Shown here piece by piece: positions 1 through 64,000 of a DNA stretch of 64,000 nucleotides. Made by a program: the position numbers and the translations under genes. The notes beneath the pieces were generated by a model that saw only the letters and a program-made list of their open reading frames with translations, was not told the DNA's origin and did no database searches. How positions within the stretch are numbered: position 1 is the stretch's first letter; every line of letters begins with the position of its first letter. The DNA comes from Candidatus Yanofskybacteria bacterium RIFCSPLOWO2_01_FULL_42_49 (lineage in GTDB: Bacteria; Patescibacteriota; Minisyncoccia; 2-02-FULL-40-12; GWA2-44-9), in assembly GCA_001795615.1 (NCBI GenBank), contig MGKI01000014.1, positions 5,380-69,379 on the forward strand. The letters run 5' to 3'.

Positions 1-979
1 GAAGGTTTTAGAGTCTTGGAGATTCAAAAGTATAGTGTTTTCTTTGACCATCCTTGCGTCCATTACCTTGGCAACCAACGAGGCTTTCGCTAGCGGTTTC
101 TGAGATTTCTTCAGAATATTAACCAGAACATCTTTTACTGTACCCGATGAATAGCCCCACTCCGACAAAGCATACATTCCTCGGCCAACCAAAACAAATC
201 TGCCATCTTTTATCAACTCATTGTGGACCGTTTGAACATTGGCTTTTTTATTTGAAAAACTAACTTCATTTATAAGCTTGGCTATGTCGCCGAAATGCTT
301 GGGAGATTTTGCTTTCTTAAGCACCAGATAGGCCTTATCCTTGACACCCCTCGGCTTTACTTCCGGCCACGATACCAAGCCCACTTCGTCAAATATATTT
401 TTGCTGATTGTTTTACTTACCGATAAACATGTGTCCAAGTTGTCTATGGAATTATTTTTTGCAAAAGAAGGAAGGTCTCCGGCGGGAACAACTCCCGAGT
501 TTTTCTCCAACGCCTTAGTCAATAAGGCCATTGTGTTTTTGAAAGAATTCAATTTTTCGGAGTTAGACGACCAGAAAGCGTTGAACTCGTCGTTTTCAGG
601 AGATCTGGCCAAACTGCCGTCAACTGAAAGGACGAATAATAAAGAGGCATTAGCTGAAGTATCAGCTTCTTGGCCGCTGAAAGATTTAAACAAGTTTTTT
701 TCTTTTACTACTCCCCCCTTGGAGTCAATCAGGTCTCTGGCCCAATTCACATAGTTTGCAACCCCGCTATTAGTAAAAACTGATTTAGAAAGCTGTTTCA
801 GAGCAAACTCCTCTATTTGTCTGACTCTTTCTCTTGTAATGCCATAGCCCTGGCCAATTGATTCCAGGGTTTCCTTTTTGCCGTTTTTCAATCCAAAACG
901 ACGAGATATTATATCCCTGTTTCTTGGCGCCAGATCTTTCACTAAAGAGACGACCACTTGTTGTATGTCTTTCGACATC
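1..979 (-). CDS. HTH protein with N-terminal sigma-70 region-4-like domain; 3' end truncated by the window edge
   Basis: Manual translation of the minus strand from ATG (rc of 977-979) gives MSKDIQQVVVSLVKDLAPRNRDIISRRFGLKNGKKETLESIGQGYGITRERVRQIEEFALKQLSKS... The ITRERVRQIE motif is the region 4.2 helix-turn-helix signature. The frame stays open to position 1. It is absent from the ORF track because it has no stop inside the window. Confidence 0.5.
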
Positions 980-1094
980 ATAAAATAATGCGAATCTACA
1001 AATGACAAGCGAATGCTGCGAGTAACTATGTTATTGGTAACATTCCCTTTTCATTAATAGCTTTATATTATACTACCATTAAAACTAAATGTGG

Positions 1095-1997
1095 TCAACT
1101 AATGCGACGACGATCAGAACGGGACCACCTAACAAGAAGCGGCGAGGCAACAAATATAGATGAATATGCTCCTAAAAATATGCCCATTATCAGAGCCAGT
1201 GAAAAGTAGTGAATACTCTCTCCGCCGAAGACATATATGGCAAAAAGCGATAAAAGCGTGGTAAATGTCGTATTTAAAGACCGGGTCAAAGTCTGCATAA
1301 TACTCTTGTGGACAACGGCTGGAAATCCGCCGACCGATGAAGTGCTACCTCCTTTTATAATATTTTCTCTAACTCTGTCAAATACCACTACAGTGTCGGC
1401 AACGGAATAGCCAAGGATAGTCAGTACTGCAGCCACAAAGACAGCGCTTATTTCCACGCCGTAAAATTTTCCTAAAACCGCAAATACCCCCAAAGGTATT
1501 ATGACATCGTGGAGCAAGGCTACTATGGCCGCAAATCCCATGACCCACGGCGACAGAGTTCTTGATAGTTTTCTGAAAACCAGAGCGATATAGATTATCA
1601 CGGACAACAGTACCAAAGATACGGCTTTTATACTTTTGCTTTTCAGCTCTTTTCCAATAACGGGTCCTATAGATTCAAACCTTTCTTCTTCAATTCCAGG
1701 AAACTTGTCCCGTAAAACAGACAAAATATTCTGATGGTCTGTTTCGGATAACTCTTTCGCTCTTAATATAACGCCGCTATCGCCGGTATAATTGACGGCT
1801 ACATCTGTCAGTCCGGTTTCTGCCAAAGAGTTTCTGAAATCATCAAGAGAAGGCTTCTCTCCCTGGAGATTAAATTCCATAACACTGCCGCCTTTAAAAT
1901 CGGCGCTAAAATTCAAGCCATATGTAAAAAGCAAAACAGCGCTTGCTATGACAAGCAGTATCGAGAACCAGAACATTGTTGTGTATATGCGAAGCAT
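1095..1997 (-). CDS. secF: protein-export membrane protein SecF
   Basis: 300-aa polytopic membrane protein with SecF-like periplasmic loop and C-terminal TM bundle, directly downstream of secD on the same strand. Confidence 0.85.
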   Translation of the reverse strand: MLRIYTTMFWFSILLVIASAVLLFTYGLNFSADFKGGSVMEFNLQGEKPSLDDFRNSLAETGLTDVAVNYTGDSGVILRAKELSETDHQNILSVLRDKFPGIEEERFESIGPVIGKELKSKSIKAVSLVLLSVIIYIALVFRKLSRTLSPWVMGFAAIVALLHDVIIPLGVFAVLGKFYGVEISAVFVAAVLTILGYSVADTVVVFDRVRENIIKGGSTSSVGGFPAVVHKSIMQTLTRSLNTTFTTLLSLFAIYVFGGESIHYFSLALIMGIFLGAYSSIFVASPLLVRWSRSDRRRIS

Positions 1998-2088
1998 AAG
2001 TATAATGCGAAACTACGAACAACTATGCGAACCTACGAACCGTTCGCAACGTTCGCATTTGAGTTAGCATGGTTCGCATTATTATTTC

Positions 2089-3423
2089 TTAAAACATCCA
2101 TCTTTTCTTCTCCCACCGCTGTCCCGCAAACAAAAGTAATATCTTTCTTGTAACAATAGTGGCTGTAAACAAACTCACCAATACCCCTATCCCCAAAGTA
2201 AGCGCAAAACCCTTCACCATTGAAGTGGTAAACATATACAAAACAAGTGCGCCTATCAGAGTTGTAACATGGCTGTCTCGAACGGACAACCAAGCGCGTT
2301 TGAAACCTTCCTCCATGGACTGAGTAAGCGTTTTGCCAGCTTTCAGTTCTTCTCTCATACGGGCAAAAATAAGAACATTGGCATCAACGGCCATGCCCAG
2401 TGAAAGTATAAAACCAGCAATACCGGCCAGCGTTAATGTAACTGGTATCAGTTTATAAAACGCTAAGACAATGAGAACATAAACAACAAGCGCCGCAACA
2501 GAGACTACCCCTGGCAGACGGTAGAAAAGAATCATAAACAACGCAACGGCAATAAGACCGTAGACGCCGGCAACCAGACTTTTGACAAGGGATTCTTGGC
2601 CCAAAGATGCCCCGATTGTCTGTTGAGATATTAATTTAATCGGTACCGGCAAAGCGCCAGAGTTTAAACGAGTAACCAGCAACTTTGCTTCTTGAGGAGT
2701 AAACTTTCCACTTATAACAGCGCTACCGTCCGGAATCTCGGTTTGCACAACCGGTATGCTGATAGGCATACCGTCAAGATATATGGCAACCAACTTCCCG
2801 ATATTCCTTCGTGTTATTTCAGAGAACAGTTCCGCCCCCTCGCCGGTCAACTGTAAACTAACCTGCGGAATGTTGGTTTGGGGATCAAAAACCAACTGCG
2901 CTCTTTCAAGGTGTCTCCCGTTTAGACCGGTAGCTAAAAACGGTTCTTCACTCAGCCGTTCGCCTCTTGATTGCGCATCTAGTATGTCTCTGGTGCCGTC
3001 CGTTTCTTCTTTAAACTCAAGAAATGGCGTTTCGCCAATCAATTGAATAGCCTGATTGACATCGCTTATGCCCGCCAGTTCAACTATCAGACGATCACTT
3101 CCGCTCACTTGCACCACCGGTTCGGAAACACCAAAAAAGTTGACTCTTCTTTCCACCACATCTCTGACGCCCTGCATAGCATCCGCTGCGTTAAGATCGC
3201 CAACTTGATTTAAGTCGGCTTCATATACCAAGTGCGTACCACCGAGCAAATCCAGACCGAGACGAAACGGAGGAAGTTTCCAGTTTCTAGTTTCCAGTTT
3301 CCAGTTTAAAAAACCCGCGGTTTTTTCCACGCCTTGCGGGTAGACAAAGACCAACAAAAAAAGAGAAGCAACAATCAGAGTTATTAGAAAATATGAATTT
3401 TTCACTAAAGAGTAATTAAACAT
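2089..3423 (-). CDS. secD: protein translocase subunit SecD
   Basis: 444 aa with an N-terminal TM segment, a large periplasmic domain and C-terminal 6-TM SSD-type domain; adjacent to secF. Confidence 0.85.
   Translation of the reverse strand: MFNYSLVKNSYFLITLIVASLFLLVFVYPQGVEKTAGFLNWKLETRNWKLPPFRLGLDLLGGTHLVYEADLNQVGDLNAADAMQGVRDVVERRVNFFGVSEPVVQVSGSDRLIVELAGISDVNQAIQLIGETPFLEFKEETDGTRDILDAQSRGERLSEEPFLATGLNGRHLERAQLVFDPQTNIPQVSLQLTGEGAELFSEITRRNIGKLVAIYLDGMPISIPVVQTEIPDGSAVISGKFTPQEAKLLVTRLNSGALPVPIKLISQQTIGASLGQESLVKSLVAGVYGLIAVALFMILFYRLPGVVSVAALVVYVLIVLAFYKLIPVTLTLAGIAGFILSLGMAVDANVLIFARMREELKAGKTLTQSMEEGFKRAWLSVRDSHVTTLIGALVLYMFTTSMVKGFALTLGIGVLVSLFTATIVTRKILLLFAGQRWEKKRWMF
3281..3312. 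repeat. heptamer tandem repeat (AGTTTCC/AGTTTCT) inside secD
   Basis: tttccagtttctagtttccagtttccagttt encodes NWKLETRNWKLP in the SecD periplasmic domain. Confidence 0.55.
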
Positions 3424-3521
3424 ATTATAAAAAATAAGGCAAGAAAACTATGGATCAGCTTGGCAATAAAAAATCCCACGAAATTACCATGGGACCTGCT
3501 AACAAAATGTTGGATGAGTTA

Positions 3522-4388
3522 TTACTTCTTGATATCGAATACGGGGGTGACACTACCGCCACTGACGACAAAAGTGCATCCACCCTTCAGACAAACATCT
3601 TTTTGCATCTTGATTGCCTCAAGGGAAACAAACTGTTCGGTGTTCAAACCCATCTCTCTGCGATAAGCATTGTCCGATACAGCCCGCTGCCTCTCAGCCG
3701 CTTCACGCTCTTTCTCTGCGGCAAGACGCTGAACTTCGGTTTTCTGAAGTTGTTCTTGCCGAGCCGTTTCAACCCTCTGTTCCTTAATTTCATTTGGCGG
3801 GTTGGCTCGGCCGATTGTGATATCGATGAGCTCGACTGGAAGCTTGATCCGTGCGAATTCCGCTCGCATTTCAACCTCAACCTGTTCATCGATTTGTTCA
3901 ATTGTTGACTTACCGCCGGATTCGGGAGTGGTATCACTAACCATCTCGCTCATCCCGTAGTTCTTGACAGCGCGACGGACGGCACGCTCCCATGGCCTGA
4001 AGACATTGTTGGAATACCACGCCGGTGCCGAATAACTCTCGTTCCAAGGGATATCGTCAACACCAAACTCGACGGCAAGACGAACCGGATCAGTGACCCG
4101 AACACGCATCGCCGCGTTGAAGTCCAGTGGCACGTTATCCTTGGAAAACATGTCATCGATGACCATCGTGAACTGAATCGGCTTGATATCAACATATCGT
4201 AACTCCGTCGACAGCGCAAACCATTCTCGACCGGTCTGGACCGATTGTTGTCTGACGCCACCGTCTCCAAAGAACCATGGTTTTTTGACGACCACGGCAA
4301 CCTGCCCCTCATTGGGTGTTGCCGCGTGACATCCTGTGATAATAACGGCAGCGATTGCCAAGGTTGTAATTTGTGCAACTCTCTTCAT
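3522..4388 (-). CDS. SPFH/Band-7 family lipoprotein
   Basis: The start is set at ATG rc 4386-4388, preceded by AAGGAGG. The lipoprotein signal is MKRVAQITTLAIAAVIITGC. An SPFH-like core is followed by a charged E/R/Q-rich coiled-coil tail. The gene is clearly more GC-rich (about 55-58%) than its neighbours. Confidence 0.6.
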   Translation of the reverse strand: MKRVAQITTLAIAAVIITGCHAATPNEGQVAVVVKKPWFFGDGGVRQQSVQTGREWFALSTELRYVDIKPIQFTMVIDDMFSKDNVPLDFNAAMRVRVTDPVRLAVEFGVDDIPWNESYSAPAWYSNNVFRPWERAVRRAVKNYGMSEMVSDTTPESGGKSTIEQIDEQVEVEMRAEFARIKLPVELIDITIGRANPPNEIKEQRVETARQEQLQKTEVQRLAAEKEREAAERQRAVSDNAYRREMGLNTEQFVSLEAIKMQKDVCLKGGCTFVVSGGSVTPVFDIKK

Positions 4389-4564
4389 TAGTTCCTCCTT
4401 GCTACTTTTGGATCTTCCGACCCTAAATAGTAGCCACTTTTTTGAGTTGACAACGAACGCGAGTACTATATTAACATATTTATAAAATAATGCAAGAAGA
4501 GGGATGAGGCCATACAAAAATAGGCCTCATTTGAGGACAATGCACAATAGTAGTGGTGGAGCGA

Positions 4565-6010
4565 CTATTCCAATTTCTCTCTGCCCTTATGAGGTTTTTG
4601 TTGTTCTAACCACTCCTTGACCGCCATCGTCGCCCTGACATCATCTTCGTTATACTTCAGAATTTTTTTCAAAATGACATCGGATTTGTTTTCCAACCAC
4701 TCGTTATACCAAACCACTGACTCGGCCCCGCCCGCTTCGGGGTCATTCCATTTATAACCAACATACCCCGCAACATCTTTCAAGCTGTAGAAATAAAGGG
4801 GTAAAATTACGGACTCAACGGTTTGGTTATAAAGGTCTATCGTATTTTCTCTAAACTTTGAAACCAACGCCGACGGGGCGCCGTATTTCAATGCGAATTG
4901 GTCAAAAACAACTTTCTCGAGAAACGCGTAGTGATAAATTACGAAATCGTTCAAGTCCGCCAGAAAATCTAAAAAACTTCTCCAAATTTCCGACTCTTCG
5001 TCTTTATTGTTCGCAAAAAAGTGTCTGTATTCAACAGATCCCGACTTTGTATCTTTGATCAACACTCCGAGCAGATAATGAATATCTCTTGTCGGATCGC
5101 TCTCAATGTCAAAATAAATTTCATAACGGACTTTGGGGAAGTTACCCTTTTTCAATATCAACGGCTCTTGAGAAATCAGAGACTTGGCTTGATTATTAAA
5201 TCTCACCAACTTATCAAACGGCCAATCTTCGAGTTTTGCTTGAAGCTCATTTACATCAGCGTCTGCCACTTGGCCCACCGTCCTTATGCCGATGTCATAA
5301 AGCCGCCTCTGGTCGGATTGGCTTATCCTAAATATCAGCGACACATCATTGCATTCCCTCGCTCCCTCAACACACAATGAATACCATGGAGTTTTCTTAC
5401 ATCCAGACTTCAAAAACGGCGCAGGTTTTTCTCCCTCAAGAATTTTCTCTATCTGCTCTCTGGTAACATGAAACTGGCTGACAAAATCATCAACAAGAAA
5501 TGAACGGGTATTGCCGTCAGGATCAATAACGAAAGCTTCTTTTGGCCTTACCCCTTGCAACCTTTCCAGTATCAAGCTATAGAAAACGAGTTGGAATTTG
5601 TACTGATCGCCGATATCAAGGGAACTCTGAACATCATAAACGACATAGTGCCAGTCACCCAAATCCGACTTTCCCGCTTGAGCTTCAAGCAAATCCGGCA
5701 TCCCCACCCAATTCTCATGCATCAAAACGCCGTGATATATGTTTTTCCCTTGCTTCATTAATTCCAGTGTCGCCAGAAACGCTTCTTCAAGGTCGCGAAA
5801 CGACTCGGGTTTTATCTGTTCAAACTCTTTAAATTTTCTGATTGATTCGCTGGTATTGGCCAACTTGCCCTTGTACAGAAGCTCCAGTATCGGCGGAATG
5901 TGCTTTTTCTTTTTCGCATCAGCGTAAATGTCGTACCAAATCCAATGCGGACACTGGAAAAATTTGTAGAAATGTTCAGGGGTAAGAAATTTTTTATTCG
6001 CTTCGCTCAT
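4565..6010 (-). CDS. RecB-family nuclease, TM0106-like (N-terminal Cas4-like PD-(D/E)XK domain fused to C-terminal RNase-H-like exonuclease domain)
   Basis: The N-terminus (FFQCPHWIWYD ... YVVYDVQSSLDIGDQYKFQLVFYSLILERLQG) is paralogous to the adjacent Cas4-like gene. The C-terminus contains an RNase-H-fold exonuclease-like block (YFDIESDP...YHYAFLEK...YNEDDV). Confidence 0.6.
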   Translation of the reverse strand: MSEANKKFLTPEHFYKFFQCPHWIWYDIYADAKKKKHIPPILELLYKGKLANTSESIRKFKEFEQIKPESFRDLEEAFLATLELMKQGKNIYHGVLMHENWVGMPDLLEAQAGKSDLGDWHYVVYDVQSSLDIGDQYKFQLVFYSLILERLQGVRPKEAFVIDPDGNTRSFLVDDFVSQFHVTREQIEKILEGEKPAPFLKSGCKKTPWYSLCVEGARECNDVSLIFRISQSDQRRLYDIGIRTVGQVADADVNELQAKLEDWPFDKLVRFNNQAKSLISQEPLILKKGNFPKVRYEIYFDIESDPTRDIHYLLGVLIKDTKSGSVEYRHFFANNKDEESEIWRSFLDFLADLNDFVIYHYAFLEKVVFDQFALKYGAPSALVSKFRENTIDLYNQTVESVILPLYFYSLKDVAGYVGYKWNDPEAGGAESVVWYNEWLENKSDVILKKILKYNEDDVRATMAVKEWLEQQKPHKGREKLE

Positions 6011-6098
6011 TGATTATAATCCTAATCTACGAATTTATCCGAATGCTCCGAATAACAATTTGGGGCATTTGGATGCCATTTGCGGATTTGGATTATGG

Positions 6099-6827
6099 TC
6101 AAACATTAAAATCCTCCGGCATGTATTGCTTTACCATACTAACATAATGGCAATGATCGCAATGCTTCTGCGCATTGCCGCTTGCCGAAGGAGGTTCATC
6201 TTGCCTTGCCAGCTCAACTGCCGCTTCAAAAGTCGGACCAACCCATTCAGTATTAATCTTGACCGGTCTTACTTCTTCCGTAAACTTCAAGACATTACCA
6301 AAACCAGTCTCCCCTTCTTTGACAACTTTATAAAAAACAAAGAAGGCTTCGGGATAAGTTTCATAACCCTTCTGTTTCAATATATAATTATAAACATCCA
6401 TTTGTTTCTGATAATCATCGTAAATAGTTATCTCTTTTGCGCCGGAAGATTTATAATCAATCACCCCCAAAGAACCGTCTTTAAACTCCAGAACATCATC
6501 AACTGCGCCGTACAATACGGCATTTAAAGCTTCGTCATGATAAACAACCCCTTTAAAATTATTCCGCCATTCAGAAAGTTCCTCGCCGTTAAATAACTTT
6601 GCATCCTTAATTCCGTGACTTTTCAGAATCGGAGGCAAAGTGCCTTTCTCTCGATATTTGTCGAATTCTTTTTTAACCAAATAGTCCACGGCGATAGAAA
6701 GCGTGAACGGATATCCAGGCGGCCTTTTCACTTTGTGATGCAAATCCAGCCAAAAACAGCGTGGACATTCCTGAAACAATTTCAACCCGCTTCGGGAAAT
6801 TTTGAGAGTATTCGAAAATTTTAGCAT
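6099..6827 (-). CDS. PD-(D/E)XK nuclease, Cas4/RecB-like (DUF83-type) with Cys cluster
   Basis: N-terminal FQECPRCFWLD and C-terminal CDHCHY cysteines; core GVIDYKSSGAKE...YDDYQKQMDVYNYIL matches PD-(D/E)XK motifs II/III and Q-h-x-x-Y. Confidence 0.6.
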   Translation of the reverse strand: MLKFSNTLKISRSGLKLFQECPRCFWLDLHHKVKRPPGYPFTLSIAVDYLVKKEFDKYREKGTLPPILKSHGIKDAKLFNGEELSEWRNNFKGVVYHDEALNAVLYGAVDDVLEFKDGSLGVIDYKSSGAKEITIYDDYQKQMDVYNYILKQKGYETYPEAFFVFYKVVKEGETGFGNVLKFTEEVRPVKINTEWVGPTFEAAVELARQDEPPSASGNAQKHCDHCHYVSMVKQYMPEDFNV

Positions 6828-6850
6828 TGAAGTTATTGTACACTAGTTTT

Positions 6851-6888
6851 TATAAAACTTAAAAGCCGCTTGAAAAAATCAAGCGGCT
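6851..6888 (-). terminator. intrinsic terminator after the JAB gene
   Basis: agccgcttga (6864-6873) pairs with tcaagcggct (6879-6888) around a 5-nt loop. A U-rich tail follows on the minus strand. Confidence 0.5.
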
Positions 6889-7462
6889 ATGTATAACCTA
6901 AAGCCCTGTTCAGCGACTTGAGCGCAGCGGGTGCTTGAATAAAAAAACATTCTTCCTTCAAATCTCCATTTCCCTCTTTTGTGACCCGGAGTATGTTTAT
7001 GTGGAATTTATATTTACCAAGAGACCCTCGGATACCGCCCTCGGCAGTACCTTGCCATAAAATTCTATCCTTGTTGATAGACGAAATTTTTATAACTACC
7101 GACAACGGACAACCGCCCCGAAGCATGTCTTTCATGTCCGTACTGCTCAAGGTCGGTTCCCTCTTGTGAGATCCCCACTCGGGATGCGAATGAAAGTCGC
7201 CGATAACCGGAAAAATGGCCGGATATTTTTTGAAAAATTCTTTCATGTTTCTCTCGCTTAACTTACTTTGTTCTATTTCTTTATTACGGCGTTTTTTGGC
7301 AAGTTGCACGGCCACAGCGCTGGTTATAATAAAATTATTTCTGGTTCTGCTAGGCTTTCTGCCAAAAATATAGCCAAAACATTCTCTCTTAAATGTTTCC
7401 ACGGATGAAAGTACCATTGTAAAAAACGGCTCTTCCTCTATGTAGACAGTCGGCGGATCCAC
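6887..7462 (-). CDS. JAB/MPN (JAMM) domain metalloprotease-like protein
   Basis: JAMM motif E...HSHP...SSTD (GDFHSHPEWGSHKREPTLSSTD). A 10-bp-stem hairpin plus T-run directly after the stop. Confidence 0.6.
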   Translation of the reverse strand: MDPPTVYIEEEPFFTMVLSSVETFKRECFGYIFGRKPSRTRNNFIITSAVAVQLAKKRRNKEIEQSKLSERNMKEFFKKYPAIFPVIGDFHSHPEWGSHKREPTLSSTDMKDMLRGGCPLSVVIKISSINKDRILWQGTAEGGIRGSLGKYKFHINILRVTKEGNGDLKEECFFIQAPAALKSLNRALGYT

Positions 7463-7517
7463 GGTTCACCTGTTTTGTAAGGAACAGTTTAATAATTCAA
7501 GCTAAATTTTTACGATT

Positions 7518-7547
7518 TGTCAAAAACAAAAAGTCCTTTTCGGACTT
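7518..7547 (-). terminator. intrinsic terminator after the carboxypeptidase gene
   Basis: Hairpin aagtcc/ggactt (7531-7547) immediately after the stop, followed on the minus strand by tttgttttt. Confidence 0.5.
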
Positions 7548-9056
7548 TTAAACACCATAAATACCCGAGTACTTGGTTTGAAGATATTCTTGAAAATAAC
7601 TGACGGATAACTCTTGGCCGGTAACGCGTTTTACTAATTCAGCCGCGCTATAGAGTTTACCCTTGCTGTGGACATTGGTCCTAAGCCAACCCAGAAGAAG
7701 CTTAAAAAATTCTTCAGGGAGTATTTTTTCCGGTAAATCCGCCATGGCTGCGTTGCAAAACTGAGCCGCATAAAGGTTTCCCAGCGCATAGGTCGGGAAA
7801 TAGCCGAATGATCCCTCCGACCAGTGAATATCCTGAAGCACTCCGTTAGCGTCTTTATCGACTTCTATGCCAAAATAATCAGCCACTTTTTGATTCCATG
7901 CCCGGGGCAAATCATTAACGGTTAAATGTCCTCCGATCAGGTCCTTCTCAATTTCAAAACGAAAGATGACATGCAGATTATAAGTAACCTCATCGGCGTC
8001 AACTCTTATTAAAGACGGCCTGACGCAGTTAATCGCCTTGTAAAAACTCTCAAGTGAAACACCGGCTAAAACTTCGCTGAAGTACAACTTTAGCTCCGGG
8101 AAAAAATATTCCCAAAATAAGTGGGACCGTCCGATATAATTCTCCCATAGCCGAGAATTAAATTCATGAATGCCTAGTGATACCGCTTCACCTCTGGGAG
8201 TGCCGAAATATTCAACCGGGAGCCCTTGCTCATACATGCCGTGGCCAGATTCATGAATAGCGCTCATAAGACACTGCTCAACAAAATCATCTTTTTTATA
8301 TCGTACGGTGATGCGGACATCGGAAGGATGTAACTCCTGGCAAAACGGGTGAAGGCTTGTCCCCATATGACCGGCATCCAGATCAAATCCAATTCGAGTC
8401 AAAACCATTTTGGCGAACTTCTTCTGCTTTCCGATATCCCAAGGTCCTTTCAAAAATGATCGGTCGGTCTTAACTGAAGAGTTTGCTATCTTAGAAACAA
8501 ACGGCACAAGGAATTTTTTTAATTCGGTAAATGTTTTTTCTGCTTTGTCGCTGGTCAATCCCGGTTCAAAATCATCAAGCAAAACATCGTACCACGAATC
8601 ACTAGGATTAACTAACTCGGCTTCTTGTCTCTTAAGTTCAACGATTTTTTCCAAATGAGGCGCAAATAAACCAAAATCTGAGTTTTTTCTCGCTCTTGCC
8701 CAAAAGTCGTGAGCACGAGCGCAAGTTAAGCTAAGCTCGTCTACAAATTCGTTAGGCAGTTTTTTTGACTTAACGAAATCGCACAAAGTTTCACGGACTA
8801 TACAGGATTCATCTTCATTAAGTTCTCCCCGATCCATAGCCTCTTGTGCTTGCATTAACACCGTTTCAAATTCAGATGATGTAAAATTCCTGTGATACAG
8901 TCCCGAGACATGAGCCATCAGTTGGGCCCTGGCTTCGTAACCCTTAGCAGGAACATTAACCTGCTGGTCCCAGCTCAAAAGAGCATTCATGGAACCAAGA
9001 TGCTGTAAACCTAAAAGTTTATCCCTTAACACTGCCACTGCTAGATTCATGGTCAA
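7548..9056 (-). CDS. M32 family carboxypeptidase (carboxypeptidase Taq-like)
   Basis: 502 aa with the HESGHGMYE zinc motif (HEXXH) and overall M32 architecture. Confidence 0.85.
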   Translation of the reverse strand: MTMNLAVAVLRDKLLGLQHLGSMNALLSWDQQVNVPAKGYEARAQLMAHVSGLYHRNFTSSEFETVLMQAQEAMDRGELNEDESCIVRETLCDFVKSKKLPNEFVDELSLTCARAHDFWARARKNSDFGLFAPHLEKIVELKRQEAELVNPSDSWYDVLLDDFEPGLTSDKAEKTFTELKKFLVPFVSKIANSSVKTDRSFLKGPWDIGKQKKFAKMVLTRIGFDLDAGHMGTSLHPFCQELHPSDVRITVRYKKDDFVEQCLMSAIHESGHGMYEQGLPVEYFGTPRGEAVSLGIHEFNSRLWENYIGRSHLFWEYFFPELKLYFSEVLAGVSLESFYKAINCVRPSLIRVDADEVTYNLHVIFRFEIEKDLIGGHLTVNDLPRAWNQKVADYFGIEVDKDANGVLQDIHWSEGSFGYFPTYALGNLYAAQFCNAAMADLPEKILPEEFFKLLLGWLRTNVHSKGKLYSAAELVKRVTGQELSVSYFQEYLQTKYSGIYGV

Positions 9057-9129
9057 GTCTTCCTGTCAATGAACTAGTTAGGATTAAAATACAGTAAAGA
9101 CTTAATGTGGTCAATAAAAAATATGCGGT

Positions 9130-10086
9130 TTATATTATTGAGTATACAATTTTGCCGCCCTCAAAAATGTGAAGTGAGTCGCTTTCTTCGGAAACAGTGA
9201 AAACTGTAGTATTTTTGAAAATATATGATGCCGATATCGCCGATAAGTGACGCAGGTGGACTTTTGCCTTAAAGCCAAATTGTTCGGAGAGATCGTTAAA
9301 TTTGCCGGGATTGATTTTGTTGGCCACTTCTTTAGGTCTTAATCCCTCAATCATTATCCCCGAATGGATAATATCCCCGCCTCTGTCGACTAAAATCGCG
9401 CCGTCAAAATTAATGGTCGTCTCAATATCGTGTTTGTGGCCATGGTAATGTTTTAATAAATTTTGGTGATGCTTTTTATAAATATCCTGCTTTGCGTCGG
9501 GCATATCGGTATATTCATTCCACCTACTCTGCCAGCCAAGAATAATAAAAAGGCCAAAATTCTTTTTGCGGTTCATCAAGCGCAGGATTATCTCTGCTGT
9601 TTTTATCCTCAATTCTTCGGGAAATTTTATTCTTGATTTTTCAAATTTAATTTTCAGTTCGTCTAAAATTTTCTGAATATTTAATTTCCTGGCCGGTTTG
9701 ACCTTGTTCACGTATTTAGCCAAAAGAAGAGAACTATACCTGAAGTTACCGCCCGGCCCGACATTAAAAACAATTTTGCATCCTATTTTTTTGCATGCTT
9801 CGGCTTCAGGAACATTTTTTTCGCCTTTCCGGTTGCCTCCTTTGGCAAAAATATCCGGTTTGATTCTTAGGATTTCTTTGCTAACGCTGACATCTTTGGG
9901 ATTTTTTGGGTGACTGGTAACAACAACCTTGTCAACCCACTTTATGGATCTCAAAATTTCTTCTCTTTCTTTCTGGGGCATCAAAATGTGGGTCTTTTTT
10001 TTCTTAAGCCAATGGTCGTTGTTAAGAATAACCACCAGTTCATCGCCAAGCTTCTTTGCCTCTCTGAGCATCTTAATGTGCCCCAT
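9130..10086 (-). CDS. fusion protein: cytidylyltransferase-like (HxGH) nucleotidyltransferase + calcineurin-like metallophosphoesterase
   Basis: N-terminal ...GGFDPLHMGHIKML...KPDIFAKGG resembles RfaE-domain-II/TagD nucleotidyltransferases. The C-terminal half has the phosphoesterase motif HGHKHD. Coordinates are given from the first ATG. The nucleotide-binding GGFDPLH motif lies upstream of that ATG, so the true start is probably non-canonical at about 10141-10152 (see findings). Confidence 0.55.
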   Translation of the reverse strand: MGHIKMLREAKKLGDELVVILNNDHWLKKKKTHILMPQKEREEILRSIKWVDKVVVTSHPKNPKDVSVSKEILRIKPDIFAKGGNRKGEKNVPEAEACKKIGCKIVFNVGPGGNFRYSSLLLAKYVNKVKPARKLNIQKILDELKIKFEKSRIKFPEELRIKTAEIILRLMNRKKNFGLFIILGWQSRWNEYTDMPDAKQDIYKKHHQNLLKHYHGHKHDIETTINFDGAILVDRGGDIIHSGIMIEGLRPKEVANKINPGKFNDLSEQFGFKAKVHLRHLSAISASYIFKNTTVFTVSEESDSLHIFEGGKIVYSII

Positions 10087-10132
10087 ATGAAGAGGGTCAA
10101 ACCCGCCGGATACCGCAACTAATTTTTTCTGC

Positions 10133-10777
10133 CTATTTTTTATAAATTTCAGATGAAATTCTTTCTACCGCTTCAACTGGGTTGGCCGACTTAATAACGG
10201 GTCGGCCAATGACAAGAAGATCGGCCCCCAATTTAACTGCTTCCAAGGGAGTCACAGTACGGCCTTGGTCATCTTTTATATTGTACCATTTTGGGCGAAT
10301 CCCCGGAACAACTTTTAATCCCCTAAAATTCTTAAGATAGTTGAGTTCATGCGCAGAGCAGACCACGCCATCGAGTTTAGCTTTTTTAATATCCACGATT
10401 AACTTCAAAAATTCCTTTTTACTTACGGTATTTTTGGAAGTAAGGATGGTCACTCCAAGTATTTTGGCTCGACGAGCAGCCTTTTTAGACGCTTCCATCA
10501 TTTCCACTCCTCCGACAGCGTGAACAGTTATTAAGTCGGCCCCTGCTTTTTCCAAACGAGCAACGGAACGGGCCACCGTTGACGGAATGTCGTGCAGTTT
10601 AGCGTCAGCAAAAACCTTGCCGAATTTTTTGAGCTTTTGAATTATTTCTCCGCCTTCGACAGAAAATAGCAAGTCGTTGACCTTAAATCCCCAAACATTA
10701 TTTTTTAATTTTGCCGCAATTTTCAGAGCTTCTTTAACAGACACCCCATCAAGAGAAAGAATGATCTTACGCTCCAT
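10133..10777 (-). CDS. pyrF: orotidine 5'-phosphate decarboxylase
   Basis: [11 protein letters not shown]...KLHDIPSTV...VIGRP motifs typical of PyrF. ATG at rc 10775-10777 is preferred over the GTG at 10807, which would overlap secA. Confidence 0.8.
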
Positions 10778-13706
10778 GACACTTTTTATACTTTTTTCCG
10801 CTTCCACAGGGGCAGGGATCGTTCCTGCCTACGCTACCAAATTCATTATTCATGATTCCTGATTCATTTCTGTGCACAGGTTCATTTATAACGGACTGAT
10901 GTTTGTGAGGTCTGATGTCGGGCTTGCCCTCCATGGCTTCAGCGACGGAGGGTCTTTGTTCTTCCATCTTTGTCGGTCGCGGTTGCTGTATTAACGAAAC
11001 TTTAAAAATAATGTTAGCAACTTGAGCTTCAATGGCTGAGGTCAGCTGTTGGAACATTTTTTGCCCTTCAATTTTATATTCAACCAGAGGATCTCTTTGG
11101 CCGTAAGCGCGTAAGCGAACCGAATCGCGGAGATACTCCATCGCTTCAATGTGATCCATCCACAGTTCGTCTATCGTTCTTAAGAGGACCAACTTCTCCA
11201 ATTTTCTCATGTCTTCTTCGCCTACTTCTTTTTCTTTTTCCTCATATTTTTGATAAACGAATTCCAACACTTCTTTTTTTATCTCTTCCTTTTCTTTTGA
11301 TTCGTAATTCGTAATTCGTAATTCGTAATTCGTTAGAGCTTTAACACTTTCTTCAATTTCTTTAATATTCCACTCATAATTAGAGCCTTGGGTATGAAAA
11401 TCAACAATCTGGCTTATTGTATTCTCAATAAAGTTTTGAATTTTGAGTTTTGAATTTTGAGTTTGTTTAGAGTTTAGAGTTTCGAGTTTAGAGTTTACGA
11501 TTTCTCGCCTTAGCCGATAAATCGTCTCGCGGTGCTTATTCATCACATCATCGTACTCAAGCACATATTTTCTTATGTCAAAATTGTGGCCCTCTATCTT
11601 TGACTGCGCCTGTTCAATCGCGCGAGAAATAAATCTGTTCTCAACTACGTCATCATCACCGACACCAAGTGTCTCCATAATATTATGAAGTCGGTCGCCG
11701 CCAAACACCCTGATAACATCATCTTGAGTAGAAACGAAGAACTGCGATGAACCGGGATCGCCTTGCCGTCCGGCGCGGCCACGAAGCTGGTCATCTATCC
11801 GTCTTGCTTCGTGCCGTTCTGTGCCAATAACATGGAGACCTCCGACTTCGCGAACCTTGTTCGCTTCGTCGGGCAAAGCAGGATTGCCGCCAAGAATAAT
11901 ATCAACTCCGCGGCCGGCCATATTAGTTGCGACCGTTACCGCGCCAAGCCGTCCGGCTTGAGCGTGCAGTTCCGCTTCTTTTTCATGCTGTTTGGCGTTT
12001 AACACATTGTGAGGAATGCCGTCTCTCGAAAGCATCGCTGACAATAATTCGTTCTTTTCTATGGATACCGTACCAACAAGCACCGGCTGGCCTTTCTCGT
12101 GTTTTTCCTTTACTTCTCTGACTACCGCCCGAAATTTCCCCTCTTCATTTTTGTAAATCCTGTCTGGCATATCTTTTCTTACCAGCGGTTTATTCGTCGG
12201 CACTTCAACAACATCAAGACCATATACTTTGTGAAATTCTTCAGCAGATGTTCGGGCGGTACCGGTCATGCCGGCGAGTTTTTTGTATAAACGAAAATAG
12301 TTCTGGAATGTTATCGTGGCGAGAGTTCTGGATTCTTTTTGTATTTTCACTCCTTCTTTCGCCTCAACCGCCTGATGAAGCCCCTCGGACCAGCGCCGAC
12401 CCGGCATTAACCGTCCTGTAAATTCGTCGACAATTATTACTTCCTTTCCGCCGGAGGCGGATCCGCCTCCGGCGGAAACCACATAGTCGCGGTCTTTTTT
12501 AAATAAGACCTGCGCTTTAAGCGCCTGCTCAAGGTGATGGACATGCCTTACTCCTCCTTCGTTGTAAATGTTGCTTATACCCAGCGCTTTTTCCACTTTT
12601 TCTATCCCTTTCTCGGTAATAGACACCGCTTTTAATTTTTCGTCTAGATTATAGTCTTCGTTCTCAACAAGCCGCGGAGCGATACGGGCAAATGTTTCAT
12701 ATAATTTACCGGAGTCCTCGTCAGGCGCAGAAATTATAAGAGGAGTTCTTGCTTCGTCAATCAAAATACTGTCGACTTCATCAACTATTGCAAAGTTATG
12801 CATTTGTTGCAGGTCTTTAGTATTTTGAATTTCGGATTTTGAATTTGGAATTTGTTTAGGATTTAGGATTTGGGATTTAGGATTTTCGCTTCGCAATTGA
12901 ACCATTTGCGAAGCGTCATAGGCCATATTGTCGCGCAAATAGTCGAACCCCAACTCGTTGTTCGTACAGTATGTAATATCAGCCGCATAGGCCTCCTTGC
13001 GACCAACCGGCCTCAAAAACTCGTGAACAACCTTAAAACTTCCTAGGGTGTCTCTTGTCTCATCAAGTTTAGAGTTTTGCTTGCCCGCCGAAGCTTTAGC
13101 GAAGGCGGGGTCATTTGGTTTTTTGTTTTCATTGGAAATTGAAAATTGGAAATTGGAAATTCCACTTGCTTCTTTGTTTGTCTCGCTATGGCTTGGATCG
13201 TATAGATACGAGCTATCGTGATTGATACATCCCACAGTAAGTCCGAGCAAGTGGTAAATCTGTCCCATCCAGGCCGTATCGCGGCGGGATAGGTAGTCAT
13301 TCACGGTTACGATGTGAACTCCTTGTCCGGCAAGCGCGTTCAAATATGCCGGCAATGTGGCAACTAAAGTTTTCCCTTCACCAGTTTTCATTTCGGCAAT
13401 CTTGCCCTGATGCAAAACAATGCCGCCCATCAACTGAACGTCAAAATGCCGCTGGTTAAGCGTCCGTTTGGCCGCTTCGCGAACCGCCGCAAATGCTTCG
13501 GGCAGAATATCGTCCAACGACTCAATGGCTCCGTCATTGAGTCGTTCATTGAGTCGTTGACGAAATTCTCCCGTTTTCGCCTTTAACTCCTCGTCTGACA
13601 GTTTCTCAAATTCCGGCTCAAGCGAATTTATCCGGTCTATGACCGGCTGAAGCGACTTAATATACCTAGCATTAGCGTCCCCGAATACTTTACCTAGTAT
13701 TGACAT
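10767..13706 (-). CDS. secA: preprotein translocase ATPase SecA (expanded, 979 aa)
   Basis: Canonical SecA N-terminus, DEAD-like motor, and C-terminal zinc finger [14 protein letters not shown]. It contains several low-complexity and GC-palindrome insertions (see findings). Confidence 0.95.
11283..11508. repeat. tandem heptanucleotide repeats inside secA (AATTCGT x5; GAATTTTGAGTTTT/TTTAGAG-type array)
   Basis: Direct reading: ttcgtaattcgtaattcgtaattcgtaattcgt, and gaattttgagttttgaattttgagtttgtttagagtttagagtttcgagtttagagttta. These encode [15 protein letters not shown] and [22 protein letters not shown]. Confidence 0.65.
12447..12476. repeat. perfect 30-bp palindrome (tccgccggaggcggatccgcctccggcgga) inside secA, in frame
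   Basis: Verified identical to its own reverse complement. It encodes [10 protein letters not shown], inserted where E. coli SecA has KDG. A near-copy lies between genes at 22459-22486. Confidence 0.7.
12822..12893. repeat. tandem heptamer-type repeats inside secA (GAATTTG/GGATTTA array)
   Basis: tttgaatttcggattttgaatttggaatttgtttaggatttaggatttgggatttaggatttt encodes [23 protein letters not shown]. Confidence 0.6.
13055..13170. repeat. composite in-frame element in secA: AT-rich heptamer arm, GC-rich hairpin, AT-rich heptamer arm
   Basis: The first arm is agtttagagttttg. The GC-rich hairpin is cccgccgaagctttagcgaaggcgggg (13081-13108). The second arm is ggaaattgaaaattggaaattggaaattcc. Together they encode [34 protein letters not shown]. 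Confidence 0.6.
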
Positions 13707-13894
13707 AAATACCTGTTTATTATAGGTTATCAGCGGATTTATTACAAATAAAGGGCAGCGTGTGCTTCCTAAAATTAAAAAGGCGTCTGTACTTTTTTAT
13801 CTACTTTTTATTGTAACGCTAAAGTCCGTTTTGTTTCTGGTGTTTTTCTTAAGTATTTTCTTCTCTTAAATCTTTGAGCAAATTTTCCAAAAAA

Positions 13895-13923
13895 TTGACA
13901 CAGAACTAAAGCCGTGCTATCAT
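13895..13923 (+). promoter_or_regulatory. sigma-70-like promoter TTGACA-17-TATCAT upstream of the 13962 ORF
   Basis: TTGACA at 13895-13900, a 17-nt spacer, TATCAT at 13918-23. The -10 element sits in the loop of a hairpin gccgtgc/gcacggt (13911-13933) followed by TTTTT. SD AGGGAGG lies before the GTG at 13962. Confidence 0.4.
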
Positions 13924-13961
13924 AAGGCACGGTTTTTGGTTCGTTCAAAAGGGAGGTTATT

Positions 13962-14207
13962 GTGGAGTTTGCTGCCGTTCAAGAAGTCAAAGAGTGCAAA
14001 TCACAGGATGATGTGAATGAATTACTACGCCAGGGAAATTGGAAGTTACTGGCGGTAAAAGTTGAAAAGGTTAAAAAACCAGTTGGGAAAGAGAGGGTGG
14101 GAGTAGATGCAGTTTCTGACTGGGCTAATGGCCAAAGATGGTGGGATAGATATGAGATTAAGTACGAAGAATGCTTAGAATCTACTTATGTACTGGGTAG
14201 GTTATAA
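13962..14207 (+). CDS. hypothetical small protein (81 aa)
   Basis: ORF with a good SD and GTG start, a promoter upstream and its own terminator downstream. No recognisable domain. Confidence 0.4.
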   Translation: MEFAAVQEVKECKSQDDVNELLRQGNWKLLAVKVEKVKKPVGKERVGVDAVSDWANGQRWWDRYEIKYEECLESTYVLGRL

Positions 14208-14218
14208 AATCTGTTTTC

Positions 14219-14247
14219 CTTGCCGACTATGTCGGCTTTTTCTTTTT
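14219..14247 (+). terminator. intrinsic terminator
   Basis: gccgac-tat-gtcggc hairpin followed by TTTTTCTTTTT. Confidence 0.55.
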
Positions 14248-14311
14248 ATCCCCAATATCTCTGGAAACGCTAGGAGTCAGTTGTCGTGATAATTTTCTTG
14301 AAAAAGAAGAT

Positions 14312-14572
14312 ATGCAAATTCCCGGCAAAGTAGTAAATATTTGGTATTCAAAAAACACTAAAGTTGTACAGGTGAAGATAGATCTGGGCCTGGAAACATC
14401 AAGAGGAAACAGGTATATTCAAGGTCTTTTCGAATTTACTGATGAATATTTTGGAACCCTAGACCCTAAGCATGGAGATTGCGTATCGGTTTGGGCAGGC
14501 CTTTACAAGCATGGGGAAACAGTTATTTATACAAATCGCAATCTTACTCCTGGCCCTACCCAATGTGAGTGA
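14312..14572 (+). CDS. hypothetical small protein (86 aa)
   Basis: ORF between two terminator-like hairpins. No recognisable domain. Confidence 0.4.
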   Translation: MQIPGKVVNIWYSKNTKVVQVKIDLGLETSRGNRYIQGLFEFTDEYFGTLDPKHGDCVSVWAGLYKHGETVIYTNRNLTPGPTQCE

Positions 14573-14596
14573 TTAGCGCGGCATTTCTGCCGCTCT

Positions 14597-14630
14597 GTGT
14601 CCGCCGAAGCTTTATGTGAAGGCGGATTTT
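14597..14630. terminator. GC-rich hairpin between convergent genes (bidirectional terminator; member of the GC-rich repeat family)
   Basis: tccgccgaagctttatgtgaaggcgga followed by TTTT. It is related to the copy inside secA at 13081-13108. Confidence 0.45.
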
Positions 14631-15018
14631 ATTTCCTGGTTTTTCTTGAGAGATCCACTTTTTTGCTTTTAAACTTTTGGATTTGTCTTTGAAGTTCATT
14701 CTTTACATCAACAATCGCGTTGCGCAGATCCTCATGCTGGCAAGTTGCCCGCAAGAGTTGACCGCCCAGTTTTAAGTTAACCTCGGCATAGAATATTCTA
14801 CCGGAACGATGATGTTTTGACGGCAACCCGATTTCAACCCTTGCTTCCATTGGCTCGCCGAAGCCTTGTCGCTGACGCTCCATAGCTTTAGCGACGGAGC
14901 GGCGAAGGCGGCTAGGGCCTCCGCCTAAAAATTTTTCCAATCCCCCTATTTTGTCCTCAATAAAAACTTCCAAGGGCCCGTCAAGGGAAATATTTTTAGT
15001 CGTTATGATTAATTTCAT
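14629..15018 (-). CDS. hpf: ribosome hibernation promoting factor (HPF/RaiA short form) with an internal ~25-aa insertion
   Basis: N-terminus MKLIITTKNISLDGPLEVFIEDKIGGLEKF and the C-terminal half align to sigma-54 modulation/HPF proteins. The GC-rich segment 14868-14945 encodes the extra GGGPSRLRRSVAKAMERQRQGFGEP. Confidence 0.75.
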   Translation of the reverse strand: MKLIITTKNISLDGPLEVFIEDKIGGLEKFLGGGPSRLRRSVAKAMERQRQGFGEPMEARVEIGLPSKHHRSGRIFYAEVNLKLGGQLLRATCQHEDLRNAIVDVKNELQRQIQKFKSKKVDLSRKTRK

Positions 15019-15133
15019 ACAATAATCCTAATTTTAAATTCTAAAAATTGCAAATTGAAAATTCATTAAAAATTAAATGAGTTATGCACAAAAAATTCTG
15101 TACAAGAATTTTTTGTAAGCGTAAATTTAAATT

Positions 15134-16462
15134 ATGAACGGAAACGGCAATGGGTATCAGGAAAAACCCAAACATAAATTTTTATTTGTATCGTGGGAAG
15201 CGTTGAGCGGAGATTTGGCGTGGAAAATAAAAAATGAGGGACACGAGGTCAAGTGCTACATAAAAGATTCCACCGACGAATACGACGGACTCATTGAAAA
15301 AATAGACGACTGGAAAAAATATGTTGAGTGGGCCGATGTAGTTGTCTTTGACGATGTCGGATTCGGCAAAGAAGCTGAAGCCTTGCGCAAGGCAGGTAAA
15401 GCCGTCGTCGGAGGAAGCATTTACACCGACCGCCTCGAAGAAGAGCGAGAGTTCGGCCAATCGGAAATGAAACGACTCGGCATGTTGACTTTGCCTTCTT
15501 GGGACTTTGACGACTACGACAAAGCGCTCCAGTTCATAAAAGAAAACCCCGGACGATATGTATATAAGCCATCGAGTTTTACATCGATTAATTTATTTCT
15601 GACAGGCGACTTGAAAAAAGGACTGTCGTTCACCGGCAAGGAAGAAGACGGAAAAGACTTATACGAAATAATCGAACAGAACAAAAAAGTCCTAAGCCGG
15701 AAAGTAAAACAGTTCCAGCTGCAAAAATATGTAAACGGCGTGGAAGTCGGGGCATCGGCATTTTTCAACGGAGAGAAATTTATTACCCCGATATTGGTTG
15801 CCTTTGAACATAAGCGTCTTTTCCCGGGAGAACTTGGTTCTATGACGGGAGAAATGGGCACATCCATGTTCTGGTCTGAGCCGAACAAATTATTTAAAGA
15901 AACAACGGGCAGGATGGAAGAAGACCTTAAAAAATCCGGTTATGTCGGTTACATAGACATTAACTGCATAGTCAACGGGAGAGGAATTTACCCTCTTGAA
16001 TTTACATGCCGATTCGGTTATCCGACGATCAGCATTCAACAGGAAGGAACATTGAGCGAATGGGGTGAATTTTTATATGCTCTAGCCAACCACAAAGACT
16101 ACCAGCTTAGAACTAAACGAGGATTTCAGATAGGAGTCGTCTGCGTGGTACCGCCATTCCCCTATCATGATCCGACCCAGATGGAAATATACAAAGACCT
16201 GTCAATCCTTTTTAAAAAGCCGGGCCTGGAAGGCATCCACCTTGGCGATGTAAAAGTAATCGACAACATCTGGCGGGTTGCCGGAAACAGCGCTTATGTC
16301 TTGATTGTCACAGGAAGCGGATCAACCATGGAAGAGGCCCGCAAACAGGCCTACTTGAGGATAGAGAATGTAATCTTAGTTAACATGTTCTACCGCACTG
16401 ATATCGGAGCGGGCTGGGGAGAAGATAGCGACAAGCTCCAGACTTGGGGGTATTTATATTAG
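15134..16462 (+). CDS. ATP-grasp enzyme, phosphoribosylamine--glycine ligase (PurD) homolog
   Basis: Motifs resembling PurD: ALSGDLAWKI (cf GGREHALAWK), FEHKRLFPGELGSMTGEMGT (cf DHKR..GPNTGGMG), PLEFTCRFGYP (cf IEFNCRFGDPE). No other pur genes are nearby. Confidence 0.6.
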   Translation: MNGNGNGYQEKPKHKFLFVSWEALSGDLAWKIKNEGHEVKCYIKDSTDEYDGLIEKIDDWKKYVEWADVVVFDDVGFGKEAEALRKAGKAVVGGSIYTDRLEEEREFGQSEMKRLGMLTLPSWDFDDYDKALQFIKENPGRYVYKPSSFTSINLFLTGDLKKGLSFTGKEEDGKDLYEIIEQNKKVLSRKVKQFQLQKYVNGVEVGASAFFNGEKFITPILVAFEHKRLFPGELGSMTGEMGTSMFWSEPNKLFKETTGRMEEDLKKSGYVGYIDINCIVNGRGIYPLEFTCRFGYPTISIQQEGTLSEWGEFLYALANHKDYQLRTKRGFQIGVVCVVPPFPYHDPTQMEIYKDLSILFKKPGLEGIHLGDVKVIDNIWRVAGNSAYVLIVTGSGSTMEEARKQAYLRIENVILVNMFYRTDIGAGWGEDSDKLQTWGYLY

Positions 16463-17116
16463 GATATGTTTTGTCCTCGCCATCAGGGAGTGGATTTTTG
16501 TTTTAATGAGAGAGAAGCCGAAATATTTTTGAAAAATCATATCTAATTTTTCGCGAAGATTTTTTGTATTCCGCATTGATACATATTCCTGAATCGTATC
16601 AGGTTCCACCAGAACATACGCATTCGCCTCATCAATGGCAACATCATCACAATAGCCCATCCGACGCAGTCCTTTGTTTATTGATCCGATATTGTATTCC
16701 TTTATACATCTCTCAACTTCTTTGCGATAGTCCGGATTAACATAAATAGCGCCGTGAGCAAATTCGTGTTTAACCGTTTCGGTAAAATATTCGGCACCGG
16801 GAGTAACTCCAATCACATAAAAGTCACCTCGGGCATCTTTGCAAATATCCAACAAGTTCTGCTCCAACGGCGTTAAGGGGTCGAACCGGCCAGACCTAAA
16901 AGGCTCAATAGCCCTGGATGGGATATTAAACCCGTACCAGTCTTTAGTATATGTAAAAGCGCCGTATTTTAAGGCGTACCAGTGGGCAAAATCATCAACG
17001 GTAAAAACCCGGCCTTTGAATTCCGGAGATTCATAATACTCCTGAAACCTCATAAACATCCCAGCTAGAACTTGACGACTTGATGATTCTATTAGGTAAA
17101 TTGGGGCGAGATTCAT
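16454..17116 (-). CDS. hypothetical protein with HExxH motif (possible metallopeptidase-like)
   Basis: VKHEFAHGAIY motif; no other recognisable domain. Confidence 0.35.
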   Translation of the reverse strand: MNLAPIYLIESSSRQVLAGMFMRFQEYYESPEFKGRVFTVDDFAHWYALKYGAFTYTKDWYGFNIPSRAIEPFRSGRFDPLTPLEQNLLDICKDARGDFYVIGVTPGAEYFTETVKHEFAHGAIYVNPDYRKEVERCIKEYNIGSINKGLRRMGYCDDVAIDEANAYVLVEPDTIQEYVSMRNTKNLREKLDMIFQKYFGFSLIKTKIHSLMARTKHILI

Positions 17117-17175
17117 TTGTCCATCTTGGCAGAATTTTTTTAGGACGCAAGTTGACTGAAATCAACAAAATCAGT

Positions 17176-18078
17176 CTATTTTTGAATTGAAAATGTGTCC
17201 GTTTTTCTTTCGATAGTTGGCCCAAATTGCATTTTGAACCACAACCCCCCGCTCTCAGATCCTTGCATATCCAATTCTTTATAACCTGCCCGTTTTATCC
17301 ACGCTAAATCTTCAAGCCACAAAATCAGTCCCAAGTCTTTTATAGAATAATCATGAATACCTATAATACCAGCAAACCTTCGAGAGTCATTCACAACTTC
17401 ATAACCAGCATTAAAACCTACTGGTCTCCCGTCTACAATTAAAATTCTTGCCGTTTTAAAACCCCTGAAACAATTATCTACTGCGTTGTGATACCAGAAA
17501 TCATAGACATAATTTGCTTCTTCCTTAAACAATGCGGCTTTTTTCCAATCGTTTATTATGGTGTGGAGAAAATCGCTATGGGTTTTTTCAAAATTAACAA
17601 CTTCCATTTTGTGCTCACGATTAAACTTGTTTCGGGCGTTTCTGATGTCTTTAAAGTGACCGCCAAGCAAGGTGGGATCAAATCGTTCCATGTCCAAAAC
17701 CGGCCAATCTAAAGAATAGTCTATTTTGCCCAAAACTATTTCATTCTTCTCCTTCAACAACGAGTAAATACTGTCGGATATATAATTGCACCAAATTTTA
17801 TTTATTCCTTCCCTAAATCCGAACTTAGCAAATTCAGTTATTTTATCGGTACTTGAATTTTTATCACACAGGGGGTCAGACCATATTTGCCACTCGCCAG
17901 GATAACTATGAAACAATACTCCGGTACCATCTTCAAATTCAGCAAAGGCCGGTTTTCCATCTGGCCCATTAAGGGCAACGGCAAACCAATTTAAATTATG
18001 GTCTGATGTCCAGCCATACTTATCAATACACGCTTGAATCCTGTCTCTTTCACTATTTATATCCTCTACTATCTTCAT
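17176..18078 (-). CDS. DUF2156-like protein (MprF C-terminal lysyl-transferase-like, GNAT fold)
   Basis: 300 aa. The GGHFKDIRNARNKFNREH motif and overall pattern resemble the phosphatidylglycerol lysyltransferase C-terminal domain. Tentative. Confidence 0.4.
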   Translation of the reverse strand: MKIVEDINSERDRIQACIDKYGWTSDHNLNWFAVALNGPDGKPAFAEFEDGTGVLFHSYPGEWQIWSDPLCDKNSSTDKITEFAKFGFREGINKIWCNYISDSIYSLLKEKNEIVLGKIDYSLDWPVLDMERFDPTLLGGHFKDIRNARNKFNREHKMEVVNFEKTHSDFLHTIINDWKKAALFKEEANYVYDFWYHNAVDNCFRGFKTARILIVDGRPVGFNAGYEVVNDSRRFAGIIGIHDYSIKDLGLILWLEDLAWIKRAGYKELDMQGSESGGLWFKMQFGPTIERKTDTFSIQK

Positions 18079-18212
18079 AGCCCGCGAGAATTTAAAATTT
18101 AAAAATCAAAATGAAAAATTACAATGTAAAATCTAAAATTTTCTGATTTCTGACTATTTTTACATTTTGAACTGTCATTTTACACTTTGATATTTACATT
18201 TTACATTACAAC

Positions 18213-19883
18213 TCACCTTATAATATCTACTCCAGTTTTATAATTATTGAGCTCTAAATCATTTATTATAAATATCGCTCCCCAGTCACGGCCGGAGGCA
18301 TCCCATTGCTGGGGAGTGATGTTGAGCCAATGTTTTGTGCCATCGGGCCAAACGGCATAGACCTGTTCTTCGTTCACATATCTGACATAGTTTGCGGTTG
18401 TATATGAGTGAAATGTTGCCTCGTCAACTTCTATCGCTTTTACCGCGTCAAGATGGCCGTATAAGGCAATTATTTCCGGCCTTAAGTATCTCTTGTATTT
18501 GCCCTCAATGACATAAGTTTCATTCTCTGTCGCTTTTTTGATAAGGACTCCGTCTTTTAATACTGAACCGAAGTCAACCCCGAGCATCTTTTCTTCGAAT
18601 TTCACGGTTAAAGTTAAAAATGATGAAATTTCTTCTTTTCCAAAATCAGATATCTTTCTGTCGTTGATAGGAAAAATAAAGAAGTATTGGAGGCCTCCCG
18701 GATCGGTCACATAGAAATCTTTATCTAAAATACTGAATCGTCCTAAATTATCAGCATAAGCAAATTTGGAGTTAAAAGCCGGAGAAAGCTTGATTGCTTT
18801 GTTGTTAGAAAGAGAGCCACCTACTAAAAATTTGTGGCCATATACCTGCCAGGGCTTAAGTGAATAATCAAAAACGGACGATTCTGAACCAGAAAGTATC
18901 GTCAAACGCTGAGGAGTTGCCTTGAAATTTTTGAGGCCAGGTTTTGAATAACTAAATTCGGAATTAATCGAACTGTCATTAATGTAACTTGCCGCCAGCC
19001 AACCGCTGAAAGTATCGATAAATCTGTTGCTGTCACCCCTACTAGCAAGTATGCTGTTCATCGACGGGATACCCGCTAAGTTAGTCTGAAGAGTTTCCCT
19101 CAAAAAATCGGGGCCATATTGATCTGACACATATTCAGCAAATAAAGCCACCAGAGAATAATCTAAAGATACATTGGGCCACTCGGTCAAACTGTCAGAG
19201 GAATTATCGAAAAAAGTTTGAGCCCTTCTTTCAATGTTTGAATTGTAAAAAATATTGTTATAACCGACTAACGAAATAGAATATTCCGACCGCAATTCAT
19301 TCAGCCACACATCTTCGGTCGTATCTCTCAATATTTCTTTTTGGTTAAAAGAAATAAGGTGCTGAAACTCATGGGCAAGAAAAATTTTCTCATACGAACC
19401 GCCGATGGAATCAGCGCTGACTACAATCATTTCTCTTTCATTGGAATCGGGGGCCAATGTCTTTGAGTAACCGTTTGATGTGCTGAAATATCCGCCATTG
19501 CCCGACTTTAATTGTTCCAACAATATGGTTATGCGATTGTCGTCGTCCACTCCCGGTTTGGGCTCTTGTCCCCAGAAAGTAGTCTGGCTCGGGTATATGT
19601 CGGTATCAAAGTCACTGGCAAGCTGTTGCATTCCCGCCAATAAATCACTGCGCCCGATATGCCCGATATCATTCCAATAATCGTCGTCGACATAAAAATA
19701 CGCATGCTCGCTTATGAGTCTCAATGTTGCGGGCATTGACTTGCGGGCAAATTTATCGAAGGTTTCGTTGGTCTTAAAAACTTGGCCCTGCCCGATAACA
19801 TCGGCAGAAACAACAGAAAATACAAAAAACGGCACAGTTAGTACCGCAAATAAAATTATCGATAATTTTTTATTACTGAACAT
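18213..19883 (-). CDS. secreted protein with HExxH zinc-metalloprotease motif
   Basis: N-terminal signal peptide MFSNKKLSIILFAVLTVPFFVFSVVSA; AHEFQHLI motif. Confidence 0.5.
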   Translation of the reverse strand: MFSNKKLSIILFAVLTVPFFVFSVVSADVIGQGQVFKTNETFDKFARKSMPATLRLISEHAYFYVDDDYWNDIGHIGRSDLLAGMQQLASDFDTDIYPSQTTFWGQEPKPGVDDDNRITILLEQLKSGNGGYFSTSNGYSKTLAPDSNEREMIVVSADSIGGSYEKIFLAHEFQHLISFNQKEILRDTTEDVWLNELRSEYSISLVGYNNIFYNSNIERRAQTFFDNSSDSLTEWPNVSLDYSLVALFAEYVSDQYGPDFLRETLQTNLAGIPSMNSILASRGDSNRFIDTFSGWLAASYINDSSINSEFSYSKPGLKNFKATPQRLTILSGSESSVFDYSLKPWQVYGHKFLVGGSLSNNKAIKLSPAFNSKFAYADNLGRFSILDKDFYVTDPGGLQYFFIFPINDRKISDFGKEEISSFLTLTVKFEEKMLGVDFGSVLKDGVLIKKATENETYVIEGKYKRYLRPEIIALYGHLDAVKAIEVDEATFHSYTTANYVRYVNEEQVYAVWPDGTKHWLNITPQQWDASGRDWGAIFIINDLELNNYKTGVDIIR

Positions 19884-19937
19884 TGTTACTATTGTAACAT
19901 AGAAGTCGGATTATAAAATCCCGTCGAGGCGGGATTA

Positions 19938-20903
19938 TTAGATTTCTTTTTTCTTGGCTAAAATTATTTCCTTGTCATGTCGTGAAACGTCCTCAACGGT
20001 AAGATTTTGAATTGATAGAAGGTCGGTATTGTAATTCCACAATGCGTTAAAAAACTGGCCAGTCTTCAGCAAAAGGTATTTGCGCATTCCAAAAACAGAT
20101 TTGGATAACCCCTCGACTGACATCATAAAGGCTCTCAAATCCTTAGGAAAACAGTATCCGCCAAATCCTCTATAAGAACCATGCCTCACATCAAGCCAGG
20201 CTGGTCCTATTCTCGGATCAGCGCCAAGAGCCTCTCTTACATTTTCGTAATTGACATTTAGCTTATATCCCGGAGCAGACTCTAACCCCTCACAAATATC
20301 ACAAATCATATTGCCAAAAGATACCTTCATCGCACCAAATACATTTGAAGCATATTTAATTACTTCCGCTTCGGTTGCAGTATGCCCTCTAACTTTATAT
20401 GTGGAAGCCAGCCACGGACTTTGATAGTACGAAACCGGCAACAAATTTAATACTGCCAAAGCAACATCTCTGCTTTTTTCGGTATAACCGACAATCTGTC
20501 GAACCGGCTTTAAAAAATCCTCCCATGCTTGTGATTCTGTAAGAAATTCCGGATTAAACAAAAACTTATGCTGGGAATGTTTTTTCTGAAGACCTTCGGT
20601 CGTGCCCGGCGGTACGGTTGATTTGATAACAATGATTTTCCCTCCCTTCACTCCGGCAACCACACTTTCAACGATAGATATATTGCAACTGCCATCCGGA
20701 TTGGGCGGAGTGGGAACAGACACAAAAATAATGTCTGCCAAATTATAATCGTCAAAATATCCCTTTGTAGGATCGGCATCATAACAGAACAGACCAGTTC
20801 CACGCTGAAATCCTCTTTTTTCTACAAACCATCTTCGTATGGGTTCGCCCACCATTCCCAAACCGATTATCCCAATTTTCAAGTTTCTAGTCGTTTCAAC
20901 CAT
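19938..20903 (-). CDS. nucleotide-sugar dehydrogenase (UDP-glucose/GDP-mannose dehydrogenase family)
   Basis: Rossmann motif KIGIIGLGMVG and catalytic GGYCFPKD motif; start at the internal ATG (MVETT). Confidence 0.8.
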   Translation of the reverse strand: MVETTRNLKIGIIGLGMVGEPIRRWFVEKRGFQRGTGLFCYDADPTKGYFDDYNLADIIFVSVPTPPNPDGSCNISIVESVVAGVKGGKIIVIKSTVPPGTTEGLQKKHSQHKFLFNPEFLTESQAWEDFLKPVRQIVGYTEKSRDVALAVLNLLPVSYYQSPWLASTYKVRGHTATEAEVIKYASNVFGAMKVSFGNMICDICEGLESAPGYKLNVNYENVREALGADPRIGPAWLDVRHGSYRGFGGYCFPKDLRAFMMSVEGLSKSVFGMRKYLLLKTGQFFNALWNYNTDLLSIQNLTVEDVSRHDKEIILAKKKEI

Positions 20904-21002
20904 TGAAATTCCCTTCAGTTTTAGAGAGAATAATACCATGTGTTAATAATTTATCTACTTTGACATAATTGTATTTTTAATGTATTGTTTGGCAACTAGC
21001 AT

Positions 21003-22379
21003 ATGAAGAAATTCTTACTATTTATATCCGACCTCGCCGTACTTTTCGGCTCTCTTTTATTAACCCTTTATTTGAGATACGGACAGACGTTTTCCGAAAA
21101 ACTGGAATTCCACCTTGCGCCTTTTTCATTAATTTTTGCCGTTTGGCTAATTGTTTTTTATATTGCCAACTTATACGAGCCGGCAACCCTGAGAAACAAC
21201 ATCCATTTTTATTCTGCCCTTCTTCAAGCAATCATTATCTCATCAGTAGTTTCCCTCACGCTCTTTTATCTGGTCCCTCTTTTTAAAATCGCCCCCAAAA
21301 CAAACTTTGCCATTTTTGCGGCAATTTTTACCGGATTAGAATTTAGCGCAAGATTCGGCTTTAACAGAATATTCGAGAAAAAATTCAAAAAAACCGTCCT
21401 CATTGTGGGACTAAACAGACAAGCATTCGAATTGGCTCAATTTATTAAAAACAATCCCCAACTTGGTTATGAACTTAAATGCGTTGTTGACCTCACACCC
21501 AACCAGCCGGATGATCCGCCAACTGGCGGAGAAGAGGAATTTAAAAAATTCGGTATAATTCAGGGCTTGGATAACCTAGAAAAACAAATCAAAGAAGAAA
21601 AAATAGACGCAATAGTGATAAGCCCGGAAGCATATCAAAATCCCGAAACAATAAACATTTTCTACAAGTCCCTCGAACAGAAAATTTCTTTCTTCAACTT
21701 GGCATCATTCTACGAACGGCTCACCGGCAAAGTGCCTCTGGGCGCCATAAACCAAATCTGGTTTTTGGAAAATCTAAGCGAGGGCAAAAAAAGAGGCTAC
21801 GAAATCGCCAAAAGGTTTTTTGATACGGTGTTCGCGGTTATAATCGGAATAGTTTCTTTAATTTTTTATCCCTTGATAGCGCTTGTAATTAAAATAAGCT
21901 CCCCGGGGCCAATATTTTATAGACAACGAAGGTTCGGACAAGCAGGCAAAACTTTTGAGATAGTAAAATTCAGAACAATGCGCCGGGATGCGGAAAAGGA
22001 AACGGGCGCCGTCTGGGCCGCAGAGAACGATCCCAGGATAACAAAAGTAGGCAACATTTTAAGAAAAACCCGCCTGGACGAGATCCCCCAGGTTTGGAAT
22101 ATATTGAAAGGCGAAATGTCTTTCGTGGGGCCTCGCGCCGAACGACCTGAATTTCACAATAAATTACAAAAAGATGTGCCGTTTTATGAAGAGAGGTATT
22201 TGATAAAACCAGGCCTTACCGGCTGGGCACAGATAAATTTCCACTACGGTTCGTCTGTAAGCGACGCCGCAGAAAAATTAAAATACGACCTATATTACAT
22301 AAAAAACAGGTCTCTTCTCTTAGATCTGGGCATCATCCTCAAAACTATTCGCATTGCCGCAGGACAAGCCGGGAGGTGA
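21003..22379 (+). CDS. polyprenyl-phosphate sugar phosphotransferase (WbaP/PssY-type initiating transferase)
   Basis: N-terminal TM block plus C-terminal bacterial sugar transferase domain (PGPIFYRQRRFG...KFRTM...DEIPQ...GEMSFVGPR). Confidence 0.85.
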   Translation: MKKFLLFISDLAVLFGSLLLTLYLRYGQTFSEKLEFHLAPFSLIFAVWLIVFYIANLYEPATLRNNIHFYSALLQAIIISSVVSLTLFYLVPLFKIAPKTNFAIFAAIFTGLEFSARFGFNRIFEKKFKKTVLIVGLNRQAFELAQFIKNNPQLGYELKCVVDLTPNQPDDPPTGGEEEFKKFGIIQGLDNLEKQIKEEKIDAIVISPEAYQNPETINIFYKSLEQKISFFNLASFYERLTGKVPLGAINQIWFLENLSEGKKRGYEIAKRFFDTVFAVIIGIVSLIFYPLIALVIKISSPGPIFYRQRRFGQAGKTFEIVKFRTMRRDAEKETGAVWAAENDPRITKVGNILRKTRLDEIPQVWNILKGEMSFVGPRAERPEFHNKLQKDVPFYEERYLIKPGLTGWAQINFHYGSSVSDAAEKLKYDLYYIKNRSLLLDLGIILKTIRIAAGQAGR

Positions 22380-22380
22380 A

Positions 22381-22560
22381 AATCGCGCCCTTAGCGTTCT
22401 AATCTCTAAATCCTAATTTCTAATCTCTAATAATCTCAAAATCCTAATTTTCAAAATTTCCGCCAGAGGCGGATCTGCCTCCGGCATGACAAAATGTTTT
22501 GGATTTTGATATTTGATATTGTTTAGAGTTTAGGGTTTAGAATTTAGGATTTTATCTTTA
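22381..22560. repeat. MITE-like intergenic element: AT-rich heptamer-repeat arms in inverted orientation flanking a GC-rich near-palindrome
   Basis: The arms are taatctctaaatcctaatttctaatctcta... and ...gtttagagtttagggtttagaatttaggatttt. They flank tccgccagaggcggatctgcctccggca (22459-22486), a 2-mismatch copy of the perfect palindrome inside secA. Confidence 0.5.
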
Positions 22561-23248
22561 ATCTCCACGGTAACCAAACCGCTTCCCAAATTATCTTGGA
22601 CGACATTTTTGACTGGCCTTCTCTACGCTCGCTAAATAATATGGGGTACTCGACGGCGCTACAACCAGCCTTGATAAGACGATATTTAAGTTCCACCAAA
22701 AAAGCATAGCCATCCGAACTTATTTCGTCCAAATTTATTTTCCTCAAAACATCCGCCCGATAAGCATTGAAGCCAGTCGTAGCATCCATAACAGGAAAAC
22801 CTAGAATTATTTTGACATAAAAATTGGCAAACCTACTTAATATTTGTCTAAAAAAACTCCAATTCTTAACTCCCCCGCCTTGAACATAACGGGAACCGAT
22901 AGAAATATCGTAATTATCCAGATCTTTGAGCAGGGCAGGTACAATGTTAAAATCATGCGAAAAATCGGCATCCATGGTCACAAGGAATTCGTAATTCTTA
23001 TCAAGAACCCATTTGAGTCCGTCTATACTTGAACGCCCGTAGCCAAAATCTTCCAACCGCTTTAGAATAAAGAGGTTATTATAATTCTGTCTTAATCCTT
23101 CAACCAATTCCTGCGTACCGTCATTTGAATTATCGTCAACAACCAAAACTGAAATATCCGGCATCAAGCCAAAAATCGCCGGAATTAGTTTCTCAAGATT
23201 TTCCTTTTCGTTAAGAGTTGGTATTAGAATGATTGATCGGTCATGCAT
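22544..23248 (-). CDS. family 2 glycosyltransferase (polyprenyl-phosphate sugar synthase, DPM1-like)
   Basis: IILIPTLNEKENL...VVDDNSNDGT...DADFSHD motifs (GT2, DxD); start at the internal ATG (MHDRS) to avoid overlapping the flippase gene. Confidence 0.75.
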   Translation of the reverse strand: MHDRSIILIPTLNEKENLEKLIPAIFGLMPDISVLVVDDNSNDGTQELVEGLRQNYNNLFILKRLEDFGYGRSSIDGLKWVLDKNYEFLVTMDADFSHDFNIVPALLKDLDNYDISIGSRYVQGGGVKNWSFFRQILSRFANFYVKIILGFPVMDATTGFNAYRADVLRKINLDEISSDGYAFLVELKYRLIKAGCSAVEYPILFSERREGQSKMSSKIIWEAVWLPWRLKIKS

Positions 23249-23277
23249 TGTTCTTGTGCCTGAAATTGGTTCAGCGG

Positions 23278-24588
23278 TTATTTTAATTTTTTTATTAAGT
23301 AAGTGAATGAGATAATATGACTTACCGAAAACCATATCGTAACCATTACGACGCTTCCCCACAAGCCATAATTTTTAATAAGCCACAACCCGAGAGGAAC
23401 ACCACCGGCCAGAATTAATGAATTGATTATAATAGAAACCTTGACCTTATTGATCGCACGCCACATCGGACCCAAACCAACTCCTATGCCGAACAAGGAA
23501 CCGTAGGCGATAAGTCCGAAAATATATTTAATGCTGGGGAGATAGCTTTCACCGTAAAGAATTCTAAACACAACAGGCGAGACAATCGCCACCCCAAAAG
23601 ACAATACGGCTGAAAGAGCCAAAGAATACAGGGATATTTTTTTAAAATTTCTGTACAGTAATTCCCTATCCTGTATCTGAATTTTTGGAAACTCAACATT
23701 TAAAAGTATTGAAATCGGGCCAAGCAAACTTAGAGCAAGATTAGTATAGCCGAAAGCCAGTTTAAAAAACGACACCTCGGAAGAAGTAACATAGATGCCC
23801 GTGAGAATAACCGGCAGAGCCATGTATACATTACCCATATTCCTGTCCAAAGCCACCCAGAAAGTAAACCCAAAATATTTCTTGATATCTACTGTTTTGG
23901 CAATGTGAACAAGACGGCCCAAGCCGGGAAACAACGGTTCACTTTGAGCAAACTTAATGAAAAAGACGGAGCAGGCGATAAAAATAATGACGGCCCCCGC
24001 CAGTTGGCCGCCGATTGCGCCTAAAACGCCGAAACCCAAAAGAACAAAACTTAAAGATAACGCATATCTTAACGACTGATCAGACAAAAGCAAAGCGGCA
24101 AGAGACTTAACCCTTCCGGTAACCTGAAAAGATGAATACGTGAGAGTGAATAAAAACGAGGATAAAATAGCGGCAACCACCACAATGGCGGCATAAATTC
24201 CAATTAAAGAATCACCGTACAGCCTGTCGGCTATAGTCGGTAAAAAGGCAGAAACGGCAACAACCACCAAGGCAGCAAAGAAAGTTATTTTTAGCATGAA
24301 TCCCAGGATATTTTCCACCTCCGTCCCATCCCCCTTAGCGTAAGCCCTGCCAAGCAAACTGGACACCGCCTCTTGTATACCCATGCCCAATATCAGACTG
24401 GTCATACTGGCCATGCCTATTGCAAGCGAATAAACGCCGAAAAGTTCCGGCTGAAGCAACCGGGCAATAATAATCCCAATACCAGCTTGAATTATATTTC
24501 CGGCAAAACTCCCCGCCTGAAGAGTGGCAACATTGCGTATGAACAGGTGCTGTTTTAAACTCCAAATTTTGTTTTTAATTTTGTTCAA
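23278..24588 (-). CDS. oligosaccharide flippase (Wzx/RfbX polysaccharide biosynthesis family)
   Basis: 436 aa, ~12 predicted TM helices; typical N-terminal pattern for the polysaccharide biosynthesis protein family. Confidence 0.7.
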   Translation of the reverse strand: MNKIKNKIWSLKQHLFIRNVATLQAGSFAGNIIQAGIGIIIARLLQPELFGVYSLAIGMASMTSLILGMGIQEAVSSLLGRAYAKGDGTEVENILGFMLKITFFAALVVVAVSAFLPTIADRLYGDSLIGIYAAIVVVAAILSSFLFTLTYSSFQVTGRVKSLAALLLSDQSLRYALSLSFVLLGFGVLGAIGGQLAGAVIIFIACSVFFIKFAQSEPLFPGLGRLVHIAKTVDIKKYFGFTFWVALDRNMGNVYMALPVILTGIYVTSSEVSFFKLAFGYTNLALSLLGPISILLNVEFPKIQIQDRELLYRNFKKISLYSLALSAVLSFGVAIVSPVVFRILYGESYLPSIKYIFGLIAYGSLFGIGVGLGPMWRAINKVKVSIIINSLILAGGVPLGLWLIKNYGLWGSVVMVTIWFSVSHIISFTYLIKKLK

Positions 24589-25742
24589 TTTAATCTTTTC
24601 TTATTGGAAAATAAGGACAAGACAATTGTTGCCCAGAACGGTAAAAGGTAAATAAAGATATTAGACCAAAATTCTTGGCCGAAATAATTCCAAATAGGAA
24701 GAAAAACAAAGAAAGAGTCGACAAGAACCAGCCACATAAGCCAGCGGTATTTCAGCAAATAACTGACCGAAGCCAAAGCAAACAAAGTCGTCATCGGCAG
24801 AAGGTATTTTGAGAAAGAAAAGGTTAAACTGCCGACGAGCAGAAAATTTAAAATTATCGCCGCAATGCTTTCTTTTCTCAACCGCAGGCTCTTGTTAAAC
24901 CATAACGCACAAGCACCCAACATGATAACAATCGGCGAAATCATTATCTTGCGGAAGTGCAAAAGTAAATTAGCACCGACTCTTAAAAACCCTTTGATGC
25001 CGGGTACAAAACTTTCAATTAAAGGGGGTGGATTACCGGCATCAAAATTACCTTCATAAGAATTAATAGCGGCATTGTTTACTAAATGGCCGGTTTGATA
25101 AAAACTTGCTCCCAGATAAGCCCCGCCAATAGCCAAAGCAATAACAACCCACATCAATTTAAGGGCGCCGAATCTCGTTACATTAATACTTAATAATCTT
25201 AATTTAGTTAGTTTAAACTGCGGCCAAAAATCTTTTACGAACAACGGGAGCAAAGTTAAGGCAAACGGCTTTACTATTCCCCCTACCCCCCAAACTATCG
25301 GCGTCCAGGCTTTTTTATTAATAGCGGTATAAATTATTAGGAGAATAAAAAACAAAAGAGCCGCTTCCTGAAATCCTCGCATCATTGTTGTATACGGGTA
25401 AGGGGTAAGCAAAAATAAAATTAAAAAATAATATCCCGCCCTTCTACTATCATAAAAATCCCTGCCGACCAAATACGCCAGCGGAACGGAAAGCAGAGAA
25501 AATATCATTGAAGCAATAATTATAGAGTTATGCGAACCGGTCAACCAAAATACCGGCACCGCAAAAAAAGATAATCCCTGGAAGCCGTAAAATGACTTGA
25601 AATCGAGCTTCCCTCGTGATAGCGACTCGGCAAAACCCTCATAATGGAAACCGTCATCCATCATAACCGGAGTTGCTGCGATAAAATAAGCTGCCGTTAA
25701 AACAACGACAAAAATTATAACTTTGCTTTCAACGCTAAACAT
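24585..25742 (-). CDS. integral membrane glycosyltransferase-like protein (GT-C fold, ArnT/PMT-like)
   Basis: Polytopic membrane protein with an early DD-containing loop (MMDDGFHYEGF), similar in layout to the 28683 GT-C protein. Confidence 0.45.
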   Translation of the reverse strand: MFSVESKVIIFVVVLTAAYFIAATPVMMDDGFHYEGFAESLSRGKLDFKSFYGFQGLSFFAVPVFWLTGSHNSIIIASMIFSLLSVPLAYLVGRDFYDSRRAGYYFLILFLLTPYPYTTMMRGFQEAALLFFILLIIYTAINKKAWTPIVWGVGGIVKPFALTLLPLFVKDFWPQFKLTKLRLLSINVTRFGALKLMWVVIALAIGGAYLGASFYQTGHLVNNAAINSYEGNFDAGNPPPLIESFVPGIKGFLRVGANLLLHFRKIMISPIVIMLGACALWFNKSLRLRKESIAAIILNFLLVGSLTFSFSKYLLPMTTLFALASVSYLLKYRWLMWLVLVDSFFVFLPIWNYFGQEFWSNIFIYLLPFWATIVLSLFSNKKRLN

Positions 25743-25877
25743 TAAAATAGGGTATAAATAAGCGGCCCAAAAACAGATGTCTCAGCAAAAACAATTAAAA
25801 AACCAAGGAGGATAAGAAAAACTATTATCGGTGTTATCCACCATTTTTTTCTTATCTTCATATATAACCAGAGCTCT

Positions 25878-26957
25878 TTAAAAATTCCCATTTTGATTTC
25901 TTAAAAATTCAGACAAATAATCGCTGATACCCTCGGCTATAATTGACTGGCCGTGATTGTTGGGGTGACCATCTAAGGGATAGTATCCAACTTTATCCGG
26001 ATTAATTCTAGCCCAATCTACAAAATACGGCAACAAATCAACGAAATTTATATTTTCTTTCTCTAAAAACGACATCAGCCCCCGCTGCAGTTTTAACTCA
26101 TCAGAGTTTCCGTCTTTATTATAAACTTGCCCGGCTGACGGCAAAATCGCGACGACAAAAGACACGCCATTGCCATCAGCCAATTCTTCAATATTTTTTA
26201 CCAATGCAGTCGTACGGTCAAGTTGTTTTTTGATATCAACCCGGCTGTCTTTCTCGCTATCTATCCCACTGATTATATCCGTATCATTCTTATTTTTTAG
26301 CAGATAAGCCAGCACCTTATTTTTTGATTTTTTCCTTAAAATAAATCTCCAGACAGAGAAGTGGTTTCTGGCAAAGAGCTTGATTTGATTTTTTAATTCC
26401 CGATATTTCGAAAAGGAAGCATCAGGATCGATATTTCCACTCATATTATCCGAGAAATCGTTGCCGGTAAAAAACCCCAGAACCACAATATCCGGATTAA
26501 ATTTCAGCCCCTTATCCTTCAAAACATAGTACTCTCTTTGCGTACCATAACCAGCTATGCCCATATTTAAGACTTCAAAATTGGTGTTTCTAAAGTTACT
26601 CTTCAGGCCATCTTCCAGCAACCGAGAATAAGATTCTTCTTCGGACACCTGAAATGCCTCAGTAAGAGAGTCGCCTATGGTTAAAATACGAACAATATTT
26701 TCTGGTTTTACATAACTATAGTCCCGACCGATAAAACCGTCTTTATTTATCCTAACTTTAACCGAAAATTCTTCACCTCTGGAATAGCCGTTCTTGTTCG
26801 GAACATGGACCCAGCCGAGAACCGAATCCTGCATAATAAGATTATCGCTTTCTGTCCCAAGGGTTCTGACCACAATCTCCGATAAAATAAAAAGGGATAT
26901 AAAAGTACAGCAAGCTATGGTCGGTCCCATTAAAATTTTCTTGATATTAGTCAACAT
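25878..26957 (-). CDS. SGNH/GDSL hydrolase family protein with N-terminal membrane anchor
   Basis: Block I TIGDSLT, block III FFTGNDF, block V DGHPNNHG. Confidence 0.6.
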   Translation of the reverse strand: MLTNIKKILMGPTIACCTFISLFILSEIVVRTLGTESDNLIMQDSVLGWVHVPNKNGYSRGEEFSVKVRINKDGFIGRDYSYVKPENIVRILTIGDSLTEAFQVSEEESYSRLLEDGLKSNFRNTNFEVLNMGIAGYGTQREYYVLKDKGLKFNPDIVVLGFFTGNDFSDNMSGNIDPDASFSKYRELKNQIKLFARNHFSVWRFILRKKSKNKVLAYLLKNKNDTDIISGIDSEKDSRVDIKKQLDRTTALVKNIEELADGNGVSFVVAILPSAGQVYNKDGNSDELKLQRGLMSFLEKENINFVDLLPYFVDWARINPDKVGYYPLDGHPNNHGQSIIAEGISDYLSEFLRNQNGNF

Positions 26958-28689
26958 CCGGACTTATTTCTGGTTTTACAAAAGGATATTTTTGAGAGAT
27001 AACTTTTTTATCTAAAACGAAGTTCCCTAAAATTAAATAATCAATATCTGTTTTTATAAAAGTATTAAAAGCGTCTTCTGGAGTACAAACTATCGGCTCG
27101 CCTCTAATGTTGAAGGAGGTATTGATCAGGACAGGGCAACCGGTTAAGTGTCCAAATTCTTCTAAAAGACCATGGTACAATGAATCTGATCTGTTGCTTA
27201 CTGTCTGAAGCCGAGCTGTTTTGTCTACGTGGGTCACCGCCGGAATATTATCCGTTTTTACTCCAGCCACAAAAAGCATATATGGACTGGGAAATGGAAA
27301 GTCAAAAAATTCCGATACATATTCTTCCATAACACTTGGGGCAAAGGGCCGGAAGCTTTCTCTAAATTTTATTTTTAAATTTACCCTCTGCCAATTTCCT
27401 TTATTCCTCGGATCAGCCAAGATAGACCGATTGCCTAATGCCCTTGGCCCCCATTCCATCCGCCCCTGAAACCAACCAACAACATTCTGTTTGTTAATCA
27501 AAGCGGCCACTGTTTTTAAAAGCTGACCATGGTCCATGAACTCGTATTCCACTTTTTTTTTATCTAAAAATTCTTTTATTTCTTTATTGGAAAATTTAGG
27601 CCCCCAGCTAGCATGCTCCATTACGAAATTTCTTTCATTTTTAAATACCTGGTGCCAAACATAATAAGCCGCCCCCAAGGCGCCGCCAGCGTCACCTGCC
27701 GCCGGTTGGATAAAAATATTTTTAAAAGGGGTGTTTTTTAAAATTTGAGAGTTGGCAACGCAATTCAGGGCCACCCCCCCAGCCAAGCAAAGAGAGTCTA
27801 TATTGGTCTCCTTATATACATAGTTAGCCATCATTACTATAATATCGTTAGTGACTTTCTGTATACTGGCGGCGAGATCTTTGTGGAATTGTTCTAATTT
27901 ATCATCGGGGGCTCTTTTCGGTCGGCCGAAAATGTTTTTAAACTTAGCCTCAATATCTCCCATTTCGTAAAAACTTTTAAAGATAGCTCGGTCAAGCTTA
28001 AAGCTTCCATCGGGGAATATGCTGATTAGTCTGCGTATTTTATCTTCATAAATTGGTTCACCATAAGGAGCCAGACCCATAACCTTATATTCTCCGCTGT
28101 TTGGCTTAAAACCAAGATAATATGTAAAGAAACTATAAAATAACCCCAACGAGTCCGGATAATTTATCTCCCTGATTATGTCTATTTTATTGTCACGCCC
28201 TAGTCCAAAAGCGGTCGTCGCCCATTCACCAACGCCATCCACAGTTAAAATTGCCGCCCCCTTGAACGGGGACACAAAAAAGGCACTTGCAGCATGGGAC
28301 ATATGGTGTTCAGAAAAATAGACTGGTCCCTTATAATTCAATTCTTTTTTTATCTTATTTTTAATCCACAATTTGTCTTTTAGCCAAATTGGCATAGCCC
28401 GAATAAACATTTTATAATCCTGCGGCCAGGATTTAATAAAACTTTCGACAATCCTTTCAAATTTTAATAAGGGCTTATCATAAAAACCGACACAAGAAAC
28501 ATCCTTAATGTTTATACCCTCATATGCCAGGCAAAATTTAATCGCATTGGCAGGAAACGATTCATCGTGTTTTTTGCGAGTAAACCTTTCTTCTTGCGCA
28601 GCAGCAATTAATTGTCCGTTCTTTATCAAGACGGCGGCAGAATCATGGTAGTAGCAAGAAATCCCCAAAATATAAATGTCGTTTACCAT
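26947..28689 (-). CDS. carbamoyltransferase (NodU/CmcH family)
   Basis: N-terminal ILGISCYYHDSAAVLI...EERFTRKKHD and a C-terminal carbamoyltransferase domain; 580 aa. Confidence 0.85.
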   Translation of the reverse strand: MVNDIYILGISCYYHDSAAVLIKNGQLIAAAQEERFTRKKHDESFPANAIKFCLAYEGINIKDVSCVGFYDKPLLKFERIVESFIKSWPQDYKMFIRAMPIWLKDKLWIKNKIKKELNYKGPVYFSEHHMSHAASAFFVSPFKGAAILTVDGVGEWATTAFGLGRDNKIDIIREINYPDSLGLFYSFFTYYLGFKPNSGEYKVMGLAPYGEPIYEDKIRRLISIFPDGSFKLDRAIFKSFYEMGDIEAKFKNIFGRPKRAPDDKLEQFHKDLAASIQKVTNDIIVMMANYVYKETNIDSLCLAGGVALNCVANSQILKNTPFKNIFIQPAAGDAGGALGAAYYVWHQVFKNERNFVMEHASWGPKFSNKEIKEFLDKKKVEYEFMDHGQLLKTVAALINKQNVVGWFQGRMEWGPRALGNRSILADPRNKGNWQRVNLKIKFRESFRPFAPSVMEEYVSEFFDFPFPSPYMLFVAGVKTDNIPAVTHVDKTARLQTVSNRSDSLYHGLLEEFGHLTGCPVLINTSFNIRGEPIVCTPEDAFNTFIKTDIDYLILGNFVLDKKVISQKYPFVKPEISPDVD

Positions 28690-30038
28690 AAATTTAATTT
28701 CTTACCTTTCAGTTTGCTCAAACCATTTAACCCGACCAAACTAAATATCGGTTCCACTATAATACGGAATCCGGCCGAAGCCATAATACCGGAAAAAAAG
28801 GAAAAATATAACAACAAAAGAAAGAAAAAAAATAATATTGACTTCGTTATTATATCTTCTTTAAAAAAACATAATGCAGATAAAATTAAGCCAACGAACA
28901 GGGCCGCTAGAAATAGTCTTTCAATCGCAACTAAGTACGGAAAGGTATTTTTTTCTTTGAAAGTTATAATCTTATAGATATTTACGTCAGAGCGACTGCT
29001 ACGGCTAAAATCGTTATACCAATATCTGATTCCGTCCCGCAAAAAAAACTTTGCCATATTCTTAACCCTGGAAACAAGAAAGTAAGCCGGAAAAGCAGAA
29101 AAATAGTAGCGGGAACGCGACATAAGAATATCCCCCTGTGCAAATTTCATGTAATCCTGAAAATTAGAGACACTTGAGTGGCTACCTATCTCTGCTTTAA
29201 GAATGCCGCCGGCTTCTTCATACGAGATGTCGTTGGCAAGAGCATAAGCGTCGGGAACATCGTAAAAATATAACTGGTAAGGAGTTATTGACGAGAGTTT
29301 AAAATGCCCAAATAAATTATAGTTTCTAATTAACCACGGGGTTAAAATAGCGGCAAATGTTGCGCACATTATAAAACCTAGTTTTAAAAATTGCTTTAGA
29401 CTCAGATTAATTCGTTTAAAATAAACAGAACAAGCCAGAGATAAAATAAAAACCGGAACAATATATTGGGCAATAGGCCGAGTAAGAGCCAACACTGGCA
29501 GTAAAATTGAGGTTAGTAGAAAATATTTATTCCGTTGGTTTTTCAAAAATTGGACCCAGCTCCAAATTGACAAAATCAACAAAGACAAGAAAAGAGTTTG
29601 TGTAAGAAATTTGACTGAAACATTAAGAGAAAAGGGGGCAAACAAAAAAATGCCAGCATTCCAAAGCGCTATTTTACGGCTAAAGTATTCTCTTCCGATC
29701 AAATATAAAAAATAGGCCGACAAAACGATCAAAACCGATTGAATGACTAATGCGGCCTGATAAGAACCAAATAAAAATCTGACCAGAAACAAAAACCCTG
29801 GATAAATGGGGGTGCGAAAAGAATTAGGCTGAAACGGCGCGGATTTGTCCCATGTAAATCCATGGCCAAGTCGGAGGTTTTCCGCTAAAGCCAAGTATTC
29901 CGCCGAATCCCCATCATGGAAAAGGCGGTGATCGTCATCAAAAAACATTATCAGACCAAGCCGAACCAACAACCCTAAGACCAAGATCGCAAATAATATC
30001 TTTTTTTCAGAACGAATGTTCATGAGAATCGGGAGCAA
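28683..30038 (-). CDS. GT-C family membrane glycosyltransferase (ArnT/PMT, GT39/83-like)
   Basis: DDDHRLFHDGDSAEYLALAENL...GFTWDK motif block typical of ArnT/PMT first periplasmic loop; ~11 TM. Confidence 0.65.
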   Translation of the reverse strand: MLPILMNIRSEKKILFAILVLGLLVRLGLIMFFDDDHRLFHDGDSAEYLALAENLRLGHGFTWDKSAPFQPNSFRTPIYPGFLFLVRFLFGSYQAALVIQSVLIVLSAYFLYLIGREYFSRKIALWNAGIFLFAPFSLNVSVKFLTQTLFLSLLILSIWSWVQFLKNQRNKYFLLTSILLPVLALTRPIAQYIVPVFILSLACSVYFKRINLSLKQFLKLGFIMCATFAAILTPWLIRNYNLFGHFKLSSITPYQLYFYDVPDAYALANDISYEEAGGILKAEIGSHSSVSNFQDYMKFAQGDILMSRSRYYFSAFPAYFLVSRVKNMAKFFLRDGIRYWYNDFSRSSRSDVNIYKIITFKEKNTFPYLVAIERLFLAALFVGLILSALCFFKEDIITKSILFFFFLLLLYFSFFSGIMASAGFRIIVEPIFSLVGLNGLSKLKGKKLNLW

Positions 30039-30216
30039 GTTTATCTTTTAGTTTCCAGTTAGTGTTGGGGGTCTTTTTCTGTTTAACAAACAGTGAGAGC
30101 AATTTAAATACAGGAATTACGGTAAAATAAAAAACGGTTAGTATAATCTTTGTATTTATTCTGCCAATGAAATTGGCAAATTTTTTATAGAAATCAAATA
30201 TTTTCGTCCACATCAA
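30007..30216 (-). CDS. small membrane protein (69 aa), hypothetical
   Basis: One or two TM helices plus a basic C-terminus; overlaps the GT-C start by 32 nt. Weak call. Confidence 0.3.
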   Translation of the reverse strand: MMWTKIFDFYKKFANFIGRINTKIILTVFYFTVIPVFKLLSLFVKQKKTPNTNWKLKDKLAPDSHEHSF

Positions 30217-30517
30217 AATCTAAATTAGACCTAAAAAGCGGCCATCTTTTCAGAATTTGCATTTCACATATCCTCTTAATTCTTAAACACTTACTGAAAA
30301 CAAAAAATGTCGGTTTCCATCCGATACTTTTCAAGAAAATAAGCCAATGGTTGGCACACCTCCCCCTCCAGATATTAAGGGAAATAAGTTTCATATTTTA
30401 TATTAAATCACATTCTGTCATTAAAAACCATGAGAATTTATTAAACCTTATTCGACTAAATTAAAAGACCCTCCAAATTTGATTTGGAGGGGCAAGTGTC
30501 AATTCCAGGGGATTTGG

Positions 30518-30745
30518 CTAACAGTCAAGAACCCACAACATTCCAAATGCCAACCCAGAAAATATCAGCATCCCCAAAAAAACTCCTGCAACGCTGATCG
30601 TGCTTAGTCCTGCAATAGCTCCGCACATTCCACAAAAAGTCAAAAGTCTTGTTCTGAACTCCACCTTCTCTCCTTCTTTCTTTGGTTTGTGATTTGGCCA
30701 AAATTGACCGCTTATTAGTATAAGCACATAACCAAAATAAGTCAA
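30518..30745 (-). CDS. small two-TM membrane protein (75 aa), hypothetical
   Basis: Two hydrophobic helices; divergent from gmd. Weak call. Confidence 0.3.
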   Translation of the reverse strand: MTYFGYVLILISGQFWPNHKPKKEGEKVEFRTRLLTFCGMCGAIAGLSTISVAGVFLGMLIFSGLAFGMLWVLDC

Positions 30746-30784
30746 TATTGCTAATGGGCAGGAAAATATCTATTCTAAAATTCA

Positions 30785-31798
30785 ATGGCGAAAACAAAAA
30801 ACAAGACCGCTTTAATTTTCGGTATCACCGGTCAAGACGGTTCGTATTTAGCTGAAATCCTTTTGAAAAAGGGATATGTTGTGCATGGCGTCGTGAGACG
30901 GGCTTCAACTTTTAACACAGCAAGAATAAATCATCTCTATCAGGATCCACACAATAAAAGCAGGAAACTTTTTCTGCACCACGGAGACCTTGCCGACGCT
31001 GGCACAATAAGAAAAATAATTAATAAAGTTAAACCGGAAGAGGTCTACAACCTTGCCGCACAATCGCATGTTAAAGTCTCGTTTGAAATTCCTGAATACA
31101 CAATGGACATTACCGGTAACGGGGCGTTGAGAATTCTTGAAGCACTAAGGGATTTCCAAACAGAAACAGGGGGAAAAGTTAAATTCTACCAAGCATCATC
31201 TTCGGAAATGTTTGGCGCAGCTCCCCCGCCCCAAAATGAAAAGACGCCATTCATACCCCAAAGCCCCTACGGCGCAGCCAAGGTTTTCGCTCACAATATG
31301 ACGAACCTCTACCGCGATGCTTATGGACTTTTTGCTGTAAGTGGAATACTTTTCAATCACGAATCACCACGACGAGGGGAAACATTCGTAACACGAAAAA
31401 TCACCCGTGGCATTGCCAGAATAAAAGCCGGTTTGGACAAAAAATTATACCTCGGCAACCTGGACGCTAAGAGAGATTGGGGACATTCCCCTGAATTCTG
31501 CGAAGCCATGTGGCTAATGATGCAACAGCCCAAGCCAAATGACTTCGTTATCGGCACAGGCGAGACGCACACTGTGAGAGAATTCGTTGAACTGGCTTTT
31601 AAAGAAGCCGGTTTGGGTAGTTGGAAAAAATATGTTGAAATTGATCCTCAATACTACAGGCCAGCTGAAGTAAATATTTTAGTCGCCGATACCAGAAAGG
31701 CAAAAAAAGTATTGAAGTGGCAACCAAAAACCAAATTCAAAGACCTTGTGAAAATAATGGTCTGGAATGACATTAACGAATTTAAAGTTAAAAATTAA
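30785..31798 (+). CDS. gmd: GDP-mannose 4,6-dehydratase
   Basis: [33 protein letters not shown] (YxxxK), and the characteristic [12 protein letters not shown] loop. Confidence 0.9.
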
Positions 31799-31886
31799 AA
31801 GAGTAAAGTTAAAAGTCAAGGTTTTAATTTAAAGATTTTAAAAACTTATAATTTAAAACTCTAATTTTACACTTTCTATTTTAAAT

Positions 31887-32819
31887 TTGAAAAATTTTTC
31901 AAACAAAAAATTTTTAGTTACTGGCGGAGCCGGGTTTTTGGGCTCTTTTGTAATACAGAAGTTATTGGACAAAGGCGTATCGCAAAGAAACATATTCGTT
32001 CTCCGCTCAAAAGATTTAGATCTGCGTAAATGGGAAAATTGTGTTAAGGCAGTCAAAAATCAAGATATTATTATCCATCTTGCCGCCGTGGTCGGCGGAA
32101 TTGGATATAACCAAAAAATTCCCGGTCAGATGTTTTATGACAACTTATTGATGGGGACGCAACTTATGGAAGCGGCTCGCCAGACAGGCGTAGAAAAGTT
32201 CGTTGCAATAGGCACAATCTGCGCATATCCAAAATTCGCTCCTATCCCCTTTGCGGAAACATCGTTGTGGCATGGCTACCCGGAAGAAACAAACGCTCCG
32301 TATGGCCTTGCTAAAAAAATGCTCCTGGTCCAAGCCCAAGCCTACCGACAGCAATATGGTTTCAATGCCATTTATCTTTTACCGGTAAATCTTTACGGCC
32401 CCGGAGATAATTTTAATCCTCAAAGTTCACATGTTATTCCTGCCTTGATTAAAAAAGTTGCCGACGCGAAAAAAACTGGACAAAAACACATAGATGTTTG
32501 GGGCACAGGAAAAGCGTCCAGAGAATTTTTATATGTTGAAGATTGCGCTGAAGGAATTGTTTTGGCAACCGAAAAATATGACAAACCGGAGCCGGTCAAC
32601 CTTGGAGCAAATAGAGAAATCAAGATAAGGGATCTGGTAAAAACTATCTGCAAATTAACGAGCTTTAAAGGAAAAGTCCGCTGGGACAAAACAAAACCAG
32701 ACGGCCAGCCAAGAAGAATGGTTGACGCCACTCTCGCCCGTAAAGAGTTCGGGTTTAAAGCAAAGACTGATTTTGAAAAAGGACTCAAAAAAACTATCAA
32801 TTGGTATGTAAAAAGTTAA
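31887..32819 (+). CDS. fcl: GDP-L-fucose synthase (GDP-4-keto-6-deoxymannose 3,5-epimerase/4-reductase)
   Basis: [41 protein letters not shown]; immediately downstream of gmd. Confidence 0.9.
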
Positions 32820-32857
32820 AAATAGAAAGTAAAAAGTTTAAAATTAAAATAATTTTA

Positions 32858-32883
32858 AAAGGGACTTAATGTCCCTTTTGTGT
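32858..32883. terminator. bidirectional intrinsic terminator
   Basis: gggac-ttaat-gtccc hairpin with flanking A- and T-runs, between fcl (+) and the convergent 32884 gene (-). Confidence 0.5.
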
Positions 32884-33255
32884 TTACGCGGTTGCTGATA
32901 ATGACCCAATTTCACTTTTCAATAAATTAATAACCCCATTGGCGTCAAGAGCATCGACAATCGAGTCAAGCTGACCCAACTCAATCTCTTCAAACAACTG
33001 GATACGGTCAAATTCCCCTGTTTGAAGTTCAACCCGTAATCCATATATGTCAGTTGCAAAAATTGGCCAATAGCCAAGAATGTAAGCCATCTGATAACGG
33101 CCCGAAGTCCAACCTTTTAGTTTATCCGCCTCTCGCGAAAGCTTCGGAACCTGTCGCCAAAGATCAACTTGGCTTCTACAATAATCCTGGAGTGCCTCTA
33201 TTGCTTCGTGTTTAAATTTCTCAATTTTCCTTTCTGGCATCTGAATGTTTTCCAT
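32884..33255 (-). CDS. hypothetical protein (123 aa)
   Basis: ORF with no recognisable motif. Confidence 0.35.
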   Translation of the reverse strand: MENIQMPERKIEKFKHEAIEALQDYCRSQVDLWRQVPKLSREADKLKGWTSGRYQMAYILGYWPIFATDIYGLRVELQTGEFDRIQLFEEIELGQLDSIVDALDANGVINLLKSEIGSLSATA

Positions 33256-33335
33256 TTTTACCCTTTGTTTTTATTATCAAAAAACTTTTAAAAGTGTAAT
33301 ACGAATAGAAAATTGTGTCAAGTAAACCGACCTCA

Positions 33336-33929
33336 TTAGAAATTCTTCTCTATTTGGCCGCAAAGCATGTGAATAACGGCCAGATGAACTTCCTGGACCA
33401 AGGCTGTATTTTCGTTCGGCACAATAATTGCAACATCAACCATCTCAAGAAGGTGTTTTGTTTTGGCGCTAAAAAATCCTATATTCTTCGCCCCTTTTAC
33501 CATAGCCGCTTCAAAAGCGTTTCTGATATTCCATGAATGGTGATCGTTTTCAAGATCACCAACATCGCTAGTAGTAAACCCGATGGCAACATCTCCCTGA
33601 CAGGCTAATGCTTCAATTTGTCTTGCAAAAACAGAAGGGAATCCAAAATCATTGCTTTGAGCGGTTAAAATCGAAGAATCCGTAGTTAAAGCAATAGCCG
33701 GTATTGCTTTCCTTCTTTTTTCAAACATACACACCAACTCTGCGGCGAAATGCTGAGCTTCGGCCGCCGAACCGCCATTCCCAAAGATAAGAATTTTACC
33801 ACCCCTCTTTATTGCTTCTGACAAAATTTCTCCGGCTATCCAAAAATTTCTAGCTAAATTCCAATCATTTGACATCTTAACATACAGTTCTGATCTTGCT
33901 TGCATGTTTTCAGCAAACAAATGTCCCAT
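33336..33929 (-). CDS. gmhA: phosphoheptose isomerase (sedoheptulose-7-phosphate isomerase, SIS domain)
   Basis: KILIFGNGGSAAEAQHFAAEL...TDSS...GFTTSD pattern typical of GmhA. Confidence 0.85.
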   Translation of the reverse strand: MGHLFAENMQARSELYVKMSNDWNLARNFWIAGEILSEAIKRGGKILIFGNGGSAAEAQHFAAELVCMFEKRRKAIPAIALTTDSSILTAQSNDFGFPSVFARQIEALACQGDVAIGFTTSDVGDLENDHHSWNIRNAFEAAMVKGAKNIGFFSAKTKHLLEMVDVAIIVPNENTALVQEVHLAVIHMLCGQIEKNF

Positions 33930-33996
33930 GATTTTCCTTTGTCAATTTGTCAATCTGCTAAATCTCATATACCATATAAATACTAAAAAGCAATCC

Positions 33997-34521
33997 ATGG
34001 AGAAATATTTAATTCTTGACAGAGATGGGGTTCTGATCAAAGACAAAGGATATGTCCACAAGATAAAAGATCTAGAATTATTGCCGGGCGTTGTTGAGGG
34101 TCTACAGAAGTTCAGAGATGCTGGATATAAATTTATTGTGATTTCAAACCAAGCCGGCATCGCAAGAGGACTTTACACGAGAAGGGACGCTGAAAGATTT
34201 AACAACAAACTAAAGGCGATATTGGCTTCCGACGGTATTGTCTTGGAAAAATTTTATTATTGTGAACACCACCCGGACATTAACGGCCGATGTAATTGCA
34301 GAAAACCGGCCACAGGATTAGTCACTAAAGCGGTTGAAGAATTCGAGATTAACTTAAGCGACGCCTGTTTTATCGGTGACAAGGACTGCGATATTGAGTT
34401 GGGTAAAAACTGCGGAGGCATTACTGTTCTGATAGACAGCGGCCAATATCCGAATTCGGTTCAACCTGATTTTAAAGCAAAGAACCTTGAACACGCGTTT
34501 GAGCTATTAAAAAACCGCTAA
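33997..34521 (+). CDS. gmhB: D,D-heptose 1,7-bisphosphate phosphatase (HAD-IIIA)
   Basis: LILDRDGVL, ISNQAGIARG, zinc site YCEHHP...CNCRKP, FIGDKDCD; start at the internal ATG 33997. Confidence 0.8.
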   Translation: MEKYLILDRDGVLIKDKGYVHKIKDLELLPGVVEGLQKFRDAGYKFIVISNQAGIARGLYTRRDAERFNNKLKAILASDGIVLEKFYYCEHHPDINGRCNCRKPATGLVTKAVEEFEINLSDACFIGDKDCDIELGKNCGGITVLIDSGQYPNSVQPDFKAKNLEHAFELLKNR

Positions 34522-34529
34522 CGCGGTTT

Positions 34530-35489
34530 TTAGATTTGTTTAATGTCATGAATATACCGTTGATAAGTTCTTCTGATGCCTTCCAAAATATCAACTTTCG
34601 ATTGCCATCCCATAGCTCTCAAACGACTTGAGTCAAGGAGTTTCCTCGGCATTCCGTTTGGTTTGGAATCGTCCCAAACAATTTTACCTTTATAACCAAC
34701 AACTGAACCAACAACATCTGCTAATTCAGCAATACTGTAATCAATACCGGTACCAACATTAATTAAAATGTCGCCCCGCTCAATCTCTTCTTCTAAAGGA
34801 CTGAAATTATCCATTAAGAAGACGCTCGCGTCAGCAACATCATCAACGTAAATAAACTCCCTTCTTGGAGAACCGTCGCCCCAAAGAACAACCTCCGGCA
34901 TATCGCTTACCATCGCGTTGTGAAACTTTTTTATCATATCAGGCAGAACATGGGCTCGGTCATGTTCAAAATGATCATTTTCCCCATACATACTTGCTGG
35001 AATTGCTACTATAAAGTTGGTGCCGTACTGGACATTAAACGCTCGACACATTTCAATACCGGCTAGCTTGGCCATCGCATATGCTCGGTTGGTCGGCTCC
35101 AACGGACCGGTCATCAAATATTCCTCTCTCATCGGCTGGGGACATTCTCGGGGATAGCAACAGTTAGCACCGAAAAACAAAAGTTTTTTGACGCCAGCCA
35201 CATGAGCAGCCAACACGACATTTTGCTGAATCAAAATATTTTTAATTATAAAGTCTGCGGGATACTTAATGTTTTCAGCGATATTACCGACCTTAGCAGC
35301 ACAAAGGAAGACATATTCCGGTAATTCTTGAGCAAAAAATTTCGACACACTAAGTTTATCGGTTAAATCAAGGTGCATATTATCACCAGTGACTAAATTT
35401 CTAAATCCATTATTTTTAAGCGTCCGGACTATAGCCGAACCAAGCAAGCCGGTGTGACCAGCAATGTAAATTTTGGAGTTTTTATCCAT
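34530..35489 (-). CDS. NAD-dependent epimerase/reductase, GDP-L-fucose synthase family paralog
   Basis: IYIAGHTGLLGSAI, CAAKVGNI, AYAMAKL; Fcl-like fold next to the heptose genes, suggesting a 6-deoxyheptose or deoxyhexose reductase. Confidence 0.7.
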   Translation of the reverse strand: MDKNSKIYIAGHTGLLGSAIVRTLKNNGFRNLVTGDNMHLDLTDKLSVSKFFAQELPEYVFLCAAKVGNIAENIKYPADFIIKNILIQQNVVLAAHVAGVKKLLFFGANCCYPRECPQPMREEYLMTGPLEPTNRAYAMAKLAGIEMCRAFNVQYGTNFIVAIPASMYGENDHFEHDRAHVLPDMIKKFHNAMVSDMPEVVLWGDGSPRREFIYVDDVADASVFLMDNFSPLEEEIERGDILINVGTGIDYSIAELADVVGSVVGYKGKIVWDDSKPNGMPRKLLDSSRLRAMGWQSKVDILEGIRRTYQRYIHDIKQI

Positions 35490-35582
35490 ACATTAACCCG
35501 GAACTCCTTTGTAAAATTACCGTGTGGAATATCGCATGTTTACTGGTAACAGTCAAGAGTAATGTTGACATACCAAGTGAGT

Positions 35583-35695
35583 CCCGTTAGAAGTCGCACA
35601 AAGTGTGTATAACTACCAACTGGTTGTTATATGCTTTAATCGTTGTACTATCAAGACTTTTCCTCTCCGGACCCCTTAGGGCGACTTCTAACGGG
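35583..35695. repeat. perfect 15-bp inverted repeat (cccgttagaagtcgc ... gcgacttctaacggg) separated by 83 nt; candidate structured RNA or MITE
   Basis: The exact reverse complement was verified by eye. It lies in the 216-bp gap upstream of the HTH/ABC transporter genes. Confidence 0.45.
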
Positions 35696-35733
35696 ATTGA
35701 CACCTTTTGACACTTATTGATACGCTTAGTTTT

Positions 35734-35979
35734 ATGAGCGAGATTAATCCTAACGAAATATATACAACCCGAGAAACACAAGACATGTTAAAAATATCCA
35801 ATAGCACGATGAAACGCCTCTTAAAAAGAGGTCTGATTCGTGCTAATAAAGTTGGAGGACAATACAGAATTTTGGGTAAAGAAATTCTAAAATCCGTATC
35901 GCCCACCATTGAAAGACGGGCAGTTCAGACTTATCAAAAATTAAAGAAAAAATTAAAAAAGCAAATTAAAAACTGGTAA
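35734..35979 (+). CDS. excisionase/AlpA-family helix-turn-helix DNA-binding protein
   Basis: YTTRETQDMLKISNSTMKRLLKRGLIRANKVGGQYRI resembles the HTH_17 (Xis/MerR-like) pattern. Its stop overlaps the ABC transporter start. Confidence 0.55.
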   Translation: MSEINPNEIYTTRETQDMLKISNSTMKRLLKRGLIRANKVGGQYRILGKEILKSVSPTIERRAVQTYQKLKKKLKKQIKNW

Positions 35980-35981
35980 TA

Positions 35982-37772
35982 ATGAAAACATTACATAAAA
36001 TATTGGCCATTATTAGCCTGTTCCGCAGAGCCTTTTCAAGGCATACAAAAAAATTAGCCTTAATGATTGGCCTTGGGTTTATTGGGGGCTTTTTGGGTGG
36101 TATCGGGATCGGAGCGATTATTCCCCTGTTTTATATTATCACCAACAAATCCAGTGTCGGAACTGATTCTATCTCTAGAATTATTTCTAAAATATTTGAA
36201 TTTATTCACCTGCCGATATCGCTATCGTCAATTATACTGTTAATGGTTGTTTTATTTCTAACTAAAGCTGTTTTTTTATACATAGCAAATTATATAAATA
36301 CAAAGATATATGCCGATTACGAACTTGAGACGAGAGAAAGGTTATTTAAAAAAACTCTGGAAACTGATTGGCCATACCTGATGCACCAGAAAACAGGCCG
36401 CCTTAACGATATTTTAATGGGCGATGTTGGAGGAGCATCCGGCGCTTTAAATAGTATGAGCGGAGCTGTTTTAACTGGAACAAGTCTGATAACTTACGCC
36501 ATAATTGCGGTTAATATATCGGTTCCCATAACACTGGCAACTCTTGGTTTGGGAGCATTTTTATTTTTCTTATTTAAGCCAGTCTTCTACCGGGTCAGAA
36601 AATTATCCGGCCAAACCTCGGAAACGATCAAAACACTTGCCCACCATCTCAACCAGCATGTCGCTGGCGCTAAAACCATAAAATCCATGTCCTTGGAAAA
36701 TGATGTTTTCCAAAAAGGTATGGCCTATTTTGATGACTTAAAAAATATACGATTGAAATGGTCCCGATACGGCATTCTTCTTAATACTTTCGTCGAACCG
36801 GTAAGCCTGGGACTAGTAGTCGCTATATTTCTAACTTCATATCGAAATCCAGATTTTAACATCGCCACTTTTGTCGCAATAATCTATCTGGTTCAAAAAA
36901 TGTTCACATTCGTTCAGTCTATCCAGGGAAAATTTAATGTAGTAAACGAATCCCTTCCTTTGATAAACATCTTGGTGGCTTACGAAAAAGAGATCGATAA
37001 AAATCGAGAATTCGTCGGAGGCAATAAACAATTTATTTTTAACAGAACGCTGGAATTTAAAAATGTCTCATTTGGCTATGTTGGGGGACAAAACATTGTC
37101 AACGCATTGAATTTGTCCATAAATAAAGGAGAAATGGTCGGACTTATCGGACCTTCCGGCGCCGGAAAAACAACAATAGTAGACTTGCTGTTAAGATTAT
37201 TCAGGCCCAATAGCGGAGAACTGCTTATTGATGGCGCCAACATAGATGAACTGGACAAAAAATCGTGGCATAAGAATATCGGATATGTATCGCAGGATAT
37301 ATTTTTGCTTAATGACACCATTGAAAACAATATTCGTTTTTATAATAATGCCCTAAACCATAAAGACATCGTGGAAGCAACGAGATCAGCCAACATCTAC
37401 GATTTTATAGAAACATTGCCTGATAAATTCCAAACACTTGTAGGAGAACGAGGTATTCAGCTTTCAGGCGGACAGCGCCAACGAATCGTTCTCGCCCGAA
37501 TTTTGGCAAGAAAGCCGTCCATATTGGTTCTTGACGAGGCAACCAGCGCTCTGGATAACGAATCAGAGCACAAAATCCAAGAAGCAATTAAAGGGCTGCG
37601 AGGCAAACTAACAATATTGATTGTGGCTCACCGTTTAAGCACGGTCATGCATGCGGACAAAATTGCGGTCCTCAAAGACGGCATCATCGCAGAAGAGGGC
37701 GGTCCACAGGAACTTCTCAATAACAGTCAGTCGTATTTCTACAAAAATTATAATATAGATAAGAGTTATTAA
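35982..37772 (+). CDS. ABC transporter, fused permease/ATPase (MsbA-like type I exporter)
   Basis: Six-TM N-domain; Walker A GPSGAGKTT, signature LSGGQRQRIVLARIL, Walker B ILVLDEATSALD. Confidence 0.85.
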   Translation: MKTLHKILAIISLFRRAFSRHTKKLALMIGLGFIGGFLGGIGIGAIIPLFYIITNKSSVGTDSISRIISKIFEFIHLPISLSSIILLMVVLFLTKAVFLYIANYINTKIYADYELETRERLFKKTLETDWPYLMHQKTGRLNDILMGDVGGASGALNSMSGAVLTGTSLITYAIIAVNISVPITLATLGLGAFLFFLFKPVFYRVRKLSGQTSETIKTLAHHLNQHVAGAKTIKSMSLENDVFQKGMAYFDDLKNIRLKWSRYGILLNTFVEPVSLGLVVAIFLTSYRNPDFNIATFVAIIYLVQKMFTFVQSIQGKFNVVNESLPLINILVAYEKEIDKNREFVGGNKQFIFNRTLEFKNVSFGYVGGQNIVNALNLSINKGEMVGLIGPSGAGKTTIVDLLLRLFRPNSGELLIDGANIDELDKKSWHKNIGYVSQDIFLLNDTIENNIRFYNNALNHKDIVEATRSANIYDFIETLPDKFQTLVGERGIQLSGGQRQRIVLARILARKPSILVLDEATSALDNESEHKIQEAIKGLRGKLTILIVAHRLSTVMHADKIAVLKDGIIAEEGGPQELLNNSQSYFYKNYNIDKSY

Positions 37773-39754
37773 TGATTCAATACTTGTATTTAATCTTGGG
37801 GCTAGCCGCAGCTTCCAGTATAATTTTTTCTTTTATGACAAAGGGGGTTCTTTACGCTACGCCCGATACTGACAATGAATTAATGGCCTATGCCGCCGCT
37901 CAATCTCATAGATGGCGTTGGCTGTCAGATCTCCATAAAATGGGTTTAGGCAAAACTGGGATGAAAGACCTGACCGTTATATTAATATCAGTATTTCAAA
38001 AAATATTCCGCAATAAGACCGATGATCACCCCTATATTGCATTGGCCGGCACAGCTCACGCTTTTTCGTCTTTGTTAGTATATTTTATTGCTTCAGAATA
38101 TTGGGATCCAGCCATCGCTTTGTTTTTGGGATTGCTCTATTTGTTTTCTGTATGGAATTGGCAGATAGCTCTTTATGGAGGCCACGCCAATGTGGCCACC
38201 ATGTTGGTTCTGCTTTCTGTTTGGTTCACCCAACAAACAAATAATGGTTTAATGTGGCCGGGAATATGGTTAGTAGCAGCCGGGATAATATTTTGTTTTG
38301 CTCAATTTGCTTCAGCATCAACTATTAAATACACCCCCCTATTTTTCGGAGCCATTATTTTTGAACGCTATCAGATTTTTATCAAAGGAGGAGATTGGCT
38401 GAATACCTATCCTTTCATCATAAACAGCCAATTATACAAATTAAATATTTTTGTAATAATTATTTTTTTATTAAGCATTCTTTTCCTGCGACTTTTTTAT
38501 AAAAAAATAGTTTCAGCTATATATTACGGTAAGGCATTCGGATTTTTAAATAAAATAATCAGCGGAAAAGAATTATTCCCGATAGAACACTACTTCCAAC
38601 ATGCCAAAAAAAGAATAAATCAATTAGCCGTTTGGGGATTGTGGGCTGTCGTCGGCTTTCTGTTATTGGTGAATCTCGTGGGGCTTTATTACTTTTTACT
38701 GGTAATGACAGGCTTTATTGTTGGGTTTCTAATACTAACCCTACCCAACATAAAAAAAAGTTTTCGTTATTACTTTAACTTCATTCTTGAAACACAGATA
38801 AGAAGAAAAACTCACTTTAAAAGTTATATCCACTACTTCGCTGAAAAAGGACTAAATACTTCTAGGCGTACCCGGGGTGCCGGCCTGGCCTGGCTACCAA
38901 AAATGTTCATGAGAATGATACCGTTTCACACTGCAATTTTTATTATTTCCGTTATTGGTTCGCTGTATGCTGTTCCTTTCTTGGGCGGAAAAATTTGGAT
39001 AAATTATACAACGACACTGTTAATAATAATACTATCTCTGTCGCCAATAATCTGGGCCGAAATGACTAAAGCTCAACAACTTTCCAGATCTTATTCTCCG
39101 GGATTGACTGGGATGATGTTGTTGATCGGCTACGGAGCTTACCTTCTTGAAATTTTTTCCTTCAGTTATTTTTATCCGCTAATTATCATCACCTTAAGCA
39201 TTACGATACCGTGGAATTTATGGGTATTTTTATCAGATGTTTATCCGGCACGAATGGGAGCAACTTATATGTTTAGATCGCTGAGACGTTTGAATATAAA
39301 AGAAATTTATACTTATAACACTAAATACAACAGAGCGATGGTCGAAACAATTCCCGGACTAGGCAGATCAGAATATGTTCCTCACAAAAAAATTGATCCT
39401 CCATTTGTAATCCATTATATAAATAGTATAAATGATGTAAAAGATGGCTGGATCGTAATTCCCGGAACTAACGGAAGATCAATTACTATGAGCGGCGAGC
39501 AAGAGGCCATCGATGATAATTTCAGTTTTACAAAAGACCCGGTGTTAAATAAATTAATAGAATCCAGGAAAATTGATAAAATAGCCGATATAAAATTAAA
39601 GACATACGGCACAAGCCATTTCTGGTCTTTAGAAGATGAGGTTCTTGGTTATATGGATCTTATTTTAAATGAAATAGGCCCCAAGGATATTTACAGAGGA
39701 CATGCCTGGCTGATACATTCAAACAAATTAAAATCATTAACTAATGTATTCTAA
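37772..39754 (+). CDS. large polytopic membrane protein of unknown function (possible glycan polymerase / GT-C-like) with soluble C-terminal domain
   Basis: 660 aa, >12 TM; translationally coupled to the ABC exporter. No diagnostic motif recognised. Confidence 0.4.
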   Translation: MIQYLYLILGLAAASSIIFSFMTKGVLYATPDTDNELMAYAAAQSHRWRWLSDLHKMGLGKTGMKDLTVILISVFQKIFRNKTDDHPYIALAGTAHAFSSLLVYFIASEYWDPAIALFLGLLYLFSVWNWQIALYGGHANVATMLVLLSVWFTQQTNNGLMWPGIWLVAAGIIFCFAQFASASTIKYTPLFFGAIIFERYQIFIKGGDWLNTYPFIINSQLYKLNIFVIIIFLLSILFLRLFYKKIVSAIYYGKAFGFLNKIISGKELFPIEHYFQHAKKRINQLAVWGLWAVVGFLLLVNLVGLYYFLLVMTGFIVGFLILTLPNIKKSFRYYFNFILETQIRRKTHFKSYIHYFAEKGLNTSRRTRGAGLAWLPKMFMRMIPFHTAIFIISVIGSLYAVPFLGGKIWINYTTTLLIIILSLSPIIWAEMTKAQQLSRSYSPGLTGMMLLIGYGAYLLEIFSFSYFYPLIIITLSITIPWNLWVFLSDVYPARMGATYMFRSLRRLNIKEIYTYNTKYNRAMVETIPGLGRSEYVPHKKIDPPFVIHYINSINDVKDGWIVIPGTNGRSITMSGEQEAIDDNFSFTKDPVLNKLIESRKIDKIADIKLKTYGTSHFWSLEDEVLGYMDLILNEIGPKDIYRGHAWLIHSNKLKSLTNVF

Positions 39755-40745
39755 GATGATTATTACACGAACACCATTCAGAATATCGTTTTTTGGAGGA
39801 GGAACCGATTATCCGGTTTGGTACAAAAAAAATGGCGGAGCAGTTTTATCAACCACCATTAACCATTATGGTTACATCACCTGCCGTTTTTCGCCGCCAT
39901 TTTTTAAACACAAATACAGGGTATCCTATTCGAAAATAGAGGAAGTGAGCCACCACAATCAAATTGACCATCCTTCCGTAAGAGAATCGCTAAAATTTTT
40001 AAACTTCAACAAAAATTTGAGCATAACTTATGATACCGACCTACCGGCCAGATCCGGCCTGGGTTCCAGTTCATCCTTCACGGTTGGGTTACTCAACGCT
40101 CTTTACGGATTAAGGGGCGAATCCAAAACTAAAGAACAGCTGGCCATGGACGCAATTCATGTAGAACAAAATTTGATCGGCGAAAATGTGGGTTCACAAG
40201 ACCAAACAGCTGCCGCATTCGGCGGACTCAATAAGATAGAGTTCGGCGGCGCTAACGAGTTAACAGTCATCCCGATTATCTTGGAACAAAAAAGGTCAAA
40301 AAATTTACAGGACCATTTGCTTATGTTCTTTACGGGATATGCTCGCACGGCATCGGAAATTGCCGCCGAGCAGATAAGACTCACACCCAAAAAAGACACC
40401 GAGCTTCACGCTATGAGGCAAATGGTAGATGAGGCTGTAAATATCCTCCATAGAAAAAAGGAGAATCTCGATGATTTTGGTAAGCTTCTTCACCAAAGCT
40501 GGCAATTAAAAAGAAGCTTGAGTTCTAAAATTTCAAATCCAGCCATAGACGAAATATATGCATTAGGGATAAAAGCCGGGGCTATCGGAGGAAAGTTGTT
40601 GGGTGCCGGTGGAGGCGGATTTATGTTATTTTTTGCCCCGCCAGAAAGACATAAAAAAATAATAGAAAAACTAAATAACTTTTTATGTGTCCCGGTCAAT
40701 ATGGAGTACACAGGAAGCCAAAGAATATACCACTCGGACTTCTAA
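39744..40745 (+). CDS. GHMP kinase, D-glycero-alpha-D-manno-heptose 7-phosphate kinase (HddA)-like
   Basis: N-terminal RTPFRISFFGGGTDYP and GHMP motif PARSGLGSSSSF. Confidence 0.7.
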   Translation: MYSKMIITRTPFRISFFGGGTDYPVWYKKNGGAVLSTTINHYGYITCRFSPPFFKHKYRVSYSKIEEVSHHNQIDHPSVRESLKFLNFNKNLSITYDTDLPARSGLGSSSSFTVGLLNALYGLRGESKTKEQLAMDAIHVEQNLIGENVGSQDQTAAAFGGLNKIEFGGANELTVIPIILEQKRSKNLQDHLLMFFTGYARTASEIAAEQIRLTPKKDTELHAMRQMVDEAVNILHRKKENLDDFGKLLHQSWQLKRSLSSKISNPAIDEIYALGIKAGAIGGKLLGAGGGGFMLFFAPPERHKKIIEKLNNFLCVPVNMEYTGSQRIYHSDF

Positions 40746-40819
40746 TCTACTTCCGCCTTCTGGACAACTCTCGGTTTTTATAGTATTTTATCTAAAAAGT
40801 TTTTTAACAAAGGGTATTA

Positions 40820-42715
40820 ATGCTCATTGACGGCTTGATAACCCCAAAAGGTCTTGCGGAGAGTTTTTCTAAAGAAACTTCGCTGGAGATGTTCAGGCGA
40901 ATGTGCCTGATCAGATATTTTGAGTTGAATGTTAAGGGCGCCTACGATTCCAAACGAATGCCAAAGTCGCCTATTTATCTTTCTGTTGGGCAAGAAGCAA
41001 TTTCGTCTGCCTTGTCGGTAGTTTTCAAGAAAGAGCAACCTGCCTTATTCGGACAACACCGAGGCCATGATATTTACTTAGCATTCGGCGGCGACCCGGC
41101 TAAACTAATAGATGAGCTGTTTGGTTGGCCGACTGGCTGTGCCAAAGGAATGGGGGGTTCGGCATCTATACATTGTCCGGAAATTAAAATGGTCGGTCAC
41201 GATGGTCTGATGGGGACGCAAGTCGCTGACAGCGTAGGTTCATCTCTTGTAGACAAAGAAATGACTATTGCTTTTATGGGCGACGCTAGCGCCGAAGAGG
41301 GATTCGTTTTGGGTCCCCTGGGTTTTGCAATAACAAAAAATCTGCCGATTCTTTTCGTTGTTTGCGACAATAATTTGTCCATTTTGACCCAAAAGGGGGT
41401 CCGCCGAAACTGGACAATGAATGAACATGCTAATTTCGGAATGCCGTCCATAGACATTACAGATGATCCGTGGCTGATCATGCATCATGCAAAAAGATTA
41501 AGTACTTCGCTCCCCGCTTTGATGAATATCCATACCTGCCGAGAGTTGTGGCACGCCGGAACGGGCAAAGACGGAGAACCGGAGTGGAATCGTTTTGAAA
41601 TAGTAAAACAAGAGCTTAACAACATGGGTTTTGGAACTGAAGCCGAAATCATAGAGAAAATCACAAAAAAACTTATTGATGAAATGTGGGGCATCAAGCT
41701 AAAAGAAGCGCCGCCTAATGAATTGTCTGCAAGAAAAAAGTTCACCATTATCGATCCAAATTACAAATACGAACGCAATCCTGTTTTGATTGACAAGAAG
41801 CCAAAGGTAAAAGAAATCATACAAGAAGTTACAAGAGATATTTTGAAAAACCAAGGCGGCAGAGCAATGGGCCAATGCCTAACTGCTGTCGGTTGGGTCG
41901 GCGGAACTGTTCCCAATATGACCGAGAAAGAAGGACTGATAGAACTTTCAATGGACGATACCGGGGGTTCTGGTATTGCTGTCGGTTGTTCAAGAAAAGT
42001 ACCGACCATCTACATAGTGCGCTATCAAGGGTTTCAGTGGTTCAATGCCGCCTTTATTGCCAACCTCGCCGCAAAATCAAAAGAAATGTGGGGAGTGCCG
42101 AGACGTTTATTCGTCCGATCCATTGCCATGGAGGGAGGCATCGGTCCAGTCGCCTCAAACAGCCATCATGGGATATTCACAAGGATACCTGGAATAGTAG
42201 CTGCCGCACCGATGACACCGGGAGAATATCTTCAAATCGCTGATTATTTTAACGGCCACGATGACCCTATGTATGTAAGCGAGCACAGAAAAAGTTTTGA
42301 CATTGATTACGAAATGCCCGACACCGTTAATCCCCATCCTCATATCACTTTATTCCCTATTTCTGCAGCAAGATTAAATACAATAAAAGCAGTGAAAACA
42401 TTGTCTGAAGAAGGGGTAATTTGCAACATCATACATCTTTTGTGGCTTAAACCGTTCATTGTCGGCGAAAGAGTATTGGGTCCCTTAGAAAACTCGGAAT
42501 TCGGGGGAATCGTCCTTGATACTGATTACGAGAATGGAGTTTCAAAATGCATCGCTCATGACCTAATGATGAAAACTGATAAAAAGGTAGCGGTACTCGG
42601 CCTTGAAGAAAGGACCGCCGGATTCGCGCCATACTTGGACAATCTCCCGCCTTCGCCAGAACAGATAGTTAGCTTCGTAAAAAACATAGTAAACAAATCT
42701 CCACGCTCATCATGA
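40820..42715 (+). CDS. TPP-dependent dehydrogenase E1 component, fused alpha+beta subunits (pyruvate/acetoin dehydrogenase E1-like)
   Basis: The N-terminal half has E1-alpha TPP-binding motifs (GQEA, GDASAEEG...NN). The C-terminal half has a transketolase-like pyrimidine-binding and C-terminal domain. Confidence 0.7.
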   Translation: MLIDGLITPKGLAESFSKETSLEMFRRMCLIRYFELNVKGAYDSKRMPKSPIYLSVGQEAISSALSVVFKKEQPALFGQHRGHDIYLAFGGDPAKLIDELFGWPTGCAKGMGGSASIHCPEIKMVGHDGLMGTQVADSVGSSLVDKEMTIAFMGDASAEEGFVLGPLGFAITKNLPILFVVCDNNLSILTQKGVRRNWTMNEHANFGMPSIDITDDPWLIMHHAKRLSTSLPALMNIHTCRELWHAGTGKDGEPEWNRFEIVKQELNNMGFGTEAEIIEKITKKLIDEMWGIKLKEAPPNELSARKKFTIIDPNYKYERNPVLIDKKPKVKEIIQEVTRDILKNQGGRAMGQCLTAVGWVGGTVPNMTEKEGLIELSMDDTGGSGIAVGCSRKVPTIYIVRYQGFQWFNAAFIANLAAKSKEMWGVPRRLFVRSIAMEGGIGPVASNSHHGIFTRIPGIVAAAPMTPGEYLQIADYFNGHDDPMYVSEHRKSFDIDYEMPDTVNPHPHITLFPISAARLNTIKAVKTLSEEGVICNIIHLLWLKPFIVGERVLGPLENSEFGGIVLDTDYENGVSKCIAHDLMMKTDKKVAVLGLEERTAGFAPYLDNLPPSPEQIVSFVKNIVNKSPRSS

Positions 42716-42728
42716 GCGTGGGAATAAG

Positions 42729-42753
42729 TAACCCCGCATTTAGCGGGGTTTTA
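42729..42753 (+). terminator. intrinsic terminator
   Basis: aaccccgc-attta-gcggggtt followed by TTTT. Confidence 0.55.
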
Positions 42754-42769
42754 AACAATAAATAAAGCG

Positions 42770-44128
42770 CTAGTCATCAGTAATGTTAGAATCTTTATAG
42801 AGTTCAAAAGAACTTAGTCCGGCTTCTTTAACTCTCCTATATATTTCGTTATGGTTTCGGATTATTTCCTCTTCACTCATTCCCCTCCCCCATGGCGTCA
42901 CGGGTGCGTATTTAAAAGAAAGTTGCTTTTTGTTTTCCTGATTCCCTCTCCGCCTATGCATTGTATTTTCCCAATCATAACTGACGCTTGCAATACCAAA
43001 TTTTTCCGGATTGTTAAACATTTCTGTACCTGGACGCACAGTGAAAAGTCCCAAGTAAACCAAATCCGGTTGAGTTTCCCGTATAAAGCTCCATGTCTGT
43101 TCGACAATATCATCCGGTTCGCCCGGAAGTCCGATGATCAGATACATCCGAGCCTCAATGTCGTTTGCCTTGAGCATGGCAATTGTTTCGCGGGCCTTTT
43201 GAACGCTTACCTGCTTATTGATAATATCCAGACAACGCTGGGCCACGCTCTCTACTCCCATCCCCAGAGCAACACATCCTGACTGCCGAGCCAAAGACGC
43301 AATCTCCGGCGTCACGCCATCAACGCGGCATTGTCCTCGCCAAAGAATATTAGTCCGTCCTATGGCCTCAAGATGCCGCATAGCAGCTTTTGGGTTTAAA
43401 GGAAAGACGATTTCATCGGTTAAGGATAAGCCCTGGATACCATAATCTTTCTTAAGATATTCAATTTCTGCTTCAACATATTCCGGCTTACGAAAACGAA
43501 TTCCTGGCGCCTCGCGTCTCGCATACTCAATTGCGCAAAATGAACAACGATAAGGACATCCCCGGCTAAACATGGCCGTAGTGCCCCATAGATTCTCCAG
43601 CCCTGATTTATTGCGCAAGGTCAGCACGTTTTTTCGTGCCGTAGCGCTTTTAGGGAGAAAGTGTCTCCTGTCGCAGGAATAAACGTTGATGTCAACAATT
43701 CCATTCGGTCGGTAAATGCGCTTTAACTTACCGGCCTTAAGATCGCGCACAGCTTCAACAATAGTATCGTCCCCTTCACCAAAAATAACCGAATCAAAAA
43801 TCATCATGCACTCATCCGGGAAAAAATTGGCATGAGGGCCTCCTGCAATATGCAGTGCGTCGGGATACTGTTGCCTGAGGATTTCGATAATTCCTCGTTG
43901 CTCGGCAAAATCAAGCGTATATACTGAGTGAAGAAAAACATTACATTCCGGAATATGGTATTTCGCAAAATACCGCTTAATGCCCCGCAGATCTATAAGC
44001 TTGAGATCAATCGCTGAACCAAACGCATCTTCAAGAATAGTGAGAATATGAAAATGCGTAAACGGATCGCCACGGAATGGATCAAACAGATAATCGCTAC
44101 TTGGGAATATGAAGCCGATTTTCAACAT
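42770..44128 (-). CDS. class B radical SAM enzyme (cobalamin-binding domain + radical SAM)
   Basis: B12-binding domain with IAGGPHANF; radical SAM CPYRCSFC (CxxxCxxC); start at the internal ATG (MLKIGFI). Confidence 0.8.
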   Translation of the reverse strand: MLKIGFIFPSSDYLFDPFRGDPFTHFHILTILEDAFGSAIDLKLIDLRGIKRYFAKYHIPECNVFLHSVYTLDFAEQRGIIEILRQQYPDALHIAGGPHANFFPDECMMIFDSVIFGEGDDTIVEAVRDLKAGKLKRIYRPNGIVDINVYSCDRRHFLPKSATARKNVLTLRNKSGLENLWGTTAMFSRGCPYRCSFCAIEYARREAPGIRFRKPEYVEAEIEYLKKDYGIQGLSLTDEIVFPLNPKAAMRHLEAIGRTNILWRGQCRVDGVTPEIASLARQSGCVALGMGVESVAQRCLDIINKQVSVQKARETIAMLKANDIEARMYLIIGLPGEPDDIVEQTWSFIRETQPDLVYLGLFTVRPGTEMFNNPEKFGIASVSYDWENTMHRRRGNQENKKQLSFKYAPVTPWGRGMSEEEIIRNHNEIYRRVKEAGLSSFELYKDSNITDD

Positions 44129-44271
44129 ATTACCTCTTTTTATTAGTGAGCTGCCAAAATTATACAGCACAAATCATATTTTAACAACCTTCCAGAGTTA
44201 CGAACAAGACACCACAAAAATAACAGTGTCAATATGGATAACGATTTTCTGCTATGTTATATTTTTAAATT

Positions 44272-44832
44272 ATGAAAGATACCAAACAGCAACAAAAAGC
44301 CGTCGTTATCACTGCCGAAGGATTTGAAGATGAAGAAGTTATTTACCCGGTCATCCGACTTAAGGAAGAGGGGTTCATGGTTGATATCGCCACTAAAGAC
44401 GCTAAGTCCGTATTGGGACGATTAAACTTCCCCCTTGAACTTATAGTCCGTTATTATGCTACTCTGGTTGATGCTAAGAAATTAAAACCTAATGATTATG
44501 ACCTCGTGCTGATTCCCGGTGGATTTGAAGCGCCTGATAGGATGAGACAGGTACCAGAAATTTTGGAATTTGTCAGGCAAATGCATAAACAAAAAAAAAT
44601 CGTTTCTGCGTTTTGCCACGGCCCTTGGGTACTTATCTCAGCCGGCATAGTTAAAGGCAAGAAGATTGCCGGATACATCGGTATTAAAGACGATATAAAC
44701 AATGCCGGGGCAATTTATACCGACCAACCAGCAGTAATTGACGGAAACATTATCACCGCCAGACACCCAAGAGATATGGGAGATTTAATGAAAGCGATTT
44801 TTAGTAAGTTTAAAGTAGAAAATAGAAAATAG
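44272..44832 (+). CDS. DJ-1/PfpI family protein
   Basis: Nucleophile-elbow AFCHGPW and overall class-I glutamine amidotransferase-like fold. Confidence 0.75.
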   Translation: MKDTKQQQKAVVITAEGFEDEEVIYPVIRLKEEGFMVDIATKDAKSVLGRLNFPLELIVRYYATLVDAKKLKPNDYDLVLIPGGFEAPDRMRQVPEILEFVRQMHKQKKIVSAFCHGPWVLISAGIVKGKKIAGYIGIKDDINNAGAIYTDQPAVIDGNIITARHPRDMGDLMKAIFSKFKVENRK

Positions 44833-44862
44833 GAAATTTTTTAAAATTTTAACTTCCAAAGT

Positions 44863-45591
44863 ATGATCAAAAAAATTCGACAATCTGAATTAGATAAAGA
44901 CTACATAAAAATTAACAAATATCCTATAAGCCCCATCAGTGTCAATCTTAAAAATGTTGTGGTGACTAAACCGTGGGGTTATGAGTATTTAATGTTCAAA
45001 AACAATGAAACCGAGATATGGAATCTGTCTATAAAATACCAGCGTTCCACGTCAATGCACTGCCATCCGAATAAAAAAACTGCCCTTGTTGTTCTAAGCG
45101 GAAGAGCTCAATTTTCAACTCTCAATGAATCATGGGAGTTGATGCCCCACGATGTGATGATAATCGATAAAGGGACATTTCATTCCACCCAAAGCTTGTC
45201 AAAAGAGGGATTAGTGCTATTAGAGTTCGAAACCCCTCCGATGAAACATGACCTACTCAGACTAGAAGATAAATATGGCCGGGCGAGAAAAGGCTATGAA
45301 GAAGAAGTAGACAGAATGATGAAAACTACTGAATATCCCCGTTTTTTAGGAGTCAAAAACAGTAAAGTAAAAAATATCTGCAATAATAAAGTCTGCATAT
45401 TAGAAATTAAAAACAAAAACAACCTTTCAAACTACCCCCAAAAAACCAGAACACTTGCTGTGGTTTTAAGTGGCATGGTTAAGTCAAAAAACGAAGAACC
45501 AATATATGAACCGCCCCACGTCCTTGCTCTGGAAGAACTTCAAGAAGCCGGCCATTTTTTCCATAATGTTTCTTTAATGCTCATCAGGTGA
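44863..45591 (+). CDS. cupin domain protein (type II mannose-6-phosphate isomerase-like cupin)
   Basis: KPWGYEYL...MHCHPNKKTALVVLSGRA cupin motifs. Confidence 0.5.
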   Translation: MIKKIRQSELDKDYIKINKYPISPISVNLKNVVVTKPWGYEYLMFKNNETEIWNLSIKYQRSTSMHCHPNKKTALVVLSGRAQFSTLNESWELMPHDVMIIDKGTFHSTQSLSKEGLVLLEFETPPMKHDLLRLEDKYGRARKGYEEEVDRMMKTTEYPRFLGVKNSKVKNICNNKVCILEIKNKNNLSNYPQKTRTLAVVLSGMVKSKNEEPIYEPPHVLALEELQEAGHFFHNVSLMLIR

Positions 45592-46244
45592 TCCCGAAAG
45601 CAAAAGATTTAATTATATTTGATTTTGACGGCGTATTGGCCGATTCTTTTGACTACTTCTATGCTCTGAACAGAGACGGAATGAAACATGTCGGTCTTTC
45701 TTTTACAAAAGAAGACTATCGAAATCTATTTATCGATAATGTCCATCGGGGATTTAAAGATTTTATAAACAACAACCAAAAATATCTTGCTTATTCAGAG
45801 TTTAGAAAAGCAAATTATGATAGGCGTTACTACGACAAGGAAAGGGGCGTTAAACTATTTCCAAAAGTACCTATATTTCTCAAAAAAATAAGCAAAGCAT
45901 ATCTTCTGGCCGTTGCCTCTTCGGGCCAACAAAAAAACATAAGAAATCTATTAAATAAGGCCGGGGTTGAGAGTTTATTTGATCTAATTTTAGCCGATTC
46001 AAACTATTCTAAAAAGGAGACGATAAAAAAAATATTAAACAAGCATCGAGTCAACTCCGAACAAACTTTCTTTGTCACTGACACTGTTGGTGATGTAAAA
46101 GCCGCAAAAAAATGCGGCCTTAAAACCATAGCCATCACTTGGGGATTCCATGATAAAAAAACTCTCATGACAGCAGGTCCGGACTATATTGTTGCTGACT
46201 TTAAAGCGTTAGGATCAATACTAAAATCTAGCCGACCTAATTAA
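45588..46244 (+). CDS. HAD-IA family hydrolase (phosphatase)
   Basis: IFDFDGVLADS (motif I), VASSG (II), FVTDTVGDVKAAKKCG (III/IV); GTG start overlapping the cupin stop. Confidence 0.75.
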   Translation: MIPKAKDLIIFDFDGVLADSFDYFYALNRDGMKHVGLSFTKEDYRNLFIDNVHRGFKDFINNNQKYLAYSEFRKANYDRRYYDKERGVKLFPKVPIFLKKISKAYLLAVASSGQQKNIRNLLNKAGVESLFDLILADSNYSKKETIKKILNKHRVNSEQTFFVTDTVGDVKAAKKCGLKTIAITWGFHDKKTLMTAGPDYIVADFKALGSILKSSRPN

Positions 46245-46366
46245 ATAATACACAAAACATATACTGAAAGCCGTCATTAAGATGGTTTTTTCTTATCTCG
46301 TCAATATTGACCGATTTTGATAATTTTGAGATGAGTAAATAAGTTTTTTAAAAAAGGACCGACAAA

Positions 46367-47563
46367 ATGATTTATAGATACCCTCTAGCTGACGATACTG
46401 TAACCAAGGATGATCGAGAGGCCTTGGCTCAGTGGATCTTGGAAGATCCGTCTCCACGTTTTACAATGGGACCGCTGGTAAGGCAATATGAGGAAAAATG
46501 GTCTAACTGGCTGGGAAGACGGTATTCTGTATCTTGTAACTCGGGTTCATCGGCAAACTTGCTGATGTATTATGCCCTGCTTCGTTCAAGCCGGTTGAAA
46601 AACAAAAAAGTCATCGTACCCAGCGCCGCTTGGGTTACCACCATAGCACCTGCTATTCAGTTGGGGTTTGAACCGATAATGTGCGATGCCGACTATGATA
46701 CATGGGCGCTTAATCGAAGACATTTGAGACAACTGCTTGAAGAACACCATCCCGGAACCGTAACATTGGTTCAGGTTCTCGGAGTTCCCCATAATATGGG
46801 TGACCTGATGGAGTTAAAAAATAAATACGGATTTTTTCTTCTTGAAGACTCTTGCGCCGCAATGGGTTCATCATACCATGGAAAAAAGGTCGGAACATTT
46901 GGCGACATGGCTTCAATGTCAACCTACTATGGACACCAGTTTTCTACTATAGAAGGCGGTTTTGTTTCAACAGACGATAAAGACTTATCCGACATGCTCG
47001 TGATGCTAAGAAGCCACGGCTGGGTGGCTCATCTTGACCCGGAAACCAGAGCTGGAATGCTCAAGAAATATGAAATAGAAGATATCGGAACTAATTTCGT
47101 TTTCTGTGAACCGGGGTTTAACTTCCGACTGACCGATCTTCAGGCATTTATCGGTATGCGGCAATTAAACAGAATGAACTGGCTGGTTGAAAGAAGATCT
47201 GAAAATCACCGCCTTTACAAGCAACTTCTTGGTAGTCGGTTTATAACACAGGCCTACGACGACAAGACAACTGTCTGCAGTATCCATTTTTGCGCGTTAG
47301 CGGCTAATTACGAAGAAAGAAATTATATTATTAAGATGCTTGAAAACGAGAGCATAGAAACGCGGCCCTTTACTTCGGGCAACCAGGGACTACAGCCGTA
47401 TTGGTTCAGAGAATATGGAAAATTTTCCTCTTCTATGGCCAATAAACTTTATCATTGCGGGTTTTTTCTGCCCAATCATCCGTATCTTAAAAAAGAAGAT
47501 ATCGAGTTTATCTGTTCGGTAGCGACCAAAGCGGTTCAAGACTTCCGAAAAAGAGGAAAATAA
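46367..47563 (+). CDS. DegT/DnrJ/EryC1 family PLP/PMP enzyme with His replacing the Schiff-base Lys (ColD/E1-like sugar 3-dehydratase)
   Basis: Family fold throughout. The active-site block STYYGHQFSTIEGG aligns to SFHAIKNITCAEGG with His at the Lys position. That substitution is the hallmark of GDP-4-keto-6-deoxymannose 3-dehydratase (ColD) and CDP-sugar E1 dehydratases. Confidence 0.6.
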   Translation: MIYRYPLADDTVTKDDREALAQWILEDPSPRFTMGPLVRQYEEKWSNWLGRRYSVSCNSGSSANLLMYYALLRSSRLKNKKVIVPSAAWVTTIAPAIQLGFEPIMCDADYDTWALNRRHLRQLLEEHHPGTVTLVQVLGVPHNMGDLMELKNKYGFFLLEDSCAAMGSSYHGKKVGTFGDMASMSTYYGHQFSTIEGGFVSTDDKDLSDMLVMLRSHGWVAHLDPETRAGMLKKYEIEDIGTNFVFCEPGFNFRLTDLQAFIGMRQLNRMNWLVERRSENHRLYKQLLGSRFITQAYDDKTTVCSIHFCALAANYEERNYIIKMLENESIETRPFTSGNQGLQPYWFREYGKFSSSMANKLYHCGFFLPNHPYLKKEDIEFICSVATKAVQDFRKRGK

Positions 47564-48511
47564 ATGGCAAAAATCCTTGTGACTGGTGCGGCAGGATATA
47601 TCGGTTCAATTCTTGTTCCCATGCTTTTACGAGAAAGCCACGAAGTTGTTGTTTTGGATAACTTCATGTATAGACAAAACTCTCTGCTCGATTGTTGCAA
47701 TGACAAGAGATTGGTCATCATACGAGGTGACACCAGAGACGAGAAGCTGGTCGATAAAATCTTTAGAGACTACCCCCTTGATTATGTGTTTCCCCTCGCG
47801 GCCATAGTAGGAGCCCCGGCTTGCGACAAAGATCCGATAAGTTCCACGACAACAAATGTTGGCGGGGTAATGGAGGTTTCGCAAAGATGGATCGGGGCGC
47901 GAACCCCGCGAATAATTTTCCCAAACACCAATAGTGGCTACGGCATAGGCCAAGAAGGCGTTTATTGCACAGAAGATAGTCCGCTTAATCCGATATCTCT
48001 TTATGGCCGCCAGAAGGTTGAGGCGGAAAAATCTGTCTTGGAAATCGGCAACACGATCGTGTTGCGGTTAGCCACCGTATTCGGCGTTAGTCCAAGAATG
48101 CGTCTTGACCTTCTAGTCAACGACTTCGTCCATAGAGCCATGAACGATCATTATGTTGTCCTCTTTGAGCCGCACTTCAAAAGAAATTATATTCATGTCC
48201 GAGATGTGGCCAGGGCATTTATTCATTGCATGGAAAACTTTGACACGATGAAAAACCAGGTCTACAATCTTGGTTTAAGTGACGCAAATCTAAGCAAGTG
48301 GGAACTTTGCGAAGAGATACAAAAACAGGTGCCAAATTTCTACTTTATCGAAGCAAAAATAGGCGAAGATCCGGATAAACGCAACTACATTGTCAGCAAC
48401 GCAAAAATAGAAGCAACCGGATTTCGTCCCCGTTTTTCTCTACAAGACGGAATTGCTGAGTTGATAAGAGGCTACCGAATCATAAGGAAAAGTGAATTTT
48501 CTAACCTATAG
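47564..48511 (+). CDS. NAD-dependent epimerase/dehydratase family protein (extended SDR)
   Basis: ILVTGAAGYIGS Rossmann motif; SLYGRQK catalytic YxxxK. Confidence 0.75.
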   Translation: MAKILVTGAAGYIGSILVPMLLRESHEVVVLDNFMYRQNSLLDCCNDKRLVIIRGDTRDEKLVDKIFRDYPLDYVFPLAAIVGAPACDKDPISSTTTNVGGVMEVSQRWIGARTPRIIFPNTNSGYGIGQEGVYCTEDSPLNPISLYGRQKVEAEKSVLEIGNTIVLRLATVFGVSPRMRLDLLVNDFVHRAMNDHYVVLFEPHFKRNYIHVRDVARAFIHCMENFDTMKNQVYNLGLSDANLSKWELCEEIQKQVPNFYFIEAKIGEDPDKRNYIVSNAKIEATGFRPRFSLQDGIAELIRGYRIIRKSEFSNL

Positions 48512-48538
48512 AGAGCAAGAAGCTCTCTATTTTTATTT

Positions 48539-49036
48539 TTATTTAGCGGATCTTATTTTCTCAATAATTTTTGAGGTTGAAATATTTGCAAATTTTGGAG
48601 GACAAAAACGCTCAAGAACGATAATTGTAACCCCGTACTTTCTGGCTAGATTTTTTCTGTAAGGAATATCGAAGGCATCTTGGTTTATAATATATGCATC
48701 GGGTTTTAATTTTTTAAAAGTTTCTTCAATTATATCAAGGGGGTGGTTATCCTTTTTGCTTTCATCTAAAAAACAATAGTCTACCGGTTTAATAGAATCA
48801 ATTAACTTTAACCTGATGTGTTGATTTAAAATTGGACGGTTCTTGCCTTTGTTTACTTTCAGTATGTAGTCGTTTCCGACTCCGACAACAAGAATATCTC
48901 CATATTTTTTGCAATCTTCAAAAAATAAAACATGCCCGGCATGGGTCAGGTCAAAAGAACCCGAACAGAAAACTATCTTCTCGTCCTTGTGTTGCTCCCT
49001 TATTAACTTGAGGCCGTTATAGTTTTTACAAATCAT
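48539..49036 (-). CDS. cytidylyltransferase-family nucleotidyltransferase (RfaE domain II / TagD-like)
   Basis: VFCSGSFDLTHAGHVLFFEDCKKYGDILVVGVGND (HxGH family). The start is placed at the internal ATG, avoiding overlap with the divergent Nudix gene. Confidence 0.6.
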   Translation of the reverse strand: MICKNYNGLKLIREQHKDEKIVFCSGSFDLTHAGHVLFFEDCKKYGDILVVGVGNDYILKVNKGKNRPILNQHIRLKLIDSIKPVDYCFLDESKKDNHPLDIIEETFKKLKPDAYIINQDAFDIPYRKNLARKYGVTIIVLERFCPPKFANISTSKIIEKIRSAK

Positions 49037-49106
49037 AGCCCCTATAATATACAGAAAATCATCTGACTTGACAAATACATAATTTAATAATACACATAAC
49101 AATAAA

Positions 49107-49715
49107 GTGGCGGTAAATTTTAAAAATAAGGAGAGCGTCTTGGAGGTGAAACCTTGGGAGAAAGTGGGCGAACCCAATACCATAATTCAAATACATGACA
49201 AGCGGATAGTTATGCGGAAATTTAAAAATCCACGCACCAATAAGGTGGAGGAGTTTTATCAGTTCGGAACCACGCCCTATGCTTGTATCATTCTGCCTTT
49301 AAACACTGACAACGAGGTTCTAGCTGTAAAACAATTTCGTCACGGAGCAGATAAAATTTTACTCGAACTTCCGGGTGGAAACCCCAAAACGCCGGAACAA
49401 ACACCCGAAGAAGTGGCGGAAGAAGAGCTGTTTGAAGAATCGTTGGGCCACAGAGCAGAAAAGATTATAAAATTAAACAGTGAACCGCTGTGGTTTAATC
49501 CGGCAACTTTCATTACGCCATTCCACGCATTTCTTGCCCTTGGCTGCCGCCAAACAGAAGAAAGTTTTAAATTAGATCAAGGGGAATATCTAGAGTTAAC
49601 CAAAATCCCCCTGAAAAAATGGCTTGCTATGTGCACCAGCGGTAAAATCGTTGATGCAAAATCAATGGCCGTAACGTTTTTAGCCCTTGATAACATCGGC
49701 CTAAAAATTACATAG
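49107..49715 (+). CDS. Nudix hydrolase family protein with degenerate Nudix box
   Basis: The Nudix box GGNPKTPEQTPEEVAEEELFEESLG has the REuxEE arginine replaced by Glu. It is a paralog of the 54389 Nudix. The start may be TTG at 49140, after AAGGAG. Confidence 0.6.
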   Translation: MAVNFKNKESVLEVKPWEKVGEPNTIIQIHDKRIVMRKFKNPRTNKVEEFYQFGTTPYACIILPLNTDNEVLAVKQFRHGADKILLELPGGNPKTPEQTPEEVAEEELFEESLGHRAEKIIKLNSEPLWFNPATFITPFHAFLALGCRQTEESFKLDQGEYLELTKIPLKKWLAMCTSGKIVDAKSMAVTFLALDNIGLKIT

Positions 49716-49770
49716 AACGGCCTCGAAACTGTCACGATAAAAACCCCGATTATGCGGGGCTTTTTAATAA

Positions 49771-51606
49771 TTAGCAATAAAAATAACCGAACCAATTGCC
49801 AATGCGTTCTACGACACTATCTACATCGAGTTTATTCCGTTCCCAAATTACGTCTCGGCCGCCAAGATCAAATATAAACGAGCCTGGTAAACCAATCCTC
49901 AAAAGTCGTTTCTTAATATTTAAGTCAGCAAACATTTCCGCAACTGACCCCCCAAGACCACTAGTTAAGTAGTCCTCCTCATAAGTAACAATTTTGTCTA
50001 CTGGCCATATCTTCTTATCCGTCAAAATATTGATGTCAATCGGCTTCAACCTGAATACATCAACAACGCCAACATCTAATCCCCATAAATCGCCGAGCCT
50101 GTTTGCGACATCTAGCGCCGGAAATACCGTAACTCCCGTTGCCAAAATATAGACATCAGTTCCAGTTTTTACGACTCCAAACCCCTTATCAAGATCTGGC
50201 AAATTGTCAGGAGAATAAATATCAGGCACATCTTTTCTATCAAAGCTCAAGTAAAGCGGTTTTTTAAAGCCGTCGGCGTAACTTGCCAAGGCCCTACCGG
50301 TTACGGCATCGGCAGGTTGAAAGATTGTGAGATTTGGCCAAATTTTCAAGCTGGCAATTGAACCTATAGCATGATGGGTTGGCCCCATTACACTGTATGA
50401 GAGACCGGCGCCGACACCTATAAGAACAATGGGCAAATTCATCGCGCACATATTTAACTTAACAAATTCCTGGCAACGGAAAGAAGTAAATGGAGCTATC
50501 GCCAATGCATAGGGTCTATAACCCTCCAGGGCCAACCCCGCAGACATACCAATCATTTGTTCTTCGGCAATGCCGACATTTACAAATTGCCCGGGCAGAT
50601 CGGCAAATTGAAACAACTTAAGGCCACCGTCATCAGCGCTTACAATCACATTCTTTTTGTTGTTCTTAAAAATAGGAAATAGGGTTTCAAAAAATTCATC
50701 GCGAATACTCGAAACCTTCATTGGCTGATCAGTAGCCTCGATTTGATAATTGGGTTTCGGGTTAGAACTTCCAAGGACAACACCGAGATCCCGTTCAAGC
50801 TGTTTAACCTCTTCGTTATTCGGCGTACGATTATGCCACAAACGCTGATCAGCCATAAAACCGCCTTTTCCTTTTACGGTCTCGGCGAGAATAGCCAAGG
50901 GCCTGGGGTCGGTACGATAACGAACATCATTAAATGCAGAAAATATCTCTTGAAACGAATGGCCGTCGATAACCCTGGTCTCAAATCCAAAAGCTCTTAG
51001 TTTATCCTCTACCGGATCCAGATATATATCCAACTGTGTTTCTCTGCTGTCATTGCGTCCTATTGTAAACAAGTGGTTTCTGTTAACAACCAAAACTAAT
51101 CTATTCATTAAAAGAGTACTGGCCGTTATCATTGCTTCCCAATTTGAACCTTCGCAGAGTTCTCCGTCTCCCGTCAAACACATCACCAACCAGTCAGATT
51201 TTTCGTTTTTTGCAACAAGAGCGCGACCGGTGGCAATAGGCAAACCGTGGCCCAAAGAACCAGTCAATATTTGAATACCGGGCGTATGCGGCTCCGAATG
51301 AACACCCAGAATACTGTCTTTGCCGGCAAAATTTTCCAACTCCTTATGAGAAAAGAATCCGACATCAGCCAAAACAGGATAAAGCCCGATGGCTGCCTGT
51401 CCTTCACTTAAGATAAACCTGTCCTGTTCCGACCATGTCGGATCAGTGGGGTTATATCTCAAAATTTTACCGTGATACAGGGCCACAAAAAGTTCCGCCA
51501 AAGAAAACCCGGTTGTCATGTGGCCAAATCCTTTGTTAACCGCCATTTTAGCTACCGTCTGCCTAACCCAGAGAGCTTTTTTCTTCAGTTCAGAATAATC
51601 ATTCAT
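49771..51606 (-). CDS. transketolase, fused N-terminal (TPP-binding) and C-terminal (pyrimidine-binding) halves
   Basis: N-terminal half HMTTGFSLAELFVALY...GSLGHGLPIATG...TGDGELCEG. C-terminal half GIAEEQMIGMSAGLALEG...GPTHH. Confidence 0.8.
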   Translation of the reverse strand: MNDYSELKKKALWVRQTVAKMAVNKGFGHMTTGFSLAELFVALYHGKILRYNPTDPTWSEQDRFILSEGQAAIGLYPVLADVGFFSHKELENFAGKDSILGVHSEPHTPGIQILTGSLGHGLPIATGRALVAKNEKSDWLVMCLTGDGELCEGSNWEAMITASTLLMNRLVLVVNRNHLFTIGRNDSRETQLDIYLDPVEDKLRAFGFETRVIDGHSFQEIFSAFNDVRYRTDPRPLAILAETVKGKGGFMADQRLWHNRTPNNEEVKQLERDLGVVLGSSNPKPNYQIEATDQPMKVSSIRDEFFETLFPIFKNNKKNVIVSADDGGLKLFQFADLPGQFVNVGIAEEQMIGMSAGLALEGYRPYALAIAPFTSFRCQEFVKLNMCAMNLPIVLIGVGAGLSYSVMGPTHHAIGSIASLKIWPNLTIFQPADAVTGRALASYADGFKKPLYLSFDRKDVPDIYSPDNLPDLDKGFGVVKTGTDVYILATGVTVFPALDVANRLGDLWGLDVGVVDVFRLKPIDINILTDKKIWPVDKIVTYEEDYLTSGLGGSVAEMFADLNIKKRLLRIGLPGSFIFDLGGRDVIWERNKLDVDSVVERIGNWFGYFYC

Positions 51607-51747
51607 AATTTCAATGACCTCTTGTTTTTAAGGATCTTCGTTATTTTGTATCATTAATTACAAATAAATACAATCGTCCACAACCAATGTATCGTGCCTA
51701 TTAATAACTAAAAACCGCTACTTAGGATAGCGGCTTGAAAATTAATA

Positions 51748-53277
51748 CTACGGCAGACCGATAGGCCTTAGGGCATATTTTCTTCCGGGTTTTTCTTTTG
51801 CCATATCAACTATATAACCGACGGCGGCTTGACCGAATAACTCTTCGGTTTTTGCAAGATAGGCTGGGTTGTTAAAATATCGATACCAGGCATCATCTCT
51901 AAACCACAGAACCTCTTCACCCGATAAATATTTAGTGGGCATTGGCAGACATTCCCAAGAATACTGAGAAAAACCTAACCATGAGTCCGGCAGTTTCAGG
52001 CCGTCGGCAACGGCTTTACTATATAAAGCCGTCCCGGGCAACGCCATGCAAGAATAAAAATTTGAGCTTGGAGTATCTAGGTCAACGGCTAAATTAAGTG
52101 TCTGCTGCATTGCGGCCAAATCATCATCCGGCAAACCAAAAATATAATTGGCAAGAACATGAATACCGGAGTTTTTAAGAACTCCCACCACATTATAAAT
52201 AGACTGCTGGTCAAACTTTTTATCAACGCTCATACGAGACTGGATATTCCCACCTTCTATTCCAAGACAAACCCAGTTGATGCCAGCACTTTTCAGGTCA
52301 TCCTGCATATTATTCACCGAATCAGGTCTTGCATAACACCAGATATTAAGACCGTATTTACGTTCAGCCAGCAATTTACAAATAGATGTAACATGGGCTT
52401 TGTGCTGAACAAAAAGCTCGTCCGCAAATTTGATGTTTTTTACTCCGTACCTCTGAACCAGCTGATCTATCCACCCAACAACAGCTCGTGGAGACCATTT
52501 TCTATAACTGTTGGTCTCTACAGATAAACCTTTGGCCAGCTCACCGCTCTTAAACGGTAACTGAATATTGCAAAAATCGCAGTGATATGGACAGCCAAGA
52601 GTCGTGTACATTGAAGCATAGGGCTGACGGATAGCTTCGTTATAATTGCAGTGCCAATCGTGAGCTTTATATAAAGACATCGGAAAAAGATCGTAGGCCA
52701 TACCGTTCATTTCATTATCTAGATCCCAAATTAATTGAGACCTTAGGCCTGAGAAAATAGGTTTGCCGTCTTCTCTGTACCATAAGTCTCCAACTTTCTT
52801 ATATTCGTTATCCCCGGCAATGATAGCTTCAATAAGTTCCGAAATACTAACCGGCCCTTCACCTTGACAGACAAAATCACAAACTTCCTCTCTTAGGGTT
52901 CTGGCCGGCAAAGCCACGACATGACCGCCAACCATAATTATGGGTATATTCGGTGATATTTGCTTAAGTATTCGACAAAATTCTCCTGCCGCGGGCATAG
53001 TTTGAGTTGTCGATGAGGGATTGTGCCCATAAACCACCATGGCCACAAGGCGTGGATTCATATCAGCAACATCACGAGCTGCTTGTTCCTGGCTATATCC
53101 TTGATACTCCAATGCATTTATATCCAGCAAGTTAACACTCTTACCTTTTGTCCTAAGGTACGAGGCAATAAGCCCCGCCCAAACTGGTGTTTCAATGGCT
53201 GTATATTGTGCCATCCGCTGATAAGCTTCCTTGCGGCCACCCGGATTGATGATGACCACATCTAATTGTTTAGCCAC
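51748..53277 (-). CDS. class B radical SAM enzyme (cobalamin-binding domain + radical SAM)
   Basis: B12-binding domain (IIMVGGHVVALP); radical SAM cluster CPYHCDFC. Confidence 0.8.
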   Translation of the reverse strand: MAKQLDVVIINPGGRKEAYQRMAQYTAIETPVWAGLIASYLRTKGKSVNLLDINALEYQGYSQEQAARDVADMNPRLVAMVVYGHNPSSTTQTMPAAGEFCRILKQISPNIPIIMVGGHVVALPARTLREEVCDFVCQGEGPVSISELIEAIIAGDNEYKKVGDLWYREDGKPIFSGLRSQLIWDLDNEMNGMAYDLFPMSLYKAHDWHCNYNEAIRQPYASMYTTLGCPYHCDFCNIQLPFKSGELAKGLSVETNSYRKWSPRAVVGWIDQLVQRYGVKNIKFADELFVQHKAHVTSICKLLAERKYGLNIWCYARPDSVNNMQDDLKSAGINWVCLGIEGGNIQSRMSVDKKFDQQSIYNVVGVLKNSGIHVLANYIFGLPDDDLAAMQQTLNLAVDLDTPSSNFYSCMALPGTALYSKAVADGLKLPDSWLGFSQYSWECLPMPTKYLSGEEVLWFRDDAWYRYFNNPAYLAKTEELFGQAAVGYIVDMAKEKPGRKYALRPIGLP

Positions 53278-53417
53278 GGACCCTCCGTTTTTAAAGGACT
53301 TACTAACTATTTCAGAAAACTTTAAAACAAAAAAACTAATTAATCAAGAATGAGCATTGACTACCTGAAAATTTTAATTTATATTGCTGCCAAGTTCGTT
53401 CATTAACAAGGGCAAAA

Positions 53418-54392
53418 ATGATTAAGAAAAAAGTGCTCATAACAGGCATCACAGGTTCATGCGGTAGCTATCTTGCTGACTATATTGTCAAATACCATCC
53501 CGAGTTTGAAATCCATGGTATCTCTCGCTGGCACAGTACTAGCACGCCTAGAAACTTATCTCAATCATTCAAGAACGTTAAAATGCATGAATGCGATCTG
53601 AACGATTTCAGTTCTACTCTTCGCGTGTTGAAAACGGCGCAACCTGATTTTATTTTTCATGTTGCCTCTCATGCCAATGTGCGTGCATCTTTCATTAATC
53701 CTATTGCTGTATTACAAAATAATATTATGTGTACGGCTAATTTATTCGAAGCACTGCGGCTAGCCGAGATTGATCCGCGAATACAGCTATGCAGTACATC
53801 GGAAGTTTACGGACAGGTTGACCCCAAAAATGTCCCTATCCGTGAAGATTGCCCGATGAATCCGGTAAGTCCTTATGCCGTATCAAAAACAACCCAGGAC
53901 CTTTTAGGTAATGCGTACTTCAAGGCTTATGGGATGAAGATCGTTAGAACGAGAATGTTCACATATATGAATCCTCGAAGAGAAGACCTTTTCATGACAT
54001 CGTTTTCTATGCAAGTAGCTCGCATTGAGGCCGGGATTCAAAAAGAACTTCTTCACGGCAATTTGGACTCCGTAAGAACCGTCATTGATATCCGGGACGC
54101 GATGGAAGCCTATTGGATGTCCCTACAGAAATGCCGGCCAGGAGAAGCATATAACATCGGTGGTACAACCAGTATTACGGTAGGAGATTTTCTAGAAACT
54201 CTTAAGCAACATGCAACCTGTCCTATTCCTTCCCGTTTGGATCCTGAATTATTACGACCGACAGATGTAACCTTGCAAATACCGGACACAACTAAATTCA
54301 CTTCTGAAACTGGCTGGAAACCACAACATAGCCTTGAAGACAGTACAGATTTTCTGTTGAGATACTGTCGTGAAAGAGTAAATCCGTTATGA
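53418..54392 (+). CDS. GDP-mannose 4,6-dehydratase / GDP-6-deoxy-D-mannose reductase (Rmd)-family extended SDR
   Basis: VLITGITGSCGSYLADY (cf [17 protein letters not shown]), STSEVYG, SPYAVSK. Confidence 0.7.
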   Translation: MIKKKVLITGITGSCGSYLADYIVKYHPEFEIHGISRWHSTSTPRNLSQSFKNVKMHECDLNDFSSTLRVLKTAQPDFIFHVASHANVRASFINPIAVLQNNIMCTANLFEALRLAEIDPRIQLCSTSEVYGQVDPKNVPIREDCPMNPVSPYAVSKTTQDLLGNAYFKAYGMKIVRTRMFTYMNPRREDLFMTSFSMQVARIEAGIQKELLHGNLDSVRTVIDIRDAMEAYWMSLQKCRPGEAYNIGGTTSITVGDFLETLKQHATCPIPSRLDPELLRPTDVTLQIPDTTKFTSETGWKPQHSLEDSTDFLLRYCRERVNPL

Positions 54393-54943
54393 TGAAACCT
54401 TGGCCAAGAATAGGCAGAATAGAGACTATCACCAACGAACGAGGCAGAAGCCTAAGAAGGGAAACATTTCAAAGTCCGATAAAAAAAGAGGAATTTATTA
54501 TCTTTAATAGCGACCAAGGAACCTCTGCGGTCGTAATGCCGATAACTGAAGACGATCATGTTTTAGTCATCAAACAATTCCGCGCCGGAGCAAACCATGT
54601 GCTTTTGGAGCTCCCCGGCGGAGGTAAAAACAAAGAAGACGCAACCTTTCTAGAAACTGCCAAGCGTGAGTTATTGGAAGAAACCGGTTACTTGTCAGAG
54701 GAAGTCGTTCCTTTGTCAGAGAATGAGATTTGGCAAGAACCTGTTATCTGTACAACCAGTTTTTATCCGTTTTTGGCGTTAAATTGCCGATATGTATCGC
54801 AACCGCAGCCGGATTCAAATTGTCTCGAAATGGTGAAGATTAAACTGGAAGAATGGCTGAGTATTATAGGCTGGGGGCTAGTTCAAGATAGTAAAAGTCT
54901 AGCCACGACTCTGATAGCTTTAAAACACATTAAACGCCTTTAG
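54389..54943 (+). CDS. Nudix hydrolase (sugar-nucleotide/ADP-ribose pyrophosphatase-like)
   Basis: Canonical Nudix box GGGKNKEDATFLETAKRELLEETGY. Confidence 0.75.
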   Translation: MMKPWPRIGRIETITNERGRSLRRETFQSPIKKEEFIIFNSDQGTSAVVMPITEDDHVLVIKQFRAGANHVLLELPGGGKNKEDATFLETAKRELLEETGYLSEEVVPLSENEIWQEPVICTTSFYPFLALNCRYVSQPQPDSNCLEMVKIKLEEWLSIIGWGLVQDSKSLATTLIALKHIKRL

Positions 54944-54955
54944 GCGTTTTTTGGT
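54927..54955 (+). terminator. intrinsic terminator overlapping the Nudix stop codon
   Basis: aaacgcc-ttta-ggcgttt followed by TTTTT. Confidence 0.55.
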
Positions 54956-55025
54956 TATTTTGACATAAATCACTCAGTATTATATTGTAGTAGCCAGCTA
55001 AAGTACTTTTAAAAAACGAGGAGAC

Positions 55026-55835
55026 ATGAATCTCGAACTGAAAGGAAGGTTGGCTTTAGTTACCGGTTCAACCCGCGGACTAGGCAAAGCCATTGCTGAA
55101 GCATTAGCGGCAGAAGGCGCCGACATTATCATAAATGGACGATGGAGTAAAACCGTCGGCAACGTTGCATACGAAATTGAACATAAATTCGGTCATAACA
55201 TTCACGTTTATCAATGCGCATGTGACGCAACTGACCCCAAAAAAATAAAAGAATTTTTTAGCGGAAAAATGCTCCAGATAGGCCACTTGGATATTCTGGT
55301 GAACAATATCGGCAACTTAGAAAAATTCGGAAATTTTTTCGAACTTGAAGATGAGAACTGGTTAAGATGCTACGACCTAACCTGCATGAGCGCGGTCCGC
55401 TTCACCAGAGAAGCCATACCATATCTTGAAAGATCCGGACGCGGAAGAATAATCAATATCTCGAGTTTGTCGTCGCATCAGCCGGGTAACTTTTCTCCCC
55501 ATTACTCTGCGGCAAAAGCGGCTATGAATAACTTGACTAAGCATTTAGCCAATGTTTTGGGAGGTAAAAATATTCTGGTAAATGCGGTCTGTCCCAGCAC
55601 TCTCTCGAGCGGAGGATGGGCTCAAAACATCATAGACAGATCGAGAAGAGACGGAATTACAACTGAACAGGCCGAACAACTGATGCGCAATGAAGACAAT
55701 AAAAAATCTCCCCTTGGCCGAATAGGCATGGCGGAAGATGTCGCAAATTTAGTGGTATACCTGGCCTCTGATAAAGCAAATTTCCTAACCGGACATATTT
55801 TTGATATTGACGGCGGAATTACAAGAGGGGTATGA
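55026..55835 (+). CDS. classical short-chain dehydrogenase/reductase (SDR)
   Basis: LALVTGSTRGLGKAIA (TGxxxGxG), NNIG, YSAAK (YxxxK). Confidence 0.8.
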   Translation: MNLELKGRLALVTGSTRGLGKAIAEALAAEGADIIINGRWSKTVGNVAYEIEHKFGHNIHVYQCACDATDPKKIKEFFSGKMLQIGHLDILVNNIGNLEKFGNFFELEDENWLRCYDLTCMSAVRFTREAIPYLERSGRGRIINISSLSSHQPGNFSPHYSAAKAAMNNLTKHLANVLGGKNILVNAVCPSTLSSGGWAQNIIDRSRRDGITTEQAEQLMRNEDNKKSPLGRIGMAEDVANLVVYLASDKANFLTGHIFDIDGGITRGV

Positions 55836-55836
55836 G

Positions 55837-56778
55837 ATGAGTAAAACCAAGGTTCTCATCTGTGGCGCAAACGGATTTATCGGACGCAATTTATTTGAAC
55901 ACTTTAATTCTGACGACGGATACGAAACCTACGGGACTTACTTTAAGAATAAGCCGAATGTTTTTAGTCCCAGGATATTCCAAGCTGACCTACGGGATAA
56001 AGATGAGGCATTACGGGCAACTCAAGGCATGGACATTGTAATTAATGCCGCGGCTTTGACTGACGGAATGGGGGCTTTTGATCCAACGACATATATTCCT
56101 CAAAACAGAGTGATAAACAATAACTTAATTGAAGCCGCTCACATAAATAGAGTAAAACACTTTATCTTTCTTAGCTGTACGGTGATGTATCCCTCAAGCG
56201 AAAGACCCCTGAAAGAAGATGAATATGATCTGAACAATGTCCATCCAAAATATAAAGAAGGCGCTCAAATGAAACTAGAGGGAGAGTGTTTGTGTTTGTC
56301 GTATGCTAATCTAGGAATTACAAAATATACTGCCATCCGCCATACAAATATTTACGGCCCTTATGATAAGTTTGACTTAAAACGCGGACATGTTCTGCCG
56401 GCCACCATCACAAAAGTGATGGAAGCAAAAGATAAAATCACAGTTTGGGGTAATGAAAAAGAATCAAGAGATTTTCTTTACATTGATGACCTAGCTAAGT
56501 TTATTGAGAAGGCCATTGAAAATCAGAAAAATAATTTTGAACTATTCAATGTTGGATATGGAAAAACATGTTCCGTAAATAAATTAGTCCAGAAAATAAT
56601 TTTCTGCTCGGGGAAAAAACTGGATGTCGTCCATGACCTCGAAAAACCTACGGTTGAAACACATATGAACATTGACGTAAAGAAAGCAAATAATGTTCTT
56701 GGCTGGAAAGCCGAAATCGGATTATCTGAAGGACTCGTTATTACACTGGATTGGTATCATAACCACTACCCGCGCTAA
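55837..56778 (+). CDS. NAD-dependent epimerase/dehydratase family protein (GDP-sugar epimerase/reductase-like)
   Basis: VLICGANGFIGRNLFEHF; the extended-SDR fold; ATG at 55837 follows AGAGGGG. Confidence 0.7.
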   Translation: MSKTKVLICGANGFIGRNLFEHFNSDDGYETYGTYFKNKPNVFSPRIFQADLRDKDEALRATQGMDIVINAAALTDGMGAFDPTTYIPQNRVINNNLIEAAHINRVKHFIFLSCTVMYPSSERPLKEDEYDLNNVHPKYKEGAQMKLEGECLCLSYANLGITKYTAIRHTNIYGPYDKFDLKRGHVLPATITKVMEAKDKITVWGNEKESRDFLYIDDLAKFIEKAIENQKNNFELFNVGYGKTCSVNKLVQKIIFCSGKKLDVVHDLEKPTVETHMNIDVKKANNVLGWKAEIGLSEGLVITLDWYHNHYPR

Positions 56779-56797
56779 GTGCGGGTTTTATTTTACA
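56768..56797 (+). terminator. intrinsic terminator
   Basis: acccgc-gctaagt-gcgggt followed by TTTTATTTT. Confidence 0.5.
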
Positions 56798-56848
56798 GAA
56801 TATAAAAAGTATGGTAGAAAAAGTCATTGTACTTTAAAAAGGGTGGCC

Positions 56849-57649
56849 ATGATAAATCCTTCATTCCTAATAACGGGAACATCGTCTGGTCTTGGACGCT
56901 ACCTATTGGAAGAACTACGGGGTACCCCATTCAATCGTAAAGACACGGAAAATGAGATAAGTAGTCATTCCAAAGATTATTATGACGCCATCATCCATTG
57001 CGCGGTTGACGCAAGGAATATCATCCCCCCTCATGAATTACTCGCCTATTATGAATCAAATGTAGAACTTACAAGAAAGTTGACTCAAATTCCTCATGGT
57101 CTATTTGTTTATATTTCATCGCCCGCTGTATATCCTAATCCCCTGCGCTTGAATAAAGAGACCGACATCCCCGATATTCCTGAAGTCGTATCGCCCGTTC
57201 ATCACACTTATTATCTTTACGGACTTTTTAAATTTCTTAGTGAGCAAATAGTATCAAAATACGCTAAGGATCATCTTGTTCTCCGTTGTGCTCATATTTT
57301 GGGCAGAACAAGCAGAGAATCGAGTAACGTAGTCAGAGTACTTAAGGATGATCGTAGCCAACTTACATTAAGCGCTGATACTACTTTCAGTTTCGTAAGT
57401 ATGGAACAGCTGAAAAAATTCATTGAATTGGCATTGACAAAAAACATCACCGGCATATTCAACGCGGGTTCTAGCCAATACTTGACTCTTGGAGAGATAG
57501 CCAGAGCGGTCAACAGTAAGCCCAATTTTGGAAAATTTGTCCATAATGTACACAAAATAGATACTACTAAGATCAGGGGGGTTTCAGCAGAGTTTAATAA
57601 AGGATCCCTTGAATTAGCCATGGAAACCGCCAAGGAACTACGAAGTTGA
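56849..57649 (+). CDS. atypical SDR / NAD(P)-dependent sugar-nucleotide reductase-like protein (RmlD-like)
   Basis: FLITGTSSGLGRYLLEEL Rossmann motif and a 266-aa length; start at ATG 56849 after AAAGGG. Confidence 0.5.
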   Translation: MINPSFLITGTSSGLGRYLLEELRGTPFNRKDTENEISSHSKDYYDAIIHCAVDARNIIPPHELLAYYESNVELTRKLTQIPHGLFVYISSPAVYPNPLRLNKETDIPDIPEVVSPVHHTYYLYGLFKFLSEQIVSKYAKDHLVLRCAHILGRTSRESSNVVRVLKDDRSQLTLSADTTFSFVSMEQLKKFIELALTKNITGIFNAGSSQYLTLGEIARAVNSKPNFGKFVHNVHKIDTTKIRGVSAEFNKGSLELAMETAKELRS

Positions 57650-57706
57650 CACAGGATTACAAATGCCTTAAGTTGATATCTAGCACATTAAACAAAAGAG
57701 CAACAA

Positions 57707-58498
57707 ATGTTTGACAGGCCTATTGAACTTACTCCTGAACAAATAAGGCTTTACGACGACAAGGGATATTTGGTCGTAGAAAACATTTTTAGTAGCGAAG
57801 AATGTGAAGATGCAATAGCAATATTTGAGCGACACGCAAGATTAGCGGGAGATATAGAATTTAAGGGCGTAATGAACCTCGACAGACCTGAAGAGTGGAC
57901 CCATGTTTATAAACCTAACGAAAAGCATGTCCATCAATATGTAAGACATGTCCTTCTAAAGCATCCTGCCATTGTGACAATACTAGAGATCCTCCAGAGA
58001 ACGGAGCCGGGCGGAGTGGTTTTAATGCAAAGCATGTTCCTGTATAAAAAGGCTCGATCTCTCTATAATGAACAGGCCTGGAACCCTCATCAAGATGGAA
58101 TATATCATGGCTCGCCCGTAGGCGGGACATTAACGGCAAATATAGTCCTTACCGATCAAGATAAAGAAAATGGCGGTATGTTCATTTATCCCGGCTCTCA
58201 TAAAGAAGGATTTCTTGAACCGGAAAAAAAGAAAAGTTTCCACGAAGGCCGTGGCAACAGGCCGGGGCATGATCTTAGCAATCATCCGATCTTTAAAGAA
58301 AAATATTCCGGTAAAGAAATTGATCTTATAATGAAGGCCGGTTCTGTTCTATTCCTTCATGGTTGCGTTATCCATGGATCATATTCAAATAGATCAGAAA
58401 ATCGGGATCGGCCAATGCTTCTAAGCCCTTACAAGACCCAAGGTCTGTCCTTTATTTCCGGTGAAAAGGGTAAGCGAATGGAAATACCGATAAGATAG
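57707..58498 (+). CDS. phytanoyl-CoA dioxygenase (PhyH) family Fe(II)/2-oxoglutarate oxygenase
   Basis: PhyH-like N-terminus (LTPEQIRLYDDKGYLVVENIFS) and iron-binding HQD...H pattern (WNPHQDG...HGCVIHGS). Confidence 0.75.
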   Translation: MFDRPIELTPEQIRLYDDKGYLVVENIFSSEECEDAIAIFERHARLAGDIEFKGVMNLDRPEEWTHVYKPNEKHVHQYVRHVLLKHPAIVTILEILQRTEPGGVVLMQSMFLYKKARSLYNEQAWNPHQDGIYHGSPVGGTLTANIVLTDQDKENGGMFIYPGSHKEGFLEPEKKKSFHEGRGNRPGHDLSNHPIFKEKYSGKEIDLIMKAGSVLFLHGCVIHGSYSNRSENRDRPMLLSPYKTQGLSFISGEKGKRMEIPIR

Positions 58499-58514
58499 AC
58501 AATAGAAGTACACA

Positions 58515-58545
58515 AAAACGGCGTTAGCCGTTTTTTATTTCTATG
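58515..58545 (+). terminator. intrinsic terminator
   Basis: aaacggc-gtta-gccgttt followed by TTTTATTT. Confidence 0.5.
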
Positions 58546-58604
58546 GACATTTTTGTATAATATGATATTATAATTTCAGTTTTTGTACTTTTACAAGGAG
58601 GAGC

Positions 58605-60482
58605 GTGGCAATCAATTTACTGGCAAGACCTCCATCAGAATCGCAAATTTTGATAGCAGAAAAGATCAAGAAAAAACTGCCCAACGGCTGCAGAAAAATT
58701 CTATTGGTTATGCCGCCCAATGTCCCTGAAGAGGATTGGGATCCGGAAGTGGCCGGCAATAACAGATATCCGGTATATGACCCTTACGGCTTAGGCGTTC
58801 TCGCCGCCTGCGCCGATTTAAGAAGTTATGAGACGAATATTATTGATCTTAATTTTATGCTTCAAGATAATTTTAAGAGTGGCCGGGGAAATTTCCAATA
58901 TGAATATTGGAAAAAGTGGCTCAAGCAAAAAATGGAAGAATTCAAGCCCGATATGGTTGGCATAACCTGTATGTTCACCATTTACCATCGTTCAATGGTC
59001 AGAGTTGCCGAGTTCGTCAAAGAATACAACTCAAACATAGTCGTCATTGCCGGCGGCGTCCATACGACTATGGCCTCAACTGACGTTATATCAGCTCCCG
59101 GCCAACTTGTCCTTGAAGATTGCAAAGCGATAGATTTTGTCGGCCTATACGAGTGCGAGAACAGTTTCCCTGATTTTCTTGATATAGCAAACGGTAAATT
59201 GAATCCTGAAAGTATGACCCAAATTGCCACCCTCATAAACGATCAATATACGGGAATTTTAAAAAGGGCGGAACCAAAACAAGAAATATTGAATATCGCT
59301 CCAAATTATCATAACCTGCCGATCGAAAGATACAGTTCTATCGGAAGAATAGGCACTTTCTACTGGCTATTCAAGCCCGCAACAAGAGCCGGAACAATCC
59401 GTTTCAATTATGGCTGTCGGGCTCATTGCAGATTCTGTTCCGTAGAAAAAATAACCGGCAAAGGCATCGTATTAAAAAGAGACGTGGACGTAGTTCTAGA
59501 CCAACTTGAGCGCTTAAAAGACATGTATGGGATTAGCCATGTGATGTTTCTGGATGACGACATATTCAACGGAGAAGAAAGAACCGTAGCGCTTTTTGAG
59601 GGCTGGGCAAAAAGAAAGTTAAATATCACATGGGATGCTTCAAATGGTGTTATCGCTTCAGCGTTGACGCCTGAGATCGCGCATGCCGCGTCAGAATCAG
59701 GATGCATCGCTTTAAGTTTCGGCATTGAATCAGGAAATCCGGAAGTGTTAAGAAATATACCAAAACCAAGCGGAGTTAAGCATTATCTGCGTGCCGGAGA
59801 AATAATGAAAAAACATCCAGAGATATTCACTAAAGGATTACTGATGGTCGGTTTTCCGCCCGAACCGGAAAGAAATTTTCCCGGGGAATCGATCGGAATG
59901 ATCTGGGATACCATTAACCTTGCCAAACAAATGGATTTGGACTGGTACACCATATCACCCCTCAACCTTATCCCCGGCGTGGAGATTACAAATCACGCGA
60001 TAGTTCGAGGCGAGATAACAAAACAGGGATTAATTGACGGCTCGGAAAGACCAATCGTTAATTCAACCGGTCAACAAGCTCTAAGGGCCAGACGCGAAAA
60101 AGAAAGTGCCCTGCCGTTCGTTGACCATCTCGCCGGAGATCCAAACGGAATTCCAGCCAGAGAAGATCTTATTGATATTTGGTTTGTTATGGATTACAAG
60201 GTCAACTATGAAAAAATGTGGCATTTGGAAAATCCCTTAAAAATAGAAATGCTGCATAAATTATTCGTCAACATGTGTGACAAAACCCATAAAGAAAATG
60301 CCCTGGGAAATCTGTATTTTGCTCTCTTGGAGCATGAACGCAATGACAGAACACAGGCAAGTTATCGTTTAAATTTAGCCGAAGAGTTTGCAAGAGATAA
60401 TGATTACTGGAGAGTAAGGTTCCCGAAAATGGGATTTGATAAATTAGCCGCTGATCTGCGACAAATGATAAATGGGGCTTAA
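58605..60482 (+). CDS. class B radical SAM enzyme (cobalamin-binding domain + radical SAM), 625 aa
   Basis: B12-binding domain (VIAGGVHTT); radical SAM cluster CRAHCRFC; SPASM-lacking C-terminal extension. Confidence 0.8.
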   Translation: MAINLLARPPSESQILIAEKIKKKLPNGCRKILLVMPPNVPEEDWDPEVAGNNRYPVYDPYGLGVLAACADLRSYETNIIDLNFMLQDNFKSGRGNFQYEYWKKWLKQKMEEFKPDMVGITCMFTIYHRSMVRVAEFVKEYNSNIVVIAGGVHTTMASTDVISAPGQLVLEDCKAIDFVGLYECENSFPDFLDIANGKLNPESMTQIATLINDQYTGILKRAEPKQEILNIAPNYHNLPIERYSSIGRIGTFYWLFKPATRAGTIRFNYGCRAHCRFCSVEKITGKGIVLKRDVDVVLDQLERLKDMYGISHVMFLDDDIFNGEERTVALFEGWAKRKLNITWDASNGVIASALTPEIAHAASESGCIALSFGIESGNPEVLRNIPKPSGVKHYLRAGEIMKKHPEIFTKGLLMVGFPPEPERNFPGESIGMIWDTINLAKQMDLDWYTISPLNLIPGVEITNHAIVRGEITKQGLIDGSERPIVNSTGQQALRARREKESALPFVDHLAGDPNGIPAREDLIDIWFVMDYKVNYEKMWHLENPLKIEMLHKLFVNMCDKTHKENALGNLYFALLEHERNDRTQASYRLNLAEEFARDNDYWRVRFPKMGFDKLAADLRQMINGA

Positions 60483-60561
60483 CGCTCCATTTTTTTATTT
60501 ATTTGCTAAAAAATGCATTTTAGTGTATAAAATTAGCATTGAACTTTAAAAATGAGGCGCT

Positions 60562-62691
60562 ATGACAGGGTCTAAGATGCTCAAAGTCATTCAGCCGAAT
60601 GAAAGTCCGCCGTATCCGATAGCAACTAAACCTCCGCCCAGAAAAATAAAGATAGGGCCGATCCAGCTTAACAACAGTTTCTCTGGACAGTGCTATTTAC
60701 CCCTTTCGGTTGGAATGCTGCAGGCCTATGCCCAAAAGCATTTATCTTATGCCGATCATTATGAATTCCTGTTGGCCGTTTATGACTTCGCGCCGATTTC
60801 TAAAATCGTAGACCAGCTAAGCAATGCCGATGTTTTGGCTATAAGTTTATATGTCTGGAATTTTGAGAATTCAATGGCTATCGCCAGAGAGTTCAAGAGT
60901 CGTTATCCGGACAGGTTGGTGATAGTGGGAGGGCCGCATGTGCCGGACAGCAAAAAACAATTTGCGAGAATAAAGAAAACCGACCCTAAGCCGGATGAGT
61001 TGAAGCGCAAAAGAATGGGGATGACCGAAAAATTTCACAGAGACCATCCTTATATTGACATAGCCGTACACGGCGAAGGTGAAAAAGTATTTAGATACAT
61101 ACTGGAACAACTGGCAATTGACGGCTTGAGAGATAAAACAAAACTGCCCTCAGTAAGTTATCTTGAGCATGACGGGGTATTCCATCACAACCCCAAACTC
61201 GAACGGATGCATGACCTATCCGAAGTACCGTCTCCGTATCTGGAAGGCGTATTTAACCCCCTCATGGATGCCCATCTCGACCAAAAATGGATTGCAATGT
61301 GGGAAACCGACCGGGGTTGTCCATATCAGTGCACTTATTGCGATTGGGGCGGAGCCACCGAAGACAAAGTCAATCCATTTCCCTTCGACAGAGTATCCCG
61401 AGAAGCCGTTTGGTTCGGCAAACATAAAATACCTTATATTTTTCTGGCCAATGCTAATTTCACTATTCTAAAAATAGATGTTGAAATAGCAAGAAAATTA
61501 GCCGAGGTTAAGGCAACATATGGTTACCCTGAAGGTATATCCGTTCAGAACGCCAAAAACCCCAAACCCCATGCCTTTGAGGCTCTGACTATCCTTGAAG
61601 AAGCCGGACTGAACAAAGCCACTGTTATGTCCATTCAATCTAAGAATTATGATACGCTAAAAGCGGTCCGCAGAGAAAACATGAAACCAGGAGAATATAA
61701 GGAAATCCAAAGTAGATTAAGAGAAAAGGGTGTTTACACAATGACTGATTACATTCTTCCTATGCCAATGGAAACATATGACAGCTTGCTAAATGGAATT
61801 GCCGCTATTATATCAGAGGGTCAACATGATAGGATTCAATTCAACAATTTGTCTATATTGCCAAACGCTGAAATGGGCGATCCAGAATATCAAGAACTTT
61901 ACGGAATGGATATGGTCAGAACGTCAATAACCAATATTCACGGCAAGAAAAGCGATTCCGTCAGTGGCGTTGAAGAAATGCAGGACTTGGTCATCGCGAC
62001 CAATACCATGCCCCGCGAAGAATGGGTCAAAGCCAGGACATTATGCTACGTGGTCGCGTTTACTTACTTCAACAAGCTTCTCCAGATACCGACAATGATT
62101 CTGCATGAGGTCTACGATATTCCTTATCGAGATATTTTTGAAACATTGATGGAAAAGCCGAAGCAAACTGACAACTTTCCAGTTTTTCGGGAAATATTGG
62201 ACTTCTTTCACTCTTTCTCACGAGGTATGCAAGACGGAACGCAGGAAGAATTCTTCCACTCTTCGGAATGTCTGGATATATTGTGGCCACCAGATGAGTA
62301 CGCGTTGATTAAATTATGCCGAGAAAACAAGCTTATAGAATTTTATAAAGAAGCGGAACAAATGTTAAAGCAACTTGTGGAACCGAATAAACAAGTAGAG
62401 CCCCTCATTGAAGCCGTGAAACTCAACCAGTCGCTTATCAAATTACCATTCCAGACCAATGACTTAGAAATAAATCTATCATACAATATTTGGGAAATAT
62501 ATCAAGCCGCTCGTCTGGAGAAGAAAATTAAACTGAAACAAGAGAGCCATCGACATACTATCGACCGAACCAGCGAACATTGGGATTCGTGGGAAGAGTG
62601 GTATGAAAAAATGGTCTGGTGGTGTAATCGCCGAGGCGCCTATCTTTACGGAAATAAAAATCCTGTTCCAGACATTGAAGGACATCACTAA
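60562..62691 (+). CDS. class B radical SAM enzyme (cobalamin-binding domain + radical SAM), 709 aa
   Basis: B12-binding domain (LVIVGGPHVPD); radical SAM cluster CPYQCTYC; long C-terminal extension. Confidence 0.8.
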   Translation: MTGSKMLKVIQPNESPPYPIATKPPPRKIKIGPIQLNNSFSGQCYLPLSVGMLQAYAQKHLSYADHYEFLLAVYDFAPISKIVDQLSNADVLAISLYVWNFENSMAIAREFKSRYPDRLVIVGGPHVPDSKKQFARIKKTDPKPDELKRKRMGMTEKFHRDHPYIDIAVHGEGEKVFRYILEQLAIDGLRDKTKLPSVSYLEHDGVFHHNPKLERMHDLSEVPSPYLEGVFNPLMDAHLDQKWIAMWETDRGCPYQCTYCDWGGATEDKVNPFPFDRVSREAVWFGKHKIPYIFLANANFTILKIDVEIARKLAEVKATYGYPEGISVQNAKNPKPHAFEALTILEEAGLNKATVMSIQSKNYDTLKAVRRENMKPGEYKEIQSRLREKGVYTMTDYILPMPMETYDSLLNGIAAIISEGQHDRIQFNNLSILPNAEMGDPEYQELYGMDMVRTSITNIHGKKSDSVSGVEEMQDLVIATNTMPREEWVKARTLCYVVAFTYFNKLLQIPTMILHEVYDIPYRDIFETLMEKPKQTDNFPVFREILDFFHSFSRGMQDGTQEEFFHSSECLDILWPPDEYALIKLCRENKLIEFYKEAEQMLKQLVEPNKQVEPLIEAVKLNQSLIKLPFQTNDLEINLSYNIWEIYQAARLEKKIKLKQESHRHTIDRTSEHWDSWEEWYEKMVWWCNRRGAYLYGNKNPVPDIEGHH

Positions 62692-62728
62692 AAAGTTTAA
62701 AGCTTAAAATTAAAAGTTAAAAGTTTAC

Positions 62729-62754
62729 GACACCGCCGAAAGCGGTGTTTTTGA
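62729..62754 (+). terminator. intrinsic terminator
   Basis: acaccgc-cgaaa-gcggtgt followed by TTTTT. Confidence 0.55.
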
Positions 62755-62822
62755 CAAAAAACAAAAGATAATTTAATATAGCACCAACATAAAGCAGTTT
62801 TTTAAAAATAAGGAGCGATAAT

Positions 62823-63635
62823 ATGTATCCAGACCTAAGAGGAAGAACGGCTCTGGTAACCGGAAGTTCTGACGGAATAGGAGCCGAAATTGCTTTACGT
62901 TTATCCATAGAGGAAGTCGAGGTTATCGTTCATGGAAAAAATCCAGAAAAAGTAGAAAGAATATGTAGTAAAATTAGGGAAGCAAGCTCAAATAAAAGCC
63001 GAGTACACCAATTCGTTGCCGATGCTACTAAACCGGAACAAATAAGCCGTTTCTTTGAAACAAAAATGCCCCAAATCGGTAAATTGGATATTTTGGTTAA
63101 CAATATCGGCGGCATACCGGGGATAAAAACATTTGAAAAAGTAAGCGATGAAGAGTGGTACGACACCTTTACCCTTAACGTGATGGCCCCCGTAAGGTTT
63201 ACTCGTTTGGCTTTGCCATATCTAAAAAGATCAGCTCAGGCCAGAATTATTAACTTGGGAAGCGCAGCGTCAATGCAGCCCGGAGTAAATAATCCGCATT
63301 ATCTTGCGGCCAAGACGGGACTAGTCAATTTAAACAAGTATCTTTCCAACGATCTCGCTAAATATAATATTTTGGTCAACATGGTTTGCCCCCATACTAT
63401 AAAAGGCGGAGCTTGGTTTAGAGACATAAGAAATATTACTAACAACACGGGCGTTTCTTTGGAACAAGCAGCTCAACAACTTGAAAATTCCGTAAAGATT
63501 AAGGTTCCTCTTAACCGTGTGGGGACGATGGAAGAAGTGGCCAACTTAGTTATCTTCTTGGCTTCAAACTCAGCCTCCTTTATAAACGGCGAGTGTATCT
63601 TTGTCGATGGCGGAACTAAAAGGTCAATTTTTTAG
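62823..63635 (+). CDS. classical short-chain dehydrogenase/reductase (paralog of the 55026 SDR)
   Basis: ALVTGSSDGIGAEIA, NNIGG, YLAAK; similar length and motif spacing to the 55026 SDR. Confidence 0.8.
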   Translation: MYPDLRGRTALVTGSSDGIGAEIALRLSIEEVEVIVHGKNPEKVERICSKIREASSNKSRVHQFVADATKPEQISRFFETKMPQIGKLDILVNNIGGIPGIKTFEKVSDEEWYDTFTLNVMAPVRFTRLALPYLKRSAQARIINLGSAASMQPGVNNPHYLAAKTGLVNLNKYLSNDLAKYNILVNMVCPHTIKGGAWFRDIRNITNNTGVSLEQAAQQLENSVKIKVPLNRVGTMEEVANLVIFLASNSASFINGECIFVDGGTKRSIF

Positions 63636-63646
63636 GAAAAATTATA

Positions 63647-64000
63647 TGGCAAAAAAACGCCTTAAAAAAGAGAAGTTTTTAATCTTGATCTGCGGATTGC
63701 CAAGTACCGGTAAAACTACTCTCGCCAAAAAGTTAGCCGGACAAATTAACCAGTATATTTTAATTTCCCAAAATGATATCCGGAGGAAAATGGGCATAAA
63801 GCGTATGCCTAAGACTCAAGAAAAAGTTCTAAGAGCCATAGATCGCTTAATTGCCGAAAATCTTCTCTCCGGTCTGGGGGTAATTTGTGAAAGCGTCAAT
63901 CGTTGCAGTTTTCGACGGCAACAAATCTACGGGGTAGCTTCCGGCTGTGGCCGGCGGGTGATCACTTTGGAAATAGTTTGTTCTGAAGAAACAGCTAAAA
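63647..64000 (+). CDS. P-loop NTPase / nucleotide-kinase-like protein, 3' end truncated by the window edge
   Basis: Walker A CGLPSTGKTT near the N-terminus; the frame is open to the window end. Confidence 0.45.

Follow-up and report, generated by a model that had tools for sequence, protein, structure and literature searches.

Do a thiamine-dependent E1 enzyme, a transketolase, a 2-oxoglutarate oxygenase and four cobalamin-binding radical-SAM enzymes, all encoded within one surface-glycan gene island, constitute a single pathway to one highly modified sugar? The question is raised by positions 30785-63635 of the window (the whole stretch of DNA analysed, 64,000 nucleotides) from Candidatus Yanofskybacteria, an uncultured groundwater CPR bacterium of the Rifle aquifer. 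Pfam and NCBIfam searches across the 29 non-overlapping open reading frames of this span reproduced essentially every domain call of the preliminary description, including the B12-binding, radical-SAM and TPP-enzyme assignments that it had proposed to check. The two Nudix proteins, the cupin, the DJ-1/PfpI and HAD proteins, the MsbA-like exporter and the 660-aa membrane protein are all present. Its SDR counts needed correction: only two of three reported classical SDRs lie within the span (55026-55835 and 62823-63635), and there are three further extended SDRs rather than two further epimerase/reductases.

The span is the sugar-synthesis half of an island of more than 55 kb, which starts at about 17.2 kb in the window and ends at least 9 kb beyond the window edge. 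Synteny comparison across related genomes showed that the island is not the single pathway that had been described but combines generic precursor genes with two recurrent cassettes, A and B, each also found alone elsewhere. The co-location of these genes is not a matter of chance, since 25 cellular and 57 IMG/VR loci carry the same sets around distant homologues. The genes adjoining the span indicate a lipid-linked surface glycan, in agreement with the cell-surface destination suggested earlier.

Table 1 Features of the glycan island (positions in the window)
Feature	Position	Strand	Basis and remarks
Glycan assembly block	17176-30038		Pfam, hydropathy
LPG_synthase_C-like	17176-18078	-	Pfam
556-aa protein of assembly block			no assigned family
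UDP-Glc/GDP-Man dehydrogenase-like	19938-20939	-	Pfam
Initiating phosphoglycosyl transferase (Bac_transf)	21003-22379	+	Pfam
GT2	22544-23362	-	Pfam
Wzx-like flippase	23278-24588	-	Pfam
385-aa protein of assembly block			hydropathy; 10-12 TM, Wzy-like topology
GDSL esterase of assembly block			Pfam
Carbamoyltransferase	26947-28689	-	Pfam
GT-C PMT_2	28683-30038	-	Pfam
gmd	30785-31798	+	TIGR01472 503 bits (cut-off 415); PF16363 4e-135
Fcl-like extended SDR (fcl2)	31887-32819	+	GDP-fucose synthase model 284 bits (cut-off 500)
GmhA-like sedoheptulose-7-P isomerase (SIS)	33336-33929	-	best family TIGR00441, 155 bits (cut-off 209)
GmhB-like HAD-IIIA phosphatase	33904-34521	+	NF006506 145 bits (cut-off 178); HAD-IIIA domain over its cut-off
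Fcl-like epimerase/reductase	34530-35489	-	403 bits (GDP-fucose synthase cut-off 500)
MsbA/PglK/HepA-like ABC exporter	35982-37772	+	Pfam, NCBIfam
660-aa polytopic membrane protein	37772-39754	+	~11-13 TM helices, then ~170-aa soluble tail
HddA/WcbL-like GHMP sugar kinase	39744-40745	+	PDB heptose kinases 1e-39 to 5e-35
Fused PDH-E1 alpha-beta ThDP enzyme	40820-42715	+	Pfam; N-terminal half PDH E1 alpha, residues 324-577 E1 beta
B12-radical-SAM enzyme 1, 466 aa	42770-44170	-	CPYRCSFC at residue 205
PfpI/DJ-1 family protein	44272-44832	+	Cys-His (CHGP) nucleophile retained
Metal-binding bicupin (H66, H68, H107)	44863-45591	+	Pfam; constant E1 partner
HAD-IA phosphatase	45588-46244	+	Pfam; same position in L008, L009, L010, L019
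ColD/RfbH-like PMP-dependent NDP-4-keto-6-deoxyhexose 3-dehydratase	46367-47563	+	best PDB match ColD (1e-49)
Extended SDR epi315	47564-48511	+	Pfam; kept in both cassettes, 49-67% identity
RfaE-domain-II-like (cytidylyltransferase-fold) sugar-1-P nucleotidyltransferase	48539-49183	-	TIGR02199 84 bits (cut-off 181)
Nudix hydrolase (NudE-like)	49107-49715	+	Pfam, NCBIfam
Divergent fused transketolase	49771-51606	-	Pfam; all three domains
B12-radical-SAM enzyme 2, 509 aa	51748-53277	-	best family HpnJ
GMD-like NDP-sugar 4,6-dehydratase	53418-54392	+	T-S-E and YxxxK motifs kept
Nudix hydrolase	54389-54943	+	Pfam, NCBIfam
Classical SDR	55026-55835	+	Pfam; kept at 45-51% in cassette A
Fcl-like extended SDR epi325	55801-56778	+	Pfam, NCBIfam; kept at 38-46%
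Divergent extended SDR	56693-57649	+	Pfam; called gene 56849-57649 (266 aa)
PhyH-family Fe(II)/2-oxoglutarate oxygenase	57707-58498	+	PF05721 2e-23; conserved in cassette A
B12-radical-SAM enzyme 3, 625 aa	58605-60482	+	nearest families PhpK/Sden_1168 methyltransferases, weakly
B12-radical-SAM enzyme 4, 709 aa	60562-62691	+	TokK 4e-89, CysS 2e-51; NF033712 243 bits
Classical SDR	62823-63635	+	Pfam

The precursor genes named previously (gmd, Fcl-like SDRs, a GMD-like SDR, gmhA- and gmhB-like genes, an HddA-like kinase and an RfaE-II-like enzyme) were recovered by the same searches. Scoring below the GDP-fucose synthase cut-off, the 284-bit and 403-bit SDRs are Fcl-like and not proven Fcl; in Nitrospirae, Verrucomicrobiota and Parcubacteria loci, homologues of the latter (43-46%) belong to the E1 cassette. 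The GHMP kinase is a member of both cassettes, occurring in 15 of 25 cellular E1 loci and three of four transketolase loci. The RfaE-II-like enzyme, which probably begins further downstream than listed (homologues have 162-180 aa), is the only nucleotidyltransferase in the window. No GDP-type nucleotidyltransferase is encoded there, and the designation of the product as a GDP-sugar is thus unproven.

Cassette A has a core of E1, bicupin and PfpI/DJ-1, usually accompanied by the ColD-like 3-dehydratase, a GMD-like 4,6-dehydratase, SDR reductases, a heptose-type kinase, PhyH and radical-SAM enzymes. A total of 25 genomes, from CPR bacteria, DPANN archaea and other groups, and 57 IMG/VR contigs carry it, in most loci without a transketolase. 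On the IMG/VR contigs E1 was counted in 55, DJ-1 in 55, the cupin in 54, the ColD-like gene in 50 and epi315 in 42, and PfpI/DJ-1 accompanies E1 in 21/25 cellular loci. A kinase, a phosphatase and an RfaE-II-like transferase travel with the cassette, the kinase being of GHMP type in CPR and DPANN and of PfkB type in the IMG/VR contigs. The domain arrangement of E1 bears out the fused alpha-beta TPP enzyme reported earlier, and its GDA...DN ThDP motif is invariant. Pfam detected no E2 or E3 gene in the window, and we propose that E1 acts as a stand-alone C-acyl carboligase. In every locus fetched, from CPR, DPANN and a small number of other bacteria, E1 homologues (42-74% identity) have this set of sugar genes around them, which upholds the earlier assignment of the TPP and radical-SAM enzymes to sugar tailoring and not primary metabolism. 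Natural fusions of the bicupin with E1 alpha (for example P0054) exist among Omnitrophota and Acidobacteriota proteins; the predicted structure of the bicupin bears only generic resemblance to metal-dependent dioxygenases, decarboxylases and isomerases.

The DegT-family protein does carry, as had been noted, a His at the position of the Schiff-base Lys. This residue aligns with His188 of ColD, a column fixed through the PDB entries of the H188K and H188N ColD mutants, and 56 of the 58 DegT homologues found in the retrieved E1 loci share it. Only 10/25 cellular loci have the ColD-like gene no more than 10 kb from E1; in the IMG/VR loci it directly follows E1 beta. Homologues of the GMD-like enzyme (42-69%) occur in both cassettes, and the SDR at 55026-55835 is a candidate branch ketoreductase.

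Cassette B unites the divergent transketolase, the HpnJ-like and TokK-like radical-SAM enzymes, the GMD-like enzyme and the kinase, and recurs without E1. All three domains of the transketolase were found, confirming a complete fused enzyme. Members of its clade share at least 43% identity and reach at most 34% with ordinary transketolases, and the gene keeps synteny with GMD-like, GHMP, epi315, radical-SAM enzyme 2-like and TokK-like genes in L014 and L034-L037. The equivalents of human TK His416 and Asp424, the one a phosphate-binding residue and the other conserved for acceptor binding, have become Gly and Met, both invariant in the clade; the two phosphate-binding Arg are retained. The alignments support a separate clade, and its gene context ties it to sugar tailoring.

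B12-binding and Radical_SAM domains were found in all four radical-SAM proteins, as claimed; each has a CxxxCxxC motif, and mutual identity is at most 27%. The B12 domain of the 709-aa enzyme scores 28.8, below the Pfam cut-off of 32.1, a shortfall offset by its strong matches to the cobalamin enzymes TokK and CysS, with which it aligns over the cobalamin and radical-SAM domains. Judged by sequence, it can with confidence be classed as a TokK/CysS/KedN5-type cobalamin-dependent C-methyltransferase, although it falls well short of the KedN5-family NCBIfam cut-off (243 versus 700 bits). TokK, ThnK, CysS and GenK methylate sp3 carbons, TokK and CysS iteratively, in carbapenems, cystobactamid and aminoglycosides; we know of none that serves a nucleotide-sugar or surface-glycan pathway. 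The suggested C-methylation holds for this enzyme and not for the other three, which score far under every curated NCBIfam family cut-off and could be methylases, cyclases or rearranging enzymes. Homologues of enzyme 1 occur in L010 (60%) and in L030 and L032 (54-55%), enzyme 2 and the transketolase occur as a pair in this island, in L014 and in L034-L037, and the radical-SAM complement differs from locus to locus. The predicted PhyH oxygenase was likewise verified by its Pfam match.

Yersiniose, erwiniose and caryophyllose are made by a CDP-glucose 4,6-dehydratase, a PMP-dependent 3-dehydrase (E1/RfbH), a ThDP enzyme (YerE/ErwE/MyGE) and the reductase YerF (PMC9306805). The order that we envisage for the island would be similar, with 4,6-dehydration, PMP/His-type 3-deoxygenation, ThDP acyl addition at the 4-keto carbon and ketoreduction, and the product would likewise decorate a surface glycan. 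In contrast, the island ThDP enzyme is of PDH-E1 alpha-beta type and YerE is acetolactate-synthase-like, the island 3-dehydratase is nearer GDP-specific ColD than CDP-specific RfbH, and the bicupin, PfpI, heptose genes, cobalamin radical-SAM enzymes, PhyH and transketolase have no counterpart in that route. PDH-E1-like two-carbon branching is known from Streptomyces Plm8/Plm9 (paulomycose) and AviB1/AviB2 (eurekanate) (PMC4802897), in which, comparing by description, E1 alpha and beta also occur without E2/E3 and a pyruvate-derived C2 unit is added to an NDP-keto-deoxysugar. Those enzymes act on dTDP-2,6-dideoxy or trideoxy antibiotic sugars, whereas the island E1 belongs to a glycan locus, is found on CPR, DPANN and phage-like contigs and is accompanied by a ColD-like 3-dehydratase. 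The claim of an undescribed pathway stands in part: deoxysugar branching by PDH-E1-like enzymes has been described, while in the literature searched no paper connected cobalamin radical-SAM enzymes with pathways for O-antigen, capsule or nucleotide sugars. The gmd gene, ColD-like His enzyme and Fcl-like reductases resemble the colitose pathway (GMD, ColD, ColC), which requires no ThDP, radical-SAM or oxygenase step; the island ColD-like gene, unlike that of colitose, travels with E1. GDP-6-deoxy-heptose pathways (Campylobacter, Yersinia, Burkholderia) comprise GmhA, HddA, GmhB, HddC, DmhA/WcbK and reductases. The island shares GmhA-, HddA- and GmhB-like proteins and a GMD-like 4,6-dehydratase with them, but its scores for this set all lie below equivalog cut-offs, an RfaE-II-like transferase replaces the HddC-type guanylyltransferase, and 3-deoxygenation and carbon-carbon chemistry are added.

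Joined, the cassettes look built for an undescribed deoxy-sugar with a thiamine-built carbon branch and B12/radical-SAM modifications. In the full reading, which we believe and doubt in equal measure, an NDP-3,6-dideoxy-4-keto-hexose or -heptose would be C-acylated by E1, reduced, C-methylated, hydroxylated and incorporated into a lipid-linked surface glycan; what we infer are the product, its nucleotide carrier and what the transketolase and three radical-SAM enzymes do. Heptose (or mannose) 1-phosphate would be nucleotide-activated and converted by the GMD-like enzyme to an NDP-4-keto-6-deoxy sugar, from which the ColD-like PMP enzyme would remove the 3-hydroxyl. E1, with the bicupin and PfpI as obligatory partners, would then decarboxylate a 2-oxo acid (pyruvate by default) and deliver the acyl anion to the keto carbon, following the logic of yersiniose, paulomycose and eurekanate. 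SDRs would reduce the ring and branch ketones, the TokK-like enzyme would methylate an unactivated carbon, possibly repeatedly, and PhyH would hydroxylate. The cassette B transketolase and HpnJ-like enzyme may catalyse a further carbon-carbon or rearrangement step, the substrate being either this sugar or another NDP-4-keto-6-deoxy sugar. The product or products would enter a polyprenyl-linked glycan, which Bac_transf would start, GT2 and GT-C enzymes lengthen and the carbamoyltransferase carbamoylate; Wzx and the ABC exporter would flip or export it. Against this reading, the cassette carriers are all MAGs, none with a known product, the ColD-like gene is near E1 in a minority of cellular loci, the resemblances of the bicupin are generic and three radical-SAM enzymes score far below family cut-offs. 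PhyH requires O2, as the bicupin may too, and radical-SAM enzymes are oxygen-sensitive, a juxtaposition that counts against it. CPR bacteria are generally thought incapable of cobalamin or thiamine synthesis, so both cofactors would need to be scavenged.

The most constant E1 neighbours in cellular loci, the bicupin, PfpI and a sugar kinase, also fit carbon-carbon bond formation at the sugar-phosphate level, a serious but rather unlikely alternative. E1 (DXP-synthase-like), the transketolase or both would add C2 to an aldose phosphate, the bicupin would act as ketose/aldose isomerase (like PMI and GmhA), the GHMP kinase would phosphorylate C1, the HAD enzyme would take off the distal phosphate and the RfaE-II-like enzyme would activate the product, the dehydratases acting on a higher-carbon NDP-sugar. 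The parallels are the heptose route and, as template, the lincomycin octose route (LmbR transaldolase, LmbN, LmbP, LmbK, LmbO), in which carbon-carbon extension precedes isomerase, kinase, phosphatase and nucleotidyltransferase, although lincomycin uses a transaldolase and no ThDP or radical-SAM enzyme. In favour of this alternative, a HAD-like protein, and not the 3-dehydratase, ranks among the steadiest E1 neighbours, the cupin has weak PMI-type Pfam matches and PMI structures among its fold matches, 25 IMG/VR loci have a small HAD/NT5C-like ORF separating the cupin from E1 alpha, and the phosphate-binding Arg pair of transketolase is retained. It sits poorly with the ColD-like gene, present in 50/57 IMG/VR loci and directly after E1 beta there, and with the nearly universal His signature; moreover, pyruvate would yield a 1-deoxy-ketose, not isomerisable to an aldose, and the E1-type precedent in sugar pathways is NDP-keto-sugar branching (PMC4802897).

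It is unlikely that the island is a mosaic of ordinary pathways (GDP-fucose, 6-deoxy-heptose, a colitose-like 3,6-dideoxy sugar), with TPP and radical-SAM enzymes acting on different sugars or non-sugar substituents and no single highly modified sugar being made. Several divergent transcription units, the variable radical-SAM complement and the separate occurrence of the cassettes, A mostly without transketolase and B without E1, are in its favor, but within each cassette a TPP enzyme, dehydratase(s), SDRs and a radical-SAM enzyme remain linked across phyla, domains and phage-like contigs, so that each alone already implies a non-standard sugar. The GHMP, GMD-like, epi315 and TokK-like genes, common to both cassettes and single-copy in the window, further suggest a shared trunk. 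A secreted glycoside or aminoglycoside-like natural product is quite improbable: aglycone, PKS, NRPS and cyclitol genes are absent, the adjoining genes encode a phosphoglycosyl transferase, Wzx, GT2, GT-C and a carbamoyltransferase, and phage-like loci carry GT2 and GT4 genes, even though TokK, CysS, KedN5, PhpK and Plm8/9-type E1 are all natural-product enzymes and the locus has an ABC exporter. Least credible is that E1 and transketolase are housekeeping enzymes of pyruvate oxidation and the pentose-phosphate pathway merely placed in a glycan locus; compact CPR genomes do mix functions and the Pfam/NCBIfam names of both are generic, but the lack of E2/E3, the confinement of the E1 family to sugar-gene context, the distance of the transketolase from ordinary ones and its lost Asp and His all argue otherwise.

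The ABC exporter is a candidate lipid-linked-glycan flippase by sequence. The 660-aa membrane protein after it has no family match and an AlphaFold single-sequence model with a pLDDT of only 45; two paralogues (35% and 39%) occur in the related Yanofskybacteria locus L014. Beyond the window the same contig encodes a kinase, a HAD protein, an aldo-keto reductase, a truncated transketolase-N remnant, a HemN-like radical-SAM enzyme and a further DegT protein.

Pfam and NCBIfam searches of the 29 non-overlapping ORFs within 30785-63635 reproduced almost every item in the gene list of the preliminary description, with two classical SDRs in the span rather than the three claimed and three further extended SDRs rather than two. 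The sole precursor gene above its curated equivalog cut-off is gmd. Two proteins score below the curated GDP-L-fucose synthase cut-off and were therefore classed as Fcl-like epimerase/reductases. The GmhA-like, GmhB-like, HddA-like and RfaE-II-like proteins each matched the expected family best, all with scores below cut-off, and the top PDB matches of the HddA-like kinase were all heptose kinases (1e-39 to 5e-35). The nucleotidyltransferase and Nudix ORFs lie on opposite strands with a 77-bp overlap; since homologues of the nucleotidyltransferase span only 162-180 aa, its true start probably lies further downstream, which would make the overlap an artefact of ORF calling.

Features of the glycan island, its surroundings and related loci
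Feature	Sequence	Coordinates (strand)	Observation
Adjacent trio	window	4565-7462 (-)	RNase_H_2 plus Cas4-like PD-(D/E)XK (481 aa), PD-(D/E)XK nuclease (242 aa), JAB/MPN (191 aa)
318-aa protein	window	9130-10086 (-)	N-terminus cytidylyltransferase-like; C-terminus weak DisA_N (diadenylate cyclase) match
Assembly machinery	window	17176-30038	initiating phosphoglycosyl transferase, Wzx-like flippase, GT2, PMT_2-type GT-C, carbamoyltransferase, GDSL esterase, Wzy-like polytopic protein
gmd	window	30785-31798	TIGR01472 503 bits, cut-off 415
Fcl-like epimerase/reductase	window	31887-32819	NF047922 284 bits, cut-off 500
Fcl-like epimerase/reductase	window	34530-35489	NF047922 403 bits, cut-off 500
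HddA-like kinase	window	39744-40745	NF049969 165 bits, cut-off 600
E1 (TPP enzyme, 631 aa)	window	40820-42715	its profile matches PDH E1 alpha at 12-190 and E1 beta at 324-577
PfpI/DJ-1	window	44272-44832	TIGR01382 151 bits, cut-off 139
Bicupin	window	44863-45591	
DegT protein (ColD-like)	window	46367-47563	top NCBIfam model RfbH, 188 bits, cut-off 423
epi315 (extended SDR)	window	47564-48511	
Nucleotidyltransferase	window	48539-49183 (-)	
Nudix	window	49107-49715 (+)	
Transketolase	window	49771-51606	PF00456, PF02779 and PF02780 all present; NCBIfam transketolase model 318 bits, cut-off 488
GMD-like enzyme	window	53418-54392	TIGR01472 148 bits
epi325 (Fcl-like extended SDR)	window	55801-56778	
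PhyH Fe(II)/2OG oxygenase, predicted	window	57707-58498	Pfam 84 bits, gathering score 22
TokK-like radical-SAM enzyme (709 aa)	window	60562-62691	NF033712 (KedN5-type) 243 bits, cut-off 700
Transketolase-N fragment (223 aa)	L001 (window contig)	15455-16331	next ORF 87 aa, in a different frame
E1-adjacent genes	L007 (Saccharibacteria MAG)	6845-9079	HpcH/HpaI-aldolase-like fragment, sulfotransferase, CTP_transf_like-APS-kinase fusion
GHMP-containing protein	L022 (DPANN)	13181-15220	
Intein-interrupted gene	L034 (cassette B contig)	5808-9020	PF14890
Intein-interrupted gene	L035 (cassette B contig)	12599-15022	PF14890
E1 cassette	L039 (IMG/VR)	8408-17150	
E1 cassette	L065 (IMG/VR)	8401-15786	

The alpha and beta modules of the 631-aa TPP enzyme are accompanied by a ThDP motif, and by sequence the protein is a true E1 alpha-beta fusion. 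Genes for lipoyl proteins, E2 or E3 were found neither in the window nor in any fetched neighbourhood. Full-length homologues (48-93% identity) are all metagenomic, and only 374 proteins among 1.84 billion cluster representatives match the E1 profile at E <= 1e-30, which indicates a small family. GTDB representative genomes hold 24 E1 loci, carried in the CPR by Yanofskybacteria (74% and 71%), Saccharibacteria, Sungiibacteriota, Daviesbacteria and Liptonbacteria, in DPANN by Woesearchaeota and Nanoarchaeota, and elsewhere by a few Nitrospirae, Magnetococcus, Verrucomicrobiota and Desulfobacterales MAGs. The two modules are fused in Yanofskybacteria and separate elsewhere. PfpI/DJ-1 and bicupin genes each neighbour E1 at 21 of 25 cellular loci, a GHMP kinase at 15 and at least one radical-SAM enzyme at 14; Fcl-like SDRs, the ColD-like gene, epi315, the GMD-like gene, classical SDRs and PhyH also recur. 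We refer to this gene set as cassette A. In the DPANN loci L015, L021, L022 and L025 (Woesearchaeota and Nanoarchaeota) the GHMP kinase lies within a protein of 677-709 aa, which may be an Fkp-like kinase/nucleotidyltransferase fusion. An aldolase such as the aldolase-like fragment beside E1 in the Saccharibacteria MAG could, by analogy with ErwI for erwiniose, supply a longer 2-oxo-acid donor, and sulfation there would be an extra decoration.

An Omnitrophota protein (P0054, 542 aa; among P0045-P0062) is a natural fusion of bicupin and E1 alpha, its halves showing 40% identity to the window bicupin and about 51% to the N-terminal half of the window E1. This Rosetta-stone fusion ties the bicupin functionally to E1. 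The bicupin has a predicted metal site (His66/His68/His107) and an AlphaFold model with a pLDDT of 88, whose Foldseek matches are generic (bicupin decarboxylases/dioxygenases, cysteine dioxygenase and PMI) and include no RmlC-specific or FdtA-specific signal. The PfpI/DJ-1 protein retains the Cys-His of the nucleophile elbow, its CHGP aligning to the Cys100-His101 region of PH1704.

About 30 proteins with >=43% identity to the window transketolase form a clade with it; identity then drops abruptly to <=34% for ordinary transketolases, including those of Parcubacteria. The ThDP motif GDGE...N and the cofactor Glu (GIAEQ) are invariant in the clade. In human transketolase, R318, S345, H416, D424 and R474 form what we take to be the canonical sugar-phosphate acceptor site. 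Relative to the human enzyme, the clade keeps both phosphate-binding Arg residues, but an invariant Gly stands at the His416 position and an invariant Met at that of Asp424, while Ser345 is not conserved; these acceptor-site changes argue that the window enzyme is not a canonical sugar-phosphate transketolase. Clade structure, synteny and these active-site changes led us to reject a housekeeping PDH or pentose-phosphate role of the TPP enzymes. The transketolase recurs on one IMG/VR contig and on three unrelated contigs that contain inteins and numerous tiny ORFs on the same strand and have a GC content of 39-63%. Its neighbours there share with the window genes identities of 42-49% (GMD-like), 42-46% (GHMP kinase), 49-53% (epi315), 33-39% (509-aa radical-SAM enzyme) and 31-34% (TokK-like). 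This second set, cassette B, is accompanied by HddC-type NTP_transferase and GT genes, and E1, bicupin, PfpI and ColD-like genes were found on none of its contigs. In the Yanofskybacteria locus L014, the pairing of the 509-aa radical-SAM gene with a transketolase, here split, is kept beside cassette A. Inteins interrupt TokK-like and 509-aa-enzyme-like genes on cassette B contigs, and contigs of the L034/L035 type, with many 60-100-aa ORFs on one strand, look like a large phage or giant virus.

The GMD-like enzyme keeps the catalytic T/S-x-E and YxxxK, its CSTSEVYG and SPYAVSK aligning to SSSE and YGAAK of gmd, and its low TIGR01472 score indicates that it is not gmd itself. The DegT protein motif YYGHQFSTIEGG aligns to the ColD motif FYSHHIATMEGG and places His at the position of the Schiff-base Lys (ColD His188, a column fixed by the PDB mutant entries H188K, 2r0t, and H188N, 3b8x). 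This ColD-type His occurs in 56 of 58 DegT homologues from the fetched E1 loci. Solved relatives rank ColD (1e-49) and CDP-hexulose 3-dehydrase (1e-36) ahead of the best aminotransferase (1e-32). With the His signature and 3-dehydratases rather than aminotransferases as its nearest relatives, the protein is a predicted PMP-dependent 3-dehydratase of the ColD/RfbH type.

Each of the four B12/radical-SAM proteins contains one CxxxCxxC motif (at residues 205, 229, 271 and 253). The B12-binding domain PF02310 scores 36.5, 56.4 and 41.3 bits in three of them (cut-off 32.1); the fourth, at 28.8 bits, is below cut-off, yet this protein can be aligned with TokK and CysS, both cobalamin enzymes. All four thus have the features of class B radical SAM enzymes, and cobalamin use is predicted for them. 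Their pairwise identity of <=27% marks them as four subfamilies rather than recent duplicates. Among cobalamin-dependent C-methyltransferases, TokK (4e-89) and CysS (2e-51) are close relatives of the 709-aa enzyme, which is predicted to work like the TokK/KedN5 family, though it is no curated member. Best families for the others are weak, namely HpnJ (509 aa), PhpK/Sden_1168 (625 aa) and BchE/PhpK/BzaD (466 aa). A phosphonate pathway, to which weak PhpK-like and methylphosphonate-hydroxylase-like matches had pointed, was rejected, the window containing neither PEP mutase nor phosphonopyruvate decarboxylase.

The locus holds a yersiniose-type gene set (4,6-dehydratase, His-type 3-dehydratase, putative ThDP carboligase and ketoreductase). 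Because the putative carboligase and YerE come from different ThDP families, the locus is an analogue of the yersiniose type and not a member. The best explanation, in which our confidence is about even, is a route to an acyl-branched, C-methylated 3,6-dideoxy sugar. Heptose (or mannose) 1-phosphate would be nucleotide-activated, the GMD-like enzyme with its retained catalytic residues would perform 4,6-dehydration and the ColD-like enzyme 3-deoxygenation, after which E1 would add the acyl anion of a 2-oxo acid onto the keto carbon. Ketoreduction would follow, the TokK-like enzyme would C-methylate and PhyH would hydroxylate, and the transketolase and HpnJ-like pair may carry out a second carbon-carbon or rearrangement step. 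In the main rival reading, which we consider clearly less likely, E1 and the transketolase would act at the sugar-phosphate stage, with isomerase, kinase, phosphatase and transferase steps following as in the heptose and lincomycin-octose routes. The constancy of a kinase, a HAD protein and the bicupin beside E1 speaks for this reading, and the ColD-type enzyme near-universally adjacent in the IMG/VR loci speaks against it.

The proposed dideoxy-sugar route draws on precedents for each chemistry (ColD, the 6-deoxyheptose enzymes, E1-type branching and TokK-type methylation). With YerE-type enzymes the same logic has been proven for yersiniose, and erwiniose and caryophyllose are proposed to follow it (PMC9306805), and the PDH-E1-like Plm8/Plm9 and AviB1/B2 of Streptomyces follow the same branching logic, as shown genetically (PMC4802897). 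The locus was set beside Plm8/9, AviB1/2, YerE and DmhA by description rather than by sequence. An earlier claim of wholly unknown chemistry is consequently too strong for the TPP branch, which has its precedent in E1-type branching. In the open-access literature we found no description of cobalamin radical-SAM enzymes in pathways for O-antigen, capsule or nucleotide sugars, of the E1-bicupin-PfpI triad, of a transketolase paralogue in nucleotide-sugar tailoring, or of a pathway uniting these enzymes. None of the carriers has been brought into culture.

A scan of IMG/VR identified 57 further E1-cassette loci (L038-L094), in which E1 occurs 55 times, DJ-1 55, bicupin 54, ColD-like 50 and epi315 42 times. 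The usual order is DJ-1, bicupin, a HAD-like ORF of about 130 aa, E1 alpha, E1 beta, ColD-like, Fcl-like, epi325-like and GMD-like, and RmlC-like epimerase, PfkB kinase, RfaE-II-like transferase, GT2 and GT4 genes are also frequent. These contigs are mostly of 29-36% GC. Their viral label derives from IMG/VR itself and from a few strong PHROG matches in the flanks, namely a RecE-like exonuclease in L079 (phrog_7655, 8e-166), an SbcC-like protein in L084 (1e-56) and phrog_11199 in L069 (7e-95); L094 has a portal protein, but its E1 match is weak. The strong phage-family flank genes indicate that at least some carriers are real phages, and the remainder may represent pieces of giant viruses or cellular islands that were binned wrongly. 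No E1 homologue was detected by tblastn in GenBank phages (INPHARED). Generic O-antigen nucleotide-sugar auxiliary genes are described for CPR phages in a preprint that does not mention the cassette (10.1101/2025.02.25.640227).

Because the core cassette is also present on phage-like contigs, host attachment and phage recognition could plausibly be contested through variation of the surface glycan. The genomes of CPR bacteria and DPANN archaea are tiny, and both groups are generally considered incapable of cobalamin or thiamine synthesis, whereas this organism spends more than 55 kb on a predicted cofactor-hungry surface sugar. In a more tentative reading, which we consider less likely than not, E1-bicupin-PfpI, the transketolase/HpnJ-like pair and the TokK-like enzyme might together produce a class of higher-carbon sugar unseen in any glycan, a nonose or decose derived from a 3,6-dideoxy-heptose, whose ThDP-installed branch would be iteratively cobalamin-methylated and then hydroxylated, the pathway being traded among CPR, DPANN and phages to vary the surface for episymbiont attachment and phage recognition. 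If the proposed chemistry holds, these would be the first cobalamin-dependent radical-SAM enzymes in nucleotide-sugar or surface-glycan biosynthesis and the first PDH-E1-type sugar branching outside actinomycete antibiotics, and a transketolase paralogue would have been recruited into nucleotide-sugar tailoring. The conserved E1-bicupin-PfpI triad offers a defined in vitro target of three to five genes.

The end coordinate in the preliminary description proved to be a window-edge artefact, as island genes continue on the same contig (AAA_33 kinase, HAD protein, aldo-keto reductase, HemN-like radical-SAM enzyme and another DegT). Together with the machinery for lipid-linked glycan assembly upstream, beyond which lie housekeeping genes such as SecA and pyrF, these genes extend the island to at least 55 kb. 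About 2 kb past the window end, a second transketolase-N fragment without a C-terminal half resembles a paralogue, situated downstream of the island, that has decayed or been split. The window contains 67 ORFs >=100 aa; its GC content is about 40%, and its composition shows no break. Neither an Rfam scan at the gathering threshold nor a tRNA scan gave a hit in the window, so no cobalamin or TPP riboswitch was detected. The bicupin matches, at 100% identity, a GenBank protein from 'Candidatus Yanofskybacteria bacterium RIFCSPHIGHO2_01_FULL...', and identical copies of the 709-aa radical-SAM enzyme occur on metagenome contigs up to 141 kb. Cassette A is also present in two further Yanofskybacteria genomes, where the accessory sets differ: L010 lacks a transketolase, and L014 has the split transketolase and encodes the 660-aa membrane protein twice. 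These differences from the window show that the island, like O-antigen loci, is hypervariable in this lineage. The 660-aa protein, a speculative GT-C candidate, gave no Pfam match even at E = 0.5 and an unusable single-sequence AlphaFold model (pLDDT 45). Elsewhere in the window, the 318-aa cytidylyltransferase-like protein is unrelated to the glycan island, and the three adjacent nuclease and JAB/MPN genes may form a small module for DNA repair or defence.

What the first reader, a model, noticed from the sequence alone, without database searches (positions are those of the whole stretch)
40820..42715. Fused E1 alpha-beta TPP-dependent enzyme embedded in the sugar locus
A single 631-aa polypeptide carries both E1-alpha (TPP-binding) and E1-beta (transketolase-like pyrimidine and C-terminal) domains. 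No E2 or E3 partner genes are nearby. It is flanked by the HddA-like kinase and a radical SAM gene. This suggests an acyloin-type two-carbon (hydroxyethyl/acetyl) transfer onto a keto-sugar nucleotide, analogous to YerE-type branched-sugar formation but using a different enzyme family.
Basis: partly seen in the sequence, partly recalled or inferred. Interest (0 to 1): 0.55.

Follow-up and report, generated by a model that had tools for sequence, protein, structure and literature searches.

The report
Fused E1-like thiamine enzyme, heptose locus
This gene encodes a real single-chain fusion of the two subunits of a pyruvate-dehydrogenase-type thiamine enzyme that has no E2/E3 partners, has an altered active site and sits in a widely conserved heptose-sugar cassette, so it most likely adds a small carbon unit to a keto-heptose nucleotide rather than serving energy metabolism.

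Summary
ORF 40820-42715 (+) encodes 631 aa: an E1-alpha ThDP-binding half (aa ~1-296), a 33-aa linker, and an E1-beta half (aa ~330-631). No E2 or lipoyl protein is encoded in the 64-kb window or in 1.3 Mb of related loci.

The gene is a rare fusion, seen only in CPR bacteria. It derives from a widespread, uncharacterised split E1a/E1b pair found in SAR11, Nitrospira, Acidobacteriota, Omnitrophota, Planctomycetes, CPR and DPANN archaea. That pair lies in a conserved module, DJ-1/PfpI - bicupin - E1a - E1b. The module travels with a heptose kinase, a nucleotidyltransferase, a HAD phosphatase, a DegT aminotransferase and an SDR that matches C. jejuni Cj1427 (GDP-heptose C4-dehydrogenase) at 370 bits.

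The clade has Asp where all compared E1s have the cofactor-activating Glu. It usually has Ala at the His128-beta position.

Best reading (about 0.45): an E2-independent carboligase adds a 2-oxoacid-derived C2 unit to an NDP-4-keto-heptose. Split E1 pairs (AviB1/B2, Plm8/9, EvdU5/S3) are already credited with this reaction, so it is a new variant of a known kind. The donor, the acceptor and the roles of the cupin and DJ-1 proteins remain unproven.

The parts
40820..42715 (+). Fused E1 alpha-beta ThDP-dependent enzyme, 631 aa (the finding)
40820..41707 (+). E1-alpha (PP, diphosphate-binding) half, aa 1-296. The ThDP/Mg motif GDASAEEG...DNN is at aa 154-184 (41279-41371). H245 lines up with the His of the conserved E1-alpha R-x3-H-x5-D motif (His271-alpha), judged by motif inspection.
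   Evidence: PF00676; alignment to human E1-alpha; conservation in 61 alpha ORFs; split alpha subunits end at query position ~296
41708..41806 (+). Linker, aa 297-329, that replaces the stop/start overlap of the split genes. It has lower model confidence and is poorly conserved.
41807..42712 (+). E1-beta half (PYR domain plus C-terminal domain), aa 330-631. D380 (41957-41959) stands in place of the cofactor-activating Glu59-beta. A445 (42152-42154) stands in place of His128-beta. F405 corresponds to Phe85-beta.
   Evidence: residue roles from PMC2663715
39744..40745 (+). GHMP sugar kinase of the heptose-kinase (HddA/WcbL) type. It is co-conserved with the E1 clade (39/48 loci, median 54% identity).
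42770..44170 (-). B12-binding radical SAM enzyme, convergent with the E1 gene. A hairpin at 42701-42721 lies between the two stops.
44272..44832 (+). DJ-1/PfpI family protein (TIGR01382, 151 bits, above its cutoff), part of the tight DJ-1 - cupin - E1 module
44863..45591 (+). Bicupin, 242 aa, with three invariant histidines (H66, H68, H107). In other genomes it sits a median 11 bp from the E1 genes and is fused to E1-alpha in Omnitrophota and Acidobacteriota.
45588..46244 (+). HAD-IA phosphatase; 19 of the 20 loci that carry it have it within 3 kb of the E1 genes
46367..47563 (+). DegT/DnrJ/EryC1-type sugar aminotransferase (or dehydratase)
47564..48511 (+). SDR closely matching PDB 6vo6/6vo8 (E 1.2e-109), which I take to be C. 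jejuni Cj1427, the GDP-heptose C4-dehydrogenase. It is the predicted source of the NDP-4-keto-heptose.
   Evidence: enzyme function from PMC10680097
48539..49183 (-). Cytidylyltransferase-like nucleotidyltransferase; best match is RfaE domain II (heptose-1-P adenylyltransferase)
49107..49715 (+). NUDIX hydrolase, NudE-like (ADP-compound hydrolase)
33336..33929 (-). GmhA-like sedoheptulose-7-P isomerase (below the equivalog cutoff)
33904..34521 (+). GmhB-like heptose-1,7-bisphosphate phosphatase (HAD-IIIA; below the equivalog cutoff)
53418..54392 (+). SDR similar to GDP-heptose 4,6-dehydratase (7us5) and Rmd (2pk3)
55801..56778 (+). SDR of the GDP-fucose-synthase / 3,5-epimerase-4-reductase type; co-conserved in 40/48 loci

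Best explanation
The protein is a stand-alone, E2/E3-independent ThDP enzyme of the E1 (alpha2beta2) lineage, here fused into one chain. It works inside a pathway that builds and decorates a nucleotide-activated heptose for a cell-surface glycan. Inferred sequence of steps: sedoheptulose-7-P is converted to an NDP-D-glycero-D-manno-heptose by the GmhA-like isomerase, the GHMP kinase, the GmhB-like or HAD phosphatase, and the nucleotidyltransferase. The Cj1427-like SDR oxidises C4 to give an NDP-4-keto-heptose. The E1 enzyme decarboxylates a 2-oxoacid, most simply pyruvate, to the hydroxyethyl-ThDP enamine and adds it to that carbonyl. The product is a C-acetyl (later hydroxyethyl or 1-aminoethyl) branched higher-carbon sugar. 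The DegT aminotransferase, further SDRs, B12-radical-SAM methylases and a PhyH hydroxylase then elaborate it. What is shown: the fold and domain order, an intact ThDP/Mg motif, the absence of E2, the conserved gene company, and the identity of the partner SDR and kinase families. What is inferred: the donor, the acceptor carbon, the order of steps, and the roles of the bicupin and the DJ-1 protein, which are clearly coupled to E1.
For: Architecture and cofactor site. No E2, E3 or lipoyl gene in the window ORFs scanned and no E2 by tblastn in the window or 76 related loci. By contrast, a conventional fused E1ab on a Sulfitobacter plasmid is followed directly by an E2 gene. The context is conserved across phyla: 66 genome loci, with co-occurrence and distance statistics. 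The SAR11 operon DJ1-cupin-E1a-E1b-GHMP-DegT-SDR has overlapping stops and starts. The partner SDR matches 6vo6/6vo8 (Cj1427) at 370 bits; Cj1427 makes GDP-D-glycero-4-keto-lyxo-heptose (PMC10680097). The kinase matches heptose kinases. The nucleotidyltransferases are HddC-like or RfaE-II-like, and GmhA/GmhB-like genes are present. Precedent: PDH-E1-like alpha/beta pairs install pyruvate-derived C2 branches on NDP-4-keto sugars. Ala replaces His128-beta, the residue needed for lipoyl acetylation, which fits independence from E2. An aldo-keto reductase occurs in 7 loci; in paulomycin biosynthesis the aldo-keto reductase Pau7 reduces the acetyl branch.
Against: There is no biochemical data for any member of this clade. 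No sequence comparison with AviB1/B2, Plm8/9 or EvdU5/S3 was possible, so the precedent is an analogy and orthology is not shown. His128-beta also contacts pyruvate in canonical E1 and is missing here, and the activating Glu is Asp in 60/60 clade members. Both changes leave pyruvate use and normal kinetics uncertain. The genes most tightly linked to E1 are a bicupin (median 11 bp away, sometimes fused to E1-alpha) and a DJ-1/PfpI protein. In Nitrospira these two are replaced by an SDR plus a class-I amino-acid aminotransferase. None of these has a role in the YerE/AviB scheme, and they hint at a special 2-oxoacid donor or different chemistry. DegT could consume the same 4-keto group. The GHMP kinase, HAD phosphatase, nucleotidyltransferase and PMI-like cupin also fit a scheme in which the carbon skeleton is built at the sugar-phosphate level.
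Confidence: 0.45

Rival explanations
1. Skeleton-building role at the sugar-phosphate level (like DXS, transketolase or LmbR). The E1 enzyme condenses a ThDP-bound C2 unit with an aldose phosphate to make a higher-carbon or 1-deoxy ketose phosphate. That product is then isomerised (PMI-like bicupin), phosphorylated at the anomeric position (GHMP kinase), dephosphorylated (HAD) and nucleotide-activated. This is the same logic as the GDP-heptose route (GmhA/HddA/GmhB/HddC) and the GDP-octose route (LmbR/N/P/K/O).
For: The cupin, HAD-IA and GHMP kinase genes lie closest to E1 and on the same strand. All 10 cupin homologues tested give weak hits to the mannose-6-P isomerase cupin family PF01050. 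A nucleotidyltransferase is present in about half of the loci. Every conserved gene except DJ-1 maps onto a step of the lincosamide octose pathway (PMC4351081). The fold resembles single-chain transketolases.
Against: The window and the SAR11 loci already carry GmhA-like and GmhB-like genes, so the kinase and transferase are explained without E1. A pyruvate-derived 1-deoxy-ketose cannot be isomerised to an aldose. The cupin has three invariant histidines and looks as much like dioxygenases or 2-oxoacid-binding bicupins as like PMI. The partner most consistently co-conserved is a nucleotide-sugar C4-dehydrogenase, which points to chemistry at the NDP-sugar level.
Confidence: 0.2
2. A decarboxylase or carboligase that uses a special 2-oxoacid rather than pyruvate. 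The donor could be a sugar-derived 2-keto(-3-deoxy) acid, glyoxylate, hydroxypyruvate or 2-oxoglutarate. It would be supplied by the bicupin plus DJ-1 pair, or in Nitrospira by the SDR plus class-I aminotransferase pair. The result would be a different branch (C1, hydroxyacetyl, C4) or a 2-deoxy-aldose.
For: The pyruvate-contacting His128-beta is lost and the activating Glu is altered across the clade. DJ-1+cupin and SDR+amino-acid aminotransferase are mutually exclusive, and each sits directly upstream of E1a. Structural neighbours of the bicupin include enzymes that bind 2-oxoacids or oxalate: BacB, AerE, KdgF and OxdC. Some genomes fuse the cupin to E1a. DegT releases 2-oxoglutarate and the Cj1427-type enzyme consumes it.
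Against: All of this is indirect. The Foldseek hits for the cupin are generic, with E-values of 4e-9 to 4e-7 across unrelated cupin functions. No synthase for a 2-keto-3-deoxy sugar acid is conserved in the loci. PfpI-type proteins have no established biosynthetic role.
Confidence: 0.2
3. A conventional E1 of a 2-oxoacid (pyruvate, acetoin or branched-chain) dehydrogenase complex that merely happens to lie in a sugar locus.
For: The best family hits by name are PDH E1-alpha and E1-beta. Some public annotations call relatives acetoin or pyruvate dehydrogenase subunits. Other fused E1ab proteins do exist next to an E2 gene.
Against: No E2 was found in the window or in 1.3 Mb of homologous loci. 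NCBIfam scores are far below the equivalog cutoffs (97.6 against 393.85). His128-beta, required for lipoyl acetylation and described as conserved in all known E1s, is Ala. The gene context is a conserved nucleotide-sugar cassette in more than 10 phyla.
Confidence: 0.03

Closest known systems
AviB1/AviB2 (avilamycin), Pau11/Pau12 = Plm8/Plm9 (paulomycin), EvdU5/EvdS3 (everninomicin): PDH-E1-like alpha/beta pairs for C2 branching of NDP-4-keto sugars
   Same: They have E1-alpha and E1-beta type domains, are encoded in a nucleotide-sugar pathway without E2/E3, and have an NDP-4-keto sugar available as electrophile. They share the proposed ThDP carboligation using a 2-oxoacid donor.
   Different: Those are two separate subunits in actinomycete antibiotic clusters that act on deoxyhexoses or pentoses. 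Here the protein is a single fused chain in a CPR cell-surface glycan locus with a heptose pathway, a coupled bicupin and DJ-1 protein, and Asp/Ala at two catalytic positions. Sequence relatedness to these proteins could not be tested.
YerE (yersiniose A biosynthesis)
   Same: It is proposed to perform the same chemistry: pyruvate-derived hydroxyethyl-ThDP adds to a 4-keto sugar nucleotide.
   Different: YerE is an acetolactate-synthase-type flavoprotein from a different ThDP superfamily branch. The window protein has no such architecture and gives only a 17-bit sub-threshold PF02775 hit.
G. stearothermophilus / human PDH E1 (alpha2beta2)
   Same: It has the same three-domain fold, the same ThDP/Mg motif, the Phe that stacks on the pyrimidine ring, and a His at the His271-alpha position of the E1-alpha motif.
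   Different: There is no E2/E3 partner. The chain is fused. The alpha half is shorter (~296 aa against 360-370). Glu59-beta is Asp, His128-beta is Ala, and the Tyr of the YRxH motif is His.
Other fused E1 alpha-beta proteins (NCBI product name 'dehydrogenase E1 component subunit alpha/beta'; 650-860 aa)
   Same: They are single-chain alpha-beta fusions of the E1 type.
   Different: They share only about 21-25% identity with the window protein. They keep Glu59 and the QHS histidine (29/29). At least one is followed by an E2 gene. They represent an independent fusion event.
C. jejuni capsular heptose modification (Cj1427 C4-dehydrogenase, Cj1430 cupin epimerase, Cj1428 reductase)
   Same: The entry chemistry is the same: an NDP-heptose is oxidised at C4 by a close Cj1427 homologue. 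A cupin and a GDP-fucose-synthase-like SDR are also present.
   Different: C. jejuni has no ThDP enzyme, no DJ-1 protein and no B12-radical SAM enzymes in this pathway. The cupin here is a His-rich bicupin, not an RmlC-type epimerase.

Membership tests
Heterotetramer-type 2-oxoacid dehydrogenase E1 (alpha + beta; PF00676 + PF02779 + PF02780) | N-terminal PP domain with the GDG-X(25-30)-NN ThDP/Mg2+ motif, scoring above the Pfam threshold | tested here: met
   PF00676 scores 56.7 bits against a cutoff of 22. The GDASAEEG...DNN motif is conserved, with G154, D155 and N184 in 61/61 alpha ORFs.
Heterotetramer-type 2-oxoacid dehydrogenase E1 (alpha + beta; PF00676 + PF02779 + PF02780) | PYR and C-terminal domains of E1-beta | tested here: met
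   The single sequence is sub-threshold (12.6-14.7 bits). Family profiles hit E1-beta chains at 2e-15 and 1.8e-18 over nearly their full length. The AF2 fold matches three-domain ThDP enzymes.
Heterotetramer-type 2-oxoacid dehydrogenase E1 (alpha + beta; PF00676 + PF02779 + PF02780) | Conserved cofactor-activating glutamate (Glu59-beta in G. stearothermophilus) | tested here: not met
   Asp (D380) stands at this position in the window protein and in 60/60 clade E1-beta ORFs. Glu is kept in 29/29 other fused E1ab proteins and in the 4 paralogous E1-beta ORFs.
Heterotetramer-type 2-oxoacid dehydrogenase E1 (alpha + beta; PF00676 + PF02779 + PF02780) | His128-beta, which contacts pyruvate and acts as acid/base for reductive acylation of the lipoyl group ('conserved in all known E1s') | tested here: not met
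   Ala (A445) is found here and in 55/64 ORFs of the beta cluster. The outgroup has QHS. The residue's role is from PMC2663715.
Heterotetramer-type 2-oxoacid dehydrogenase E1 (alpha + beta; PF00676 + PF02779 + PF02780) | Works with E2 (lipoyl acyltransferase) and E3, which are usually encoded nearby | tested here: not met
   No such Pfam family appears in the 50 window ORFs scanned. tblastn with an E2 gave no hit in the window or the 76 loci. The rest of the genome was not available.
Sugar C-branching E1-like enzymes (AviB1/B2, Plm8/9, EvdU5/S3) | E1 alpha/beta-type protein(s) encoded within an NDP-sugar pathway that also provides an NDP-4-keto sugar | tested here: met
   A Cj1427-like C4-dehydrogenase is adjacent in the cassette and co-conserved in 42/48 loci. 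A 4,6-dehydratase-like SDR is also present.
Sugar C-branching E1-like enzymes (AviB1/B2, Plm8/9, EvdU5/S3) | Sequence orthology to the genetically characterised members | not tested
Sugar C-branching E1-like enzymes (AviB1/B2, Plm8/9, EvdU5/S3) | Pyruvate-dependent formation of a C-acetyl branched sugar nucleotide | not testable with these tools
   This needs an enzyme assay.
YerE / acetolactate-synthase-type ThDP flavoenzymes | TPP_enzyme_N / M / C domain order with an FAD-binding middle domain | tested here: not met
   Only a 17-bit sub-threshold PF02775 hit lies inside the E1-alpha half.
Transketolase / DXS | Transketolase_N or DXP_synthase_N PP domain and the conserved Glu | tested here: not met
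   There is no PF00456 or PF13292 hit. The similarity is at fold level only, at 12-16% identity. The true transketolase-like gene of the window is 49771-51606.

The most novel reading that the evidence does not exclude
The Asp-for-Glu, His128-less E1 clade, together with its obligate bicupin and DJ-1/PfpI partners, carries out a ThDP reaction on an NDP-4-keto-heptose that has not been described. This could involve an unusual 2-oxoacid donor, or a branch-plus-rearrangement giving a nonose-type sugar. The product would be a signature cell-surface sugar shared by SAR11, Nitrospira, Acidobacteriota, CPR bacteria and DPANN archaea.
Probability: 0.3. Interest if true: 0.75.

Novelty: new variant of a known kind. 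Interest (0 to 1): 0.55.

Why it matters
If the reading is right, the cassette defines a route to C-branched or chain-extended heptose-derived sugars. It occurs in some of the most abundant and least cultivable microbes: SAR11, comammox-type Nitrospira lineages, CPR and DPANN. Their surface glycans are essentially unknown. The clade would also be a natural ThDP enzyme group with Asp in place of the near-universal activating glutamate, which is a useful test case for cofactor activation. The cupin-E1a fusion, the alpha-beta fusion and the Nitrospira gene swap identify exactly which proteins to co-express. The close Cj1427 homologue provides a practical way to make the candidate substrate. This turns an annotation puzzle into a testable experiment.

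Tried and rejected
- Conventional PDH, acetoin or BCKDH E1: rejected. There is no E2, scores are far below equivalog cutoffs, and His128-beta is lost.
- YerE-type and transketolase/DXS membership: rejected on domain content.
- The 660-aa neighbour (37772-39754) as a divergent B12-radical SAM like the 660-aa proteins of L007/L008: rejected. BLASTP shows no similarity, and the protein looks like a polytopic membrane protein.
- The cupin as an RmlC/Cj1430-type epimerase or FdtA ketoisomerase: not supported. No PF00908 hit was reported, and PF05523 matched only 2/10 members at E 0.02.
- Structure search of the cupin: it only showed a bicupin with generic neighbours.
- The window transketolase-like gene as part of the cassette: rejected, since it has 0/48 co-occurrence.
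- Rfam scan of the window: nothing found.
- Promoter and terminator scans: counts are no different from shuffled sequence.
- Plasmid collection: only conventional E1 proteins at <=25% identity.
- Full-text search for a paper describing this gene combination: none found.
- Treede 2005 and the Cj1427 structure paper are not in the library, and a search for the PDB code was uninformative. The identification of 6vo6/6vo8 as Cj1427 therefore rests on my own knowledge and on the entry's distinctive name.
Full report
**Observation**

ORF 40820-42715 (+) is the longest ORF at this position (631 aa, ATG). An AAGGG motif lies 7 nt upstream of the start.

The N-terminal half is a clear E1-alpha ThDP-binding domain.
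- PF00676 covers aa 27-224 at E 2.4e-15.
- TIGR03182 scores 97.6 bits, far below its equivalog cutoff of 393.85.
- Human PDH E1-alpha matches at E 6.5e-12.

The C-terminal half is only marginal on the single sequence. PF02779 and PF02780 score E 0.03-0.1, below their thresholds.

A profile built from 26 full-length homologues (alignment A1) settles the matter. It hits E1-alpha at 3.8e-25 and G. stearothermophilus E1-beta at 2e-15 across chain residues 4-276. A beta-only profile gives 1.8e-18.

The AlphaFold2 model is confident (pLDDT 86, pTM 0.88). It superposes on full-length single-chain transketolases and SucA-type E1o proteins (TM 0.63-0.73). This is what a PP-PYR-C three-domain ThDP enzyme fused into one chain should look like. 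The fusion is real.

**Absence of E2/E3**

I scanned 50 of the 52 window ORFs of at least 150 aa against Pfam. The other two overlap longer genes. None carries a lipoyl, 2-oxoacid_dh or pyridine-nucleotide-disulfide oxidoreductase domain.

A genuine E2 gave no tblastn hit at E <= 1 in the window or in 76 related loci, 1.3 Mb in total. That E2 came from a Sulfitobacter plasmid, where it directly follows a conventional fused E1ab gene.

**What the window is**

An identical copy of the neighbouring cupin is annotated from a Candidatus Yanofskybacteria MAG from Rifle groundwater. The exact E1 protein occurs on 134-141 kb groundwater contigs.

From about 19.9 kb to the end of the window lies one large glycan locus. 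It contains:
- a UDP-glucose-dehydrogenase-like gene, an initiating sugar transferase, a GT2, a flippase, a GDSL protein, a carbamoyltransferase and a PMT_2 protein;
- a GDP-mannose dehydratase, many SDRs and an ABC exporter;
- four B12-radical SAM genes, a PhyH dioxygenase, Nudix hydrolases and a transketolase-like gene.

**The family and its architectures**

The word-index search found 44 full-length fused homologues (48-93% identity). It also found a second group of about 540-aa proteins that match only the alpha half.

A scan of one genome per species returned 66 loci. They come from:
- CPR lineages: Yanofskybacteria (closest at 74%), Saccharibacteria, Daviesbacteria, Sungiibacteriota and Liptonbacteria;
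- DPANN archaea;
- Omnitrophota, Nitrospira, Terriglobia, Elusimicrobia, Planctomycetia and Verrucomicrobiota;
- many Pelagibacteraceae, including a complete Pelagibacter genome.

In 54 loci the alpha subunit (~280-320 aa) and the beta subunit (~300-330 aa) are separate genes, usually overlapping. Only 7 loci (5 unique, all CPR or unassigned metagenome) have the alpha-beta fusion. Another 7 (6 unique; Omnitrophota, Acidobacteriota and unassigned bacterial MAGs) have a cupin-E1a fusion followed by E1b.

Alpha subunits end at query residue ~296 and beta subunits start at ~330. Residues 297-329 are therefore the linker.

In the exhaustive representative search, 383 proteins score E <= 1e-30. Only two or three representatives are fused members of this clade. 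A separate set of 650-710 aa fused E1ab proteins scores much lower.

**Conserved company**

I clustered all ORFs of 67 loci all-against-all. The number of loci carrying each family is:

| Family | Loci |
|---|---|
| E1b | 60 |
| E1a | 57 |
| extended SDRs | 51 |
| DJ-1/PfpI | 46 |
| cupin (plus 6 fused) | 43 |
| GHMP kinase | 39 |
| B12-radical SAM | 36 |
| DegT | 32 |
| NTP_transferase | 24 |
| HAD-IA | 22 |
| adh_short | 20 |
| PhyH | 18 |
| Nudix | 13 |
| GmhA-like SIS | 10 |
| cytidylyltransferase-like | 9 |

Distances to the E1 genes show a tight module.
- The cupin lies a median 11 bp away (38/41 within 1 kb).
- DJ-1 lies a median 693 bp away.
- HAD-IA lies a median 1.3 kb away.
- The GHMP kinase lies a median 2.4 kb away.
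- The cupin, DJ-1 and HAD-IA genes are always on the E1 strand; the GHMP kinase is on it in 31 of 38 loci.

The first ~250 residues of the 542-aa Omnitrophota protein align with the free-standing cupin at 38% identity. This is a Rosetta-stone link between the cupin and E1a.

In eight Nitrospira/Nitrospiraceae loci, DJ-1 and cupin are both absent. An adh_short SDR plus a class-I aminotransferase (GntC/AspAT-like) sit directly upstream of E1a instead. The two pairs are mutually exclusive.

**Heptose theme**

- The GHMP kinase's best structural relatives are heptose kinases: 3k85, WcbL (4usk/4ut4) and 4n3o, at E 1e-35 to 1e-39.
- The window also has a GmhA-like isomerase, a GmhB-like phosphatase, an RfaE-domain-II-like nucleotidyltransferase and two NudE-like Nudix genes. 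All score below their equivalog cutoffs.
- In other taxa the transferase is HddC/ManC-like. SAR11 has an HddC-GmhB fusion.
- The SDR at 47564-48511 is the SDR most consistently conserved with the E1 clade (42/48 loci, median 55% identity). It matches PDB 6vo6/6vo8 at E 1.2e-109.
- To my knowledge, supported by the entry's characteristic name, that PDB entry is C. jejuni Cj1427. [quoted passage not shown]
- Other SDRs resemble GDP-heptose 4,6-dehydratase or Rmd, and GDP-fucose synthase.

The cassette therefore makes an NDP-heptose and oxidises it at C4.

**Active site**

The alpha-half motifs are intact, including GDA-x-x-EEG...DNN. H245 lines up with His271-alpha of the E1-alpha motif (motif inspection).

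The beta half shows two departures from canonical E1.

1. *The activating glutamate.* HMMER and MAFFT alignments both place D380 (ELSMDD) opposite Glu59-beta of the G. stearothermophilus enzyme (PLAE). Glu59-beta activates the cofactor (PMC2663715).
   - Asp is present in 60/60 clade beta ORFs.
   - Glu is kept in the 4 paralogous conventional E1b ORFs found in some of the same loci.
   - Glu is also kept in 29/29 other fused E1ab proteins.
2. *His128-beta.* This residue contacts pyruvate and is needed for lipoyl acetylation. It is described as conserved in all known E1s. It is Ala (A445) here and in 55/64 ORFs of the beta cluster. The outgroup has QHS.

Phe85-beta, which stacks on the pyrimidine ring, is kept as F405.

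I could not measure distances in the model. The Asp assignment therefore rests on alignments and on matching secondary-structure positions.

**Interpretation**

A stand-alone E1-type enzyme next to an enzyme that produces an NDP-4-keto sugar has a clear precedent. PDH-E1-like alpha/beta pairs are held to add a pyruvate-derived acetyl branch to C4 of NDP-4-keto sugars in three antibiotic pathways. Knockout or combinatorial-biosynthesis evidence is cited for the first two:
- avilamycin (AviB1/B2);
- paulomycin (Pau11/12 = Plm8/9);
- everninomicin (EvdU5/EvdS3).

YerE does the same reaction with an acetolactate-synthase scaffold.

I therefore favour a carboligase acting on the NDP-4-keto-heptose, with confidence of about 0.45. 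In the minimal SAR11 operon one oxidation could serve both E1 and DegT. E1 would convert the C4 ketone into a tertiary alcohol bearing an acetyl group, and DegT could then aminate the new ketone. This sequence is inference.

The analogy leaves three things unexplained:
- the obligate bicupin and DJ-1 partners;
- their replacement by an SDR plus an amino-acid aminotransferase in Nitrospira;
- the loss of the pyruvate-contacting histidine.

These observations keep two rivals alive.
- One is a skeleton-building role at the sugar-phosphate level, on the model of the heptose and lincosamide-octose pathways.
- The other is use of a special 2-oxoacid donor supplied by the accessory pair.

The bicupin model (pLDDT 85) has only generic neighbours: oxalate decarboxylase, quercetinase, a bacterial cysteine dioxygenase, BacB, AerE, PMI, CapF and KdgF. 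It does not decide between these options.

**Novelty and verdict**

E1-type sugar-branching enzymes and fused E1ab proteins are each already known. The fusion itself is therefore a new variant of a known kind.

The more interesting result lies outside the original coordinates. The gene belongs to a phylogenetically very broad, uncharacterised clade with a non-canonical active site. That clade is locked into a DJ-1 - bicupin - E1 module inside a Cj1427-type heptose pathway. This makes a concrete biochemical experiment possible.

Noticed in passing
window 49771-51606 (-) and 51748-53277 (-): A second ThDP enzyme lies in the same locus: a 611-aa single-chain transketolase-like protein (NF004559, 318 bits, below its cutoff of 488). 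It sits next to another B12-binding radical SAM gene. No homologue occurs near the E1 clade in 48 other loci, so it is not part of the cassette. It may be the housekeeping transketolase or a second C2-transfer step.
   Followed up: partly
window 42770-44170 (-), 51748-53277 (-), 58605-60482 (+), 60562-62691 (+); PhyH at 57707-58498 (+): One glycan locus holds four B12-binding radical SAM genes and a PhyH-type Fe/2OG dioxygenase. B12-rSAM genes accompany the E1 clade in 36/67 loci. This suggests heavy C-methylation or other radical tailoring of the sugar.
   Followed up: partly
L009 10001-11629 (Omnitrophota); also L027, L029, L047, L048, L051: In these genomes the bicupin is fused to the N-terminus of E1-alpha (527-572 aa) and is followed by a separate E1-beta. 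This is a Rosetta-stone link between the cupin and the ThDP enzyme.
   Followed up: yes
L031, L032, L036-L038, L042, L043, L046 (Nitrospira/Nitrospiraceae): The DJ-1 and cupin genes are both missing. An adh_short SDR plus a class-I aminotransferase (GntC/AspAT-like, 297 bits) sit directly upstream of E1a instead. The two pairs are mutually exclusive, which looks like a non-orthologous replacement.
   Followed up: partly
L009 2519-3487 and 4689-5744: A second, conventional-looking E1a/E1b pair lies in the same sugar locus. It has Glu at the Glu59-beta position, is split by a DegT gene and sits next to a GHMP kinase. Four loci carry such a paralogous E1b. It may be the true AviB-type branching enzyme, which would imply a different job for the Asp clade.
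   Followed up: no
window 37772-39754 (+): A 660-aa ORF has no Pfam or NCBIfam hit, and its start overlaps the stop of the ABC exporter gene. It has many hydrophobic stretches and is unrelated to the 660-aa radical SAM proteins of L007/L008 (BLASTP E > 5). It is probably a polytopic membrane protein of the export or polymerisation machinery.
   Followed up: partly
window 48539-49183 (-), 49107-49715 (+), 54389-54943 (+): The nucleotidyltransferase best matches RfaE domain II (an adenylyltransferase), and both Nudix genes best match NudE (an ADP-compound hydrolase). The heptose may therefore be ADP-activated in this CPR genome. Most other carriers have HddC-like (GDP) transferases.
   Followed up: no
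window 40001-44000: GC content is 0.43-0.45 over the E1 and radical SAM genes, against 0.36-0.37 in the 2-kb bins on either side. The cassette's distribution across bacteria and DPANN archaea suggests a mosaic, laterally exchanged locus.
   Followed up: no
window 42701-42721: A 9-bp GC-rich hairpin (CCACGCTCATGATGAGCGTGG) overlaps the E1 stop codon and lies between the convergent E1 and radical SAM genes. It is a possible bidirectional terminator, but terminator-like sites in this region are not more frequent than in shuffled sequence.
   Followed up: no
L058, L067, L071 and other Pelagibacteraceae loci: An aldo-keto reductase (YdjG-like) accompanies the cassette in 7 loci. In paulomycin biosynthesis an aldo-keto reductase (Pau7) reduces the C4-acetyl branch to hydroxyethyl.
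   Followed up: no

Follow-up and report, generated by a model that had tools for sequence, protein, structure and literature searches.

Four putative class-B radical SAM tailoring enzymes in a predicted surface-glycan island of a Candidatus Yanofskybacteria genome

Why would a CPR bacterium, tiny and symbiotic, carry four B12-type radical SAM genes at a single locus, and what would their products modify? The window, a stretch of 64,000 nucleotides, stems from a Candidatus Yanofskybacteria (Patescibacteria/CPR) genome of ~1 Mb, and the four genes, termed R1 to R4, span 20 kb within a glycan island exceeding 50 kb, in which GDP-sugar and heptose genes are also found. Four genes within 20 kb of ~1 Mb, together with the co-recurrence of the same families in independent genomes, indicate a clustering beyond chance. 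In line with this, B12 radical SAM genes numbered two or three in 12 of 14 distinct CPR loci, as they usually do at the R4-homologue loci of other Patescibacteria. We consider it reasonably probable (about 60%) that R1–R4 are class-B (cobalamin-type) radical SAM tailoring enzymes of a surface-glycan island building unusual nucleotide-activated sugars, most likely as cobalamin-dependent enzymes that would act mainly as C-methylases on nucleotide-sugar intermediates.

All four reading frames were intact where they had originally been predicted: R1 at 42770..44128 (minus strand, 452 aa), R2 at 51748..53277 (minus strand, 509 aa), R3 at 58605..60482 (plus strand, 625 aa) and R4 at 60562..62691 (plus strand, 709 aa). 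For R1, a GTG at 44170 would give 466 aa (42770–44170), and the ATG at 44128, preceded by the Shine-Dalgarno sequence AAAGAGG, gives 452 aa. The radical SAM motifs read exactly as first quoted, CPYRCSFC at residue 205 of R1, CPYHCDFC at 229 of R2, CRAHCRFC at 271 of R3 and CPYQCTYC at 253 of R4, as did the GG(x)H motifs at residues 110, 117, 150 and 123, respectively. The proposed class-B architecture of B12-binding and radical SAM domains was upheld by Pfam, with Radical_SAM (PF04055) above the gathering score in all four proteins and B12-binding (PF02310) above it in R1 (36.5 bits), R2 (56.4) and R3 (41.3) and slightly below it in R4 (28.8 vs 32.1).

Pairwise alignment yielded identities of 20–27% over partial lengths, pointing to ancient, diverged relatives and agreeing with the proposal that the genes are not recent duplicates, and the R4 and R3 family profiles matched with an hhalign probability of 95% at 17% identity. 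None of the four proteins reached a curated NCBIfam cutoff. Judged from their sequences, R1–R4 are four separate subfamilies and not local duplicates; paralogues is a loose term for subfamilies that each have their own wide distribution and their own conserved partners, and they need not share one sugar substrate. Family placement also shifted the reference points from GenK, Fom3 and OxsB, as first suggested, to TokK/CysS as the nearest relatives of R4 and, remotely, HpnJ/AprD4 for R2, with R1 and R3 lacking a close characterised relative.

R4 was assigned by phmmer, Pfam and family alignment as a three-domain B12 radical SAM protein of the TokK/ThnK/CysS type. Its phmmer matches in the PDB included TokK (7kdx, E 4e-89) and CysS (9n1b, E 2e-51), where the N-terminal domain aligned to the TokK cobalamin domain (69 bits, 44% identity over 91 residues) and a second stretch, extending beyond the radical SAM core, showed 34% identity over 368 aligned residues. 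With ~36% identity over 459 aligned residues R4 is by this measure closer to TokK than CysS is (29%). Besides the three-domain architecture, R4 shares the tryptophan under the cobalt (W99; W76 in TokK, W75 in CysS) and the active-site tryptophan (W262; W215 in TokK, W206 in CysS), both of which are invariant in the R4 family. In contrast, the substrate-contact residue (R280 in TokK, W271 in CysS) is replaced by a conserved Ser327, so that the R4 substrate cannot be read from homology; moreover, a conserved basic insertion of ~24 aa follows GGPHVPD, and the C-terminal domain past about residue 530 is not alignable to TokK and CysS. The KedN5-type family, whose HMM gave R4 243 bits vs a cutoff of 700, includes TokK/ThnK (carbapenem C6 alkylation) and CysS (cystobactamid alkoxy extension), cobalamin-dependent radical SAM iterative C-methylases whose known substrates are pantetheine-tethered and belong to antibiotic clusters, whereas R4 resides in a sugar-nucleotide gene context in CPR bacteria. 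R4 has 1746 homologues. In 18 genome loci, R4 homologues of 41–86% identity were all found among GMD-like, Fcl-like, DegT, TK/E1, PhyH, GHMP and GmhA genes, while relatives of 25–31% identity lose this context, indicating that the sugar-gene association is clade-specific. A classical short-chain dehydrogenase (62823..63635, plus strand; adh_short in Pfam) directly follows R4, and the order TKn-TKc-short SDR-R4 recurs in four loci. R4 is a predicted C-methylase, possibly an iterative one.

R3, assigned by Pfam, NCBIfam and AF2/Foldseek, has 381 homologues and ends in a helical domain of ~135 aa. Its top NCBIfam matches were the P-methylases Sden_1168 (111 bits) and PhpK (107 bits), both below cutoff, and its AF2 model (pLDDT 93, pTM 0.91) matched TsrM, QCMT, AprD4, OxsB and CysS. 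A conserved PhyH-family Fe(II)/2-oxoglutarate dioxygenase gene lies upstream (57707..58498, plus strand; 84 bits in Pfam); the PhyH-R3 pair is present in seven loci, in one of which (L009) the two genes overlap by 4 bp. R1 scored 74.8 bits for Radical_SAM, its top NCBIfam matches being BchE, PhpK and BzaD at ~100–107 bits, far below the cutoffs. This subfamily is small (~15 close representative clusters), and its members adjoin R4 homologues in six loci, often in convergent orientation. Both R3 and R1 are most likely methylases as well.

R2, placed by Pfam, NCBIfam, AF2/Foldseek and its cassette, is a member of a very large family that crosses phyla, with 4480 homologues at E ≤ 1e-10, and is ~50% identical to homologues of Pirellulales, Binatia and Elusimicrobiota. 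Its genes are arranged as GHMP kinase - SDR - split transketolase - DegT - R2 - GT2, a conserved cassette detected on contigs of Pirellulales and others as well as in 80 metagenome loci. Of 42 loci, 35 encoded the TPP C-half, 27 the N-half and 26 DegT in the 4.5 kb upstream of the R2 homologue. Homologues elsewhere are preceded by split TK/E1 pairs; in the window a fused transketolase-type TPP enzyme lies directly downstream of R2 (49771..51606, minus strand; Transketolase_N, Transket_pyr and Transketolase_C in Pfam), with an NCBIfam transketolase score of 318 bits vs a cutoff of 488. The AF2 model of R2 (pLDDT 88.4, pTM 0.91) matched AprD4, TsrM, QCMT, OxsB, CysS and TokK. The original prediction had named two outcomes that would speak against it, N-terminal domains not modelling as B12-binding folds, and a grouping with BchE, HpnR or other non-glycan clades together with a lack of synteny with sugar-nucleotide genes; instead, the R2 and R3 models adopt class-B folds, and the synteny is conserved over dozens of loci.

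For R2, both a methylase and a rearrangement role are open. HpnJ, a hopanoid-associated B12 radical SAM enzyme, is its best NCBIfam match and covers nearly the full length (122.5 bits vs a cutoff of 577.6), and AprD4, the apramycin radical SAM 1,2-diol dehydratase, is its best PDB match by sequence, profile and fold, with a family score of 52.8 vs a cutoff of 500. HpnJ has been proposed to contract a sugar ring, not to methylate, which counts against our main reading, and acts on a glucosamine-derived moiety; AprD4 likewise acts on an amino-sugar moiety, paromamine, according to the PDB entry title. Hopanoid and aminoglycoside genes are absent near R2, and its family has its own conserved cassette. 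With OxsB matching the R2 profile over both domains (E 8.7e-10) and the DegT enzyme that usually precedes R2 suited to supply an amino sugar, comparable to the glucosamine substrate of HpnJ, it is possible, albeit at appreciably lower odds than the main reading, that one or more of R1–R3, R2 above all, are non-methylases. They would then catalyse a radical rearrangement or elimination on sugars, with or without cobalamin, such as a ring contraction or the making of a carbocycle, as by HpnJ or OxsB, or a 1,2-diol dehydration (deoxygenation) like that of AprD4. The solved relatives of R1–R3 are only remote, with AprD4 among the best, and since the N-terminal domain of AprD4 is not known to use cobalamin, the B12 dependence of R1–R3 is not assured. 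Nevertheless, the HpnJ, AprD4 and OxsB matches all fall far below the family cutoffs, and the B12-binding domain exceeds its gathering threshold in R1–R3. Methylation is also the commonest chemistry of characterised class-B enzymes (PMC12931638).

The neighbouring genes point to nucleotide-sugar synthesis. At 30785..35489 we found a bona fide GMD (gmd, 503 bits vs a cutoff of 415), two GDP-fucose-synthase-like proteins (Fcl, 284 and 403 bits), a GmhA-like isomerase (gmhA, 155 bits) and a GmhB-like phosphatase, based on SIS and HAD domains and NCBIfam. Further downstream, all on the plus strand, lie a HddA-like GHMP sugar kinase of the heptose-7-phosphate kinase type (39744..40745; GHMP_kinases_N and _C; NCBIfam HddA 165 bits, below cutoff), 52% identical to the R2-cassette kinase of another locus, and a fused TPP enzyme of the E1 (pyruvate-dehydrogenase alpha/beta)-like type, its gene convergent with that of R1 (40820..42715; E1_dh; PDH E1 alpha 97.6 bits, below cutoff), with homologues of 52–53% identity in L009. 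The trio of DJ-1/PfpI, cupin and HAD phosphatase (44272..46244, plus strand) also adjoins the R3 homologue in L009. It is followed by a DegT sugar aminotransferase or 3-dehydrase (228 bits in Pfam; RfbH and PseC ~187 bits each, below cutoff) and an NAD epimerase/dehydratase (Epimerase; 46367..48511, plus strand), a pair with 55–79% identical homologues in four loci. An RfaE-domain-II-like nucleotidyltransferase (minus strand; CTP_transf_like; rfaE_dom_II 83.6 bits) and a Nudix hydrolase (plus strand; NUDIX; NudE-like 42 bits) occupy 48539..49715, their 5' ends overlapping as listed. Five plus-strand genes at 53418..57649 encode a GMD-like 4,6-dehydratase, a Nudix protein, a classical SDR, a GDP-fucose-synthase-like reductase/epimerase and a degenerate SDR. 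In most of the CPR loci, counterparts of these genes are found next to the R3 and R4 homologues.

A surface destination is suggested by the glycan assembly genes assigned by Pfam at 19938..30038, comprising a UDP-Glc/GDP-Man dehydrogenase-like protein, an initiating sugar-phosphate transferase, a GT2, a Wzx-type flippase, an unassigned membrane protein, an SGNH protein, a carbamoyltransferase and a PMT_2 GT-C. Alternatively, the island would make a diffusible glycosylated small molecule, aminoglycoside- or orthosomycin-like, in which case the radical SAM enzymes would tailor a natural product as GenK, TokK and CysS do. The characterised R4 relatives TokK, ThnK, CysS and KedN5 all come from antibiotic pathways, avilamycin and paulomycin synthesis both employ E1-like enzymes that install branches, and the island encodes an ABC exporter, next to a 660-aa polytopic membrane protein matching no Pfam family (35982..39754, plus strand; ABC_tran, ABC_membrane); both are kept beside an R4 homologue in one other locus. 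We regard this as unlikely in view of the initiating transferase, flippase, PMT_2 GT-C and GT2, of three TIGR04440 glycosyltransferases just downstream, and of the lack of aglycone machinery (PKS, NRPS, cyclitol synthase, carrier protein) in the island. Gene content moreover differs among related genomes, a variability typical of surface-antigen loci. That the co-location is incidental and R1–R4 act on lipids, peptides, tRNA or cofactors, as the tetrapyrrole, hopanoid, phosphinate and RiPP pathway enzymes among their top NCBIfam matches might suggest, is highly improbable, because every family is repeatedly found, across independent genomes and phyla, next to sugar-nucleotide genes, the R4 association is clade-specific, and precursor peptide, lipid and tetrapyrrole genes were not found in the locus.

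For the favoured reading of R1–R4 as surface-glycan tailoring enzymes, gene integrity, domain architecture, fold, family placement and conserved synteny are established, and we infer cobalamin binding, substrates, methylation chemistry and step order from homology and synteny. The GmhA, HddA-like, GmhB and nucleotidyltransferase enzymes, with those of the GMD/Fcl types, would provide an NDP- (probably GDP-) heptose or 6-deoxyhexose and 4-keto intermediates. This toolbox of isomerase, kinase, phosphatase, nucleotidyltransferase, GMD/Fcl-type SDRs and aminotransferase is common to Campylobacter capsule GDP-heptose modification and the lincosamide octose pathway, neither of which is known to involve a B12 radical SAM enzyme or a transketolase/E1 partner. 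One of the compared loci (L032) also contains a transaldolase. Two-carbon units may be added or transferred by the transketolase/E1-type enzymes, modelled on YerE, AviB1/AviB2 and Pau11/Pau12, TPP enzymes placing C-4 acetyl branches on NDP-4-keto sugars, the latter two pairs being E1 alpha/beta-like (PMC4753412). Similarly, E1-/transketolase-like TPP enzymes, 4,6-dehydratase-like proteins and ketoreductase-like SDRs neighbour R2 and R4 homologues; the TPP enzymes here differ in that they are fused proteins of 631 and 611 aa or belong to the transketolase type, and the known branched-sugar pathways have no described radical SAM partner.

DegT enzymes would contribute amination, SDR and AKR enzymes reduction and PhyH hydroxylation, while R1–R4 would functionalise unactivated carbons. 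[quoted passage not shown] The substrates of GenK, GenD1/GntE, Fms7 and MoeK5 are sugars of pseudo-oligosaccharide antibiotics and not nucleotide sugars for a surface glycan. These enzymes are entered as Csp3 methylases (PMC12931638). They resemble the ones proposed here in their chemistry, class-B methylation of unactivated sugar carbons. Two further points count against the main reading: the window showed neither a riboswitch nor a transporter or salvage gene for cobalamin, and PhyH requires O2, to which radical SAM enzymes are labile. Taken together, the recurrence of each of the four types beside sugar-nucleotide genes in many other genomes suggests surface sugars that are uncharacterised and probably methylated on carbon.

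The genes for the four B12-binding/radical SAM proteins R1 (42770–44170, minus strand; 466 aa from a GTG start), R2 (51748–53277, minus strand; 509 aa), R3 (58605–60482, plus strand; 625 aa) and R4 (60562–62691, plus strand; 709 aa) were recovered as described in the original prediction, where the 452 aa given for R1 correspond to an alternative ATG start at 44128 preceded by AAAGAGG. The motifs quoted there are exact in all four proteins, and the cysteines of the CxxxCxxC cluster, located at residues 205 (R1), 229 (R2), 271 (R3) and 253 (R4), are invariant in the family alignments. The proposed class-B architecture, combining a B12-binding-type amino-terminal domain with a radical SAM core, was evident from Pfam: all four proteins exceed the gathering score of PF04055 (Radical_SAM), and R1, R2 and R3 also exceed that of PF02310 (B12-binding). 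For R4, PF02310 scored just under the gathering score (28.8 vs 32.1), and the assignment comes from the alignment of its amino-terminal domain with the cobalamin domain of TokK (69 bits). The structural models of R2 (pLDDT 88.4, pTM 0.91) and R3 (pLDDT 93, pTM 0.91) support the expected B12-binding fold, as both resemble known class-B structures over their full length (TsrM, QCMT, OxsB, CysS and TokK); AprD4 is also among the best PDB matches of the R2 model, and R3 carries a carboxy-terminal helical domain in addition to the class-B fold. By this likeness of domains and folds, R1–R4 are putative cobalamin-dependent enzymes. AprD4 has a similar amino-terminal domain, yet is not known to use cobalamin.

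The pairwise identities among R1–R4 amount to 20–27% over partial lengths only, and the family profiles of R4 and R3 match with an hhalign probability of 95% at 17% identity, indicating that the four proteins are distant members of one superfamily. A recent or local duplication is ruled out by these low identities and by the closer homologues of each gene, which lie in other genomes and not in its own locus, in agreement with the predicted diverged paralogues. None of the four proteins reached a curated NCBIfam cutoff, and we therefore refrain from applying the names BchE, HpnJ, PhpK or KedN5 to them. The scores of R1, R2 and R3 against the AprD4 family of diol dehydratases (NF033070; 48.9, 52.8 and 27.3 bits, respectively, vs a cutoff of 500) reflect a likeness at the fold level only. 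Single-sequence searches of the PDB with R1–R3 yielded only remote matches (AprD4, QCMT and the TokK cobalamin domain), and profile searches gave better E-values, still without revealing a close relative; OxsB was matched remotely by the R2 profile only (E = 8.7e-10), besides the fold matches.

For R4, the PDB searches returned TokK (7kdx; E = 4e-89) and CysS (9n1b; E = 2e-51). R4 is 44% identical to TokK over a 91-residue segment of the cobalamin domain and 34% identical over 368 aligned residues in a second stretch, compared to 29% identity between CysS and TokK themselves. In TokK, Trp76 lies beneath the cobalt and Trp215 between cobalamin and substrate, a pair of family signatures absent from other methylases. 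Their counterparts in R4, W99 (YVW(99)NF) and W262 (CDW(262)G), are invariant in 22 R4 homologues of 49–100% identity. The residues anchoring the pantetheinylated substrate (TokK R280 and Y652; CysS W271) are in contrast not recognisable in R4: the position at which TokK Arg280 anchors the substrate and CysS Trp271 gates the active site is occupied by Ser327, which is nearly invariant in the R4 family. Past approximately residue 530 the carboxy-terminal domain cannot be aligned to TokK or CysS, and the score against the KedN5 family (NF033712) is 243.4 bits vs a cutoff of 700. A conserved, strongly basic insertion of ~24 residues (window 60952–61032; R4 residues ~131–157) directly follows the GGPHVPD strand of the cobalamin domain, and is absent from TokK as well as from the R3 family. 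The retained tryptophan pair together with Ser327, the divergent carboxy terminus, the basic insertion and the score below the family cutoff place R4 with the TokK/CysS-type enzymes, yet in a separate clade, best described by its sequence as a sister clade of the TokK/ThnK/CysS (KedN5-type) family. R4 is thus most likely a TokK/CysS-type methylase with a different substrate. The predicted GG(P)H motif is present in R4 itself, but its histidine is not kept across the R4 family, where the consensus reads GGPQVPD, indicating that it does not ligate the cobalt. This agrees with TokK and CysS, in which the residue beneath the cobalt is a tryptophan and does not ligate it.

With 4480 of the scored candidates reaching E ≤ 1e-10, the R2 family is very large; its members share ~50% identity between Pirellulales, Binatia and Elusimicrobiota. 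On three long contigs we observed the order SDR (short-chain dehydrogenase type), E1a/TKn, E1b/TKc, DegT aminotransferase, R2, where TKn and TKc denote the amino- and carboxy-terminal halves of a split transketolase and E1a and E1b their E1-like counterparts, all of them TPP enzymes; a GT2 glycosyltransferase is next in two of the three. One of these contigs (L032) encodes a TKc–DegT fusion and a transaldolase, and another contains a GHMP kinase. A metagenome scan gave 589 confirmed R2 relatives, from which 80 loci were mapped, 42 of them with at least 4.5 kb of upstream sequence. Within these 4.5 kb, the TPP carboxy-terminal half was found in 35/42 loci, the amino-terminal half in 27/42 and DegT in 26/42, the commonest order in the mapped loci being GHMP, SDR, TKn, TKc, DegT, R2, (GT2). 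A compact cassette of the form [SDR]–GHMP kinase–SDR–TKn–TKc–DegT–R2-like–[GT2] occurs on dozens of contigs (within loci L031–L113, e.g. L044, L062, L069 and L112), originating from soil, sediment and water metagenomes and from a Pirellulales MAG. Its components are present in the window in dispersed form: the GHMP kinase shares 52% identity with that of the cassette, and the transketolase, here a fused protein, is encoded directly downstream of R2. The best family match of R2 is HpnJ (TIGR03471), at 122.5 bits vs a cutoff of 577.6, and its neighbours are transketolase, DegT, SDR, GHMP kinase and GT2 genes in place of a hopanoid (hpn) context. Judged from its sequence, R2 may catalyze either a methylation or a rearrangement or elimination of the HpnJ, OxsB or AprD4 type.

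R3 has 381 homologues, many of which share contigs with R4 homologues. Its scores against the P-methyltransferases PhpK (107 bits vs 600) and Sden_1168 (111 vs 575) stay below the respective cutoffs. A gene for a PhyH-type Fe(II)/2-oxoglutarate dioxygenase is located directly upstream of R3 homologues in seven loci (L009, L011, L013, L014, L016, L018 and L029), overlapping the R3 homologue by 4 bp in one of them (L009:9219–11842), and in the window it occupies 57707–58498 ahead of R3. In this conserved pairing, one enzyme depends on O2 and the other, the radical SAM protein, is O2-labile. The R1 subfamily is small, with ~15 close representative clusters, and its members are convergent with R4 homologues in L016, L017, L019 and L020 and occur also in L011 and L013. 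The score of R1 against the BchE anaerobic cyclase is 106.7 bits, with a cutoff of 481, and no tetrapyrrole genes were found in the window.

Scanning the R4 family alignment against one genome per species yielded 20 loci. All named genomes with an R4 relative of at least 50% identity belong to the Patescibacteria (Yanofskybacteria, Daviesbacteria, Nomurabacteria, 'Saccharibacteria' and Patescibacteria group). The sugar context is retained around a Pseudodesulfovibrio relative (41%) and absent for relatives at 25–31% identity (Desulforapulum, Rickettsiales, Verrucomicrobiales). In 12 of the 14 distinct CPR loci, two or three B12 radical SAM genes lie within ~10 kb of the R4 homologue; their combination differs between loci, and some loci include two R4 paralogues. 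Such R4-type pairs, placed a few kb apart and ~52% and 42–46% identical to R4, were found in L008/L024, L012, L017 and L021, suggesting that the sugar-associated TokK-like clade comprises at least two subclades. An incidental co-location of R1–R4 with sugar genes is rejected on this conserved synteny. The anticipated linkage to sugar-nucleotide genes is present in R4-homologue, R3-homologue and R2-cassette loci alike. The competing grouping with non-glycan clades such as BchE, considered in the original prediction, is disfavoured by scores far under the BchE and HpnJ cutoffs and by the same conserved synteny, the nearest known relatives being TokK and CysS in the case of R4.

The four genes reside in a single glycan island extending from ~20 kb of the window onward and past its end; R4 was found on 13 metagenome contigs, the longest of 141 kb. 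The island encodes an assembly machinery (initiating sugar-phosphate transferase, GT2, Wzx-type flippase, GT-C (PMT_2), SGNH and carbamoyltransferase) as well as precursor genes of the GDP type (a bona fide GMD and three GDP-fucose-synthase-like SDRs) and of the heptose type (GmhA-like isomerase, GmhB-like phosphatase, HddA-like kinase and RfaE-II-like nucleotidyltransferase). The tailoring genes comprise two large TPP enzymes, one E1-like and one transketolase, along with DegT, two Nudix hydrolases, DJ-1, cupin, HAD, PhyH and several SDRs. Beyond the window end the contig continues with a kinase, HAD, aldo-keto reductase, transketolase amino-terminal half, three TIGR04440 glycosyltransferases, a HemN-type radical SAM protein and a second DegT. 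The HemN-type gene, which brings the island's radical SAM genes to five, sits between the three TIGR04440 glycosyltransferases ~5.3 kb past the window end (L001:18718–20103, plus strand; 461 aa, on the locus overlapping the window, whose coordinates plus 50561 give window positions). Its product scores 364 bits, above the curated hemN equivalog cutoff of 325, and may not be a coproporphyrinogen oxidase. Together with R1–R4 it gives the highest count among the loci examined. Two polytopic membrane proteins of 660 aa (37772–39754, plus strand, after an ABC exporter) and 385 aa (24585–25742, minus strand) have no Pfam or NCBIfam match and are candidate polymerases, ligases or GT-C enzymes; the 660-aa protein and the ABC exporter are conserved together beside the R4 homologue in L012. 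At 48539–49715, a nucleotidyltransferase ORF (minus strand) and a Nudix ORF (plus strand) share 77 nt at their 5' ends as listed, the true start of the former being probably internal, since its Pfam match begins at residue 73.

Outside the island, three adjacent genes at 4565–7462 (minus strand) encode a Cas4-like plus RNase H-like protein, a PD-(D/E)XK nuclease and a JAB-domain protein, and adjoin housekeeping genes. A 318-aa protein (9130–10086, minus strand) fuses a cytidylyltransferase-like amino-terminal domain to a weak carboxy-terminal DAC domain (DisA-type diadenylate cyclase; 23.6 bits, under the gathering score), and SecA (10767–13706, minus strand) contains low-complexity insertions rich in N, S, K and Q, two examples spanning 23 and 18 residues.

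Taking the sequence evidence together, R1–R4 are best read as putative tailoring enzymes acting on nucleotide-sugar intermediates. In characterised pathways, the E1-like pairs AviB1/B2 and Pau11/12 as well as YerE install C-4 acetyl branches on sugars, and a ketoreduction step follows (PMC4753412). The order TKn, TKc, short SDR, R4 recurs in L008, L012, L021 and L024, and L007 shows the order R4, SDR, Nudix, SDR, E1a, E1b, SDR, suggesting that R4 acts on the product of a TPP enzyme and may add methyl groups one after another to lengthen a short carbon branch. We tentatively propose, at a probability of about 0.3, that CPR episymbionts such as Yanofskybacteria produce heavily C-alkylated, branched higher-carbon surface sugars by a route not yet described. 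Here, a transketolase/E1-type enzyme would place a two-carbon branch on an NDP-keto-sugar, and the TokK-type enzyme would next lengthen this branch through repeated rounds of cobalamin-dependent radical methylation, with the R1, R2 and R3 families adding further radical steps; the R2 cassette would represent a separate, widespread cross-phylum pathway to an amino sugar or carbasugar. If true, this would be the first carbohydrate substrate for the TokK-type enzyme family.

CPR genomes generally lack cobamide synthesis, so that such a glycan would depend on host-derived B12. The window contains no cobalamin or SAM riboswitch (no Rfam match at all at gathering thresholds), no detected tRNA genes and no recognisable cobalamin uptake gene. 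The Yanofskybacteria lineage UBA5738 is a specific ectoparasite attached to Methanothrix and lacks most biosynthetic pathways (PMC9600506); by analogy, the host may plausibly supply cobamide to this aquifer organism, and the specific attachment suggests a possible role for surface structures in recognising the host.

For most cobalamin-dependent radical SAM enzymes no function has been assigned and, to our knowledge, the characterised sugar-modifying ones derive from antibiotic pathways. Literature searches returned no description of the R1–R4 families or of the R2 cassette, none of CPR glycan loci with B12 radical SAM enzymes, and nothing relevant on such enzymes in CPR, nucleotide-sugar/polysaccharide, transketolase plus DegT or O-antigen contexts. 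The enzyme class is already known, as is its general chemistry; for the clades, for their carbohydrate context and for the clustering of several such enzymes these searches gave no earlier account. Four uncharacterised subfamilies gain a testable context in nucleotide-sugar tailoring for a surface glycan, a TokK/CysS-type enzyme is placed in carbohydrate metabolism, and a conserved cross-phylum R2 cassette, present on hundreds of metagenome contigs, is defined. Should the chemistry be confirmed, it would provide new C-alkylated sugars and biocatalysts methylating unactivated carbons of nucleotide sugars. For CPR biology, over 50 kb of a ~1 Mb genome and no fewer than four B12-type enzymes are given over to surface sugars; this Yanofskybacteria organism would also depend on scavenged cobamide.
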